Part shown: positions 1 to 41,376 of the stretch, in pieces
Layout of the letters: each line of letters begins with the position of its first letter
Numbering within the stretch: the first letter of the stretch is position 1
Origin: a virus
Taxonomy: Duplodnaviria > Caudoviricetes
DNA: 41,376 nucleotides
Reading direction: 5' to 3' (one strand)
IMG/VR virus record: IMGVR_UViG_3300012890_000079
Span: 1-41,376 of that record
Made by a program: the position numbers and the translations under genes
The notes under the pieces: model-generated
Database searches by the model: none
Told to the model about the DNA's origin: nothing
Seen by the model: the letters and a program-made list of their open reading frames with translations, nothing else

Positions 1-420
1 CTATTTCCAATTAATAATAAGCAAGTAGCAGGCAGCTCCTACACTAAGCCCCCACACCACCGCCCGCACCCGCTCGGCGGGCCAGCCCAGCCGCGCCGCC
101 ACCCATTGCAGGGCGCGGTCGCTGGCCGCCGTGCGCCCGACGGCGAAAGGGCGGTCGCCGGCGGCCAGGTTCAGCACGGGGTCGAAGAGCAGCAGGCGGG
201 CTAGTCCCGCTATGATGCCGTGAGTTATGACATAATGCGGGGCCAGACATAGCACAACTACCAACGGCAGGAAGTAGAGCAGCGTCAGAAGCCAGTGCAG
301 CGCGAAGGCCTGGCGCTTCGCCTCGGCCCCCGGTGGCGTGCGTCGGATGGCGCTCATCAACCAACCTTGTCCCCAAGCCATTAACAGTACAGCCACAGGC
401 CAGTATAGATAAGTTATCAT
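1..420 (-). CDS. Multi-TM membrane protein of the lysis region; first 22 codons supplied by HNH cassette 1
   Basis: 139 aa with several hydrophobic segments; ATGA overlap with the HNH stop. Confidence 0.8.
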
Positions 421-989
421 AGCAATGCTTTTCGAGCTTTAGCGGCAGCTTTAGTTGCCTTGCGGCACGTTTTGCAGATTCTGCCAGATTTGACCAGGTA
501 TGTATTTTCAGGCGTGTACTCGTGGCCTTTGGCGCAGTGTGTCCATTCGTCGCGGCCGTTTCGATGGCGCCCCTTAGCCATTTTGTCGGCCACGTTATCA
601 GCATTGGTGCCTTGGAAAAGGTGGGCGGGGTTAACACATTTTGGGTTGTCGCATTGATGACAAACCTGTAGCGCCTCATCGATGCCACCATTTGCCCATT
701 CATAAGAAAGCCGATGCGCCTTCATGTTTTCATTGGCAAGGAGGAAGCAGCCGTAGCCCCACTCATTAACTCCGGCTGTCCACTCCCAGCACGCACCAGC
801 CGGGCCTAGGCCCAGCGTTTTGTCAACCTTCTCCCAGAATCGTTCCTGCACCATTTTCTTTGGCAACGGCCCTCGGCTACGTCGTAGATTATGACAGATG
901 CGGCAATTGCGTTTGCCGCCCTGCACCATTGTATTCACGGCCGTGAATTCGTGGCCATGAATACAATGCGTTTTGAGTGCGTTCTTCAT
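417..989 (-). CDS. Free-standing HNH homing endonuclease with Cys/His zinc-finger-like modules at both ends
   Basis: RFWEKVDK...CWEW...GYG...AHRLSY...[15 protein letters not shown]...N motif; THCxxGHE(F/Y)TxxNT...CxxC twice; start taken at MKNAL. Confidence 0.9.
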
Positions 990-999
990 TGCTTGGCGA

Positions 1000-1341
1000 C
1001 TATTTGCGCACGAGACGAGCAAGAAAATCTACTTCGTAAGGCTTGCCAAAGACCGGCGTAGTGAGGTAGCTATCGCCTAGATTGCGCTCGATGCCTTTGC
1101 CAAATGAGCCACCGTCCAACGCCTTGCTGTTACCCTGCCAGGATACCGAGTAGGTGAAGCAGCTATTGGTATTGCGCGAATAGCGGAAGATAAATTGCTT
1201 CCCCTGCACCCGAGCCCCGCCATCGGCATCACACTTGCCTTTTAGGATGGTTTTTACCTTGGTTAGGTCAGTGGTGCCGAAGGTGGCTTTCAGGTCAGCT
1301 TTGATGGCGGCTTGTAGTTGGGCGGTGGTGCAGGTTGTCAT
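1000..1341 (-). CDS. Hypothetical protein (cassette cargo)
   Basis: 113-aa ORF with a TATATTTG promoter element upstream. Confidence 0.75.
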
Positions 1342-1374
1342 GGCGATGTGATTTTGTTTGTGATTTTAACGTCA

Positions 1375-1382
1375 CAAATATA
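1375..1382 (-). promoter_or_regulatory. Bacteroidota -7 promoter element for the 113-aa ORF/HNH
   Basis: Minus-strand TATATTTG matches TAnnTTTG in an AT-rich intergenic region. Confidence 0.65.
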
Positions 1383-1460
1383 ATACAGGTCTCGCCTTTA
1401 TCAAGTATTTTTAATGTGATTTAAAAATAATTTTTAATCACAATGTAAATGGGTCTGGCA

Positions 1461-1468
1461 TACCTTTG
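1461..1468 (+). promoter_or_regulatory. Bacteroidota -7 promoter element for the small regulator
   Basis: TACCTTTG followed by ATG at 1473. Confidence 0.7.
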
Positions 1469-1472
1469 TGCC

Positions 1473-1649
1473 ATGACAGAACCTATTAAGAGAGGCAAGG
1501 GGCGGCCTGCCGTTGCTGAGGCCAACAAGAAGCGAAACCGCGCCATCTCCCTCACAGATGCTGAATATGAGCGACTGGTGCAGCTTGCTGTGGAGGCGGG
1601 CGAACCTGGTCCTAGCTCTTTTCTAGTTAAGAAGCTCAAGCTCTCTTAG
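1473..1649 (+). CDS. Small DNA-binding protein (GRP motif, ribbon-helix-helix-like)
   Basis: KRGKGRP...RAISLTDAEYERL; divergent from the cargo ORF. Confidence 0.7.
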   Translation: MTEPIKRGKGRPAVAEANKKRNRAISLTDAEYERLVQLAVEAGEPGPSSFLVKKLKLS

Positions 1650-1715
1650 CATGAGCAGGCCCTGGGCCCAGGCCATCAGCAGCACGGCGGCCGGCCAGTA
1701 GAGGGTGGCCAGCAC
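1623..1715 (-). pseudogene. Stranded original N-terminus of the 1..420 gene
   Basis: GTG start overlaps the upstream TAG; encodes (V)LATLYWPAAVLLMAWAQGLLM then unrelated LRELELLN-stop. Confidence 0.8.
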
Positions 1716-1867
1716 TAGGCTTGTGGCTTTTTACGGCCAGCGGCCCAGATGAGCAGGCAGGCCAGCGAAATGACACCGTACACTACCACGGCCCATGGCG
1801 CGACGAAACGGTAAATGGGGTACGACATGCCGACCCAGACGAGAAATGCAACTACGAGGTACTTCAT
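1715..1867 (-). CDS. Small 2-TM membrane protein (holin-like candidate)
   Basis: 50 aa MKYLVVAFLVWVG...GRKKPQA, two hydrophobic segments and a basic tail. Confidence 0.65.
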   Translation of the reverse strand: MKYLVVAFLVWVGMSYPIYRFVAPWAVVVYGVISLACLLIWAAGRKKPQA

Positions 1868-1880
1868 GGCAGAAAAGATT

Positions 1881-2345
1881 TTAATTGTGAAAAATGAAAA
1901 CTGATAAGAGCAGCCCCACCACCACGCCGGCGGCCCCCGCTTTGTAGGTGCGGCCGTCGAGCAGCCAGGGCGGGCGCGGCGGGCTAGCCAGCACCACCCT
2001 GGCAGCGGCCCGCATGCGGTCGGCGTCGGCTTCGGCCGTGGTACGGGCCGCCTGGCAGCGCCTGAACTCGGCATCGAGCGCGGCTAGCTCCTGTTTGGCC
2101 AGCGCGGCCTGGTGGCGCAGGTCAGCCTGCACCGCATCGCCGGCGGGCACTAGCTCCAGCGCCCGGCGCCCGGCCTGGTAGGAAGCCGAGTCGAGGCCGA
2201 TGAGGCGCTCGCGCACCACGTCGCCGGGCAGCAACTGCACCGCGATGGGCACGGGCTGAAGCGGCTTAATGGCTTGGGCGGTAGCGGGGCGGCACAGCAG
2301 GCAGCTGAGGCAGAGCAGCAGGGAACAGAGCGCGGAGCGAGTCAT
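1881..2345 (-). CDS. Signal peptide, coiled coil and C-terminal TM protein (spanin-like candidate)
   Basis: MTRSALCSLLLCLSCLLC...; Ala-rich helix; C-terminal GVVVGLLLSVFIF; overlaps the upstream gene. Confidence 0.65.
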   Translation of the reverse strand: MTRSALCSLLLCLSCLLCRPATAQAIKPLQPVPIAVQLLPGDVVRERLIGLDSASYQAGRRALELVPAGDAVQADLRHQAALAKQELAALDAEFRRCQAARTTAEADADRMRAAARVVLASPPRPPWLLDGRTYKAGAAGVVVGLLLSVFIFHN

Positions 2346-2625
2346 AGCGTTGTTGGTTGAGGCGGCCGGCCCGCACGGCTTCCCGGTGCTGGCCGGCCAA
2401 ACTGAAAAAGGTGCTATCAAAGTGGTGCTGGTGGCGAGGCTCGGCCGTGACCCGGGCGGCGGCGGCTTGCTCGCTGGCCTGCACGGCCTTGGCGGCCCGG
2501 CGGTGGGCTAGCCAGGTGCTGGCGTAGTCGCTGGCCTGCGTGAGCAGCAGCACGGCGAAAATGATGGCCAGCGCGAAGGCTAGCCAGCGCCACTTGCTGG
2601 TGAGAAAGGAGGCGAACAGATTCAT
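2266..2625 (-). CDS. N-terminally anchored membrane protein (i-spanin-like candidate)
   Basis: TM WLAFALAIIFAVLLL followed by an Ala-rich helical region. Confidence 0.65.
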   Translation of the reverse strand: MNLFASFLTSKWRWLAFALAIIFAVLLLTQASDYASTWLAHRRAAKAVQASEQAAAARVTAEPRHQHHFDSTFFSLAGQHREAVRAGRLNQQRYDSLRALFPAALPQLPAVPPRYRPSH

Positions 2626-2765
2626 TTATGAGAGAATCTTTTTGGTGGGCGGGGAGGGCTGGCTAAGCGTTCTAGCTCTTGATTCTTAGCTTGAAGCAGC
2701 GTAGAGAGGTGAAACGCGAGCAGGCCCAGCAGCGCGAAGGCTAATAGTGTATATGCGAGCAGCAT
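2622..2765 (-). CDS. Small single-TM protein, 47 aa (not in the ORF track)
   Basis: MLLAYTLLAFALLGLLAFHLSTLLQAKNQELERLASPPRPPKRFSHK; fills the gap, ATGA overlap with the next gene. Confidence 0.55.
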   Translation of the reverse strand: MLLAYTLLAFALLGLLAFHLSTLLQAKNQELERLASPPRPPKRFSHK

Positions 2766-2766
2766 A

Positions 2767-3357
2767 TCAGTAATTCCAGTTGCTGAGCGCATCAATGGCG
2801 CCGATGGGGTACAAGCTGCGCTTCAGGCCGGCCGCCGTGCCGGTGCCCTCATTGCCAGCCCACGTCCATACCGAGCGGGGCGCGCGGCCGGCGCGCACCG
2901 GCCGGCCCAACTCAGCCACGGCCGCCACGTGGTGAATGCCGCGGCCGTAGTCGAAGCCAGCCTTCAGCGCCACGGCTATGCTGTCGATGGAGCCCCGGCC
3001 GGTTTTGCGGTCCCACAGCGTGCGGGCGGCGTCTGGCCCTTTGAGTGGAAACCACGCGGCCGCCGCGCCCTGCATGCCATTGCGCGGAATCGGCAGCCCG
3101 CAGCTGCGGTTGGCCGCGGCCTGGGTGAAGCCGCACCACTCCGGCCGCTGGGCGGGCACCCCGCCGCCGGCCTTGATAATGGCATCGACGAGCGGGCCCC
3201 GGTTCTTGGCGTTGGTTTCACGGGCGGCCTGGTGCTGCTCCAGATATTTGAGGGTGCAGGCGCCGGCTTGGGCCTGACGGGTGCGCGGTGTGGGCTGGGC
3301 TTGTGCCAGGTGACATAGCATAGCTAGCACCTGACATAGTATAAGTAGCTTCCTCAT
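2767..3357 (-). CDS. CHAP-like peptidoglycan hydrolase (endolysin) with signal peptide
   Basis: NRGP...EWCGF...AAAWF...HHVA...GNEG motifs; hydrophobic N-terminus ending AQA. Confidence 0.75.
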   Translation of the reverse strand: MRKLLILCQVLAMLCHLAQAQPTPRTRQAQAGACTLKYLEQHQAARETNAKNRGPLVDAIIKAGGGVPAQRPEWCGFTQAAANRSCGLPIPRNGMQGAAAAWFPLKGPDAARTLWDRKTGRGSIDSIAVALKAGFDYGRGIHHVAAVAELGRPVRAGRAPRSVWTWAGNEGTGTAAGLKRSLYPIGAIDALSNWNY

Positions 3358-3770
3358 ACCACAAGTGCCGCAAACACCGCCGCGCCCACGGCCCGAATGA
3401 CAATGACGAGTTGCAGGCGGCCGTACACGGCGAAGCGCTGCTCATCGGTTAGCGCCAGAAACTCGCGGCTGTAGCGCGTCTTGGCCCAGCGCGTGGGCGC
3501 CGGGTGGGTAAGGTGCTGCACCGTCCAGGTCAGCAGCACGAGCAGCAGGTACATGCCGGCGAAGGCAATAAACTTGCTGGCCACCGTAGCCGAGGGCACC
3601 CAGCCACTGGCCTGCTGGCCGGCGGCGATTTCGGCGCTGCTGGCGGCCGGGCCGGCGGCAGGCACGACGTGGTAGAACTTAGCGATGAGTCCGGGCGCGT
3701 AGGCCGCGCCGGCGAGCATGGCCAGGCCGAGGGCGGCGAACAGGAAAAAGGGAGTGAGCTTGCGCAGCAT
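3354..3770 (-). CDS. Membrane protein, holin candidate
   Basis: Three hydrophobic segments, directly upstream of the endolysin. Confidence 0.6.
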   Translation of the reverse strand: MLRKLTPFFLFAALGLAMLAGAAYAPGLIAKFYHVVPAAGPAASSAEIAAGQQASGWVPSATVASKFIAFAGMYLLLVLLTWTVQHLTHPAPTRWAKTRYSREFLALTDEQRFAVYGRLQLVIVIRAVGAAVFAALVV

Positions 3771-3797
3771 ACAGAAAAAAGGGAAAGGGTGAAAAAC

Positions 3798-4154
3798 TTA
3801 CTTGCTCTGCCGCTCCAGCAGGCGGTCGAGCTTGTTGCTGATATTGTTGTAGCCCTCCACGACGTGGCGCAACTCGGCCTTGACGCCGGCCATGTCCTCG
3901 CGCATGCGGCCTACTTCGCCTAGCTGATGCTCGATGGCCTGGCAGCGCTGGTGCAGAGTATCGGCGAGTTTCTCCACCGACTGCTGAAAGCCAGCCAAGC
4001 GGGTTTCGTGGTTGGCGTCGCTGACTTCGAGCTTGTGCAGGCGCGCCTCCACGGCGGCGCGGTCGGCGCGGCTGGGCACGAAGAAGATGTTGTAAGCCGC
4101 CATGCAGGTGGCCAGCGAGAGCGAGAGCAGGGCGATGAGTTGGGGCGTGAGCAC
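3798..4154 (-). CDS. TM-anchored coiled-coil protein (lysis region)
   Basis: N-terminal TM, heptad region, ends KLDRLLERQSK. Confidence 0.7.
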   Translation of the reverse strand: MLTPQLIALLSLSLATCMAAYNIFFVPSRADRAAVEARLHKLEVSDANHETRLAGFQQSVEKLADTLHQRCQAIEHQLGEVGRMREDMAGVKAELRHVVEGYNNISNKLDRLLERQSK

Positions 4155-4173
4155 GGTGAAAAGGCGCTATAAA

Positions 4174-4824
4174 TCAGGAGATAGCCGGATAGCTGGCCAG
4201 CAGGTAGCTTTCGGTGCGGGTGCGGTCCACGTCGGAGAGGTCGGTGAGGTACACGTAGCAGGCGCTGATGAGGCCCTGCCAGTCGTAGGTGGAGCTGCTG
4301 GGCTCACCGCCGAGCATGAAGTCGTCCGACCACGGCCGATTACCCAGCTCCCCACTCGACTCGATGGCGGCCAGCTGGCCGTTGAGGTAGAACACCACGC
4401 CGCCGTGGGCGAACTTGATGGTGAGCAGCAGGGTGCGGCCATTGTCGAGCACCGTTTTATCGACCACATTGACAAAGCCGGGGTTGTAGGTGTTGGCCGT
4501 CACTCCGCCGTTGTACATGTAGTTCTTGCCCGTGTAGCCCGCCCAGGTGCGGGTGCCGTCGCCGGCCGTGATGATGGAGCACATCATGCGCAGGTCCTCG
4601 ATGCTCGGCACCTTGCTTACCACTACGAACACCGTGGCCACCGAGGCCGTGGAGAGGCCCGGCAGGGTGTAGAGCTGCTTGGCGCTGGCCAGCGGCGTCT
4701 CGCGCGCCAGGGTGTAGCCCGGCGTGGGGGCTAGCCCGTAGGCGCTGTAGCTGGGGCTGGCGCCCAGCAGCACGCCGCCGCTCGTGAGCAGGTTGGCGCC
4801 CGCGCGTCGTAGGAGTAAGCTCAT
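4174..4824 (-). CDS. LamG/concanavalin-A-like domain virion protein
   Basis: VFYLNGQL...FMLGG...WQGLISACYVYLTDLSDVDR..ESYL pattern. Confidence 0.65.
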   Translation of the reverse strand: MSLLLRRAGANLLTSGGVLLGASPSYSAYGLAPTPGYTLARETPLASAKQLYTLPGLSTASVATVFVVVSKVPSIEDLRMMCSIITAGDGTRTWAGYTGKNYMYNGGVTANTYNPGFVNVVDKTVLDNGRTLLLTIKFAHGGVVFYLNGQLAAIESSGELGNRPWSDDFMLGGEPSSSTYDWQGLISACYVYLTDLSDVDRTRTESYLLASYPAIS

Positions 4825-4826
4825 GG

Positions 4827-6416
4827 CTAGCCTTTGGGGTAGCGGCACCACACCAAGCCGCCGGCCGCGCCGCGCTCGAATTGGTAGCCATAGTTGGCGG
4901 TTGTAAAGCGCTGGCTGGGCAGGCTGCCGTCGGGCTGTGCGCCCTGTAGCTCGCCGCCGCCGAAGGTGCCCCCGGCCACCGCGTCGCGCACGGCCTGCGG
5001 CACGTTGTAGACATCGACCACGGGCGGCGACACATCGCCCGCCGCATCGGGCCCGACGTTGAACACGCTCTTGACCGTGCCCGCTCCGCCGCCCCCGGCC
5101 TTGTGCTCCACGAGCGTGATGCCGGGGCTCACGTAGCCGTAATCGTAGGGCTCAAACAGGTGCACCGTGCCCGTGCCCAGCAGGCTCACGTAGGAGCCCC
5201 GCAGGGCAACGGCGCCCCCCGCCAGTTCGAGCGGCACCGAGCACTGGCCATCAAACAGCGGGAGCAGGCCGGGCGCGGTGTTGGTGTTGCCGGTGGCCAG
5301 CAGCTTGAGCTTGCTGCCCCGCGTGCCGGGCACCGGGAAAATAAAGAAGTTCTTGAACAGCAGCGAGCCCAGGTCGCTGCCCGGCAAGCTCAGCACCACG
5401 TTGTCGCCCAGCTCCAGGGTGGCGCCGGCGCCATCGACGTAGCTGGCCCAGCCGGGGTTTTGGGGGTCGTTGCTGGCGTTCAGCGTCACCGTGGCCACGT
5501 TGAAGCGCATGAACGTCTTGGGGCGCGTGTCAGCCAGGGCCTCGCCCAGCGTCGCAAAGCCGGCCACGTCGCCGCTTTCGAGGTAGGCCATCGCCGGGCT
5601 GGCCTGCACGCCCAGCGTGGCCAGTTGCAGCGCGTGCTGCTGCTGCACGGTGTAGCTGGCCACGGGCGTCGTGGTGCGGGCCACTATGTCCACGGTCACC
5701 ACCGCGAGCTTGCCATCGGCCGTGCGCAGGATACCGTTCGGGCTGAGCGTGTTGAGGTCCAGCGCCACCACGTACACAGTGCTGGCACTACTGGCGCCGT
5801 TCCAAAGGCCCGTAATGTCGTAGCGCACGCCAGGCGATAGCGCCTCCTCTTGGCCTATAATGCTTTGGCGTATACCCGGTAATTCGGCGGCAACAGGCGT
5901 GTCAAGCTTGGTGCCCAGGAAGGCGTTGATTTGCGCGTCGGTGTAGCCGCCGCCGGCGCCGCCAACCACCTTCACGAACTTGCTCGGGTTGCGGGCGCCG
6001 CTGAAATTGCCATCGACGTAGGCTAGCCCAGCCGGCGTGGGACTCGGGTCGTACACGCACTCCAAATCCTGCTGGCGAAAGTCCTCGCTGTCATCTTCCC
6101 GGTAGAACTCAATGCGGGCCCGCGTAAGCGCGCAGCAGGTGGCGTAGTCGATGTCCGTCTCAAAGCAGGCGCCGCCGGCCGGGTCGGCATCGCGGTCTAC
6201 GGCCCGGTAGAAACGAAACTCCTTCAGCAGGCTCTTGGCCGAGTTGGCGCTTTTGAGGCCCAGGAACTCGGTGAGCTGTTCGGCTGTGAGCTTCTTATTG
6301 ACGTAGGCCCCCACCACGGGCCCCGCCAGCACCTCGACCTCAAACAGCCCGCCCGGTAATTCAGTGGCTGGCGAGAGGACGTTCAGTAAGTCAGAGATGT
6401 ATTTGCCTTTAGCCAT
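4827..6416 (-). CDS. Putative tail fibre/receptor-binding protein
   Basis: 529 aa after the tail protein; Gly linkers and GTVKSVFNVGPDAAGDV fibre-like motif. Confidence 0.65.
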   Translation of the reverse strand: MAKGKYISDLLNVLSPATELPGGLFEVEVLAGPVVGAYVNKKLTAEQLTEFLGLKSANSAKSLLKEFRFYRAVDRDADPAGGACFETDIDYATCCALTRARIEFYREDDSEDFRQQDLECVYDPSPTPAGLAYVDGNFSGARNPSKFVKVVGGAGGGYTDAQINAFLGTKLDTPVAAELPGIRQSIIGQEEALSPGVRYDITGLWNGASSASTVYVVALDLNTLSPNGILRTADGKLAVVTVDIVARTTTPVASYTVQQQHALQLATLGVQASPAMAYLESGDVAGFATLGEALADTRPKTFMRFNVATVTLNASNDPQNPGWASYVDGAGATLELGDNVVLSLPGSDLGSLLFKNFFIFPVPGTRGSKLKLLATGNTNTAPGLLPLFDGQCSVPLELAGGAVALRGSYVSLLGTGTVHLFEPYDYGYVSPGITLVEHKAGGGGAGTVKSVFNVGPDAAGDVSPPVVDVYNVPQAVRDAVAGGTFGGGELQGAQPDGSLPSQRFTTANYGYQFERGAAGGLVWCRYPKG

Positions 6417-6420
6417 GCCC

Positions 6421-6476
6421 CGAAGTTCCGGCCGGCCCTTAGCCAGCCGGGAACGTGGGCGGGGAAAAGCGGGGAA
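6421..6476 (-). promoter_or_regulatory. Putative late promoter, copy 1
   Basis: TTCCCCGCTTTTCCCCGCCC-N27-GGAACTTCG; same layout as 20082-20137. Confidence 0.65.
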
Positions 6477-6481
6477 ACGGA

Positions 6482-9400
6482 CTAGTGGCGCACCCGCACG
6501 TAGCCGTCGTGGGTCATGCGCACGTAGGGCGTGAACTTGCCCGGGGCGTACTCATACACCTCGTGGGTAATGCGCACGCCGTCGGGCAGCTCGTCGAGCG
6601 GGTCGGGCGCGTCGGCGCCGGGGCCGACCTCCACAAGGCTGACTTCGGTTTGGGCTAGCCGCAGGTTCCAGCTGGTACTGGCGACTCCGAAGCGCCGGCC
6701 GCGCACGTCGTACGGCGTATCGACGCTATCGAGCAGCCGCGGGCCAGTGTGGGCGTGGTGACTGATGATACCAGTGAGCAGGCGGCTGGGGCCTTCGCGC
6801 AGGGCTAGGGCGTCGTACACGCTGTTCTCAAAAAGCGGGGCGGGCCGCAGGTCAATGGCGCGGGCCCACGCCGTGCTGGGGGTGCCATCGGCCAGGGCCA
6901 CGGCCCGGCTGAAGGCGAAGCGGTTTCCCTCGAACAGCCCAGCCTCGATGGGAATGTCGGGGTGGTAGACGTCGAGCACTTCGGTGGACCGCACGGTGCC
7001 GGCGCGGCCCTCGGCGCGGAAATTATCCTGCCCGTCCCAGGTGGTTTGGCGCGGGCGCAGCTCGATGCCGATGCTCGTGACCAAGGCCTGCGCATTGGGG
7101 GCTGCGAAGTTGAGCGGCTCCCAATTGAGGTCGGGAATGTCGGCCCTGTCGGTAAGCAGCCAGTTGGTATCGCTGCCGCTGGCTGGCAGTGGTGGCACGG
7201 GGTTGAACATATCCCGCAGGGCCTTGTAAAACAGCGGGCCACTCGTGACGTAGTTGCCCGCCGTGAAATTGGCCTTTTCTGCCCATGGCCGGGTGCCGAG
7301 CGGCAGCCCGCCGGGCTCGACGACGGGCGCGAACAGGGCGCGCTTGGCCTGGAAGTACACACGCTGGCCCGCCGGGGCATCCTGGTACACCACGTCGCCC
7401 GCGGCATAGGAGCTCAGCAATCCGTACACCTTGCTCTCAACGTAGTCGCCCGTGCCCACCCGGGTGAAGGCCAGCGGCGCCGCGGGCAGCACGTGCAGTA
7501 CGGTGAGCCGGGCCCCGGTGGGCACAGCCGGTAGCGGCAGGGTAATGACCGTAGGCTTATCGGTGGCTTTCTTGGCCAGCGGCAAGGTGAACACCAAAGG
7601 GGCGAGCAGCCGCTGGCCATCGATGGCCACGGCCACGGTAAGAGTGGCGCTCACCGCCGCGTCGGCCGTGGCCGCCCCGGTGGGCAGGTAGCGAGTGGGC
7701 AGCCAGCGGGCGGTTACGGTCAGAAAAGCCGGGCACGACTCGGGTAGGGGCACGAGCGGCAGGGCCGGGCTCACGAGGTAGCGCGTGTCGCCAGCCTGCG
7801 CCAGCGGCCACTGGGTGCTGTAGTCAGTGCTTTTCTCGCCGCCCTCGCGCAGCACGAGCGGAAAGCCTTCATCTGTACCAGGCTGCCAGCCGGCGATGGG
7901 GCGCAGGCGGGCCCCGTTTTCCAGCCAGGCGTACTTGTCGGAAAATACCTCGCCGGCCGCGAATGCGTTTTTTAGCCAACCGGCATCGGTAGCGCCCACG
8001 AGCGATTTCCAGCCCGGCCGCACCTGCTGCTGCTGCGCGGCCTTGAGCCAGCCCCACACCGTACCGGGCTTGCTGAGCGGGGCGATGAGGCCGCTGGGCG
8101 CCACGGCCAGCAGCTTGCCCGCGGGCGTGCCGGCGGGGCGGTAGGCCCGGCCGGGGGCATCGGCCAGCACCTCCAAAAAGCTGCGCACCTGCCACGAGCC
8201 TTCGCGCTGGCAGAGGGTGCCGCCCATGGTCTGGGCCAGGGCCTGCACCACGGTATGCAGGTCGCGGGGCTCATCTTTCTCGCTGTCGTAGTAGCCGTTG
8301 CGCTCGGTGGTGGCCGCCAGCTCGGGCGCGTCGTCGTCGCTCATCTCGGTGCTGCGGCGGTTGACCAGGCAGTGCACGGGCAAACTCACGTCGCAGCGGC
8401 TGAGCGCGTGCAGCAGCGTGTTGAGCAGCGGTCGCCGGCCTTGCAGGCGCTGAAACTCGTGGCTGAGAAAGTCCACGTCCTTCAGGCCGGCTAGCCCGTC
8501 GGTGGCCGTGAGCGAAATGGGCAGCAGGCCACTGAGCAGCGGCGCGGTGTAGATGTCGGGCAGCACGTAGCCGCGAAACTGCAAGCGGCCGGCGCTGTAC
8601 ACGTCGCAGCGGCAGGCGCGGTCATCGTTCACCACGACTTCCTCCAGTGTGCCGGGGAGCACGCGCAGGCTCAGCTCGCAGCTGGTGCCCACGATGGCCG
8701 GCACGTCGCCCTGGCCCCCAAGGCTGCCGTTGAGCCCGTCGGTTTGCAGCACCACCGGCGCGCTGCCGTTGCCCTTGATTTCCTCCACCGGGCCCGCGTA
8801 GTCGCGCAGCCACAGCTCCAGGCGCTGCGGCACGCCGCGCGGGTCGGCAAAGTCGCGCTGCCAGCGCAGGCCGTAGCGCAGCTTCAGGGTGAAGGGCACG
8901 CGCAGCACGGCGCCGGCCGCGTCGGTGGCCACCACCTCGTGGTCGCCGGCGGCCAGCCCGTCGAAGCTACCGGTGTCGTTGGTGCTGGCGCCCAGAGTGA
9001 AGCTCACCGGCAGAGCCGTGGCGTTGACCTCCAGCAGCACCCCGCCGTTTTGCTCGGCGGCACTGTCGGGATGGAATACGATGAGGTTGTCGAGCGTCAG
9101 CACCGAGCCGCCGAGCGTATCGTCCTTGAAGTAGACGTCCGGCCCGCCGTAGGTGCTGACGGTGCGAAACGTCACGCCGTCGGGCAGCAGGTAGCCATCA
9201 ATAAAGTCGCCGGCCGGGCGCTCGTAGCGACTATCGAAGGGATTGTTGTCCTCGTAATTGTAGGTTTCGACAGCCTTGGTAGTAAAATTCCAGATGGACT
9301 TGGTGCCGCGCCCGCCGGTGCTGCCGTCGCCGAAGTGCACATCCTGGAGCAACTCGCCGAAGGGCATGCCGTCGGGCGCGCCCAGCTTTACCGGGATGGT

Positions 9401-9937
9401 CAGGTTCGCCACGCAGCCCTGGGCATCGACCACGCGGGCGTTGTAGGGCTGGCGGGCGGTGTCCATGCCGAACACCTCCAGCGGAATGGCCGATGAGCGC
9501 CGGCCGCCGCTGGCCACCACCGTGCCGCTGGCGTCTGTGACCGTGATTTGGTAGGGGGGCACGCCGGCCTGGCCGAATACCTTGACGTAGCCGTCGGGCG
9601 CGCCGACCGGGGCCGAGTTGGTGTCCACGGTAATGCGCGCAAATTCGGGCACCGCCAAGGGCAGGGCGATGGTGCAGCCCAGCGCGCCAGCCAGGTTGCG
9701 GGTGGCGACCTGGCCGGCGCCGATGTAACGCACTACCCGCACCTTGCCCGCTCGCACGGTCCAGCGGTCTACTTCCGCGTTCAACGCTAGCTCGAACGGG
9801 GTGCCGCTGGCCACCGGCGTTTGGGTGTTGTAGAACGTGCGGGCTACTGTGTCCCAGAACTTTTCTAAGCGCAGCAGGGCCAGGCCGGTAGTGTTGGGAT
9901 TGGGCAGCAGTAAGCGGCGGAGCAGGACATAGGACAT
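6482..9937 (-). CDS. Large tail/baseplate protein with SprB-like beta repeats and CBM5/12-like modules
   Basis: 1151 aa after the tape measure; GVPPYQ...VVDAQGC and FDGLAAGDHEVVATDAAG repeats. Confidence 0.8.
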   Translation of the reverse strand: MSYVLLRRLLLPNPNTTGLALLRLEKFWDTVARTFYNTQTPVASGTPFELALNAEVDRWTVRAGKVRVVRYIGAGQVATRNLAGALGCTIALPLAVPEFARITVDTNSAPVGAPDGYVKVFGQAGVPPYQITVTDASGTVVASGGRRSSAIPLEVFGMDTARQPYNARVVDAQGCVANLTIPVKLGAPDGMPFGELLQDVHFGDGSTGGRGTKSIWNFTTKAVETYNYEDNNPFDSRYERPAGDFIDGYLLPDGVTFRTVSTYGGPDVYFKDDTLGGSVLTLDNLIVFHPDSAAEQNGGVLLEVNATALPVSFTLGASTNDTGSFDGLAAGDHEVVATDAAGAVLRVPFTLKLRYGLRWQRDFADPRGVPQRLELWLRDYAGPVEEIKGNGSAPVVLQTDGLNGSLGGQGDVPAIVGTSCELSLRVLPGTLEEVVVNDDRACRCDVYSAGRLQFRGYVLPDIYTAPLLSGLLPISLTATDGLAGLKDVDFLSHEFQRLQGRRPLLNTLLHALSRCDVSLPVHCLVNRRSTEMSDDDAPELAATTERNGYYDSEKDEPRDLHTVVQALAQTMGGTLCQREGSWQVRSFLEVLADAPGRAYRPAGTPAGKLLAVAPSGLIAPLSKPGTVWGWLKAAQQQQVRPGWKSLVGATDAGWLKNAFAAGEVFSDKYAWLENGARLRPIAGWQPGTDEGFPLVLREGGEKSTDYSTQWPLAQAGDTRYLVSPALPLVPLPESCPAFLTVTARWLPTRYLPTGAATADAAVSATLTVAVAIDGQRLLAPLVFTLPLAKKATDKPTVITLPLPAVPTGARLTVLHVLPAAPLAFTRVGTGDYVESKVYGLLSSYAAGDVVYQDAPAGQRVYFQAKRALFAPVVEPGGLPLGTRPWAEKANFTAGNYVTSGPLFYKALRDMFNPVPPLPASGSDTNWLLTDRADIPDLNWEPLNFAAPNAQALVTSIGIELRPRQTTWDGQDNFRAEGRAGTVRSTEVLDVYHPDIPIEAGLFEGNRFAFSRAVALADGTPSTAWARAIDLRPAPLFENSVYDALALREGPSRLLTGIISHHAHTGPRLLDSVDTPYDVRGRRFGVASTSWNLRLAQTEVSLVEVGPGADAPDPLDELPDGVRITHEVYEYAPGKFTPYVRMTHDGYVRVRH

Positions 9938-9964
9938 TGGCGTATTCGTATCTACTTTGGTGCT

Positions 9965-10417
9965 ATGAAAAACTTGTTACTCAGCTTGCTGCTGCTGCTG
10001 ATAGGATTTGGCAATGCCTCAGCCCAGTCTGCTTCTTATCCGCTTAAAAAGGCCAGCGTTATTGTGGTGCGCACCGATGACAGCCTAGCAGTTGCTTATA
10101 ATAAATTAGCTCGGGCTCTGGTAGCAGCTGGGTACGGGATTGAGAAAAGCGATAAAGACATTGCCTATATTCAAACCATCCCACTGGCTACGGCTGAGCG
10201 CAAAGCGGTATCAGTTGGAACTCGCATTGCCTTGTTAAGGCAACCTCAATGCACCGCAATTGAAATTCGGGGCACCTATTTCATTGATACTCCGCTCGGC
10301 ACGCCAATAAAGAATATTGGGCAAGGCGGAAGTGCCACGCAGGCTGCCTGGAATGCGTTGGAGCGGGTTGCCAGGCTTTATCCAGGTGGTATAATCGCCT
10401 ACCGGGTAGAGCCCTAA
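9965..10417 (+). CDS. Secreted protein, antisense moron (superinfection-exclusion candidate)
   Basis: Signal peptide MKNLLLSLLLLLIGFGNASAQ; AT-rich; opposite strand inside the tail operon. Confidence 0.8.
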   Translation: MKNLLLSLLLLLIGFGNASAQSASYPLKKASVIVVRTDDSLAVAYNKLARALVAAGYGIEKSDKDIAYIQTIPLATAERKAVSVGTRIALLRQPQCTAIEIRGTYFIDTPLGTPIKNIGQGGSATQAAWNALERVARLYPGGIIAYRVEP

Positions 10418-13400
10418 ACCCGCTTCGCACGGTACTCCATCGTGCGACCCTGGGCCACCATGTCTTTGCCGCGCAGGCGCAATTCTGGAATCTCAATTTT
10501 GATGGTTTGCTGGCTGCTGTTCTGGCCGTAGTTAGGCGTGCTCAAGCCTGCCGAACTAGGTGCACTGCTACTCCCGCCGCCTGTAGCGATGCTACTAGCT
10601 GCGCCTTTCACAACTCCACCCAAAGCCACGAGCGCAATGCCGCCTGCGATTGCGGCATAGGGGTTGAGGCTTTCGAGCGCCTTCCGGATGCCGAGCACCG
10701 CCACCCCCGCCCCAATGGCCAGTTGGCCAAGCTGCACCATCATGCCGCCGAGGGCACCCAGTAGCGCCGCGCCAATGTCATTGAGCCCTGCCGTGCCAGC
10801 TAACATGCCGCTGATAGCCTCGCCGATGCCTGTAGCAGCATTTTGAAAACCTTGCGACAGCACGTCGCCGATGCCTGAGCTTATTTGCTCACCAACCTGC
10901 TGCGCCTGCACCATTGCCTTCGTCGCTTCTCCCAGCGAGGAAACAAAGGCAGATACATCGACTGGCTTCAGCTTGGTAGGCAACGGCAGCGCGTCCGGCG
11001 TTTTCAGCTTAAACTCTGGGGTCTCGAATAGCTTGTCAGCCCCTTTCAGCTTGCGCAATTCCAGCGTTTCGCTGGCTCCTAGCAGCGTGCTATTGAGGTT
11101 GCGCAGGTCGGCCACGAGCGTGCGCACGGCTGAGCTAGCGGGTGAAAAGCCAGCCCCAATCAGTTTTTTGATGCCCGACTCGGTAGCGCTCTGCCGGCTT
11201 TGCAGGTAATTATACTGGTCGCCCAGCGCCTGGCTTTCATTGGCCACCGTGCGCAGGCTCTTCTGCACGTCGGCGTAGGCCTTCTGCATTTCTTTCGAGG
11301 CCAGTCCAAGCGCATTTAAGCGCGCAATCTGCTCTTCGAGTGACGCTATGAGCTGATTGCTGGCGGCAATCTCCGCCTCGGTGCCAAGGTTCGGCTTCGC
11401 GTCTTTCGCAGCCTGAAGCCGCGCCTCTAAGGCGGCTAGCAGGCCGGTTTTGGCTGCGGTGTCATTCAGGCTAGCCCCGAAAAACTTGAGGGCAATGTCG
11501 GCCTCGGTCAGGGCCTGGGTGAGTGGCCCACTGATGGTGCTGCCCAGGATGCCGGCCGCCTGCTCAAAGTCTTTGACCTTGGTGCGCTGCTTTTCCAGCT
11601 CGTCGCCCACCTGCGCAATGCTTTCGCGCAGATAGCCCAGCTGCTGGGCCCGGAAGTTGCCACTCTCGCCCCGCTGCTGGCTTTCGCGGTTGTAGTCCTG
11701 GGCCCGCTGCTGAGCGGCCGCGTAGGCCTGCTGCAACTCCTGCAAGTCACGCCGAGCCTGTGGCAGGCTAGCCAGGGCGATGGACTTGTCAATCTCCTTG
11801 AACGCGGCCACCGACTGGCGCGCTTTGCCGGCCGCAATATCAATGAAGTTGCCATACTGGTCGATTTTGGTGCCGGCCTCTGGCATGAGGGCCGTCACCT
11901 GCTCCACGACTTTGCGCAGTTCCTCCTGCTCGGCAGCGCTGAGGTTGGTTTTGCTTTTGAGTTCGTCGTAACGGTCGAGCAGCGGCGTGAGGGTGGTGTC
12001 GAGTTGGCGCGTGGCCTCGGCCTGTTTGTGGAATGACTCGTAGGCGCGCTGGCTCTCGGTGCTGGCCGCGTAAATGACGGCGCCCAGCGTCAAGCCCACG
12101 GCAACGATGGCCCCCATTGGGCTCAGTACCGATGCTAGCGCCCCGCGCAGCACCACCATATTGTTTTGCAGCAGCAACGTGGCGGCCTTTACCTCCACGA
12201 TGCCGGCGCGAATGGCGGGCAGCGCGGCGCCCAGCGTGCCCAACGCCACAGCCGCCGGCCCTACGGCCGCCGCCAGGCCCGCCAGTACCGTGCCAGTAGC
12301 CAGTACCGCGGGGTTGAGTTGGGCGAGCCCCGCCGCTAGTGCCGCCCCGCGCCGCAACAGCCCGTCGAAGAAGGCCAGCAACCCGCTATCGGCTACGGCC
12401 TGGGCCAGGCCCTCGGCCGCGCTCTTGAAGGCCTCGAGCCCGCCAGTGAAGCCCTGGTTGAGGATGCTGCCCTGCGCGGCCGCGTTGACCTTGCCGATGC
12501 TGACGGCCATCTCGTCAAACCCCTCGCTGCCAGCCTTGGCCAGCAGCAGGGCCGTACGGATAGAATCTGCCCCGAAAATCTGGGTGCCAAACGTATTCTT
12601 GGCCTGGTCCGAGAGGCCCGCAAATGACTTTTGCAGCTGCCCGGCAATGTCGCGTAGGGGCAGCAACTTGCCGCCGGCGTCGAAGAAATTGAGGCCCAGC
12701 GTTTTCATTGCCTGCTCGGCCTCTTTACTCTGCGGCACGAGGCGCTGCAAGAACGTTTTGAAGCTGGTGCCCGCGTCCGAGCCCGACGAGAAGCCGCTGC
12801 TCGTCAGGCTGAGCGCCGTGTTGAAGTCCTCGAAGCTGGCGCCGAGCTGGCCGGCCACGGCCCCGGCCTGGCCCAGGGCCTGGCGATAGTCGTCGATGCT
12901 GAACTTGCTGGCGATGGTGGCGCCCGTGATGTTGCTCACGAGGCCCGCCGCATCCTGGGCGCTCTTACCGAAGTTGTTCATCACGTCGGTGGTGATGTCG
13001 GCGGCCGTGGCCAGCTGGGCACCCGTGGCCGTGGCCAGGGCCGTGGTAGCGTCCACGGCCCCGCCCAGAATGTCGCGGGTGCTGGCCCCGTTCTTGGCCA
13101 GGTTCTCCAAAGCCTGCGCGGCCTGCACGCTACTGAATTGCAGTTTCGGGTCAAGGGCAATGCCCTGCGCCTTCTCGCGCAGGGCCTGCAACTCGGCGCC
13201 GCTGGCCTGGGTGGCGGCCTGCACCCGGTTGAAGGCGGCCTGAAAGTCGCCCCCCACCTTGAGGCTCGCCGCCGAGAGGGCGGCCACCGGCAGGGTCACG
13301 TACTGGGTGAGGCTGGTGCCCACGTCCTTGAGCCCCTCGCTGAACTTGACGAGGCCCGAGAGCTCGCGCCGGGCCTGGGCCATCGCGGCGCGAAAGCCCG

Positions 13401-13449
13401 AGATTTCGGCACCTAGAACGACACTTACGGAGGCAAGAATATCAGCCAT
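10414..13449 (-). CDS. Tail tape measure protein
   Basis: 1011 aa, Ala-rich helical, with a TP901-like core (GSDAGTSFKTFL...IFGAD). Confidence 0.95.
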   Translation of the reverse strand: MADILASVSVVLGAEISGFRAAMAQARRELSGLVKFSEGLKDVGTSLTQYVTLPVAALSAASLKVGGDFQAAFNRVQAATQASGAELQALREKAQGIALDPKLQFSSVQAAQALENLAKNGASTRDILGGAVDATTALATATGAQLATAADITTDVMNNFGKSAQDAAGLVSNITGATIASKFSIDDYRQALGQAGAVAGQLGASFEDFNTALSLTSSGFSSGSDAGTSFKTFLQRLVPQSKEAEQAMKTLGLNFFDAGGKLLPLRDIAGQLQKSFAGLSDQAKNTFGTQIFGADSIRTALLLAKAGSEGFDEMAVSIGKVNAAAQGSILNQGFTGGLEAFKSAAEGLAQAVADSGLLAFFDGLLRRGAALAAGLAQLNPAVLATGTVLAGLAAAVGPAAVALGTLGAALPAIRAGIVEVKAATLLLQNNMVVLRGALASVLSPMGAIVAVGLTLGAVIYAASTESQRAYESFHKQAEATRQLDTTLTPLLDRYDELKSKTNLSAAEQEELRKVVEQVTALMPEAGTKIDQYGNFIDIAAGKARQSVAAFKEIDKSIALASLPQARRDLQELQQAYAAAQQRAQDYNRESQQRGESGNFRAQQLGYLRESIAQVGDELEKQRTKVKDFEQAAGILGSTISGPLTQALTEADIALKFFGASLNDTAAKTGLLAALEARLQAAKDAKPNLGTEAEIAASNQLIASLEEQIARLNALGLASKEMQKAYADVQKSLRTVANESQALGDQYNYLQSRQSATESGIKKLIGAGFSPASSAVRTLVADLRNLNSTLLGASETLELRKLKGADKLFETPEFKLKTPDALPLPTKLKPVDVSAFVSSLGEATKAMVQAQQVGEQISSGIGDVLSQGFQNAATGIGEAISGMLAGTAGLNDIGAALLGALGGMMVQLGQLAIGAGVAVLGIRKALESLNPYAAIAGGIALVALGGVVKGAASSIATGGGSSSAPSSAGLSTPNYGQNSSQQTIKIEIPELRLRGKDMVAQGRTMEYRAKRV

Positions 13450-13839
13450 TTAAAACAAGTCTTTATCAAGGGCCGCCACGCGGGCAAATTCGGCTTCTAC
13501 TTCGGCGGCGCTTAGCACCTGGGGCACTTCGGGCAGGGGGTCGCCGTAGAGCCACGTTACTTCTTCGGGCGCCAGCGCGGGCTCGCCCTCGGCCCGGTTG
13601 ACGTTCAGTAGGATGGTGGCCAGCAGCCGCATCGGCTTCACCTTGGCGGCGTGGCGGCGGTGGTAGCCGCGGCAGCGGCGGTCAAACTCCGAGAGGGTCA
13701 TTTCCCAGAACTCGGCCGCCGACAGGGCTAGCTCGCCGAAGGCAAAGTCAAGGTGCTGGTCCCATTCGTGGGCAGCGCTGAGGTAGACGGGCCGGATTGG
13801 GGGGCTACCTTCGCCAGCAGGGCCCCCATCAGAGGGCCC
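13450..13839 (-). CDS. Tail assembly chaperone second ORF (gpT-like), probably reached by -1 frameshift
   Basis: The -1 frame reads HEWDQHLDFAFGELALSAAEFWEMTLSEF...; candidate slippery G-GGC-CCT at 13833-13839. Confidence 0.7.
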   Translation of the reverse strand, partial: GPSDGGPAGEGSPPIRPVYLSAAHEWDQHLDFAFGELALSAAEFWEMTLSEFDRRCRGYHRRHAAKVKPMRLLATILLNVNRAEGEPALAPEEVTWLYGDPLPEVPQVLSAAEVEAEFARVAALDKDLF

Positions 13840-14156
13840 ACCGACAGCGTTTCTTTCAGCGCATCAGCCAGCTCGTCGTTTTCGGCCGGGCTCAGCCCGT
13901 CAATCAGCTCGCCAGCATCGTCCTGGCTGAAGGTTTCGCAGCCCGGCACGTAGCGCTTCACGGCGCAGGCCACCAGCGCCGTGGCGGCCTCGTTGAAATC
14001 GGTACTCAGTAAGGCGGCAAATTCGCTCGTGCCCAGGCCCGTGAGCTTGGTTACGTCGCGCATGACGTTCATGCCGAAGCGCAGCAGATGGGGGGCGCCG
14101 GCAATCGTAATGGTGGCCTCGCCGCGGGCGGTATTGGAAATGGTGGGGGCGTTCAT
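13728..14156 (-). CDS. Tail assembly chaperone (gpG-like)
   Basis: Between tail tube and tape measure genes; start MNAPTIS. Confidence 0.8.
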   Translation of the reverse strand: MNAPTISNTARGEATITIAGAPHLLRFGMNVMRDVTKLTGLGTSEFAALLSTDFNEAATALVACAVKRYVPGCETFSQDDAGELIDGLSPAENDELADALKETLSVGPLMGALLAKVAPQSGPSTSALPTNGTSTLTLPSAS

Positions 14157-14199
14157 GTGTTGAGAAGAAAGAAAGGAAGAAAAACTAGCCACACCCACA

Positions 14200-14228
14200 A
14201 AGCCCAGCCGGAAGCCGGCCGGGTTTTG
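14200..14228 (-). terminator. Hairpin after the major tail gene
   Basis: Imperfect GC stem (AACCCGGCCGGC-TT-CCGGCTGGGCTTT) followed by a U-rich tract. Confidence 0.45.
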
Positions 14229-14242
14229 TGGACATGAAACAC

Positions 14243-14671
14243 TTAGGTAACGACGGTGAGCGGGCCGGTGCCTTGCAGCGAGAGCGCGCCGGTAGCCGGG
14301 CCCTTGAGCTGGCCCTTGAGCCCGTTTTTGGTGATGAAGCACTGGCCCTGGTAGCGCGTGTCGCCGAGCGAAAAGCGCATGGTCAGGATTTCCTGGTCGA
14401 TTTGGTACTGCACGAACTCGGCCACCGACACGTTGGCATCGACGTCGGGTGCGTCGATTTCGCGGGCCGTGAGGTTGGCCGTGGCGCTCCAGTCATTCTG
14501 ACCAGGTACGAACTCTTTCCAGCCCGCCGAGTCGGAGCAGGTAGCCTCGTCGGATTCGGTGTTGATGTCGAGGCCGACGTCGCCTACGCAGCCCACCCGT
14601 ACGGGGCTGCTGGCGCCGGGCTTGGTCACGTAAAAGGCTACGTCGCGCCCTTTAATTGGGGTTTTTGCCAT
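14243..14671 (-). CDS. Major tail tube protein
   Basis: EATCSDSAGWKEFVPGQNDWS...YQGQCFIT...LSLQGTGPL. Confidence 0.9.
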   Translation of the reverse strand: MAKTPIKGRDVAFYVTKPGASSPVRVGCVGDVGLDINTESDEATCSDSAGWKEFVPGQNDWSATANLTAREIDAPDVDANVSVAEFVQYQIDQEILTMRFSLGDTRYQGQCFITKNGLKGQLKGPATGALSLQGTGPLTVVT

Positions 14672-14700
14672 TGTTTTTACAGAAAAAAGGTGAGGTTGAG

Positions 14701-15075
14701 TTAGGCGGCTAGCCCGTCGAGCAGATAGTCCTGCGTGCGCAGAAAGCAGAGCGCGTTATCCTGAAAGCTTTCCTGATAGGTATCGAAGGCGACGTGCACC
14801 GCTCCCACGTCCTGGCCGTGCAAGGCCTTGCGGCAGGCGGCGTGCAGCTGGCCGATTTGCGGGTAGGCTTTGGCGAACAGGCTCAGCTGCACCCGGGCGT
14901 CGTCGTCGAGGTCGCAGACCATCGTACTGTGGCCCTGGCCGCTCACCACCTGGTAGGTGGCGTAGGGATAGGGCGTGTTCTGCGGGGCGCGCAGCGGGTA
15001 GATGCGCCCGCCCAGCAGCGTCACCACGGCGGCGTTGGCTTGCAAAAGCGTGTTGATGATTTCGCCGGGCTCCAC
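14701..15075 (-). CDS. Tail terminator/completion protein (DUF3168-like)
   Basis: GGRIYPLRAPQNTPYPYATYQVVS...RVQLSLFA. Confidence 0.85.
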   Translation of the reverse strand: MEPGEIINTLLQANAAVVTLLGGRIYPLRAPQNTPYPYATYQVVSGQGHSTMVCDLDDDARVQLSLFAKAYPQIGQLHAACRKALHGQDVGAVHVAFDTYQESFQDNALCFLRTQDYLLDGLAA

Positions 15076-15088
15076 TATTCTTTACAAT

Positions 15089-15280
15089 CTAGATATTAGC
15101 TCCAAATATTACCGACATGCACATCGTGTAGTTAAACACGAGGACTGAATGAGAGATAGGCTCTGGAAACTGGAATCGCAGCTTGGCCTGTCGCATAGCT
15201 TCTTCTAATGCGCGCTGGCTAGCCAGAGGCCCGCAAGACTCCACCTGTACTTCAATTGCAAAGTATTCGCGGTATTTCAT
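15089..15280 (-). CDS. Small AT-rich inserted hypothetical protein
   Basis: 63 aa; TAATG coupling to the upstream gene. Confidence 0.6.
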   Translation of the reverse strand: MKYREYFAIEVQVESCGPLASQRALEEAMRQAKLRFQFPEPISHSVLVFNYTMCMSVIFGANI

Positions 15281-15771
15281 TACTTGAAAACTGATTTAAA
15301 CTCGGACACTATAATTTCCCGCAAGCCCTCCTCGGCTAGCTCAATCACCTGCGGCAGCGTCGCATCGGCGGCCGGGCGCATGAACGGCTGGGCCGCGATG
15401 CCCGGGTGCTGCACCTCGGGGGCGTAGGTGCCGGCGAAGTGCAGCAGCCCGCCGGCGGCCTTGGCCCGAATGACGTGCGGCGCCGTGCCATACTCCCGCA
15501 GGTGCGCGTGGTGGCCCTTGTAGCCGTTGCCGCGCCGCGGGCCAATCGAGATGCCGCCCAGCTTGCGGTTGTTAAGCACGCCGATGCTGCGGGTGGTTTC
15601 GCCCGTCACATCGGCGTTGCTGCTGAGCTGTTTGGCGCGCTTGACGAGCGGCTTTGCCGCTTTGTTGAGCACCTGGTTGACCGCCTTGGGCCCGAGCTTG
15701 GGGCCCAGGCCGGCCAGCACGGCGTCGAGGTCGTCGAACCCCTGGAAGCTGATACCGGATTGATTACCCAC
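15280..15771 (-). CDS. HK97 gp10-like neck protein
   Basis: HLREYGT...HPGIAAQPFMRPA motif. Confidence 0.9.
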   Translation of the reverse strand: MGNQSGISFQGFDDLDAVLAGLGPKLGPKAVNQVLNKAAKPLVKRAKQLSSNADVTGETTRSIGVLNNRKLGGISIGPRRGNGYKGHHAHLREYGTAPHVIRAKAAGGLLHFAGTYAPEVQHPGIAAQPFMRPAADATLPQVIELAEEGLREIIVSEFKSVFK

Positions 15772-16087
15772 GGCGGTAGGTCGTTAAGAGCAGCCCCGCC
15801 TGGCGACCGATTTCCTGCACACCCGTGATGGCGTACACGGCCCCGTTGTAGACGAGCTGCCAGGTGGGCGTCACGTCGGCCCGGTAGCGCAGCTGCCAGG
15901 TGCTTTGCTGCACGGCCGTGAGCTGGTTGGCCTCCACTACCTCCGTGCCAGGGCCCGGCTTCTGCTCGGCCCACACCTCGGCCACGTCGCTGAACAGCAC
16001 CTGCTGGCCCGCGCCGCCAAACTGATTGGCGGGCGCGGGCTGGGGCGCTTGCAGCATAACGAGGCGGTTGAAGTTGCCGAAATTCAT
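15764..16087 (-). CDS. Head closure/head-tail adaptor protein
   Basis: AEVWAE...LRYRADVTPTWQLVYNGAVYAI. Confidence 0.9.
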   Translation of the reverse strand: MNFGNFNRLVMLQAPQPAPANQFGGAGQQVLFSDVAEVWAEQKPGPGTEVVEANQLTAVQQSTWQLRYRADVTPTWQLVYNGAVYAITGVQEIGRQAGLLLTTYRRG

Positions 16088-16440
16088 AGCGTAGGGACTC
16101 GTATCAGATTCATGAGGCTCGCCGTGCCCAGCGGCAACTCAGTCAGGTTCACGCCCACAAAGACGCTGGCGCGGTTCTCGTACAAGTGGCCCAGCGTAAG
16201 CAGCAGCCAGGCCTTGCCCACGGCCTGCTCGTCCTGCGTCAGCACCACCTCGTCGAGGTAGGCCCCGGTGTCAGGGTCGGTGGGCTCAGCTTCTTTCGGC
16301 CAGCGCCGCTTGCTTTCCTTGTTGAAGGCGCCCACGGCGGCCGGCAGGTAGATGTCCACGAGCAGGCTGTCCTCTTCGGTAGCCGAGGGCGATAGCTTGA
16401 GGTGGGCCTTTACCTGGGCCAGGGTGAGCGGGGCGGGCAT
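16084..16440 (-). CDS. Head-tail connector (HK97 gp6-like)
   Basis: LTLAQVKAHLK...EDSLL...LLLTLGHLYENR. Confidence 0.9.
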   Translation of the reverse strand: MPAPLTLAQVKAHLKLSPSATEEDSLLVDIYLPAAVGAFNKESKRRWPKEAEPTDPDTGAYLDEVVLTQDEQAVGKAWLLLTLGHLYENRASVFVGVNLTELPLGTASLMNLIRVPTL

Positions 16441-16446
16441 GGCGGG

Positions 16447-16677
16447 CTAGCGGGTTTCGTCGGTTTTGGTCACGGCCTGGCAATAGCCATCGGCTACTAG
16501 CTTGGTCGCCTTGTCCTTGGGCAGCTCGCCCGTTTCGCCAGCGTGGTACGCGTAGGCCTGGTGCGACTTAATAAACTTGACCTGCGTACCAACAGCGGCT
16601 TCGCTAGCGGCACCCTTATCGGCCGCGGCTTTTTCTGCGGCAGCTTTTTCTGCGGCAGCTTTTTCTTGAGCAGTCAT
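16447..16677 (-). CDS. Small head-associated protein with EKAAA repeats
   Basis: 76 aa after the capsid gene; tandem 15-nt repeats. Confidence 0.75.
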   Translation of the reverse strand: MTAQEKAAAEKAAAEKAAADKGAASEAAVGTQVKFIKSHQAYAYHAGETGELPKDKATKLVADGYCQAVTKTDETR

Positions 16678-16746
16678 AAGAAGTAGAAATGAGTGGGTAA
16701 AACCATGCGCCCGGCCAGCGCCAGCCGGCCGGGCTACTCGGGTGGC

Positions 16747-18069
16747 CTAGTTGTTGGCGCCCAGCACGTCCTTCATGGCGGCGAAGCTCTTGGCGCGGGC
16801 CACGAGCACGTCGGCGAAGGTTTTGACGTGCATGCGAATCATGCCGTTCTTGGCCTGGGTGTAGGGGTCGGGCAGGATTTCGATGCCGGCCCACATGCCC
16901 ATGTACAGGTCGTTCCAGTTGCCGAAAACCAGGGGCGAGCACGTGCTCGCCGAGCCCTTTTGCAAGGTGTTGGGCAGGATGTTGCTCACGCCCGCCTTGT
17001 AGCCCGAGAGGCTGTCGGCCTGGTCGCCCCAGACGAAGATGCCCGAGCCGGCATCCTTCTTGGTGAGCTGGAGCTGGGTGCGCACGCTCGTGTTGGTGGC
17101 CCAACCCAGCGAGCCCAGCAGGGCGTTGTTGACGTCCACGGCGCCGATGAGCTTCTTCACGTGCTCGAACGTGGGCTGGGCCCCATTGGCGCCACCGACC
17201 ACCGAGCCGATGCCGGTGGTGTTGAGCACGCCCGTGGGCTCCTCGCCCGAACCCGAACCCATCAGGCCGGCGCGGTCGAGGGCTTCCTGCACGCCGCGAA
17301 TCATCTGGGCCCGCAGGCGGGCGTCGATGCTGGGCGAGGTTTGCAGCAGCATGCGCTCCGACACGTCCATGAAGCCGGCCAGGCGCTTGGGCGTCATGCT
17401 CAGCTTTTTGAACGTGACCGTGCTTTCCGGCGCGTCGCCGGTTTCCGTCACGAAGCTGGGCGCGAACACGGCATCCTCCACCGGAAAGTCGAGGTTGCCC
17501 ACTAGGCCCGTCATAAAGTCGGCGCCGAGGCCAGCCAGTACGAGGGCGTTGCGCAGCTGGTCGATGAAGCTGCCCAGGCTCGTGGCGATGGCAGCGCCGC
17601 CGGCACTGCCATTGGCGCCACCGGTGGCCGTTACCGAGCGGTGCTCCAGGATGAGGCTGGGAATCATCACGCCCTTGGTGGCGCCCGCAAACTGGGCGTT
17701 GGAACGCGCTTCCTTGATGCCTTCCTCGTGCATCTCCTTGTAGAGGCCCGTGAGCGGCGTGTTTTCGTTGGCCGCGCGCACGGCTTCGAGGAAGCTGAAC
17801 TTGCTCAAATCGCGCTGCTCCGTGTCACTCAGGCCGCTTTCGTGGCGGGTGCCGTGCTCGCCGGCCGAGATGGCGCGCTGCTCGTCGATTTCCTTCTGAC
17901 GCGCGATTTTCTCATCCAGGGCGCGAATTTCGGCCGTGGTGTCGTCGAAGGTTTTGGCCTCCGCATCCGAGAGGTCCCGCTTCTCGGTGTCGGCCGTGTC
18001 GCACAGGACGTTATTGGCCTTGAGCTTGGTAGCGCGTTCCTCCTGAAGCTGTTTGAGTTTTTTAGACAT
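16747..18069 (-). CDS. Major capsid protein, HK97 family
   Basis: N-terminal coiled-coil delta domain; GSGSGEEPTGVL; VFGNW. Confidence 0.95.
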   Translation of the reverse strand: MSKKLKQLQEERATKLKANNVLCDTADTEKRDLSDAEAKTFDDTTAEIRALDEKIARQKEIDEQRAISAGEHGTRHESGLSDTEQRDLSKFSFLEAVRAANENTPLTGLYKEMHEEGIKEARSNAQFAGATKGVMIPSLILEHRSVTATGGANGSAGGAAIATSLGSFIDQLRNALVLAGLGADFMTGLVGNLDFPVEDAVFAPSFVTETGDAPESTVTFKKLSMTPKRLAGFMDVSERMLLQTSPSIDARLRAQMIRGVQEALDRAGLMGSGSGEEPTGVLNTTGIGSVVGGANGAQPTFEHVKKLIGAVDVNNALLGSLGWATNTSVRTQLQLTKKDAGSGIFVWGDQADSLSGYKAGVSNILPNTLQKGSASTCSPLVFGNWNDLYMGMWAGIEILPDPYTQAKNGMIRMHVKTFADVLVARAKSFAAMKDVLGANN

Positions 18070-18111
18070 GGGGTAGGTAGCAGAAAAAAAAGGTGAGAAA
18101 CGGAGATGAAA

Positions 18112-18753
18112 TCAGGCGGCGAGCGCCAGCAGTTGCAGCTGGCGGCGGCGGCTGGCCAGCGTGGGGCCAGGGGCCTGGCTGCGCTGCTGCTGGTAGTCGG
18201 TGAGGCTGCGCTGGGCGGCCTCGGTGTCGGCGTAGGCCGGGTCGGTGACGGGGCACACGTCCGAGACGCGGCTGATTTTGCCTACCGTGCGCACGTAGAT
18301 GCCATCCTCGTCGTAGTCCCAGCTTGCGCCGTTGGGGGCCACGCGAAACGCGAACGAGGAGCCCACCACGTCGCCGCGCTCAATCTTGCGCATCACGCGC
18401 ACGTGGTCGGGGTCGAGCGGGTCGTAGGTGATGCGGTAGGAAAGCCCGCCGTCGGCGTCGATGGTGAGCTCCAGCGTGCCGGCGCCGGTGGTGCCGAGCA
18501 CGTAGTTGCGGTCATGGTTGAAAAGGCCTTTCACATCGCTCAAATCGGCGTCTTTCAGCGCGTCTTTGTCAATGATTTCCACGAAACCGCCCAGGTTTTT
18601 GCTGCGCACGCCCGTCACGATGGCCTTACCCACGAAGTATTCGGGGGTTTTGGGCTCACCTTCGGCGGCCGCACGGTACTCCAGGCCGACTTTTTGCCCC
18701 TCCGCAAAGCGGATTTCAGGGCCGTTTTGGGAGTTATTTAGGGGCGTTTTCAT
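18112..18753 (-). CDS. Prohead protease, HK97 family
   Basis: LFNHD...RGDVVGSSFAF...VTDPAYADT. Confidence 0.95.
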   Translation of the reverse strand: MKTPLNNSQNGPEIRFAEGQKVGLEYRAAAEGEPKTPEYFVGKAIVTGVRSKNLGGFVEIIDKDALKDADLSDVKGLFNHDRNYVLGTTGAGTLELTIDADGGLSYRITYDPLDPDHVRVMRKIERGDVVGSSFAFRVAPNGASWDYDEDGIYVRTVGKISRVSDVCPVTDPAYADTEAAQRSLTDYQQQRSQAPGPTLASRRRQLQLLALAA

Positions 18754-20062
18754 CTGGCTTAGGGTCGGTTTTGCCCGTTTTGGGCGGGTTTTTAAGCAAT
18801 ACTTTCTCGACCAGGGGCGTCGGCACCATGTTGAGCGGCACGTAGCGCTCGTCGCCACCGGGCACGTGGTCGCGGTCCTCCATGTCGGCGATGTCGTTGG
18901 CCGACATCAGGCCCACGCCCCAAAGCGTCTTGTAGAAGTTGGAGCGGGCGGCGAAGTCGCCGGCCAGCAGCGGGTCGCGGTCGAACTTGATGCGGTAGCC
19001 GGCGCGCTCGTCGAGGCGCAGCAGCTTGCGGCGGCATTCGTGCTCGGTGCGGGCCAGCCAGGGGCCCAGGCAGTCGGTCACGAACTCGATACCCTGGTGC
19101 TCGATGTTGTTGTTGGTGCTGCGCTCCAGGATGCCAATTTTGTGAGGCGGTACGCGGAAGCCGCGGGCAATCTCATCGGCCTGAATCTTGCGCGTTTCGA
19201 TGAACTGGGCATCGGCCGGGGGCATGCCCACGCGCTTATAGGTCAGGCCCTGCTCCAGCACAAGGGGCCGGTGACTGTTTTGCAGCCCAGTGGTTTGTGC
19301 TTCAAATTGCTTCTTGAGGCGCTCGGCTACTGGGGCATCAAGCTTGTTGATTGTCTCCAGCACGCCGCCGATGTTGGCGCCATTCTCGTAGAAATTGGAG
19401 CCGAACTTCTGGGCCGAGAGGCCGAGGGCGATGTTCTCGCGCATCACGCTCAGCACCGAGCGGCCGGTCACGCCGTTGAAGCCCAGGCCGGGAATGTGCA
19501 GCACGTCGGCCGCCGCGCGGGGCCGGGCCTCGCCGCTCACCTGGTACCACAGCTCGCCCTCGAACTCGAAGACGGTGACGTTGCGCGGGTGCACCCAGTG
19601 CAGGCCGGTGGGGTTGTAGAGGTTGTCGCGCTCAATCAGGGCGTAGGCGTTGCCCCACAGCGCGCAGGTGGCAATCATCAGCTCCCAGAAGTTGAAAGCC
19701 GACTGGCGCGGGTTGGGCTCCAGCGTGAGCAACAGGTACGCCGGGTGCTCGGTGGCCAGACGGTTACGGCCGCGGGTGCTCACATCCACAATCAGCAGCG
19801 GCAGCTGGGCCACGCTCTCGGCGATGACGCGCACGCAGGCCCAGACGGCGCTCAGCGTGACGGCGCTTTGCTCACTGACCGTAACAGCACCCGAACCGGC
19901 CGCGCCAGTACCACCGTTAGCCAGCCAGGCCAGGAAGGCCGGGTCGGCCTCGCCGTAGCTGCCGCTGCCCACGTGTGTGGCCAGCCCGCCCGCCGGCTGG
20001 TTGGGGTCGCCGGCTACGGGCAGCGGCTTGGCTTTGCGGTTGAGGAAGTCGAAGAGGCCCAC
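18734..20062 (-). CDS. Portal protein, HK97 family
   Basis: SAVWACVRVIAESVAQLPL...DAQFIETRK...FRVPPHKIG. Confidence 0.95.
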   Translation of the reverse strand: MGLFDFLNRKAKPLPVAGDPNQPAGGLATHVGSGSYGEADPAFLAWLANGGTGAAGSGAVTVSEQSAVTLSAVWACVRVIAESVAQLPLLIVDVSTRGRNRLATEHPAYLLLTLEPNPRQSAFNFWELMIATCALWGNAYALIERDNLYNPTGLHWVHPRNVTVFEFEGELWYQVSGEARPRAAADVLHIPGLGFNGVTGRSVLSVMRENIALGLSAQKFGSNFYENGANIGGVLETINKLDAPVAERLKKQFEAQTTGLQNSHRPLVLEQGLTYKRVGMPPADAQFIETRKIQADEIARGFRVPPHKIGILERSTNNNIEHQGIEFVTDCLGPWLARTEHECRRKLLRLDERAGYRIKFDRDPLLAGDFAARSNFYKTLWGVGLMSANDIADMEDRDHVPGGDERYVPLNMVPTPLVEKVLLKNPPKTGKTDPKPDENAPK

Positions 20063-20081
20063 GGGGTCGGATTAGCTTCAT

Positions 20082-20137
20082 CAAAGCTCCGATGCACCCT
20101 AGCCGGGGGCCCTATGCGGGCGGGGAAAAGCGGGGAA
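20082..20137 (-). promoter_or_regulatory. Putative late promoter, copy 2
   Basis: TTCCCCGCTTTTCCCCGCCC-N27-GGAGCTTTG upstream of the portal gene. Confidence 0.65.
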
Positions 20138-20140
20138 TGG

Positions 20141-21958
20141 CTAGTCCCAGCTAAATAAATCGTGGTCTTGGTAAATGTATTCGCTGACGACTTTGCCCGT
20201 CATGTAGCCGCCCAGGGCATTGACCAGCGCTGCCATACCATCAATCTTCTCCTTACTCTTGCCCTTGTCTAGCTTGATATTGCCCGCCGGGTCGCGGGCC
20301 AGCACCACGTTGCCACACATCCACGCCAGTACTGGGTTGCCGTAGTGGTGCACCTTCGCGTCGGCTACCAGGTTTTCTAGTTCTACCGTAGGGGCAGAGA
20401 GTGAAGCGAAGCCCTGCCGCAGTTCCTGCATAGGTACACCCTCTTCAATGAGCTGGCTTACTAGCATAGAAGCATTCCAAGGGTCGTAATCAATCATTTG
20501 CACTTGATAGGTGGCGCAGGTGGCCTCAATCTCGCTTTTGATGAAGGCGTAGTCCGTCACGTTACCGGGTGTGGCAATCAAATAGCCCTCATCTACCCAC
20601 TGACGGTAAGGCACAGCGTCCTTTTTGGTGCGCTCGTCTACCTTATCCTCAGGCACCCAGAACCAGCATCTCACGTCAAATTGCCCACCATCCTTGGGGA
20701 AAATCAGCACAAACGACGAGATGTCACGTGTTTTGGCCAAATCCAGCCCGCCCCAGGCCTTGCGGCCCGCCAGCTCACTCGGCGGGGTACCCTGCGCGCC
20801 CTGCGCCCATAGCTCGGCCGGCAGCCAAACCTCGGCCGAGTCCGTCCACAAGTTGAGGTGCTTCGTTTTGAAGGGCACCTGTTGGGAGGGTAGGCGCACG
20901 GCAGCTTTGTACTGCTCCCGCAAATACTCCAGGCCCAGCGACACACCCAGATTGGGGTTGGCCTTCTGCCAGGTAGTTTCATCCTGCCAGTCGTCGCCCT
21001 CATCGAGCGAGTAGATAAGCACGAAATAAGAATCATCGTGGTGCTGGCCTTCCAGCAGGCCGGCCAGTGATTTGCGCAGCTGGGCGCAGGGGCCCAGCCG
21101 ATTGAAGCCGGCCGTTGTGATGATGCTCAGCAGGGGCTGCGAGCGAGCGCCGGTGGCTGATTTAAGTACCGAGTACAGCCCATCGTCAGGGTGGGCGTGG
21201 TACTCGTCGATGTAGATGCCGTGCGGGTTAAGGCCGTCCTCGGTTTTCGAGTCGGCCGCCATCGGCTTCATCGTGCTCAGAGTGCTGGCCACAGAAATGG
21301 CATTGCGCTGCACGGCCACCTTTTTGAGTAAGGCCGTAGATTTCTTGGTCATGTTGCGCGCGTCGTCGAACACAATGCGAGCCTGCTCTTTTTTAGTGGC
21401 CGCGCAATAGATTTCGGCACCCGCCTCACCATCAAGCACCAGTAACTCCAAGCACACGCCCGAGCCGACCGTGCTTTTGCCATTTTTGCGAGCTACCTCC
21501 AGGTAAGACTCCCGGAAGCGCCGGGTACCATCGGCCCGCTTCCAGCCGAAAAGACTGGCAATAAAGAATTGCTGCCAGGGCTCTAGCGTAAGGGGCTGGC
21601 CAGCCCAGCGCCCTTTGTTGTGGGTGAGCAAGCTGAAGAACTTGACGCGTATCATAGCAGCCTTTTCGTCGAAACGCAGGCCTCGCTCGTGGCCCGTTTC
21701 GAGGTCGCGCAGGTGACGCTCAGCGGCTAGCCAGGTGTAGCGCCCCACCCGTACGGGGAGACTACGCAGTTGCGCGCGCAGCGGCTCCAGCTTGCGCTCC
21801 AGAGCGGCTATTTGGGCAGTGTGGTCTTTCTCCTTCTCCTTTTTGAGATTAGCGATACGCAGCACCATCGGGCGCAGCTTCTCCTGCACGGCGGCCTCGG
21901 CGCGGCCGGCGGTCGCCACGTCGTGGGCGTATTGGTGCCAGGGGGCGAGGGTGCTCAT
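20141..21958 (-). CDS. terL: Terminase large subunit
   Basis: LEPWQ, ARKNGKS, IDEYH, GLDLA, KIDG motifs; start MSTLAPW. Confidence 0.95.
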   Translation of the reverse strand: MSTLAPWHQYAHDVATAGRAEAAVQEKLRPMVLRIANLKKEKEKDHTAQIAALERKLEPLRAQLRSLPVRVGRYTWLAAERHLRDLETGHERGLRFDEKAAMIRVKFFSLLTHNKGRWAGQPLTLEPWQQFFIASLFGWKRADGTRRFRESYLEVARKNGKSTVGSGVCLELLVLDGEAGAEIYCAATKKEQARIVFDDARNMTKKSTALLKKVAVQRNAISVASTLSTMKPMAADSKTEDGLNPHGIYIDEYHAHPDDGLYSVLKSATGARSQPLLSIITTAGFNRLGPCAQLRKSLAGLLEGQHHDDSYFVLIYSLDEGDDWQDETTWQKANPNLGVSLGLEYLREQYKAAVRLPSQQVPFKTKHLNLWTDSAEVWLPAELWAQGAQGTPPSELAGRKAWGGLDLAKTRDISSFVLIFPKDGGQFDVRCWFWVPEDKVDERTKKDAVPYRQWVDEGYLIATPGNVTDYAFIKSEIEATCATYQVQMIDYDPWNASMLVSQLIEEGVPMQELRQGFASLSAPTVELENLVADAKVHHYGNPVLAWMCGNVVLARDPAGNIKLDKGKSKEKIDGMAALVNALGGYMTGKVVSEYIYQDHDLFSWD

Positions 21959-22170
21959 TCGGGCGTAGTAAACTTTTCCAGATGGTCGGTCATGGCTTGC
22001 GCGGCCTCCTCTGAGCCAGGCTTGCGCAGGGCTAGACGAATCACATCGCGCATGCTGGCGCGCTTTTCGGGCGACCATTCAGCGAGGGCGCAGGCGTCAC
22101 AGTAACCACGCTCGCGCACAGCTTTGCGTGGAAAGTGCTGCTGTTGCTGGCATTTAGAGCAAGTAAACAC
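21955..22170 (-). CDS. Small CxxC...CxxC zinc-binding protein
   Basis: CSKC...CDAC; ATGA coupling to terL. Confidence 0.6.
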   Translation of the reverse strand: MFTCSKCQQQQHFPRKAVRERGYCDACALAEWSPEKRASMRDVIRLALRKPGSEEAAQAMTDHLEKFTTPE

Positions 22171-22178
22171 GGGCTGAT

Positions 22179-22550
22179 TTATTTGGTAAAACTTAGATAG
22201 TGGGTAAGGGTGCCGTCTGCCGTCTCTTCATAGTCATCGTAATTGACTATGCCGTGCAGTGGGCAATAAATGTCCCCTGTGTCGTACACCACCCAGTGGC
22301 TCCCCATTTGGAAGGGATAGGTAAGCTTGAGAATACACAGCGCGGGTAAGGCCGCTTGCGTTTTGAAGCGTAGCAGCCGCTTGGCTGGCTTGTAATGGTA
22401 GTACTTCAGCGCCCAGCGTAGCACCTTAGCCGACGTGGCCCAGTCGTGGCAGAATACCGTGAGGCAGGAATTGAGCGACACGCCGACTATCATGGCCACG
22501 CAGCACTGGCCGCAGACAGTAGAGTCCTCGGGTTGGAGAATCAGCTTCAT
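22179..22550 (-). CDS. C39-like (papain-fold) cysteine peptidase
   Basis: LQPEDSTVCGQCCVAM and HWVVYD motifs; ATGA coupling to terS. Confidence 0.65.
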   Translation of the reverse strand: MKLILQPEDSTVCGQCCVAMIVGVSLNSCLTVFCHDWATSAKVLRWALKYYHYKPAKRLLRFKTQAALPALCILKLTYPFQMGSHWVVYDTGDIYCPLHGIVNYDDYEETADGTLTHYLSFTK

Positions 22551-23023
22551 CGGGCCTCGTCGATAAGTGCTGCCAGCGGGTCTTTTTCTTCCGTTGCACC
22601 CAGCGCCGACACCTTGGATCGGCTGGCTGGCGTCAAGCCAAACTCGGTAAGCATGGACTTGGCCCGACGCCACAAGTCGGCTTCCATAGCGACTTCGGGC
22701 CGTGCACGGAACACCTTGCCCCCGTCGCTCAATAGTTCGTAGACACGGCCTCTTTTGGCAATAGTGACCCGCACGCTTACCCACTGTGCGAGCACGTCAC
22801 AGAGCAGCGTCATGGCGGCCGTGTCACCGTACGAAACAATCTTCATTTGCAGTAATAAACCACCGATTTCCTGCCAGTATTCTTTGGCCATAGGTGTCAG
22901 CCAATCAGGCGGTAAGCCTAGTGCAACGTCGGGTATAGGCTCCTGCGAATTAGTGCGACTAGGTTGCAGCGTACCGCGGAGCTTTTTGAGGTGGGTTGGT
23001 TTGGGAGGGCGGCCGGCTGCCAT
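22547..23023 (-). CDS. terS: Terminase small subunit (P27 family)
   Basis: GRPPKPTHLKKLRG...PPDWL...EFGLTPASR. Confidence 0.95.
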   Translation of the reverse strand: MAAGRPPKPTHLKKLRGTLQPSRTNSQEPIPDVALGLPPDWLTPMAKEYWQEIGGLLLQMKIVSYGDTAAMTLLCDVLAQWVSVRVTIAKRGRVYELLSDGGKVFRARPEVAMEADLWRRAKSMLTEFGLTPASRSKVSALGATEEKDPLAALIDEAR

Positions 23024-23034
23024 ATCAGAATTTT

Positions 23035-23125
23035 CTAAGCGAATTATGCACGCGTGTGTTTGTGACTCTGGACTACGGTCTAGTGATGACGATGCCTGAG
23101 GATTTTGACCCCCTACCCCCTATGG
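23035..23125. other. Probable cos/packaging region
   Basis: Between the packaging HNH and terS; minus strand GGGGGTAGGGGTCAAAATCC...AGACCG...CACGCGTG, resembling HK97-like cos regions. Confidence 0.5.
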
Positions 23126-23319
23126 GGCATTTGCGGGACTTCTGCGGGCACCAATACCTCCACCTGGCGCACGACCATTAGGATGGGGTCGCCAGTCTTC
23201 TGGCAGGTGCCCCAGTGGGTAGCACAAGCCGGCGGGTAAGCGAAGGGCACGAACTCAACGGCTAGGTGGTCGCCACCACAGCGGGCGCAGTGAGTGACTG
23301 AGGTAGTGAATCGCTTCAT
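23113..23319 (-). CDS. Small Cys/His-rich hypothetical protein
   Basis: CARCGGDH...C; ATGA coupling. Confidence 0.55.
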   Translation of the reverse strand: MKRFTTSVTHCARCGGDHLAVEFVPFAYPPACATHWGTCQKTGDPILMVVRQVEVLVPAEVPQMPHRG

Positions 23320-23636
23320 TGTTGATTAGGCTGAATGGTGCGCTCGGTGGCACTCTTGGCCTGGTGGCAGGGGCGGCACAGGCTCTGGTAGTTGCTGCTG
23401 TCCCAGAAGTCGCCACCAAGGCGCACGGGCGTGATGTGGTCGCACACCGTGGCGGCCGTGGTACGCCCTGCCTTGGTGCACTCAGCACAGAGCGGGGCTC
23501 GGGCTAGCTGGGCAGCGCGGGCGGCCTGCCAGCGGGCGGTGCCATACTCGGCAGAGCGGGCGGCGTGCTGCAGGTATGTGCGCTTCTGAGGCGCGGGCTG
23601 CCAAGGCCTACGCTTGCTTGGGGGCAAAGAAGGCAT
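23316..23636 (-). CDS. Packaging-associated HNH endonuclease (HK97 gp74-like)
   Basis: PLCAEC...CDHITP...NYQSLCRPCHQAKS, upstream of terS. Confidence 0.9.
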   Translation of the reverse strand: MPSLPPSKRRPWQPAPQKRTYLQHAARSAEYGTARWQAARAAQLARAPLCAECTKAGRTTAATVCDHITPVRLGGDFWDSSNYQSLCRPCHQAKSATERTIQPNQQ

Positions 23637-24015
23637 CGGGCAGCATCGGAAAGAAGCCAGGGAATGCGGGGTCGCCGGGCACGAGGCAGAGCGTAAGCGA
23701 CTCGGCCGCGCCCACTGTGGCAGCGGGTAGCTCCACGTCATGCAGGCGGGGGCGGGTATCGGCGTACCACCGCACGCGGTTGGTAGCGGCGGGGCGCAGG
23801 TCGAAGTGCCAGTACGGGTGGCCGGCGCTGGGTGGTAGCAGGTCGGCTGGCTGGTTAGCGCGCAGGCCCAGCGCCCGGGCCAGGGCAGTGGAGAGGTACA
23901 CGCGGTAGGTGCCGGGCCGCTTGGTAGGGGCAATGCGCAGGCTGGGAAAGAGGCCACGCGGGGGCGGCACGTAGTCGGCTGGATTGTAGGTGGGCAGTAT
24001 CGTAGGTAGAGACAT
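23608..24015 (-). CDS. Hypothetical protein
   Basis: Start MSLPTILP; GC-rich phage-like codon usage. Confidence 0.65.
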   Translation of the reverse strand: MSLPTILPTYNPADYVPPPRGLFPSLRIAPTKRPGTYRVYLSTALARALGLRANQPADLLPPSAGHPYWHFDLRPAATNRVRWYADTRPRLHDVELPAATVGAAESLTLCLVPGDPAFPGFFPMLPDAFFAPKQA

Positions 24016-24071
24016 TTTTGCAGAGGTAGCGCGTGTGCGTAAGATACGAAATGAACTGATAACCTGAGCGA

Positions 24072-24350
24072 TTAGTGCGGACTTGTGATGATGGCAATGG
24101 CCTGGTCCACGGTGTAGACGATGTGGTACTTGGAGCCCCGCCAGCTGTCTCGAAACTCGGCCTCGCCGGGGGTGAGCTTGTCCTTCTCGGTGGCTTTTAT
24201 CTCCATCAGGAAGGTGCGGCCGCGGTAGCCGACGAGCAGGTCGAATGCGTTTTTCAGGACGTGGCAATGCAAAACCGAAGCGCCGATACCGCGCAATGCT
24301 CGCACGATATCGGCCTGGTTTGCATCCGCTCGGGATGCCATTCGGAGCAT
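24072..24350 (-). CDS. VRR-NUC-like PD-(D/E)XK nuclease; N-terminus supplied by HNH cassette 2
   Basis: DANQ...FDLLVGYRG...MEIK...KLTPGE. Confidence 0.85.
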   Translation of the reverse strand: MLRMASRADANQADIVRALRGIGASVLHCHVLKNAFDLLVGYRGRTFLMEIKATEKDKLTPGEAEFRDSWRGSKYHIVYTVDQAIAIITSPH

Positions 24351-24592
24351 TATGACTTTGGTTTGTGCAGATATTGGCGCAGACTCGACAAAGGCAGCCT
24401 ACCACTGAATACTCTGCCGGTAGCTACATCTTCCAAAGTGTAGTGCGTAGCGTAGCCCACACCACAATGCTGTCGAACAGAAGCATGCACCTTAAAAAGT
24501 TTACCTGGTAAATAAGTTGGAGAGGTAGATTTTGGCTTGCCCTCAAGCAAGGCCCCGATTTTCATGTCGGTATATTCTAGTTTTCTTTTCAT
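24350..24592 (-). CDS. Hypothetical protein (cassette cargo)
   Basis: 80 aa, AT-rich, TAATG coupling to the nuclease. Confidence 0.65.
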   Translation of the reverse strand: MKRKLEYTDMKIGALLEGKPKSTSPTYLPGKLFKVHASVRQHCGVGYATHYTLEDVATGRVFSGRLPLSSLRQYLHKPKS

Positions 24593-24595
24593 GTC

Positions 24596-25015
24596 CTAAG
24601 CAGCGTGACGGGCGCGGTATTCTCGCCCACGGTTTTGGTGACAGGTTTTGCACTGGCGGCTGTTGCCGTAGCGGTAGATGTTCTCCTCGGTGAGCGGGTG
24701 ACCATGCTTGCACTCGGTTTTCACCGTGTTGCGGTGCCGACCCGCCTCAGCCATGTCGGCCATGTTATCAGCCTGCGTGCCGAGCACGAGGTGGGCGGGG
24801 TTGACGCATGCCCGGTTGTGGCAGGTGTGGCGCACCACTTGGCCGTCGGGAATGGGGCCGTGGGCAAGCTTGTAGGCCACACGGTGAGCACCATCCGCCT
24901 TGCCTTCATGCCAGGCGCGGCCATAACCCTCTGTGCTTATTTGACGAGTCCAGTTCCAGCAGGTATCGGTCTTTTCTGCCTGCGCCCAAAAGGGGTTTTG
25001 AATGTTGATTTCCAT
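24596..25015 (-). CDS. Free-standing HNH homing endonuclease
   Basis: FWAQAEK..CWNW...AHRVAY...[15 protein letters not shown]...CKHGH...CKTC. Confidence 0.9.
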   Translation of the reverse strand: MEINIQNPFWAQAEKTDTCWNWTRQISTEGYGRAWHEGKADGAHRVAYKLAHGPIPDGQVVRHTCHNRACVNPAHLVLGTQADNMADMAEAGRHRNTVKTECKHGHPLTEENIYRYGNSRQCKTCHQNRGREYRARHAA

Positions 25016-25042
25016 GCTATAATTTACGAATTAAAATGCAGA

Positions 25043-25162
25043 TTAACAAGTAATTATAAAACAGTTCTTGAGCTGGTGCAGGTGTAGGACGGTGGCGCCA
25101 ATAGCCCGCAACGCTTTCACGATTGCGGGCTGGTTGGCATCGACCTTGGCGGCGGTGCGCAT
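25043..25162 (-). pseudogene. Stranded original N-terminus of the VRR-NUC-like gene
   Basis: [35 protein letters not shown] then IITC-stop; TAATG coupling to the upstream gene. Confidence 0.85.
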
Positions 25163-25437
25163 TAGGTTCGTTGGCTGGCCAGATTCAGTATCTGAGGCAG
25201 CGCATCGGTGAGCGCATCCCGGAAGTCCTCATTGCCGCGCGCCGCGATAAGCAGCGCCTGCACTAGGTGGTCCGGCGTGCCGCAAATGCGGGCGCTGCTG
25301 TTGGGGGTATTGCGCGGGTCTACTGTGAGCACGAGCGCAGAGGGCATTAGGTGGTCAGCAACTGTATCCTCGTGGTCATCACACCACTCGCTCAATTCTT
25401 GGAAGGCTTCGTTCAGGGCTGCAATAGCTGGTATCAT
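25162..25437 (-). CDS. Hypothetical protein
   Basis: Start MIPAIAAL by ATGA overlap with the HNH stop. Confidence 0.65.
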
Positions 25438-25976
25438 TTGCTTGGGGTGGCCGTAGCCGTTGAGGGTGAAGAAATACACGAGCAGATGCCGCAAGTCCCC
25501 TCGCAGTAAGGGGTAGTGCTATCGCGGCGACGAGCGCGGAAAGCATGGGTGCCGGCCAGATTGCAGGTTTTACACACCCGATATGGAGCCCGGCCAGGCC
25601 TGTGTCGCAGGACGGTATTCTCAGGCGTGAACTCATGCCCGTGCTTGCAATGCGTTTGCTGCTGCTTGGCCGCCCGACCCTTCTGGGTCATATCCTCGGA
25701 GTTCTGTTTTGGAGTGCCCAGGAATAGGTGAGCGGGATTGACGCAAGCCCTGTTGTCGCACTTGTGGCAGACCAATAAGCCGGGTGAGATGGGGCCAATA
25801 TTCAGTTCATATGAAGCTCTGGGCGCTTTCAGCATCTTGCCATTTAGGTTGATGACGCCGTAGCCGTTGCTTACCAAGCTTTGAGTCCAGACCCAGCAGT
25901 CGCCAGCAGGCCCATGCCCATCTGCCTTATCTACTTTGGCCCAGAAACGAGCCTCAAACGTTGCGCTGTTATCCAT
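25434..25976 (-). CDS. Free-standing HNH homing endonuclease (cassette 3)
   Basis: RFWAKVDK...CWVW...[15 protein letters not shown]...[14 protein letters not shown]...CKTC. Confidence 0.9.
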
Positions 25977-25977
25977 T

Positions 25978-26484
25978 TTAGGCTTCTGATTGAGGTGATA
26001 ATGATTCGCACTGGCCGTTGCAGTAGGGCGCGGGCACTGGGCTGGCCGAGAGCGGAAACTGTGCCTCGGCCTCCGTGGGCACCTCCCACAGCGAGAGCTT
26101 GCCCTTGCAGGGGATGGGCGTGGCGAAGGGCTGCACGTGGCTCAGTGCCCACGCTACTCGCCCATTGGAGTAGTCGCCGCAGGCTAGCTCTACCTCACCG
26201 AGCACGAGGTTCCACGTCTCATCCATCTTGTGCATCTCATCGACTGAGCACATACCCAGGACGGCGCCGCGCGGGAGCGTGTCGAAGGTGAGATTGTGCT
26301 GGGCTAGGATGCTGGAAATGATGGGGTCGGTTTCGCACACCTCGCGGGCCCAGGCCGGCTTACCAGCGCTGGCGGCGATGGCCAGTGGCCCCCGATGCGT
26401 GGTACCCCACGAGCGGGTTTCGTACTCTTTGTAGCCCAGCATGATGAGCGTGGCCCATGGCTGGAGTAGGCTAATGGCTTTCAT
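25978..26484 (-). CDS. ASCH-domain protein
   Basis: [36 protein letters not shown]...KGKLSLW. Confidence 0.9.
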
Positions 26485-26621
26485 TTGGGGCAGTAGGTTG
26501 AGGTTTGGGGTGTAGCATCCTGGGCGGGGTCCATCGGCGGCCAGTGGTGCTGCCAGCAGTGGCCGTACTCGCTGAGCGGCTCGTGGCACTCGGGGCAATG
26601 GGTGTCGGGGTTCATAGGCAT
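26481..26621 (-). CDS. Mini zinc-finger-like protein, ~46 aa (not in the ORF track)
   Basis: MPMNPDTHCPECHEPLSEYGHCWQHH...; ATGA coupling to the ASCH gene. Confidence 0.5.
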   Translation of the reverse strand: MPMNPDTHCPECHEPLSEYGHCWQHHWPPMDPAQDATPQTSTYCPK

Positions 26622-26665
26622 AAAAGGATGTCTTAACAAAATGCTGATATTGAAGAGCGTAGCGA

Positions 26666-26749
26666 TGGACGGGACGGGAATCGAACCCGCACTGGTGCAA
26701 GCACCGATAGATTTAAAGTCTACCTCCTTGGCCTTTTGGATACCCGCCC
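26666..26749 (-). tRNA. Class II tRNA with UUA anticodon (ochre suppressor candidate, Tyr-like body, G3:U70)
   Basis: GGGCGGG TA TCC-AAAAGGCCAA-GGA G GTAGA-CTTTAAA-TCTAT CGGTGCTTGCACCAGT GCGGG-TTCGATT-CCCGT CCCGTCC A; CCA not encoded. Confidence 0.85.
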
Positions 26750-26755
26750 GCTTTG

Positions 26756-27193
26756 CTATTTGCCGCTCACCAGCAGCCGGTACGTGTCGAGTTGCAGCCG
26801 GCCCAGGTTGATGCCTGTTTGCGTGAGGTTATTGATGGCGTTGGCCTCCTCGACTTTGGCCGTGCCGGCAACCACACGCTCCGTAGTGGCCATCACGAGG
26901 CCGAAGAGCTTCTCGAAATTGTCGGCCATGCCCGGGGGCAGGGCCGGCAGTTGCGGCTCGTACCTGATAGTGCCCGGCACCGTGGCCGGCGGCTCCACCT
27001 CGTTCCAATCCGCCATTTCCTCCCAGCACTTTTCCACCGAGCACGTGAAGTGGCTCAGGTGCGTGGCGTAGATGACGAGGCTGCCTTTGACTTCGAAGCT
27101 GCGAAACTGGTGCAGCGAGGAGTCGGGGCGGTACTTGAACCATTTGTGGATGCGGGGCCCAATGAGGGCGGCGGGCGAATCGTTTTTATGCAT
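26756..27193 (-). CDS. Hypothetical phage protein
   Basis: 145 aa with a helical C-terminus (EEANAINNL...GINLGRLQL). Confidence 0.7.
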   Translation of the reverse strand: MHKNDSPAALIGPRIHKWFKYRPDSSLHQFRSFEVKGSLVIYATHLSHFTCSVEKCWEEMADWNEVEPPATVPGTIRYEPQLPALPPGMADNFEKLFGLVMATTERVVAGTAKVEEANAINNLTQTGINLGRLQLDTYRLLVSGK

Positions 27194-27815
27194 GGCGTGA
27201 GGGGGTAGTGCGAAGCGCACGTTGTAGCAGCAGTTGGGCGCGCTTCAGGTTGATGAGGGAGGGATGGGCCTGGAAAAGGCGGGCCTGCGCCTGACGTGCA
27301 GCTTGGGTGGTGGCGAGGCGGCGGTCGACTAGCGTGGTGGCCACGTAGCGGTCGGATAGGTCACGCCCCCCGCTGGGGCCGCTGACAACTGCCTCGGCCG
27401 TAGGCACTAGTTGTAGGTTGTTGAGGGCGTAGTGGCTGCGGTCTGAGTCGCGGTGAATGACCTTGTAGCCGGCGGGCACCGCGCCGTAGGCCTGCTCCCA
27501 GAAATGCCGGCCAGCGCGCTTCCACTTGCCGTCTACCTTGACCTGGGCGATGGGCCGCCCGCGCGACTCCCAGACGCGCACCTCCCCGGCGGCCGCTTTG
27601 CAGTGGACCGGCACGGGCCGGGGCGTGCCGCGCAGGCGCAGCTCGTCGCGCAGGTAAGCATGCAGGCTGCCGTGCGCCACCCCCAGCTGCCGCGCCTGCG
27701 CGGCGATGCTCAGCAGTTGCGTAGCAGGCGTGCGCAGCCATTGCGTGACGGTCGGGGTGCGTAGCCAGGCGATAGGGCTGGTGTCCAGGGGCTTTCCCAG
27801 GGTCGGAGTAAGCAT
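27186..27815 (-). CDS. Divergent HNH_3-like protein
   Basis: RHFWEQAYGAVPAGYKVIHRDSDRSHYALNNLQLV. Confidence 0.65.
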   Translation of the reverse strand: MLTPTLGKPLDTSPIAWLRTPTVTQWLRTPATQLLSIAAQARQLGVAHGSLHAYLRDELRLRGTPRPVPVHCKAAAGEVRVWESRGRPIAQVKVDGKWKRAGRHFWEQAYGAVPAGYKVIHRDSDRSHYALNNLQLVPTAEAVVSGPSGGRDLSDRYVATTLVDRRLATTQAARQAQARLFQAHPSLINLKRAQLLLQRALRTTPSRHA

Positions 27816-27825
27816 CTTGTGTTGG

Positions 27826-28020
27826 CTAGGCCGCTTGAGGTGGATAGTTGAGAGTTTTGCGCTGGGCACGGGCGGTGGCTTCGGCTTCAGCCAGCTCCAG
27901 GCCTGGCCCGCCGCGGCGGTGGTAGTAGCCGAGGAGCGCCTCGAAGCGGGCGCCGTCGGCCTGGCGTAGCTCGCGGCGCACGGCCACGGCCATGCGCTTG
28001 CTGTAGGCCTCGGTGCTCAT
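27826..28020 (-). CDS. Hypothetical protein
   Basis: 64 aa; TGATG coupling to the helicase. Confidence 0.6.
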   Translation of the reverse strand: MSTEAYSKRMAVAVRRELRQADGARFEALLGYYHRRGGPGLELAEAEATARAQRKTLNYPPQAA

Positions 28021-29543
28021 CAGAAGGGCGCGTTGGCGTCGAAGGGAACTTCAGCCAAGGGCGCAGGCTGGCCGAAGTCGCCGGCGGTACCGATGCGCAA
28101 CCCGGTGGGCTGGTAGTCGGGCACCGTCTCAATGGCGCCCACCACGTGGGGCTCATTCTCCGGCAGGTCGCTGTAGGCCCCGGTGCGCATCACCGACTTC
28201 ACCAAGGCCGTACCCAGCCCGCCGTTGCGGTGCTTGGCCACGATGAGCTCGGTGAGGTCGGTGGTGGGGTTGCCCATCTCATCTTCCATGATTTTGTAGT
28301 ACTCCGGCCGGTAAGGGAAAATCACGAGGTCGGCATCTTGCTCGATGGCACCCGACTCGCGCAGGTCGCTGAGCTTGGGCTTGTTGTCACCGCCACGCTT
28401 CTCCGTATCACGGCTAAGCTGCGAGAGGGCAATGACGGGAATGTGCAACTCCTTGGCGATGAGCTTGAGTCCGCGGCTGATAGCGCTGATTTCCTGCTCG
28501 CGGTTGCCACCCTTGCCGGCGCGCGCGGTGGCCAGTTGGAGGTAGTCCACAGCCAGCCACGTGATGCCGTGCTCCTGCTTGGCCTTGGTGGCCTTGGCCC
28601 GCAACTCCTCGATGTTGATGCCGGGCGTATCGTCGAGCACCATGCCCATCTTGCGCAGGGCCGCCCCGCGCACCCGGATGCTCTCTGCTTCCTCCTTGGT
28701 GAGACCGATACCACGGGTGAGCTGGTTGGTGGTGTACTCTAGCTCCGTGGCCAGCATCTTGGTCACGAGCTCCTCGCTGCTCATCTCCAGGCTCGAAATC
28801 ATACCCGGGTAGCCGGCGGCCACCGCCTTGCGGGCCGTGGCCAGCATCAGGCTGGTTTTGCCCATGCCGGGCCGGGCGGCCTCGATGATGAGGTTGCCCG
28901 GCTGCCAGCCGCCGGTAATGCGGTCGAGCGCCCACAGACCCGACGGCACCCCGGTAATACCCGACTTGACCTGGCTGGCAGCGATAATCTTATCGACCAC
29001 GCGGTCGTAGAGCTCGCCCACGAGTTGAGGCCGGCGCACCTGCATCGAGGTGCTCAGGTTGTTAAGGGTAGCGTAGGCATCAGCCAGCAGCGTATCAGCC
29101 GGCACCATCGGGTTGCGGGCCTGGGCCAGCAGCTGCACGGCCACGTTCCAGATTTCGCGCTTGGCGTGGTGCTCCAGCAGCATGGCGCAGTGCGTGGGCA
29201 GGATGCCGGCGCCGCTCATGTAGCTGGCCAGGCCCGCCACGCCGGCCGGGCCGCCCGCCTCGCTGAGCTTGCCGGCCGCGGCCAGTTGCTGCACGACGGT
29301 CAGCGTATCGACGGCCTGGCCGCTGGTGCTCAGCGTGACGATGGCCCGAAACACGTGCTGGTGGGCCGGGATGTAGAAGACGCTGGCATTGGCGCGCAGC
29401 AGGGCCAGTACCGTGGGCACGGCCGGCGCTTCGAAGAGCATGGCGCCCAGTACGGCGGCCTCGATGTCGGGCGCGTTGGGCGGGGGCAGCGTTTCGGTGC
29501 GGGCCGGCCGCGGCGCCGGTAGGGTGAATTTGGAAGGTTGCAT
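28020..29543 (-). CDS. dnaB: Replicative DNA helicase
   Basis: AARPGMGKT, SLEMS, VDYLQL, ALSQLSR, SDLRESGAIEQDAD, AKHRNG. Confidence 0.97.
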   Translation of the reverse strand: MQPSKFTLPAPRPARTETLPPPNAPDIEAAVLGAMLFEAPAVPTVLALLRANASVFYIPAHQHVFRAIVTLSTSGQAVDTLTVVQQLAAAGKLSEAGGPAGVAGLASYMSGAGILPTHCAMLLEHHAKREIWNVAVQLLAQARNPMVPADTLLADAYATLNNLSTSMQVRRPQLVGELYDRVVDKIIAASQVKSGITGVPSGLWALDRITGGWQPGNLIIEAARPGMGKTSLMLATARKAVAAGYPGMISSLEMSSEELVTKMLATELEYTTNQLTRGIGLTKEEAESIRVRGAALRKMGMVLDDTPGINIEELRAKATKAKQEHGITWLAVDYLQLATARAGKGGNREQEISAISRGLKLIAKELHIPVIALSQLSRDTEKRGGDNKPKLSDLRESGAIEQDADLVIFPYRPEYYKIMEDEMGNPTTDLTELIVAKHRNGGLGTALVKSVMRTGAYSDLPENEPHVVGAIETVPDYQPTGLRIGTAGDFGQPAPLAEVPFDANAPF

Positions 29544-29545
29544 GG

Positions 29546-30547
29546 CTAGATGATGGGTTGCTGCTGCGCGGTGGCAGCGGTTTTGATATTGAGCTTGGCC
29601 TGGGTAGGCGGGGGCAGCGGCTGGCCGGGGCCGGCAGGTCGGGCCTGCACCTGGGCAGCGATGGCGGGCCAGGTGCAGCTGCACCACACGCCGTTGGTGT
29701 AGGGGCCATCCGGATGCTGCGGGTCGCCTAGCCAGTCAGCCAGCTTGTGGGCCCGCACCCCGGGCCGCATGTGGCCCGCCTGGTAGCCGGCCACCTGGTT
29801 GCGCAACTCGGCGAGCTTGCCCTGCTGGGCTTGGTACTTGGCCAAGGCGTAGAGTCGGCTCCAGCCGGGAAAGCCCTGCTGCTCCGAAAAGCCCCACATT
29901 TGGCCCATCTGCGTAGCGAGTGCCTTGACTTCAGTCAGCAGCGCTGCCGGTAGCTCGGCAGCCGCCACGGGCCGGGACTCGGCAGCGTGGGGGGGCTCCG
30001 CAACGGGGGGCACTAACTCTGAAATTTTGGCGGGCAGAGGGGCGGCAGTTATTTCCTCCGCAGCCTCGCCCACACACGCACTCGCGGGAAGGGTGTGGTC
30101 TTTTCTATTCTTGTCTTGTCTATTCCTTATAGGTGGGGAATTTTTCCCCTTATCTTCAGCCAATTCCGGAAAGTCGTGGGGAATTTTTCCCCTTACATCT
30201 CCCTCTTCTGGCTGCTCCTGTGGGGAATTTTTCCCCATACTTCCGACCCATTTAGCGGCCGGCTCATAGTTCAAATGCCACTCTCCGGAGCGACTTGTAT
30301 CCCCGCTGTAGTGGCGAATCAGGCCCCGCTCCTCAAGTGTTGCCACCGCCGAGGGCAAGGTTTTTTTGTCGATGCGCAGGTCGGCATATACCTGTGAGGC
30401 CCGGCGGTAGAGCTTGCTGGGCCAGTGCACCGGGCGGGCGCGGTTGAACTCGTTGAGCAGATAGAAATAGAGCTTGCTGGCCGCCGGCGCAATCGTGCGC
30501 TCGGCGTCCAGTTGCCAGAATTGCTCAAGTAGTTCGAAATAGGACAT
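29546..30547 (-). CDS. Phage replication initiator (N-terminal winged HTH)
   Basis: KLYFYLLNEFN...LEERGLI; internal iterons; upstream of dnaB. Confidence 0.8.
   Translation of the reverse strand: MSYFELLEQFWQLDAERTIAPAASKLYFYLLNEFNRARPVHWPSKLYRRASQVYADLRIDKKTLPSAVATLEERGLIRHYSGDTSRSGEWHLNYEPAAKWVGSMGKNSPQEQPEEGDVRGKIPHDFPELAEDKGKNSPPIRNRQDKNRKDHTLPASACVGEAAEEITAAPLPAKISELVPPVAEPPHAAESRPVAAAELPAALLTEVKALATQMGQMWGFSEQQGFPGWSRLYALAKYQAQQGKLAELRNQVAGYQAGHMRPGVRAHKLADWLGDPQHPDGPYTNGVWCSCTWPAIAAQVQARPAGPGQPLPPPTQAKLNIKTAATAQQQPII
30133..30236. repeat. Three palindromic iterons (probable origin)
   Basis: GTGGGGAATTTTTCCCC at 30133, 30176 and 30220 (43-44 bp period). Confidence 0.8.
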
Positions 30548-30553
30548 GGGTCG

Positions 30554-31504
30554 TTAGGCAGTAAAGAGTTGGGACTGGGCGGCTGCCTTAGCCTTGGGGT
30601 CGAGGGAGAGCAGCGGCTGCTCCAGGTGGAAATGGCGCAGCACTTTGAAGGTGCGCTCCACGTCAGACATGGCCCGGTGGGCACCTTGGTTGCTGAACTT
30701 TAGGCGGTCGCAGAGGTCGGTCAGGCCGCACTTGGCGCCCTTGGCCGAGCGGGCCCGCGCCAACTGAAGCGTGCAAAACCACTTATTGGGCAGCATCTCC
30801 CGGCCCTGGCGCATACAGGCATGCTGGAGCTTGCTGCGGTCGGCGCCGACGTTGTGGGCGATGAGCAGCGAGTCCCCGGCTAGGGTGATGAACCGTTGCA
30901 GGACAGCCGTTTCCGGCGTGGCCCGCCGTACCTGTTGCTCCGTGATGGTGGTCAGTTCCGTGGTCTTGGGCCAGAGCCAGTCGGTGAAGCGCACGAACGA
31001 CTGGTACCGGTCCACTTCCTGCCAGTTTTTATAGCGAATGGCCGCTAGCTCCAGCATAAAGTCGCCCTGGTACTCGGTGTCGATGATGGTGAAGTCGTCG
31101 AACAGCCCAGTACTGGGCTCGGGCTCGGGGTCGGGCGTGGTGACCACGAGCAGCGGCGCCGTCTTCGGTGCACTGGCTAGCCCGCGGATGCCATTGAGTT
31201 TTTCCTGGGCCAGCTTGCGCTGCTCACGCTCGAACGCGGCCTGCTGCTTGCGCTTTGTCGAGTCCTGGCGAAAGCGCAGCAGCGCCTTTGTGTATTCGAG
31301 CTTGGTCGAGCGCTGCACGCCGAAGGGCAGGCCAAAGCCCAGGCCCGCCGGCCGGAACATGGTCTTATCCTCGTATTCGACGACAGACTCCAGGCGGTCG
31401 CGCTTGCCCCCAAGCGTGAGCTTCAAGTACTCCCGTTTCCAGGAGTACTTGCTGTGGCTCATCGAGGAGTGCAGCAGAAAGTAGAAGGCCTGCGCGCTGC
31501 TCAT
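30554..31504 (-). CDS. DEDDh 3'-5' exonuclease with an extra N-terminal domain
   Basis: IIDTE...IAHN...CTL...AHRAMSD. Confidence 0.9.
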   Translation of the reverse strand: MSSAQAFYFLLHSSMSHSKYSWKREYLKLTLGGKRDRLESVVEYEDKTMFRPAGLGFGLPFGVQRSTKLEYTKALLRFRQDSTKRKQQAAFEREQRKLAQEKLNGIRGLASAPKTAPLLVVTTPDPEPEPSTGLFDDFTIIDTEYQGDFMLELAAIRYKNWQEVDRYQSFVRFTDWLWPKTTELTTITEQQVRRATPETAVLQRFITLAGDSLLIAHNVGADRSKLQHACMRQGREMLPNKWFCTLQLARARSAKGAKCGLTDLCDRLKFSNQGAHRAMSDVERTFKVLRHFHLEQPLLSLDPKAKAAAQSQLFTA

Positions 31505-33675
31505 GCTGCTACCTCCTGCTTTTGGCCCTGTTTGCGCTCTGAGTGGGCGGCTAGCAGCTGTTCATCCGACCAACCCAATTCCTTACACAGGGCTGGCAGG
31601 TTGCTCGGGTGCTCTTCGTGCAGCCAGGTAATGAGTTGCAGGTCGAGCAGCAGCGATTGCAAAGCAGGCGTCTCCATTTCAGCCAGATAGCCAATTAGTT
31701 GCTTGCGCTCCGACTCATCCATGTAGGTGCGAGTAGACATCTCGCCCCAGCCGTAAACCTGTTGCAGCATTTCGCGCACCGCCTTGTGCGGGCCATACTG
31801 CAAGTCGCTCAGCAGCATGCGGCGCAGCAGCACAGCCGTGTAGATGCCTTGGCCATGCACATCAGCCGTGAGTTGATAGTAAGCCTGCCGACGGGCCGCG
31901 CCCAGGGCACGCACCTTGGCGGCATCGTCCTTTTCCTTTTGGGTTTCCTTAGCCTTTTCCTGCTTGATAGCGGCCACCACATCGGGTTGGCTAGCTACGG
32001 CAGCATCGAGCACTACCTCCACTATCTGGCCAGCCCGGGCGCCCTCCGTCATCAGCGCAGGGCGCACCCGGCCCTGGGCCCGAAATTGGTCTACAAGGGC
32101 ATCAGGAAAGCTGTTCGTATTCTTAAACTTATTGAGGTTGAGCACGTCAGCCGGCACTCGGCTCCAGTGGTCGGCTACTTTTAGCACCGGCTGGCCATTA
32201 GTAGCCAGCTGCTCACTCATGCGCGCCACGTAGCGCGTCACCTTCTCACCGAAGCAGCCACCGTCGAGGCAGATGTTACCGCCCATTTCGTCGAAGAGGT
32301 AGGGCGTGTTGCCCGTGCGCTTGGGGCAGGTAAGGCAGGCGCCGGCCACAGGGTAGAGCGTAGCATCATCCTTCGGGAAGGCTGCCTGCTCTAAATCATG
32401 CGTCTTGAACTGGCGCTCGATGTAATTTCGGATATCCGCCGCGCTGTAAAGCCGACGCATCACGCCGGCTACCTCTACTTTATCGCCGTAGCCAGCATCA
32501 AGCTGTTGATGAGCCTGGGTCTGCTGGGCACGCGTGAGCCGGGCTAGTTGCTGGGCTGAGCCGATAAGCAGGCGGCCATGCTGCAAAGCATCTACCCACT
32601 CAGGCAACAACTCCATCAGCCGGGCGCGCTCGGCTACGAAGCGCGCGGGCTTGCCCACCTTCGCTGCAATCTCCTCGAGGGGAAACCCATTCTTTAGTAG
32701 CTCAGCAAAGGCATGTGCCTCATCGGCCGGGCGCACATCCACGCGCTGCAAGTTCTCCAGCAGCTGCACCTCCAGAAATTCGCGGTCGGTAAGGTTGCGC
32801 ACCGTCGCCGGCACCTCGGCTAGGCCAGCCGACTGGGCCGCGCGGTAGCGGCGGCCGCCGGCCACGAGCTCATACTGGCCAGCCACCGAGTGGGGCCGCA
32901 GCACGATGGGCTGTAGAATGCCGTGGGCCTTCACGCTCTCGGCTAGCTCAGCCAGGGCGGTCTCGTCGAATACCTTGCGGGTGTTGGTGGTCACGACGAT
33001 GCTGTCGATGGACACCACACGCAGGCCAGCCGCAGCTGTATCGAGTATGCCGGTGAAGTGGGCGGGGGTAAGCTTCTGCTTAGCGGCGGGGCTAGGTGCG
33101 GGCGCCGGCTCGGTCTGTTCTGACTTTATTTCAGCAATGCCAGCAGCAGTAGGTTTGTAGGTGCTACCGTTGGCAAAGGGCAATAGCTCTACTAGTCCAG
33201 CGGACTGTAACTCGTTTAGCTCAGCGCCCTGGGTAAAGTCTTTGGCGTGAGCCAGTAGCTCACCATCCCTTACCGTCCTTTCCAGCAGGTTCCACGCTGC
33301 TATACTCATTTCCAGTTCGGGCTGGGCCGATGGAGCGGGTGCAACCTCGTCGAGAGGCTGTTTCAGGTTCTCGCCCAGGTCGGGCAGACGCTTCAGGTAG
33401 CATAGCAGGATGCCAAAGTCATCACCCTCCCAGCCTACCGGCTCTACCTGCACGCTCTTTTTCTGCGGGTCATAGTCGCCCAGTACCTTCACGAGCTTGC
33501 CCGACAGGCGCTTACTCACGTCGGGCAGCACCGTCGCCATGTCGCCCTCGAGCAGTTCGTTACCGTCGCAGTCGAGCCAGGGCAAGATAGGTTCAGGTTG
33601 AATTGGTGCTGGGGCCGGCGCCGGCATCACATCGGCCTCAGTGGCCACCGGTACTTTTTTAGTTTTAGTAGCCAT
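31501..33675 (-). CDS. Large ParB/Spo0J-domain protein
   Basis: GILQPIVLRP...LVAGGRRYRAA...LLENLQR; CxxC...C cluster. Confidence 0.9.
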   Translation of the reverse strand: MATKTKKVPVATEADVMPAPAPAPIQPEPILPWLDCDGNELLEGDMATVLPDVSKRLSGKLVKVLGDYDPQKKSVQVEPVGWEGDDFGILLCYLKRLPDLGENLKQPLDEVAPAPSAQPELEMSIAAWNLLERTVRDGELLAHAKDFTQGAELNELQSAGLVELLPFANGSTYKPTAAGIAEIKSEQTEPAPAPSPAAKQKLTPAHFTGILDTAAAGLRVVSIDSIVVTTNTRKVFDETALAELAESVKAHGILQPIVLRPHSVAGQYELVAGGRRYRAAQSAGLAEVPATVRNLTDREFLEVQLLENLQRVDVRPADEAHAFAELLKNGFPLEEIAAKVGKPARFVAERARLMELLPEWVDALQHGRLLIGSAQQLARLTRAQQTQAHQQLDAGYGDKVEVAGVMRRLYSAADIRNYIERQFKTHDLEQAAFPKDDATLYPVAGACLTCPKRTGNTPYLFDEMGGNICLDGGCFGEKVTRYVARMSEQLATNGQPVLKVADHWSRVPADVLNLNKFKNTNSFPDALVDQFRAQGRVRPALMTEGARAGQIVEVVLDAAVASQPDVVAAIKQEKAKETQKEKDDAAKVRALGAARRQAYYQLTADVHGQGIYTAVLLRRMLLSDLQYGPHKAVREMLQQVYGWGEMSTRTYMDESERKQLIGYLAEMETPALQSLLLDLQLITWLHEEHPSNLPALCKELGWSDEQLLAAHSERKQGQKQEVAA

Positions 33676-33677
33676 CA

Positions 33678-34472
33678 CTAAGCAGCTTGAGGTTGTGGTT
33701 TCCAGTTCTTCCAAGCCAGGTAGGCATCCTGGCCAGTGCCCGTGCGGGCCGCCAGGGCGTAGGCCATGCGGCGCGGGTGGCTGGGTAGCAGCTTGCGCAT
33801 TTCCTCCAGCATGCGGCCCATCGGGGTGAGCCCGGGGCTTTTCGTCTTGGCGCTCACGCGGGCATTGAGCACGGGCGTGGCCACCTCACGAGGCGCCCGC
33901 TCTTTCTTCTGGCTGCTGGCTTTGGGCTTGCCCTTGGTGGCCTGGCTTTGTGCGGCCGATTTGGCTTCCTTGGTGCGCTTGAGGCCACGGTTGGCGGCCC
34001 AGCTCATAATCTGCTGCCGGCTGCGGCCGGGCGCTAGCGCTAGCAAATCTGGCCAGGTAGCCGTGGAGTAGAGCCGCTGGATATTGGTTTGCTCCTGCTC
34101 GGTGAACACTTGCTTCGCAAGGGGCGGGGCCGAGGGCGGCACCACCACGGCAGGTGCTACCACTGCTAGGGCGCGCGCGGGCGCCGCGGTAACTACCACC
34201 GCAGATGCTGTCTGTTTTTGGTGCCGCTCCAACTGCACCCGCGCGCGGGCCAAGGCCACGTTTATAGCGACCGTGCGCTCCTGATTAGGTAAGGCGCTGA
34301 GACCAGCCACGATAGTAGCTAGCTGCGGCTCGGATGCCGCGCGCATGTCGTTCATAAATTGCTCGGCCAGGGCTAGCGCGTCAGTAGCTGGCAGCACCTT
34401 GCTGGGTGTAGGTGGTGGCGCTGGCGGGCCAGCCCCCTTGCGGCGTGCGGGCCGCAAAACAGTTGTTGTCAT
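33678..34472 (-). CDS. Hypothetical basic protein, possible Myb/HTH-like segment
   Basis: FTEQEQTNIQRLY...LAPGRSRQQIMSWAANRGLKR. Confidence 0.65.
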   Translation of the reverse strand: MTTTVLRPARRKGAGPPAPPPTPSKVLPATDALALAEQFMNDMRAASEPQLATIVAGLSALPNQERTVAINVALARARVQLERHQKQTASAVVVTAAPARALAVVAPAVVVPPSAPPLAKQVFTEQEQTNIQRLYSTATWPDLLALAPGRSRQQIMSWAANRGLKRTKEAKSAAQSQATKGKPKASSQKKERAPREVATPVLNARVSAKTKSPGLTPMGRMLEEMRKLLPSHPRRMAYALAARTGTGQDAYLAWKNWKPQPQAA

Positions 34473-34506
34473 ACTTTTGTGGGGTAAGTGGTTAAAAAGT
34501 GAGTTG

Positions 34507-34528
34507 GGCCACCGTGACAGCGGTGGCC
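34507..34528. terminator. Hairpin 3' of the tRNA-like element
   Basis: GGCCACCG-6nt-CGGTGGCC; T-run follows on the + strand. Confidence 0.45.
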
Positions 34529-34536
34529 TTTTCTCG

Positions 34537-34604
34537 TGGGGGTGACGGGGCTCGAACCCGCTGAACTGCCCGGATGCAGCGCCGCCCGTTGCGGCTTCAC
34601 CCCC
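34537..34604 (-). ncRNA. Compact tRNA-like RNA, 68 nt
   Basis: GGGGGTG AA GCCG-CAACGGG-CGGC GCTGC-ATCCGG-GCAGT TCA GCGGG-TTCGAGC-CCCGT CACCCCC A. Confidence 0.7.
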
Positions 34605-34611
34605 AGCACGG

Positions 34612-35730
34612 TTAGGCGGCCTGAGCCACGGCAGCGCCGGCTCCGCCCTCTCGTTGTATGATAGCCTGGTCGAGGGTCGCAATCAGTTGCTGGGCACGGT
34701 CTTTATCGAGGCGGTTGAGGAAGAGAAAAACCGCCGTCCTTTCTGCGCGCGTGATGACAGGTATCTCTATCAACTGCTTGATTTTTCGCTTCTGCTCGTC
34801 GGTGGCGAATACCAGCGGGGCATTCCCATCAATAGTGGGTTGGTCGCGGAAGCCAGCTACCAACGCCGTGCTGCCGGCTGGAGCGGCCGCCTGCGTCGCT
34901 ACCTCACGCTTGCTTTGCTTCTTCTTCGGCTGCTTCTCCAGCCAGGCCAGAACTGTTTTGCCCTTCGCCTCAGTAAGCATATCGATGTTATCGACCAGCT
35001 TGGTTTCATAGCCTTCGCCGCCGGCATAGTTGGCATCGAAGGCATCGACGGCCAGCAGAATGAGCTTGCGAGTCTGGGCGCTTAGCAATTCACCTTCTAC
35101 GCTGGCCAGGGGGCCAGCCACACCCGCATCCTGGCCAACCGGCTCTTCGACGAGCGAGGCCTCAGTGCCATACTCGGCTGCGGCGGGTAGGCTCACGCGC
35201 GTAGCCTGCGGCATGGTATCGAGCTCGCTTTCGTCGAGCATGCCCAGGCCGCAGATGCTGAGCGTGGCCCGGCGTTTGGCCTTGGTCTCCGCTTTCATAA
35301 AAGCATTGGCCAGGTTCTCGCCCGTTAGCGTGTTGCCCCGCCCATCAATAAGCGACACCACGCCCGAAGCGGCGTCGGTGCGGCCGGTACCGTCCGTGAC
35401 TGAGGCCACAACCAAGTACACGTCGCCCTCCTTGCGGGCCTCAATGTTGGTCACGCTCACACCCCAGAGCTTGCGCAGCTGCTCGGTGCACGACTTGGTG
35501 GCGTACATGATTTCCTTGCCCTGAAATTTGAGAATCTGGAAAGGCTGCGTGTGCGGGTTCAGATTCAGCGAGTTGCAGAGCTGCACGTAGTACTTCACAC
35601 GTGCCTGCGGATTCATCTTCGAGAGGTCGCCACCGAGTACGAGGTCAGCGATGATGTTGGCCTGCTCAACCGAGAGCGTAGCCGGGGCGGCAGCAGGGGC
35701 AATGGTGAGGGCGGTTGATTTGAGTGTCAT
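34612..35730 (-). CDS. Single-strand annealing recombinase (Bet/RecT-like)
   Basis: LCNSLNLNPHTQPF...ANAFMKAETKAKRRATLSICGLG; start MTLKST. Confidence 0.75.
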   Translation of the reverse strand: MTLKSTALTIAPAAAPATLSVEQANIIADLVLGGDLSKMNPQARVKYYVQLCNSLNLNPHTQPFQILKFQGKEIMYATKSCTEQLRKLWGVSVTNIEARKEGDVYLVVASVTDGTGRTDAASGVVSLIDGRGNTLTGENLANAFMKAETKAKRRATLSICGLGMLDESELDTMPQATRVSLPAAAEYGTEASLVEEPVGQDAGVAGPLASVEGELLSAQTRKLILLAVDAFDANYAGGEGYETKLVDNIDMLTEAKGKTVLAWLEKQPKKKQSKREVATQAAAPAGSTALVAGFRDQPTIDGNAPLVFATDEQKRKIKQLIEIPVITRAERTAVFLFLNRLDKDRAQQLIATLDQAIIQREGGAGAAVAQAA

Positions 35731-35794
35731 ACCTTTGTCGAGGAAATAGTTGAATGGATTGGCCGCTGGGTGTGCGCCCAGCGGCTTTTCTTTT

Positions 35795-36040
35795 TTAGCG
35801 GGTGCTGGCCAGCCCGGCGGCGGGCGCCTCCTCGGCCACGCGCAGCGGGTGGGTGGGCTCGCCGAATGGGGAGAGGGCCGCGCCGATGATGGTGAGCGCC
35901 AGCAGCCCCACCACGATGGCCAGGGCGGCTTTGAGCTTCTCAATGCGGCGGTACAGCGGCTGCTGGTCGTAGGGCAGCATGGGCACCGGCGGCGCGGGCA
36001 CCGCAATGCGCTTCAGGTAAGGGTTGGGAATGGGAGGCAT
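35795..36040 (-). CDS. Small single-TM early protein
   Basis: 81 aa with ALAIVVGLLALTIIGAAL. Confidence 0.6.
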   Translation of the reverse strand: MPPIPNPYLKRIAVPAPPVPMLPYDQQPLYRRIEKLKAALAIVVGLLALTIIGAALSPFGEPTHPLRVAEEAPAAGLASTR

Positions 36041-36065
36041 GAGGTGGGTGGAAATAGGTGGTGAC

Positions 36066-36344
36066 TTAGGCAGCGGCCCGCAGGCGGGTGATAGTGGGGT
36101 AAGCTTTTTCGAAGGCTAGCTTTTCGCGCTCTCGAATGATGAGGATGGCGCGTAGGGCCTTCAGACTCCGGGCATGCTGCTCCGCATCACCCGCCGCTAG
36201 CTCCTGCTCGTAGGCCCGGCGCTCGGCCGGGCGCAGCAGCTCGTGCTGGGTGAGGTTGGCTAGCTCCGTCTTGGCTGGCAATTCGCGGCGGTACTTGCTG
36301 GCCCAGCGGCGATTTTCCAAGTTTTCGAGGTCGGTGCGGGCCAT
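36066..36344 (-). CDS. Hypothetical early protein
   Basis: TGATG coupling to the upstream gene. Confidence 0.65.
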   Translation of the reverse strand: MARTDLENLENRRWASKYRRELPAKTELANLTQHELLRPAERRAYEQELAAGDAEQHARSLKALRAILIIREREKLAFEKAYPTITRLRAAA

Positions 36345-36535
36345 CAGGTGCGGCCGTGCCGGATTTTGGCGCACTCCACGGCGGCGTGGTCGCGGCGGTA
36401 AGTGGCTTTCTCAATGGCCTGCTTATCGTCGCCGCGCTCGGCTAGCATCAGGTTGTGCTCCCAGCGGGCGAGTTGGCCCTCGGCCTCGTCGAGGGTGCGG
36501 GCGGGTAGCCAGGTGACGGGGTTTAACATGGTCAC
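36344..36535 (-). CDS. Hypothetical early protein
   Basis: 63 aa; GTGA coupling. Confidence 0.6.
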   Translation of the reverse strand: MTMLNPVTWLPARTLDEAEGQLARWEHNLMLAERGDDKQAIEKATYRRDHAAVECAKIRHGRT

Positions 36536-36714
36536 TTACTGGCTAGGATGGCGTCGATGGCCGTGAGGTTGATGCAGTTGGGCACCGAGCGCGTGGCCAT
36601 CGAGCGGATGAGTGCCAGCTTGGCTTCCGCCATTTCCGCCCGGGCCAGTAGCTCCTGGTGCGTGGCGGGTGGGGTGACGAGCATTGCCACGTGGTAGGGG
36701 GCCTGGTCTTCCAT
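36532..36714 (-). CDS. Hypothetical early protein
   Basis: 60 aa; first gene after the promoter at 36752. Confidence 0.6.
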   Translation of the reverse strand: MEDQAPYHVAMLVTPPATHQELLARAEMAEAKLALIRSMATRSVPNCINLTAIDAILASK

Positions 36715-36751
36715 CTGTGAATGGGTTGGGAATGAGGGGTGAAGTGTTTAG

Positions 36752-36759
36752 CAAATTTA
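36752..36759 (-). promoter_or_regulatory. -7 element of the early lytic promoter
   Basis: TAAATTTG; adjacent AGTTTACAACAATT resembles AGTTCACAACAATT at ~37162 (operator candidates). Confidence 0.65.
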
Positions 36760-36823
36760 TGATAGTTTACAACAATTAGCAATAAAATGTTGTAAGTTCA
36801 CAAACAAAAGGCCAAAAAAAGGC

Positions 36824-37081
36824 CTATCTCGCTTCTGCCAGCTTCTCATCAGGCATGTATTCATTGTACCAATACTCCAAAACTTGCCAGTTAACAGCAC
36901 CACGTTGTTTAACAACACGGATATGGTCACGACTCAGAGAAGGAAACTTTCGAGCGGTTGGGCCAGAAAAGTACTTATCCATTTTGGGAACAACCACATC
37001 CAGAGCGCTTTGAAAGCGCTTTTTTTGGTCGCTATAACTTTCGCCAGGAAGGCGACCGAAAACAACTTTTTCGCTTTTCAT
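36824..37081 (-). CDS. Cro-position small protein
   Basis: 85 aa divergent from the repressor; no clear family motif. Confidence 0.6.
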   Translation of the reverse strand: MKSEKVVFGRLPGESYSDQKKRFQSALDVVVPKMDKYFSGPTARKFPSLSRDHIRVVKQRGAVNWQVLEYWYNEYMPDEKLAEAR

Positions 37082-37206
37082 TGTGAGTTTGCTACTATTG
37101 GTGTATGTTTGCGTACAACATCACAGGGCTTAAGCCTGTGCTGGGGCTGTAAATATACGAAAGTTCACAACAATTTGCGTACACTTTCATAAATAATTCG
37201 CAAAAA
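37082..37206. promoter_or_regulatory. Immunity switch region
   Basis: + strand TATGTTTG at 37104-37111; - strand TATATTTA at 37150-37157; palindrome at 37122-37140; TTTGCGTACA twice. Confidence 0.6.
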
Positions 37207-37671
37207 ATGGATAATATTGAAAACAGGCTATTGGCTTTTCGTGAAAGCACTGGCCTACACAAAAAGGCATTTTCTGATAAAACCGGTTTAGACCCTGGCC
37301 TTTATGGTCGATATGAGGGCGGCGTGAATAAGCCCTCATTTGAGACGCTTGAGAAGATTGCTAATACATTCCCAAAGCTTAGTCTTAATTGGCTGCTAAC
37401 TGGCCGAGGAGATATGCTCATTGGCTCGGTAAAACAATCTGCTAATGAGTCTCTGCCAACGCCTGGGTTGATATCTGGCCCCGCCACGGTAGCTGAGGCC
37501 GAAAATGTACTGTTGCGTCAGCAGCTAGCAGATAAAGACAAGCTCATTGACCGGCTGTGGAATATGATTCCGCAGAAACTGGGAAAGTTGATGAGTAGCT
37601 CCGATGCAGCCCGCACTTGGTTCCCGCCGCTCGCCCCCTCGGGCGGGCTGGCAGTGAGCTACGGCGGCTGA
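37207..37671 (+). CDS. XRE-family HTH prophage repressor (CI-like, no S24 peptidase domain)
   Basis: RLLAFRESTGL...YGRYEGGVNKPSFETLEKIA...LNWLLTGRGDM. Confidence 0.9.
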   Translation: MDNIENRLLAFRESTGLHKKAFSDKTGLDPGLYGRYEGGVNKPSFETLEKIANTFPKLSLNWLLTGRGDMLIGSVKQSANESLPTPGLISGPATVAEAENVLLRQQLADKDKLIDRLWNMIPQKLGKLMSSSDAARTWFPPLAPSGGLAVSYGG

Positions 37672-37697
37672 GCTACTCTATTTTTTTCACCCCAAAG

Positions 37698-37717
37698 GGC
37701 GACCATAAAGGCGACAT
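37698..37717 (+). repeat. Arm-type integrase site candidate (prophage side)
   Basis: GGCGAC repeated at a 12-bp period. Confidence 0.4.
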
Positions 37718-37758
37718 ACCGCCTGCCCGCCGGGCGAAAAGCTGCAAAAACACATCGC

Positions 37759-37791
37759 TAGGGTAACAGACTCCTACCCTAACGAGACCAC
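37759..37791 (+). other. Candidate att site: tRNA 3'-end remnant
   Basis: CCTAA-CGAGACC-A-C fits T-stem 3' strand, acceptor strand and discriminator; overlaps the inverted repeat TAGGGTA-N9-TACCCTA. Confidence 0.55.
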
Positions 37792-37826
37792 AAAAAAGGC
37801 CCTCACGATAGCGTGAGGGCCTTTTT
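37792..37826. terminator. Bidirectional intrinsic terminator
   Basis: AAAAAA-GGCCCTCACG-ATAG-CGTGAGGGCC-TTTTT. Confidence 0.9.
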
Positions 37827-37835
37827 CATTTATAA

Positions 37836-37857
37836 GGGTGCCAGTTTGGGTGCCAGT
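37836..37857 (+). repeat. Arm-type site candidate of a second element
   Basis: GGGTGCCAGT-TT-GGGTGCCAGT. Confidence 0.5.
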
Positions 37858-37865
37858 CCTATCTA

Positions 37866-38528
37866 CTACTTTGCAAGCCGGTTCAGCAAAAATCCAAATA
37901 GGGCTGCAACTCCGAGGCACAGGAGCACTATTCCAAAAATGCCCCAACCAGAAATTCCTTCGTCTTTGTCAGCTAATTCAGTGGCGCCGATATCGCTCGC
38001 CGGAGTGTGACGGATGGCTCCAGCTTCACTATACTGCTGGCTTTGGTGGCCGCTGTTGAGAGCCTGGTTCAGCAAAATGACCTCAGTGGCACTTAGGCCG
38101 CCCCCGCCCCCACTGCTATTGTGGTAGTGGTGCACCTCAGCCGGGCTCGACACCGGTGTCGATGGCCGGGCGCTGCGCGTGAGCGGGTAGCTGTAGGTGC
38201 GCGGGGCTGACGTGGCGGCCGGCCGCGTGCTGATGCTCGGCGAGCTGGCGCGGCTGAAGGTGTAGGTGCGCGACGGCGTAGGCGAGAACGAGCGGTAGGT
38301 GGGTGTGCTCCGGAAGCTCGTCGACACGCGCGGGGCGCTGAAGCTGGCGCGGGGCGTGGGGCCAGTGAACGGGCTGGCCAGCGCAGCTACCGAGTCGATA
38401 GTAATATTCACGGTACGGGCCACCGGCGGCTCCAGGCCGGTCACTGGGCGCGGGTGGCTGTGGGCTTCAGCGCTGGTGGTGGCCAGCAAGGCGCCCATCG
38501 AGAGGGCAAGCAGTGCAAAAACTTTCAT
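37866..38528 (-). CDS. Exported Ser/Thr/Pro/Arg-rich protein with C-terminal TM
   Basis: Signal peptide MKVFALLALSMG...; low-complexity middle; GWGIFGIVLLCLG. Confidence 0.75.
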   Translation of the reverse strand: MKVFALLALSMGALLATTSAEAHSHPRPVTGLEPPVARTVNITIDSVAALASPFTGPTPRASFSAPRVSTSFRSTPTYRSFSPTPSRTYTFSRASSPSISTRPAATSAPRTYSYPLTRSARPSTPVSSPAEVHHYHNSSGGGGGLSATEVILLNQALNSGHQSQQYSEAGAIRHTPASDIGATELADKDEGISGWGIFGIVLLCLGVAALFGFLLNRLAK

Positions 38529-38610
38529 GAGGTTGGGGTTGGTGAAAACTTTGGTCCTTGAATGGGACTCAAAGGTTCGCGGTCGCCCACGCCTCAAAAA
38601 GGACAGCGTT

Positions 38611-39186
38611 TTAGCCCACGTACTTAGCCACGGTACTGGCCGAGATGCCCATCGCCTTGCCGATGGCGTAGTTCGACATGCCCCCGCCCTTCAGCCGGCG
38701 AATCTGCTCGATTTGCTCCTGGCTCTTACCAGGTGTGCCGAGCTTGACGCCGGCGGCCTTCTTCTTGGCCAGCGCCGCCTTGGTGTTTTCGGAAATCTTA
38801 ATCAAATCCTGAGCCGCAATGGTGGCCAGCATCGACACTATCACGTCGCCGAAGGGGCCGAGGCTGTCGAGGTAGGGTTCGGTGAATGATTTATAATTCA
38901 CACCATGGTCTTTCAGCTCCTTCAGGTAGCGGAGCGTGGCCAGGGCACCCTCTCGGCTGAAGCGGTCGAGGCGCCAGAACACGACCAGGTCAAACTTCTT
39001 CTGGTAGGCCTCGAGCAGCAGGGCCTTGAATTCCGCGCGGTCGGCCTTGCTGCCCGACTCCTGGTCGGTAAATACTTTATAGATGGTGCCGTGACGCTCG
39101 GCAAACTCGCGGAGCTGGTGGAGCTGATTGTCGGTATCCTGGCCCTTATCCTTCGTCGACACCCGGGCGTAAATAGCTACTCTCAC
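38611..39186 (-). CDS. Small serine recombinase (resolvase/invertase)
   Basis: YARVST...SG...RLDRFSR; C-terminal HTH. Confidence 0.95.
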   Translation of the reverse strand: MRVAIYARVSTKDKGQDTDNQLHQLREFAERHGTIYKVFTDQESGSKADRAEFKALLLEAYQKKFDLVVFWRLDRFSREGALATLRYLKELKDHGVNYKSFTEPYLDSLGPFGDVIVSMLATIAAQDLIKISENTKAALAKKKAAGVKLGTPGKSQEQIEQIRRLKGGGMSNYAIGKAMGISASTVAKYVG

Positions 39187-39536
39187 TCGGCTCTACTTTT
39201 TTTTAACATCCCAACCGCAGTACTGCATTTCTATTGATAATGGCTCAACGATTATCTCTGAAAAGTTCTCGCGATAGCTGGCCCGTAGCTTTGCAAATAG
39301 CTCAGGACTGTTGGCTCGGAAGAACCATTGCGAGAATGATTCCTTCCGCGGCTCAGGGTTTCCGTTAGGCTGTGCGCACAGCCATTCACTATAATTTTGA
39401 GCAGGTGGCCAGAGGAACGAGGCTGCCCATTCGTAAAAGCAAGTGCGCCCCGTGCGCAGCACGTGTCCTGGCGCGGCGCAAACCAGACCCGTCCGAATAT
39501 TTCTCATACCCGAAAATACCATCCAAAAAAGGGTAT

Positions 39537-39674
39537 CGAAAAACACCCCCAAAAACCTGCGTTCTTGGGGGTGTTTTCGTGCTTCGTGTAATAGTCCAGA
39601 AAACGGTCGTATTCTGGATGAATTTTCCAGACGCGAAAACAGCCCGGAAACGCAGGTTTTCCGGGCTGTTTTCG
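39537..39674. repeat. Cluster of palindromes, res-site-like
   Basis: Inverted repeats at 39537-39579, 39595-39618 and 39634-39674 upstream of the resolvase. Confidence 0.6.
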
Positions 39675-39690
39675 TGCACCGTTTTTTGGA

Positions 39691-40194
39691 CTAGTTACCA
39701 GGGCCTGCTTTGCTCCGGATAGCTGAGTTATACTGCACCTGCTTGTACTCGTCGGTGCGGACCTGGGCCGCCCGCAGGTCAAGGCACACTTGTAGTTCGC
39801 GCTGCCACTGCTTCACGTCGCCCAGTTGCTGCACCATCGCCAGGTTGGCGTCGAGCACATGGGCCATGACGGCGTAGAACTTCTCGCCATCGGTCGCGGG
39901 CGAGGCGGCGGCCACCGGCAGCGTGGCGCCGGAACTGGCCGAGGTGTAGCCGCCATCGGCAAAGCCCCGCCAGCGCCGGCGCCGGGCCTCCAGCCACTGC
40001 GCCACGGTTGCTACCTGCGGGTCTTGCAGTTGCCACTTCGGAATCACGTACTCGTTCTCGTGCACCACGCCGGCCACGGCAAAGCCTGAGCCGTCGGTGA
40101 GCTTGCCATCATGCTCCTGCGACTGCACCAGGCCGTTGACTTCAGCCCGCGTATCGGTAATACGCTGGCGCATTTGCTGGAGCTGACCTATCAA
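39691..40194 (-). pseudogene. C-terminal fragment of a tape measure protein from another phage
   Basis: VAGVVHENEYVIP...FADGGYT motifs; no upstream body. Confidence 0.6.
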
Positions 40195-40339
40195 CTCCGC
40201 GCGCCACCTACTTTCTTGCAGGTGCGTTGTCGTGTCGTGTCACAAACTCACGCTGTTTGTCCCATTTGACATATTCGGACTTGGACCCAGTAAATTTGAA
40301 GCTATTGCCTAATGGACTTGAAATAAGCATAATGCACAA

Positions 40340-40780
40340 GTGCAAATACCATACGGTAGGTTTACCCTTGCCAGATATAAAAAGATGGAATTAGAATTGC
40401 CAGAGGAAATTATCACCGAGACAAAGCAAGAGAGGTCAATAATTAGCCGCGCAGTGCTTGAGGCACTTCTTCTAGGGCCAGTAGGGGCAATTGTAGGTGG
40501 AATGACTGGCCTGAAGGATGGAGAAAAAACAGAATCTGATAAATCGCTCTTAACGGTTCAGGTTGAGCAGAATGGCCAGGAGAGCTTTTCTATAGCTGCC
40601 GTACCAAAGAGCAGGCGTGACTTAGCTAAGGCTTTTCTTCAAATAATATGTTATAATTCATGTATTAAGTACTATGGCGAAGCAACTACCACCGCCTATT
40701 CTTCTCGCGCAGTATCACGAACTGGGAGACCTTCACGAGAAGGTACATCACTCTTCACCTGGCCGAGAAGGAATCGTTGA
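40340..40780 (+). CDS. Hypothetical protein with glycine-zipper-like segment, possibly degraded
   Basis: RSIISRAVLEALLLGPVGAIVGGMTG. Confidence 0.5.
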   Translation: MQIPYGRFTLARYKKMELELPEEIITETKQERSIISRAVLEALLLGPVGAIVGGMTGLKDGEKTESDKSLLTVQVEQNGQESFSIAAVPKSRRDLAKAFLQIICYNSCIKYYGEATTTAYSSRAVSRTGRPSREGTSLFTWPRRNR

Positions 40781-40874
40781 AGCGATTGAGGTAGCGAAGC
40801 GTCGAGATGCTGAAAGGCTGGCCGGAAGAGCACTTACTGCTAAAAATCAAGGAAGTCAGAGACTTATGGCCTGA
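40674..40874 (+). CDS. Hypothetical protein
   Basis: 66-aa ORF, weak support. Confidence 0.3.
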   Translation: MAKQLPPPILLAQYHELGDLHEKVHHSSPGREGIVEAIEVAKRRDAERLAGRALTAKNQGSQRLMA

Positions 40875-41088
40875 CCGCAAGCCGCTCATTCAGCTATTCA
40901 AACAGGTAATAAAATAGTCTAGTACGTACATTGACACCTATTTTATTGAATATTTTCAGCAATGGAACAATCCGAGGCTAGCTGTTTTCGGAGGGCTTTA
41001 CTATTTCAGAAAGAAACAAAAAACCACTAAAAATACTTCTGGCACTGCCTAATCACCTGTTAGCTGCACCTCGACGCACTAACCGCTG

Positions 41089-41376
41089 ATGATACTGCGC
41101 CCATTCATCTTATGGATTAAAAAGCATACACCACAAGCCAGTATCGACCAGCGCTGGCTACGCTTACTCACTCGCATGCGCTTTTGGCCAAAGGGTACCC
41201 CTGCGCTAACTAAAATCAAGCAAACAGCCATTTTTTTAGCGGCGCTGGCCATCTGTTGCCTCACGTTCTTCTATCTCTACTACCTCGCTATCGAACTCCT
41301 TTTTCCCATTAAACAGCCTAGCGGCCACTCCTTTTATACCCCAGCCCTTAGCGTTTTAACCATAAGCTTCTGCTAG
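41089..41376 (+). CDS. Hypothetical membrane protein
   Basis: 95 aa with one hydrophobic segment. Confidence 0.35.
   Translation: MILRPFILWIKKHTPQASIDQRWLRLLTRMRFWPKGTPALTKIKQTAIFLAALAICCLTFFYLYYLAIELLFPIKQPSGHSFYTPALSVLTISFC

Follow-up and report, generated by a model that had tools for sequence, protein, structure and literature searches.

Free-standing HNH endonuclease genes inserted within phage genes together with a respelled gene terminus, and their likely spread by splicing-free homing

The closest described counterparts of the inserts reported here are the WHO elements found at FBA1 in Torulaspora and Lachancea (Coughlan et al. 2020, PMC7282813; Osborne et al. 2026, 10.64898/2026.08.13.744650). 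In the accessible text of these sources the mechanism considered below was already proposed, and allele-specific cleavage was shown (PMC7282813). Like the phage inserts, these elements do not splice, and their endonuclease gene lies between a full host gene with an element-borne terminus and an orphaned fragment, which acts as the second homology arm. We found an endonuclease gene between a full-length gene and its duplicated fragment at two phage sites (A and B), at the related loci L111 and L117, and at others. According to the same texts, the WHO proteins are intein-derived LAGLIDADG proteins with a zinc finger, which take the place of the 3' half in a single essential nuclear gene, with demonstrated cleavage. 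In contrast, the phage proteins are HNH proteins of presumed cleaving activity, are found in many unrelated phage genes rather than FBA1, and are associated with both 5' heads and tails, of 7–48 codons.

Comparable cases are the mORF 'gene hybrids' of fungal mitochondria, described for atp6, atp9, cox2 and nad3 of Glomus (PMC3630166, where Allomyces atp6 is also cited), and the N-terminal duplications of Tremella (PMC7315562), the elements being treated there as introns. As far as the accessible parts of these papers go, a foreign copy of a gene terminus arrives with an endonuclease ORF, relatives are closer in DNA to the native copy that was orphaned, and the protein is conserved, as in the phage; the hybrids differ in affecting organelle genes, mostly at the C-terminal side, while the present contig is from a phage and not mitochondrial. 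The principle is already published for yeast and fungal mitochondria; no description of the layout in phages was found in the freely accessible texts, supplements aside.

Among phage elements, the T4-type Seg and Mob genes (PMC2988022) are likewise phage HNH homing endonuclease genes without introns, but the text available describes them as intergenic with distant cut sites, whereas sites A, B and C are not intergenic. The MobA element (10.1101/2022.08.31.505936) is nearer, since its accessible description is of an intragenic insert with a diverged homologous stretch (HomR, 67–81% identity) over the nick site and a new start. However, with MobA the native stretch is lost and the protein is divided into two parts that are both required, while the phage sites keep the native terminus as a dead stub and the protein in one piece.

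The window, i.e. the whole 41,376-nt stretch that was analysed, is a contig of a Hymenobacter-type phage. As the first-pass annotation had claimed, its three HNH genes each sit where a phage gene is cut: each has a single insertion point (sites A, B and C), and all three points fall within coding sequence. Empty alleles, with the old head joined directly to the body, were found as anticipated, and insert-free alleles exist for A, B and C. Six-frame self-BLAST of the window and plain BLOSUM alignment of the flanks were dominated by GC-rich off-frame matches, and composition-adjusted ungapped scoring was used instead. Contig joins across the inserts were counted from two other runs, X2 and X3; run X1, from which the window itself may derive, was not treated as independent.

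At A and B the insert terminates in a complete replacement head, synonymously diverged from the old one; it is the old head, now orphaned, that looks like the empty alleles. The old/new pairs scored 77.5 and 61.9, above all 252 cross-paired controls (maximum 40.6). The claim that a full new N-terminus is fused to the old gene body in two cases thus stood, as did that of diverged distal copies of 22 and ~35 codons; the third claimed copy, of 7 codons at site C, is present, but its match alone is at chance level. Because a differently spelled head is carried at A and B, the interrupted reading frame stays whole. The start codon of the new head overlaps the preceding stop, that of HNH-A at site A (ATGA) and that of a passenger ORF at site B (TAATG). 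The features of site A are as follows.

1650..1715, minus strand: old (orphaned) head of a membrane-protein gene in the lysis region, 22 codons, GC3 1.00, native codon usage
1449..1649, plus strand: small passenger ORF, whose own stop codon is the left edge of the insert
1342..1472, no strand: AT-rich divergent intergenic region with an inverted repeat and two promoter-like words TANNTTTG
1000..1341, minus strand: passenger ORF with no assigned function
417..989, minus strand: HNH-A endonuclease
355..420, minus strand: new head, 22 codons, GC3 0.45, in frame with the body
1..354, minus strand: gene body, native codon usage, GC3 0.87 across its first 23 codons

The old head of site A has a GTG start, which overlaps the stop of the upstream gene. 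Of the last 18 codons, 6 are identical between the old and new heads, 9 differ synonymously and 3 non-synonymously. Nucleotide identity to the four empty alleles (L156, L002, L157 and L001) was 0.76–0.85 for the old head and 0.48–0.65 for the new one, the old head being the nearer in 4/4, as with the orphaned copy in the mitochondrial hybrids. An X3 contig spans the site without the insert, joining 351 to 1654. The promoter-like words TANNTTTG (1375–1382, minus; 1461–1468, plus) are not enriched over the whole window (11 seen vs 10.8 expected) and are therefore only suggestive.

Site B lies in a gene for a 92-aa resolvase-like nuclease, with a weak match (E 0.0016) to PHROG 5702, Holliday junction resolvase.

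25058..25162, minus strand: old head of the resolvase-like nuclease gene, 35 codons
24596..25015, minus strand: HNH-B endonuclease, preceded by an AT-rich spacer (25016–25057)
24350..24592, minus strand: passenger ORF, 80 aa
24243..24350, minus strand: new head, 36 codons, GC3 0.59, in frame with the body
24072..24242, minus strand: gene body, GC3 0.88

Third-position GC of the old head is 0.76, against the 0.59 of the new head, and over 34 codons the two share 62% nucleotide identity (9 identical, 13 synonymous and 12 non-synonymous). Most of 39 loci are empty alleles for this site, and the old head is nearer than the new one to other alleles in 30/35. An X3 contig makes the insert-free join 24245–25062 (78 letters on the short side); X2 contigs join 24243–25059 at B and 25489–26007 at C, with a weak 28 letters. 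The best HNH-B relatives are 34–59% identical. The same gene was entered by a different HNH in genome G065 (locus L111), where the old head is itself AT-shifted and ends ~8 codons earlier, and a relic of the zinc finger of that HNH abuts the gene in G062 (L155).

Site C is a tail-side case.

25978..26484, minus strand: interrupted gene, PHROG 3193, presumably ASCH-like by motif
26008..26028, minus strand: native copy PYCNGQC, near the gene end
25978..26007, minus strand: insert-borne short new tail with stop, 9 codons
25434..25976, minus strand: HNH-C endonuclease, fused at its end to the 7 recoded codons followed by the old tail, which is native
25491..25511, minus strand: diverged copy PYCEGTC, with the residues of empty allele L178 and four third-position changes
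25434..25490, minus strand: native old tail, now the HNH-C C-terminus, from comparison with empty alleles

Unlike at A and B, there is no head repair here: the gene has a short new tail, and the old tail is on the HNH. Since a 5/7 match was reached in 70 of 200 shuffles, the site is established by its empty alleles only (L003, L175, L176 and L178). No relatives of gene 25978–26484 were found among viral contigs.

The three HNH proteins are 42–49% identical pairwise, all match Pfam HNH_3 and PHROG 826, and all keep the His and Asn residues of the catalytic motif. They share with free-standing phage HNH homing endonucleases an HNH (beta-beta-alpha-metal) domain with intact motif, and a patchy presence with empty cognate alleles. 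The top structural matches of a predicted nuclease-domain model were I-HmuI (PDB 1u3e; Z 7.2, rmsd 2.8, 79 aligned) and I-PpoI (1a73; Z 7.1), middling Z values for an alignment that leaves out the C-terminal zinc finger; both are intron-encoded, unlike the phage HNHs. Foldseek with the model gave no match at E 0.001, nor did a PDB sequence search, in which I-PpoI appeared at E 0.05–0.09. The 10 records holding empty alleles, several of them incomplete, yielded no HNH of this family, and an order-wide search matched 2 of 401 genomes, both already known.

The layout recurs around related HNH genes. With cut-offs chosen after a first pass, it was present at 14 of 244 HNH loci, compared with none of 988 cross-pairs and 4 of 526 ORFs of other kinds (Fisher p 6e-5 and ~eight-fold odds enrichment over the latter), while ~94% of the relatives tested had no detectable duplication. 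L110 and L124 scored high in early scoring because of zinc-finger repeats inside the HNH, which were masked afterwards. Target genes included endolysin, integrase, methylase and resolvase-like genes. Since tails made up 7 of the 15 survey cases, about as many as heads, and site C is not head repair, the term 'head' in the annotation was too narrow. GC3 was lower in the gene-attached copy in 14/15 cases (p 0.001), with reversed polarity in L120; the new head of L042 has no standard in-frame start codon. Old and new copies differed at 126 synonymous vs 88 non-synonymous codons, an excess inflated by the choice of cases on protein similarity. None of 37 related loci yielded a tRNA.

Taken together, these sequence comparisons suggest that a free-standing HNH gene near a gene end, carrying a respelled head as at A and B, likely spreads by homing without splicing. 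The HNH would nick or cut empty alleles at or near the junction, and the break would be repaired from the filled allele, with homology arms supplied by the old head on one side and by the gene body on the other. Such repair would refresh the arms from recipients, while the interior (HNH, spare terminus and passengers, if any) would move as one unit and diverge. The diverged copy would resist cutting, recoding presumably destroying the cut site. Site C would be the tail-side version, with a short new ending at the left edge and the old ending staying on the HNH.

The most serious alternative, to which we give a minor but real share of belief, is that ordinary intronless homing left a single scar: an HNH located between genes, beside a resistant allele of its target, cut the recipient gene, repair was by homology on one side and by illegitimate joining on the other, and the recipient head was left as a stub. 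There would then be no stable two-armed cassette, and 'recoding' would be donor divergence. One-sided illegitimate repair is described in T4 in the accessible text of PMC2988022. New-type site B heads occur without an adjoining HNH in L003, L008 and L126, so that what looks like a 'recoded' head may be no more than a naturally occurring donor allele, and the passengers resemble donor context. ORFs 1000–1341, 1449–1649 and 24350–24592 do lie within inserts, but the idea that the inserts are vehicles for cargo was unsupported. None of these ORFs matches Pfam or PHROG (1449–1649 is possibly DNA-binding); ORF 1000–1341 has one homolog besides itself and none in 274 family genomes, the site B ORF has a homolog without a neighbouring HNH, and the L111 insertion has no cargo. 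Nor was the distinct family of the annotation supported: on a poorly resolved tree (138 of 244 branches open), duplication-bearing HNHs appeared scattered, with 16 changes for 18 rows against a mean of 17.6 after shuffling (32 of 500 shuffles were as low), and nothing favoured a single clade. None of the three cassettes was seen a second time, and repeated homing was therefore not observed. Against a scar, at all three sites the left breakpoint falls where the diverged zone stops, to within a few bases (~0–6 nt as measured from the end of the old copy), while one-sided repair would usually carry donor sequence further. In addition, the new head of site A has the Trp and last Met of the resident, which are lacking in 3/4 empty alleles, yet 9 of 11 degenerate shared codons are spelled differently; the AT shift of the attached copy across the survey also argues against it. 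A scar may nevertheless be the origin step of splicing-free homing.

Passive mosaicism, in which diverged phages recombined at gene boundaries and the HNH is a non-cutting passenger, is improbable. The region is indeed highly mosaic around a shared tail module, and flanking repeats also occur at the 4/526 non-HNH ORFs, but the enrichment around HNH genes, the start of the distal copy at the HNH stop, the two different HNHs in one gene and the intact catalytic motifs speak against it. Finally, although phage intragenic HNH genes often lie in spliced introns (accessible text of PMC7344957 and PMC3706429), it is very improbable that the inserts are self-splicing introns with an incidental second head, as an Rfam gathering scan for known families, group I and II ribozymes included, gave only one tRNA in the window (in line with the splicing-free reading of the annotation), inserts B and C are mostly HNH ORF, so that a ribozyme would hardly fit, the gene downstream begins with a start codon of its own, and splicing gives no reason for a protein-conserved spare head.

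More tentatively, and with rather less than even confidence, phages in general could have terminus-swapping as a third means of homing, besides introns and inteins, with at least ~6% of this HNH family relying on it; the whole spare terminus, not just the cut site, would be driven to diverge because divergence would stop the copies from recombining the nuclease out and would steer repair through the old stub, so that the nuclease is inherited. If so, each round would swap gene starts or ends, re-wire promoters and translational coupling, and could carry passengers, while alleles such as L003, immune and lacking an HNH, would be what remains after nuclease loss. From the sharp junctions, candidate target sites can be predicted for many HNH nucleases that are still uncharacterised. 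Each would come with its own pair of sensitive and resistant substrates, so that HNH specificity becomes directly testable. If splicing-free homing holds, it would give a concrete origin to mosaicism within genes at their ends and to odd annotation stubs, and yeasts and phages would have in common a class of homing that depends on splicing of neither RNA nor protein, to which phages add the 5' mirror image.

The first-pass annotation had proposed that one HNH family inserts inside phage genes, repairs them with recoded heads and carries cargo without splicing. The window is a complete 41 kb virus record. Its minus strand encodes terminase, portal, capsid, tail, DnaB and ParB genes, and the host is probably Hymenobacter, because a close relative of one interrupted gene (site B) sits in a Hymenobacter sp. 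genome. The features of the three interrupted genes (sites A, B and C) are as follows, an old head being the orphaned native start of a gene and a new head the diverged, insert-borne start now attached to it.

417-989: HNH-A, nuclease of site A
1650-1715: old head of site A, its GTG start overlapping the upstream stop
24596-25015: HNH-B, nuclease of site B
25058-25162: old head of site B
24243-25057: insert of site B (815 bp), comprising a spacer, HNH-B, an 80-codon ORF and the new head
25434-25976: HNH-C, nuclease of site C

The three nucleases share 42-49% pairwise identity and all match Pfam HNH_3 and PHROG 826. The best structural matches of the HNH-C AlphaFold model (pLDDT 85.9) were I-HmuI (Z 7.2, rmsd 2.8, 79 residues) and I-PpoI (Z 7.1), middling scores that indicate the fold only. 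A fourth HNH_3 protein with a degenerate motif, unrelated to these three, lies at 27186-27869 (minus strand), and the HNH adjoining the small terminase (about 23316-23640, minus strand) is probably an ordinary packaging nuclease. The right end of the window (38611-41376), with a resolvase gene, a repeat pair near 39340-39800 and lower-GC ORFs, looks like an insertion or host flank, not core phage.

The site A insert (1.3 kb; GC 0.51 versus 0.66-0.67 in the flanks) contained a plus-strand ORF, a divergent AT-rich spacer, an ORF at 1000-1341, HNH-A and the new head (355-420). Positions 1342-1472 resemble a divergent promoter region and hold an imperfect inverted repeat. The old head had a third-position GC of 1.00, the new head one of 0.45 and the start of the gene body one of 0.87. 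Four empty alleles, in which the old head joins the body directly (the closest 4 of 21 fetched loci), were 0.76-0.85 identical, codon by codon, to the old head versus 0.48-0.65 to the new one. The overlap of the GTG with the upstream stop also occurred in an empty allele (L156), and a contig of sequencing run X3 joined position 351 directly to 1654, skipping the insert. The convergent plus-strand ORF suggests that transcription of the repaired gene may now come from the insert instead of the lysis operon.

For site B, 39 homologous loci were compared, and 4 were dropped (2 with an in-frame stop, 2 at contig edges). Of the 35 remaining, which contained two pairs of duplicates and a single mis-framed tie, 30 had a head closer to the old than to the new copy; L003, L008 and L126 were clear exceptions with new-type heads and L004 was a near tie. 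Here too, contigs of runs X2 and X3 joined the two flanks without the insert. L003 has the same upstream gene directly abutting the homolog, with no HNH. Over its first ~25 positions the head of L003 is a mixture of old-type and new-type bases, and from there on it is new-type, a pattern that fits a natural donor allele as well as a recombination between the two heads that removed the HNH. Among 64 loci of the target gene, an HNH match was found only in L132 (the same locus as L111) and in a relic, L155. In L111 a different HNH was inserted independently, ~8 codons earlier and without a passenger; in L155 a broken copy of the gene carries, fused to it, a zinc-finger remnant much like that of L111. 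The old head and HNH-B share one reading frame interrupted by two TAA codons, perhaps by chance. At 26666-26749 (minus strand) lies a tRNA gene whose anticodon, TTA, would read TAA, the stop of 12 of the 33 main ORFs in the window; from its loop sequence it looks tyrosine-type. The 37 related loci yielded no tRNA.

At site C, the proposed 7-codon copy matched at chance level (5 of 7 was reached by 70 of 200 shuffles), while the insertion point was visible from four HNH-free loci in which the left flank continues straight into the right flank. Two X2 contigs omitted the same 517 bases, weakly, with 28 letters on the short side. The right copy and L178 encode identical residues and differ at four third positions. 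The upstream gene had received a 9-codon new ending from the insert, its native ending being fused to HNH-C. This geometry is tail-side and distinct from head repair. Insertion inside genes with empty alleles held at all three sites, and the diverged replacement head at A and B but not at C. In related phages, several unrelated small ORFs finish with one conserved module of 45-60 nt, whose terminal ATPSK stop overlaps the next ATG (25434-25490 in the window; L003, L005, L175, L176, L178); this module may be a shared recombination linker for module shuffling.

HNH relatives were collected from viral contigs, metagenomes and genomes of the genus (17 matches in 15 of 165), giving, with the three window sites, 314 loci, 285 after removal of near-duplicates and 247 with enough flank. 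Without a position rule, a score of at least 35 was reached by 14 of 205 HNH loci (site B and one internal repeat included), 1 of 820 cross-pairs and 7 of 427 other ORFs. The distal copies started at the HNH stop, and a second pass required a start within 60 nt of it. With cut-offs set after the first pass and a control that contains spurious ORFs, a score of at least 33 was then reached by 14 of 244 non-window HNH loci, 0 of 988 cross-pairs and 4 of 526 other ORFs (p 6e-5 against ORFs); at 30 the counts were 15, 2 and 11. Short or cargo-separated copies, such as those of sites A and C, escape this survey. The anticipated flanking duplications recur, as heads and as tails (8 and 7 of the top 15, read by eye from open frames), with 3 of 16 testable loci positive within the genus. 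Their targets, labelled from translations, include a putative endolysin, integrase, lysozyme and methylases. The gene-attached copy had the lower third-position GC in 14 of 15 cases (p 0.001; exception L120), and in L251 the copies were identical at 17 of 17 residues with 8 synonymous changes. Duplication-bearing HNHs lay scattered on a poorly resolved tree. Two tail-type loci belong to the same genus: L117 (G051), where an endolysin-like gene has a spare tail of 48 codons and the HNH lies on the opposite strand, and L120 (G157), with a 22-codon duplicate of the end of an integrase-like gene. The HNH frame is fused in frame to the orphaned head in L042 and L308 (a borrowed start) and to the orphaned tail in L027. 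Among the control ORFs, three with short flanking protein-level repeats (L278, about 3957-4263; L109, about 7551-7854; L242, about 2187-2553) are possibly other inserts with duplicated junctions.

The sequences show point insertions with empty alleles, a native orphan beside an attached copy that has diverged, and starts overlapping stops; as anatomy, this layout is well supported as real and recurrent. The HNH would cut the empty junction, the break would be repaired with the old stub and the gene body as homology arms, and the carried terminus copy would resist cutting. Judged from sequence, we consider such splicing-free homing fairly probable. That the left breakpoint lies so near the point where the diverged zone stops speaks more for repeated two-armed homing than for a single one-sided accident, but a second copy of any of the three cassettes was not found among the fetched relatives. 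The suggestion that the inserts are cargo vehicles was not borne out: a homolog of the site B passenger occurred in an HNH-free setting in 1 of 274 genomes, and the ORF at 1000-1341 had no homolog in these 274.

A full-text literature search, with most subscription papers outside its scope, found no phage description of this layout, and the accessible parts of PMC2988022, PMC10448857, PMC11855218, PMC12724721, PMC3706429 and PMC7344957 describe no stub with a spare terminus. An HNH insertion is reported to give a lysin a new 3' end (PMC3706429, in part). The nearest phage case found, MobA, carries a diverged copy of the stretch that it deletes but, unlike the window inserts, splits the protein (10.1101/2022.08.31.505936, in part). 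From the portions available, WHO elements of yeasts give FBA1 a replacement 3' end, the orphan fragment serving as homology arm (PMC7282813), and a preprint ranks them with introns and inteins as a category of their own, the third (Osborne et al. 2026, 10.64898/2026.08.13.744650); fungal mitochondrial mORFs form the same gene hybrids (PMC3630166), and N-terminal duplications are reported from Tremella (PMC7315562). The window inserts work like a WHO or mORF element, yet belong to neither class: they are a phage HNH variant, 5' mirror image included.

Follow-up and report, generated by a model that had tools for sequence, protein, structure and literature searches.

Several described systems bear on genes that are entered by selfish endonucleases. 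In fungal mitochondria, mORFs make gene hybrids, as described for atp6 of Allomyces macrogynus and for atp6, atp9, cox2, and nad3 of Glomus (PMC3630166). In phage T4, the MobA element resides in topoisomerase gene 39/60 and carries a replacement region, HomR, in which polymorphisms alone are reported to leave nicking unblocked (bioRxiv 10.1101/2022.08.31.505936). Free-standing members of the I-HmuI-like group of HNH endonucleases have been described in Skunavirus (PMC12724721) and as the mob genes of T4 (PMC2988022), and Arc homologues are described as adjoining homing endonuclease genes (bioRxiv 10.64898/2026.09.24.754181).

Here, we analyze a locus in a viral stretch of 41.4 kb, referred to in full as the window. 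In this locus, an insert of 1.3 kb separates the native head of a membrane-protein gene, left stranded upstream, from the gene body, which has acquired a diverged in-frame replacement head. Related phages have empty alleles of the gene, and the position of the break is the edge of its most conserved motif. We consider it probable that the insert is a splice-free homing cassette that interrupts the gene after codon 22.

The two heads of a membrane-protein gene

The window is prophage-like in its gene content: its minus strand carries HK97-type head, tail, terminase, and replication genes. The parent contig (L011) continues beyond position 1 with small genes and then a 443-aa ORF, which we read as a putative integrase-like gene, and the membrane-protein gene (1 to 420, minus strand; 139 aa, composed of new head and body) is the last gene before this prophage end. 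The initial annotation had placed it in the lysis region, a label that the gene order makes plausible but that no family match backs: neither Pfam nor PHROG gave a match, and the Atlas returned unnamed viral clusters only. A Hymenobacter-type host is our guess, since the named homologues of the protein are mainly from Hymenobacter. The restored frame is open and full-length and aligns end to end with its homologues; in the protein collection, the gene is present only from residue 22 onward. The native operon context is marked by a 50-aa gene upstream (1715 to 1867, minus strand), the stop codon of which overlaps the old start. No terminator-like site was found in positions 1 to 2000, and therefore read-through from the upstream operon is possible.

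Other features of the window were recorded alongside. Three 33-nt direct repeats with a spacing of 43–44 nt, each beginning with a short palindrome, are found at 30133–30252 in a gene upstream of the helicase gene, and these are possibly replication-origin iterons. At 39522–39690, inverted arms of 42 nt and a direct repeat of 40 nt lie upstream of a resolvase gene (38611–39186). Between two tail genes, on the opposite strand and with a lower GC content, is a 150-aa ORF without a family match (9965–10417, plus strand), a possible accessory gene.

The replacement head, codons 1–22, is located at 355 to 420 (minus strand), and its ATG overlaps the stop codon of the endonuclease gene (ATGA). The stranded head, 22 codons and 1 nt, is located at 1649 to 1715 (minus strand), and its frame continues into the insert up to a stop at 1623–1625, which gives a 30-aa peptide. 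As the initial annotation had stated, the codon-aligned heads are of equal length, with identity at 15 of 21 non-start residues. Both measure 66 nt and align without gaps, and 41/66 nt are identical. The next best ungapped match to the head anywhere in the window reaches only 32/66 nt and 7/21 residues, so the duplication cannot be put down to chance. Run X1, an independent assembly that may derive from the same sample, has one contig that covers 295–1894, including both junctions, with zero differences; run X2 contained a small share of the window and diverged pieces only.

The codon changes that had been listed as mostly directed towards A/T are also real. All six are present, and there are nine synonymous differences in the 11 degenerate shared codons, eight of which go to third-base A/T; the GC3 count is 22/22 in the old head versus 10/22 in the new head (Fisher p = 6e-5). 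We set aside an AT-rich donor as the cause of this shift and prefer to read it as synonymous divergence that has reached saturation, starting from an allele with GC-ending codons, since synonymous change from a head in which 22/22 codons end in G or C tends towards A/T. The first codons of three native genes of the same phage, with GC3 counts of 7–11/22, are A/T-rich as well.

Comparison with relatives indicates which head is native. The old head matches its counterparts in relatives L012 and L014 at 60/66 and 59/66 nt, respectively, and the new head matches both at 39–45/66 nt. In L014, the same upstream gene with the same TAG/GTG overlap is followed by an old-type head that is joined straight to the body. 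Among the 66 homologues that could be compared (72 hits, less 3 without an anchor and 3 that were too short), the old head is the nearer one for 48 and the new head for 6, and 12 tie. Similarity of the body correlates with similarity of the old head (rho 0.30, p 0.014), and for the new head rho is 0.005. Measured against 15 distinct DNA relatives, the synonymous difference is 125/147 (0.85) for the new head and 41/170 (0.24) for the old head, with 83/150 (0.55) for codons 23–34, 55/181 (0.30) for codons 35–52, and 140/336 further into the body, where the overall range of 0.30–0.42 is ordinary; the heads of the relatives differ among themselves by 0.25–0.54 each. Therefore, only the new head and, in part, the next dozen codons are foreign. 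A new-type head was not found in any relative, the best match among L001–L020 being 45/66 nt. Judged from these comparisons, the stranded head (1715–1649) is the original start of the gene. Since homologues carry the old head joined to the same body, it does not come from an unrelated gene, and the earlier proposal, in which the replacement head is a diverged copy brought by the insertion of a cassette, is supported by both the alleles of the relatives and the synonymous differences.

The exact 22-codon swap of the initial annotation does not hold, as the foreign piece enters codon 23. Residue 23 is Ser (AGC) in the window and Pro in 66 of the 68 anchorable homologues (72 hits, less 3 without an anchor and the window's own record), and codon 23 is CCN in 15/15 distinct DNA relatives and AGC in 0/15. 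The transition zone (codons 23–34; 319 to 354, minus strand) is thus foreign through codon 23 at least, and, by the sequence, the foreign piece probably extends to codon 26, a CGA that is common to 0/15 of the DNA relatives. Its overlap with the break is at least 2 nt and probably about 11–35 nt. On the other side, the C at 1649 continues the old head and fits a Pro codon, and therefore the old head measures 67 nt. The same C is the last base of the regulator stop codon, so the insert boundary that had been placed exactly at this stop does lie at the TAG (1647–1649), except that its last base is probably host DNA. The join that had been proposed for related genomes was not recovered, as a scan for either join returned two viral contigs that both read ATG CCG GCC ATC, and empty alleles read ATG-CCN-GCC, not ATG-AGC-GCC. 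Run X1 contains a related contig with an empty allele, with the joint 330 to 1671. The break coincides with the start of the most conserved nine-residue segment of the protein, which begins at residue 23 and ranks first of 131. Conserved sites are favored by homing nucleases.

Genes and promoter region of the insert

Counted from the break, the insert begins with a plus-strand gene of 58 aa and continues with a spacer of 131 bp, a 113-aa ORF, and the 190-aa HNH gene. The GC3 of these three genes is 0.55–0.63 versus 0.78–0.85 in most neighboring genes (0.70 in the 50-aa upstream gene). The HNH endonuclease gene (417 to 989, minus strand) is intact, with its frame open to a TTG at 1022, and was assigned by Pfam (HNH_3, E 1.3e-8, 34.7 bits against a cut-off of 24.8) and PHROG (phrog_826, E 1.5e-51). 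In the protein, a central HNH_3 domain lies between two Cys/His modules that are predicted to bind zinc; the His/Asn motif is intact, and the motif columns 111–132 are conserved over 51 sequences. A search of the sequence against the PDB gave no match. The structure model (pLDDT 90) has I-HmuI (1u3e) as its top structural match, with a middling Z of 8.0 and an rmsd of 2.7 over 83 aligned residues, tied with I-PpoI at Z 7.4 (Foldseek E 8e-3). On this model, the enzyme appears to be I-HmuI-like. The cargo ORF (1000 to 1341, minus strand; 113 aa) has one homologue besides itself, 57% identical, and as a query it gave matches in 0/165 genus genomes.

The 58-aa gene (1473 to 1649, plus strand), the stop codon of which ends on the junction base, is ribbon-helix-helix-like and encodes a predicted repressor. 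Its family was found in 14/165 genus genomes and, at weak E-values, matches the Pfam NikA-like family in 14/15 aligned members and RHH_7 in 6/15; the protein of the window itself matches RHH_7 with E 0.011, below the cut-off, and the list of fold matches is headed by ribbon-helix-helix proteins with Z of at most 3.5. Between this gene and the cargo ORF is an A/T-rich two-way promoter region (1342 to 1472), in which TAnnTTTG, the Bacteroidetes -7 promoter consensus as described in PMC6847099, occurs at 1382–1375 on the minus strand and at 1461–1468 on the plus strand. The spacer also contains TGTGATTT repeats at 1347, 1359, and 1415, with an inverted near copy at 1435–1442, which are candidate operators; the window has three exact copies, all in the spacer. 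Neither TAnnTTTG (11 observed versus 10.8 expected) nor the TGTGATTT motif is enriched window-wide, and the evidence for the promoter is therefore its conserved position. In the loci of the regulator family, TAnnTTTG lies 12–15 nt before the start in 11/15 cases (12 nt in the window) and a divergent TAnnTTTG lies 86–97 nt away in 10/15 (90 nt in the window). We consider it likely that the insert carries its own repressor switch.

The best genus matches of the regulator and of the HNH protein are found together in one genome (G133:C76), where some 2 kb separates them and the genes diverge as they do here; this module has no duplicated gene end. The corresponding locus (L157; G133:C76:18000–20400) consists of a regulator, a two-way promoter, three ORFs, and then a 402-aa HNH gene with extra Cys/His repeats, which adjoins a long A/T-rich gene with, judged by eye, a resemblance to TIR genes.

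A second copy of the cassette was searched for in 274 family genomes without any long match; only short ones of about 30–100 nt were obtained, and the three that were inspected turned out to be other genes or chance. The new-head motif was found in 0 viral contigs, and in loci L001–L020 the DNA of the insert matched nothing save the parent contig. Only one copy was thus found, among the few close relatives available, and spread at this site is therefore hypothetical.

Duplicated gene ends beside related HNH genes

The flanks of related HNH genes were surveyed for the same layout. Related HNH genes occur at 354 viral loci, of which 80 were listed, and 76 of these, some of them near duplicates, had enough flank; duplications were scored on masked, composition-adjusted sequence over 1.3 kb upstream and 0.7 kb downstream. 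At a threshold of at least 28 bits, 5/76 listed loci contain a duplicated gene end versus 1/139 control placements within the same loci, and the tested flanks of the other 71/76 contain none. The single control is a long pair with 29% identity, and at 25 bits the controls rise to 4/139. The five cases comprise three heads (L079, L042, and L025) and two tails (L023 and L043), with 62–76% DNA identity between the copies. One has a spacing of 1,288 nt, and the others are smaller, at 616–915 nt. In the genus genomes, duplicated ends were found at 3/16 loci, two of which are again L023 and L025, and the third, a tail, is new (L168).

The targets of these duplications were as follows. In L023 (2129–4133; same prophage as L164), the HNH gene is convergent with a putative lysin gene on the opposite strand, and at least the last 39 codons of the putative lysin are duplicated across it, a tail-type cassette. 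In L168 (3105–4080; G148:C54), a 19-codon tail of a probable integrase gene is duplicated on either side of the related HNH gene. The head and tail duplications in L079 (2298–3700), L042 (2826–3530), and L043 (2860–3580) accompany related HNH genes in unrelated phages; the target in L043 has a VRR-NUC match, and L079 contains extra ORFs.

The window itself contains a second cassette (24072–25162, minus strand) in a small resolvase-like gene, with a stranded head of 35 codons and a replacement head. The old head runs from 25162, followed by an HNH gene (25015–24596), an 80-aa ORF, and the new head from 24350, and no match to the regulator family was found in it. The break falls directly before a conserved Asp of the resolvase-like gene, and in L025 the same gene is interrupted nine codons earlier by another related HNH gene. 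Here, the divergence of the two heads is alike (new 0.43 versus old 0.42), and near copies of the new head (87–93/105 nt) occur in the HNH-free phages L173, L178, and L180. Recoding is therefore not a general rule. These HNH-free near copies may be donor alleles, or scars after loss of a cassette.

Two further HNH genes are present on the minus strand of the window. For the third HNH_3 gene (25434–26020), a PYC-G-C peptide ends both the upstream gene and the HNH frame, and this repeat (around 26020 and 25510) was considered as a third, tail-type cassette; this candidate is unsupported, the one close relative (L180) having an unrelated tail. The fourth HNH_3-type gene (27186–27869) belongs to a different PHROG family, and has a host-like GC3 and no duplicated flank.

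Origin of the insert and comparison with described systems

If the insert is a homing cassette, the nuclease would nick or cut empty alleles near codons 20–34, and repair would use the upstream genes together with the old head as one homology arm, on the left, and the gene body as the other, on the right. With the old head serving as an arm, the stranded head would stay a normal allele without decay while the internal head diverges. Homing would also account for selection that keeps 15/21 residues in a new head that is otherwise saturated with synonymous differences. The divergence between the heads would make it harder for the site to be cut again and for the two heads to recombine with loss of the cassette. 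As polymorphisms in the replacement region of MobA are reported not to block nicking on their own, immunity here may rest on the split site and not on the altered codons. The ribbon-helix-helix-like protein would repress the two-way promoter, so that the lysogen makes little or no nuclease, and translation of the host gene would now be coupled to that of the nuclease gene.

As the main alternative, the insert could stem from a one-off mosaic recombination that brought in another phage's regulator, ORF, HNH gene, and own allele of the membrane gene. One crossover, illegitimate, would then have fallen within the old head and a second, homologous, a short way downstream, and the HNH gene would be a passenger that does not target this gene. 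That this cassette was found once, with no second copy in 274 family genomes and no new-head motif in the viral contigs, is in line with such an event, as is the frequency of modules made of a regulator, a promoter, and a variable ORF (14/165 genus genomes), one of which ends in a related HNH gene without a duplicated end; moreover, the second head of cassette 2 resembles alleles of HNH-free phages. However, both junctions lie within about 12 codons of one point in the gene, at its most conserved motif, the new-type head is far from every relative (0.85 by synonymous difference), and the layout recurs at related HNH genes in unrelated targets. We regard the mosaic origin as unlikely.

Homing might also have come in two steps, with a small cassette of HNH gene and head arriving first and the regulator and the 113-aa ORF entering later between the old head and the HNH gene, in which case the repressor would control the cargo and would not be part of the homing unit. 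The smaller size of the other cases, the lack of a regulator-family match in cassette 2, and the finding that, in most loci with a member of the regulator family, the divergent ORF is of another kind speak for this sequence of events, but the best regulator and HNH matches share a single 2-kb module in G133, the insert genes are similar in GC3, and the insert showed no remnant of a second junction, which makes two steps quite improbable in our view. The equal length and direct orientation of the heads would also be expected if a transposon-like insertion had made a 66-bp target-site duplication and one copy had drifted since. This explanation is largely refuted by the direction of divergence, since the working copy is the diverged one (25/66 nt) and the stranded copy is the normal allele; in addition, the differences extend past the break, no transposase match was obtained, and no terminal inverted repeats are listed at the ends of the insert, so that we give it hardly any credence.

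More broadly, and returning to the homing cassette, we put forward tentatively that one family of phage HNH nucleases, those with Cys/His modules, enters genes as a matter of routine and needs neither intron nor intein to do so, at conserved motifs near either end and with a diverged spare head or tail, and that the present cassette in addition has a repressor switch, which keeps the nuclease silent during lysogeny and now governs expression of the repaired gene.

If this is correct, it would provide a third way, besides introns and inteins, for selfish nucleases to reside inside phage genes and would make hybrid genes. The cut site would be predictable from the conserved codons at the break, so that sequence data would suffice to assemble a set of small HNH nickases whose targets can be guessed. 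Orphan gene starts and mis-called start codons would also be accounted for. In the open-access literature searched, no phage gene with both a stranded and a replacement head was found described.

Compared with the I-HmuI-like HNH enzymes (1u3e), the nuclease shares the HNH_3 domain and the free-standing position beside phage genes, and I-HmuI is the top, though middling, match of its model. Small Cys/His modules flank its nuclease domain on both sides, and its gene, instead of occupying an intron or an intergenic gap, is placed within a coding sequence that has a replacement start. The IS605 Arc-like ribbon-helix-helix repressors likewise have a small gene that faces a nuclease across a two-way promoter; in our locus there is no match to TnpA or TnpB, and the ribbon-helix-helix assignment comes from weak sequence and fold matches. 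MobA with HomR is also an HNH element in a conserved coding region that brings a diverged copy of codons (67–81% DNA identity), which in its case surround the nick site. With MobA, 55–75 nt are deleted, the target protein becomes two functional subunits, and a ribosomal bypass is added, whereas our locus lacks a bypass, keeps the displaced part as a stranded head, and again encodes a single full-length protein; nor is there a split topoisomerase target with terminal extensions, the target being a 139-aa membrane gene that is restored as one uninterrupted frame. The mORFs share with our locus an endonuclease gene in a coding gene with a foreign, diverged terminus, the absence of splicing, and a stranded native terminus that is nearer to relatives. 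They differ in that they occupy 3' ends in mitochondria and encode LAGLIDADG or GIY-YIG enzymes, whereas here it is the 5' end of a phage gene and an HNH enzyme, and the insert has a predicted promoter, a predicted repressor, and a cargo ORF. The cassette works like the mORFs and like MobA with HomR but is a member of neither group, differing from the mORFs in being N-terminal, HNH-based, and from a phage. Since fungal mitochondria and T4 MobA already provide examples of the principle, the locus broadens a known kind of element and does not open a new one.

Follow-up and report, generated by a model that had tools for sequence, protein, structure and literature searches.

An orphan ochre-anticodon tRNA with a tyrosine-like body and an alanine identity pair in a small, likely temperate phage

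The 41,376 nucleotides of phage DNA analyzed here (the whole stretch, hereafter the window) contain a single tRNA gene, which is complete and intact and combines the anticodon UUA with a G3·U70 acceptor pair and A73. Judged by sequence, its body is best fitted by tRNA-Tyr, from which it has nevertheless diverged far, and the gene groups with the orphan UUA tRNAs of standard-code phages. The tRNA is predicted to work as an ochre suppressor, charged mainly by the host alanyl-tRNA synthetase (AlaRS) and to some extent by TyrRS. Ochre-anticodon tRNAs in phages that use the standard code are a published puzzle (Lak megaphages, phage G), and the window adds a small case with a clear prediction, namely, alanine at UAA. 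If the prediction holds, phages would re-engineer synthetase identity into stop readers, and a natural Ala ochre suppressor scaffold would be gained; if it fails, the gene would illustrate the origin of such genes through drift. As a single copy without a target, this tRNA cannot yet count as evidence for a new system.

The tRNA gene and its assembly support

The gene and its diagnostic parts are the following.

26666..26749, minus strand: tRNA gene of 84 nt, 7/5 class II cloverleaf with anticodon UUA (ARAGORN, Rfam and fold)
26714..26716, minus strand: anticodon U34 U35 A36, complementary to UAA; the same bases are present in a contig of depth 87.5
26743..26749, minus strand: 5' strand of the acceptor stem, G1 G2 G3 C4 G5 G6 G7, with G3 (26747) paired with U70 (26669)
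26666..26669, minus strand: 3' side of the acceptor stem, U70 C71 C72 A73 (A73 at 26666), of the AlaRS type and identical to that of the host-family tRNA-Ala(GGC)
26691..26706, minus strand: long variable arm with a 4-bp stem, a CUUG loop and two unpaired bases followed by U48, in the Tyr-type orientation

ARAGORN calls this gene, as tRNA-Stop(tta), and no other tRNA in the window, and the Rfam tRNA model RF00005 matches it with 55.3 bits (E 2.2e-9), with all 71 model positions covered. The cloverleaf is both the minimum-free-energy and the centroid fold (-30.8 kcal/mol, z -2.0). Read off the sequence, the acceptor pairs are G1:C72, G2:C71, G3·U70, C4:G69, G5:C68, G6:C67 and G7:C66, followed by A73; the D arm consists of a 3-bp stem and a 10-nt loop, one base below the usual length; the anticodon loop is C32 U33 U34 U35 A36 A37 A38; the 4-bp variable arm is closed by CUUG and followed by A, G and U48; and the T arm is standard. 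The Levitt pair is A15:U48, with A15 at 26735, and the canonical class II marks are all present (U8, A14, G18G19, U33, purine 37, the T-loop and the long variable arm). The window has a single match to the anticodon-arm pattern, and 100 shuffles have none. The gene does not encode CCA, and neither do the host tRNA genes in L165. Thus, the complete long-arm cloverleaf with UUA at 26714-26716, G3:U70 and A73 that the initial annotation had described is borne out, including by the ARAGORN check. It had overlooked the A15:U48 Levitt pair, the shortened D-loop and the closeness of UUA to Leu and Ser anticodons, which is taken up below. Ochre suppressors read not only UAA but, by wobble, also UAG.

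An assembly error at 26716 or 26669, the two positions on which the stop anticodon and the G·U pair depend, is highly improbable. A separately assembled Logan contig of depth 87.5 is identical to the window over 26000-27500 (0 differences) and, over 15,906 positions, deviates from it in a single place, 30562, distant from the tRNA; a 63.6-kb metagenome contig (L297) is identical to the window DNA as well. The Logan contig comes from the one run in which this DNA was found, probably the source run, so its agreement argues against an assembly error without being independent. All of this evidence stems from that one probable source run and from contigs, which drop rare variants.

Tyrosine-like body and alanine identity pair

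Because UUA is one change away from the anticodons of tRNA-Tyr (GUA), tRNA-Leu (UAA) and tRNA-Ser (UGA), genes of all three isotypes were collected for comparison from genome G108 and 41 genomes of the host phylum (Bacteroidota); the distinct ones number 27 for Tyr, 26 for Leu(UAA) and 25 for Ser(UGA). Isotype profiles that omit positions 34 and 35, with one mis-parsed Tyr row (L241) retained, classified 78 of 78 genes correctly when each was held out in turn. The phage tRNA scores 35.4 bits with the Tyr profile, 19.0 with Leu and 5.6 with Ser, against medians near 95 for true members. At its 3' foot, the variable arm leaves two bases unpaired, a trait of 27/27 Tyr genes, 0/26 Leu genes and 0/25 Ser genes, and U35, G1:C72, G2:C71, G3, A21 and A73 are likewise Tyr-like. 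Profile scores and arm orientation thus agree with the Tyr type assigned initially.

Other features depart from tRNA-Tyr, namely, U34 replacing G34, A15:U48 replacing G15:C48, the T-stem, U10:A25 and the shorter D-loop. The A15:U48 pair is found in 0/27 Tyr, 26/26 Leu and 13/25 Ser genes, and the T-arm resembles that of tRNA-Leu(UAA). Leu(UAA) ancestry nonetheless fits worse than Tyr, since A20a, G21, C2:G71 and the single unpaired arm base are absent, although A73 and A15:U48 are present; Ser(UGA) ancestry, with a profile score of 5.6 bits, was rejected as well, the phage tRNA having A73 rather than G73 and C4:G69 rather than R4:Y69. Covariance models gave 62.0 bits for Tyr and 49.6 bits for Leu. 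Given that the Tyr model yields 52-75 bits for phage tRNA-Tyr, 84-93 bits for ordinary Tyr bodies with the anticodon alone changed and 62.1 bits for a host Ser tRNA, these models alone do not separate Tyr from Ser and are not diagnostic. As a separate observation, 13 of the 25 Bacteroidota tRNA-Ser(UGA) genes (L323-L340) combine G73 with a Leu-like core, consisting of A15:U48, one unpaired arm base and a short D-loop.

The nearest of 69 Tyr/Leu genes, which is not the ancestor of the phage tRNA, differs from it by 15 substitutions in 21 paired positions, with 0 stem pairs broken. Six pairs are changed on both sides, including the tertiary pair G15:C48, which became A15:U48, and when the 13 stem changes were placed at random, every pair was kept in 9 of 200,000 trials. 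The body has thus long been maintained as a tRNA; this does not date the anticodon, and the compensated stem changes could all predate the anticodon change. The same divergence shows that the gene is not a simple G34>U point mutant of a host tRNA-Tyr, the class of ochre suppressors to which the initial annotation pointed.

The G3·U70 pair is rare outside tRNA-Ala. Among the fetched loci, an unrepresentative sample, none of 65 distinct non-Ala viral tRNAs and 2 of 211 cellular ones have it, one of the latter being a parser mis-register, which agrees with its initial interpretation as an alanine determinant. In the same 65 viral tRNAs, G·U occurs 6, 9 and 6 times at acceptor positions 1, 2 and 5, respectively, and G3·U70 is also absent from the isotype set (0/27 Tyr, 0/26 Leu and 0/25 Ser(UGA)). 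In the host family, tRNA-Ala(GGC) ends with U70 C71 C72 A73 in 5/5 genomes, and the phage tRNA matches it at G1:C72, G2:C71, G3·U70, A73 and C20; G108 tRNA-Ala(GGC) has G3·U70, G4:C69 and C20. Two minor AlaRS elements deviate in the phage tRNA, with C4:G69 instead of G4:C69 and C20 instead of G20, although C20 is shared with the host-family tRNA-Ala(GGC). An engineered amber tRNA-Tyr with G3·U70 reportedly inserted Tyr for the most part in vivo, except when AlaRS was overproduced.

Compared with the determinant table of PMC9976931, the phage tRNA contains the main AlaRS set (G3·U70, G2:C71 and A73), the TyrRS elements A73 and U35 without G34, the LeuRS elements A73 and A15:U48 without A20a, and three of the four LysRS elements (A73, U34 and U35, with U36 absent); the G73 expected for Ser is missing. 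In vitro, E. coli tRNA-Tyr given G3·U70 alone accepts both Ala and Tyr (PMC9976931, in vitro only). Furthermore, when long-arm allo-tRNAs carrying G3·U70, whose native anticodons are GCG and UUA, were tested as amber suppressors in E. coli, the residues inserted were mainly Ala and Ser (PMC5389517; the data are repeated in PMC7609411).

Carrier phage, relatives and stop codons

The genes and sites around the tRNA that bear on its expression and history are listed below.

26756..27193, minus strand: gene P1 (145 aa), upstream of the tRNA, with its TAG stop 6 nt before the tRNA; three distant relatives
27186..27815, minus strand: HNH endonuclease gene upstream of P1 (PHROG scans)
25978..26484, minus strand: ASCH-domain gene, two genes downstream of the tRNA (Atlas score 0.95; PHROG 3193; no Pfam match)
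36752..36759, minus strand: TAnnTTTG site ahead of the leftward early operon (pattern match; the window-wide count is at chance, 11 vs 10.8)
37207..37671, plus strand: cI-like HTH repressor gene, divergent from the operon with the tRNA (PHROG scans)

The carrier is an HK97-type siphophage according to PHROG scans of 60 ORFs, which recognize genes for the terminase, portal, protease, capsid, connector and tail as well as for DnaB, ParB, a small serine recombinase and a cI-like repressor. Prophages in 6 of 274 genomes from the family of the Pontibacter genome G001, which we take to be Hymenobacteraceae, have terminases that share 72-80% identity with that of the phage. The metagenome contig L297 continues, by arithmetic, ~7.6 and ~14.7 kb beyond the two window ends, which fits a prophage. 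The carrier is therefore likely a small, temperate phage or prophage; no joint showing excision or circularization was found in contigs covering 21400-41376.

Downstream of a cI/cro-type switch, early and replication genes form a long leftward operon, within which the tRNA lies in the same orientation. The site at 36752 matches TAnnTTTG, the Bacteroidota -7 consensus; a second such site, at 37104, faces cI, and none was found on the minus strand between 36752 and the tRNA. A search of the tRNA's strand revealed neither a sigma-70 promoter nor a terminator, and the Logan search listed no RNA dataset containing this DNA. Expression of the tRNA would thus follow that of the early lytic operon, with silence in the lysogen; its location inside this operon supports the lytic-phase setting envisaged initially.

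Several features of the surroundings are of separate interest. The phage carries five HNH endonuclease genes (417-1022, 23316-23957, 24596-25015, 25434-25976 and 27186-27815), three of them close to the tRNA. A stretch near 25058-25160 (25043-25162) resembles the start of the gene at 24072-24350, and both match the same place in relatives; this likeness represents a partial duplicate around the HNH gene 24596-25015. PADLOC detected defence or toxin-antitoxin genes in 0 of 10 proteins scanned.

In the collections searched, the tRNA is a singleton. Patterns run against IMG/VR returned 1, 32, 0 and 5 loci, none with this tRNA body; the GTDB species genomes yielded 49 loci, mostly chance, and no relative of the tRNA; the 274 host-family genomes gave 2 weak partial DNA-search matches and pattern matches at the level of the reversed control; and INPHARED and PLSDB contained partial matches only, mostly to the T-arm, with no second copy. 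The 20 matches in JGI metagenomes comprise L297, with identical DNA and the only UUA anticodon, 13 Tyr, 5 Ser and 1 Trp. These tRNA patterns require exact matches and would miss a relative whose D-loop or anticodon stem had changed. No relative bearing on anticodon conservation, the check named initially, was found in these collections.

With ARAGORN defaults, none of 19 related phage and prophage loci carries a tRNA, and 15 of them extend ~10 kb or more upstream of the terminase, the expected place of the tRNA being at 4.7 kb; the 15 include a pair, L056 and L169, that seem to be one and the same prophage. L174 has the same two flanking genes but lacks the entire HNH-P1-tRNA block between them. 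Single-protein scans of IMG/VR with P1 and with the ASCH protein found nothing, and a P1 profile recovered three loci (L230, L231 and L232), 0/3 with a tRNA. In L232, the P1 relative follows an HNH-like gene without a tRNA, which indicates that the tRNA is a separate, lineage-specific addition. The HNH and P1-family genes themselves form a two-gene cassette in two unrelated phages (window 26756-27815; L232:3055-4429), and the P1 family, which has no Pfam match, counts 4 representatives among 1.84 billion.

The genome uses the standard code and displays no sign of stop co-adaptation to the tRNA. The stops of 51 roughly called genes are 21 TAG, 19 TAA and 11 TGA, and the genes are intact in code 11, as the initial annotation stated, with TAA and TAG as the main stops. 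No in-frame stops were found inside genes with homologues; where frames were checked, stops in alignments were off-frame or at gene ends. TAA or TAG ends 17 of 23 genes here and 96 of 137 homologues in relatives without the tRNA (p 0.81), and backup stops within 5 codons are not in excess (3/17 vs 15/96). The regulated readthrough proposed initially is not supported, no target having been found. The in-frame junctions exo-rep (TAA), TAC_T-TMP (TAA) and g76-Ad1 (TAG) were rejected, as the same junctions are present in tRNA-less relatives (for exo-rep, in two of them), and the TAC-TAC_T junction is out of frame. A C following the stop as a possible signal was also discarded: it is found in 8/17 core genes vs 18/96 in relatives, but the 12/39 among TAA/TAG genes of both strands (a hand count) represents background.

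Possible roles and comparison with known systems

Our preferred explanation, held tentatively and at somewhat short of an even chance, is that this far-diverged Tyr-type UUA tRNA serves as an AlaRS-chargeable ochre suppressor of the early lytic operon, causing partial, untargeted read-through of UAA and UAG. The tRNA would be silent in the lysogen and made with the early operon after induction; RNase P and 3' nucleases would then release it from the transcript, and the host would add CCA. The loss of G34 would weaken recognition by TyrRS and G3·U70 would provide anticodon-blind charging, in which case the pair would be a selected change rather than decay. Alanine would then be inserted partially at UAA and UAG during lytic growth. 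Any read-through must presumably be partial, because strong suppression would also lengthen the capsid and tail proteins of the phage itself. The benefit, if any, would most likely come from disturbed termination on host mRNAs during infection, an idea voiced for crAss-like suppressors in PMC7886860; this is the weakest step. The main reason to think that both features were selected is that a stop anticodon and an anticodon-blind charging signal coexist in an otherwise flawless gene. Against selection speak the singleton status, the lack of the tRNA in the 19 related loci, the lack of a target and a stop usage like that of tRNA-less relatives. A bolder version, in which a phage tRNA-Tyr was re-routed to AlaRS via G3·U70 in a selected identity switch and became an Ala-inserting ochre/amber weapon against host translation, is possible but unlikely. 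If true, it would be the natural twin of the double-identity tRNA obtained by engineering and would suggest that, as a rule, the UUA tRNAs of phages are transferred to synthetases blind to the anticodon (Ala here, and Ser for the G73 long-arm, Ser-type tRNAs of L145 and L155).

The same gene might instead be an ordinary accessory phage tRNA-Tyr(GUA) with one or two recent private mutations (G34U and C70U) and slight, unselected suppression, a case of "suppressor pre-emergence", which we consider a serious though rather doubtful alternative. The singleton status and the lack of a target or of adapted stop usage are what it would predict, phage tRNA-Tyr genes score equally low on the Tyr model (52-75 bits vs 62.0), and a gene in a repressed prophage would be shielded from selection. 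In PMC7886860, one crAss-like genome is described with a one-step TTG>TTA change, and a lone G34U in ordinary Tyr bodies is also seen in three metagenome-assembled genomes (L002, L011 and L046). Yet this account requires two hits, both at identity positions, with no stem-breaking hit alongside, and one of them creates a 3:70 pair not encountered in the sampled non-Ala viral tRNAs; the structural and replication genes of the phage are intact, and a GUA-bearing parent was not found either. Should the tRNA be a working ochre suppressor, its charging could also be mainly with Tyr, Leu or Lys, with G3·U70 incidental. We regard this as improbable: the TyrRS elements include G1:C72 besides A73 and U35, the LeuRS elements G18G19 besides A73 and A15:U48, the T-arm is Leu(UAA)-like and three of four LysRS elements are in place, but G34 is lost, the Leu-specific A20a and G21 are absent from a body whose arm is of the Tyr type (0/26 Leu), the U36 of Lys is absent, and G3·U70 is strongly avoided in non-Ala tRNAs.

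Finally, the RNA could be a decoy for a defence nuclease that cuts tRNA-Tyr (PtuAB of the retron-Eco7 or Septu type), its decoding being incidental. According to PMC13096335, PtuAB nucleases cut the variable arm of tRNA-Tyr, and overexpression of a phage tRNA-Tyr, which "may act as a decoy or supplement", gave the host tRNA partial protection; the phage tRNA described here retains an arm in the Tyr-type orientation. A decoy, however, needs neither G3·U70 nor a stop anticodon, and the tRNA has no promoter match of its own nearby, whereas rescue required a strong promoter. Moreover, an anticodon change in a T5-type tRNA-Tyr abolished rescue from retron-Eco7 (PMC11555353), which disfavors the anti-defence role suggested initially, at least as a classical tRNA-Tyr replacement. 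Overall, the decoy is decidedly improbable, and the partial, mainly alanine-charged suppressor described above is the reading that we tentatively prefer.

In comparison with known systems, the sequence places the tRNA outside tRNA-Tyr proper, allo-tRNAs and recoding systems. It shares a Tyr body, A73, U35 and U34 with supC and supM, which are laboratory Tyr ochre suppressors, and it shares a Tyr body, A73, U35 and G3·U70 with an engineered "double identity" E. coli tRNA-Tyr (ref. 100 in PMC9976931). Unlike these, it is natural, unites G3·U70 with U34, and has lost G15:C48, the D-loop length and the T-stem that almost all 27 Bacteroidota tRNA-Tyr have. Like the (9/3) allo-tRNAs (Mukai et al., PMC5389517), it is natural and combines a long variable arm with G3·U70 and UUA; unlike these or the 8/4 allo-tRNAs, it has a 7/5 cloverleaf with a 3-bp D-stem and a 10-nt D-loop and is not tRNA-Sec-like. 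An allo-tRNA identity of either kind was rejected, given the 7/5 fold and the inability of U8 and U65 to extend the acceptor stem. The anti-defence tRNA-Tyr of T5/T6 (PMC11555353, PMC13096335) are similarly phage-borne, of Tyr type with a divergent variable arm, and located near an HNH or homing endonuclease gene, but they keep GUA and must translate Tyr codons, which the window tRNA is not expected to do. With the suppressor tRNAs of phages recoded to codes 4 and 15 (10.1101/2021.08.26.457843, where UUA tRNAs of phages that keep TAA as a stop are surveyed as well), it has in common a phage origin and a stop anticodon; unlike in those phages, there is no recoding, and TAA (19) and TAG (21) are the main stops of the 51 called genes.

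The UUA tRNAs of Lak megaphages, phage G and crAss-like phages resemble the window tRNA in the ochre anticodon, the intact cloverleaf, the continued use of TAA as a stop and the lack of a known target. UUA ("Sup-TTA") tRNAs are reported in 51/51 TAA-keeping Lak megaphages (PMC8346664), a UUA tRNA in phage G with TAA kept as a stop (PMC12484599), and the TTG>TTA anticodon change in the crAss-like alpha case (PMC7886860); the extract of PMC13015707 contains nothing on suppressors. Unlike these large, tRNA-rich phages, the carrier is a 41-kb, HK97-type, likely temperate phage with this tRNA alone, and the gene combines an alanine determinant with a long-arm body of the Tyr type and lacks conservation among relatives (0/19, as opposed to conservation in Lak). 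In the main texts searched, which cover few subscription journals, no natural Tyr-scaffold UUA tRNA with G3·U70 was found.

Other unusual tRNAs were observed in the course of the searches. Three metagenome-assembled genomes encode an ordinary tRNA-Tyr body with UUA (L002:3986-4067, L011:3986-4067 and L046:3986-4068), which in L002 occupies the Tyr place of a Thr-Tyr-Gly-Thr cluster; these could be errors or real chromosomal ochre mutants. Among the 32 pattern matches, there are four more phage UUA tRNAs (L135:2972-3046, L144:2987-3062, L145:2971-3061 and L155:2971-3059), with the Ser-type signals G73 in L135, L145 and L155 and a long arm in L145 and L155. Long-arm UUA tRNAs were also seen in a Planctomycetia genome bin (L037:3651-3741; G73, Ser-like) and in a betaproteobacterial one (L021:3986-4078; Sec-like in shape by eye). 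A weak, 124-base Rfam tRNA match without an ARAGORN call (G108:C7:534595-534718, L228; 30.3 bits) is possibly a tRNA with an insertion. Related viral contigs (L137:2933-3053, L146, L147, L150 and L151), four of them 188-196 kb in length, share a conserved class II tRNA-like gene within a tRNA array, which has a UUA loop and ~40 extra bases in the D region and is missed by ARAGORN.
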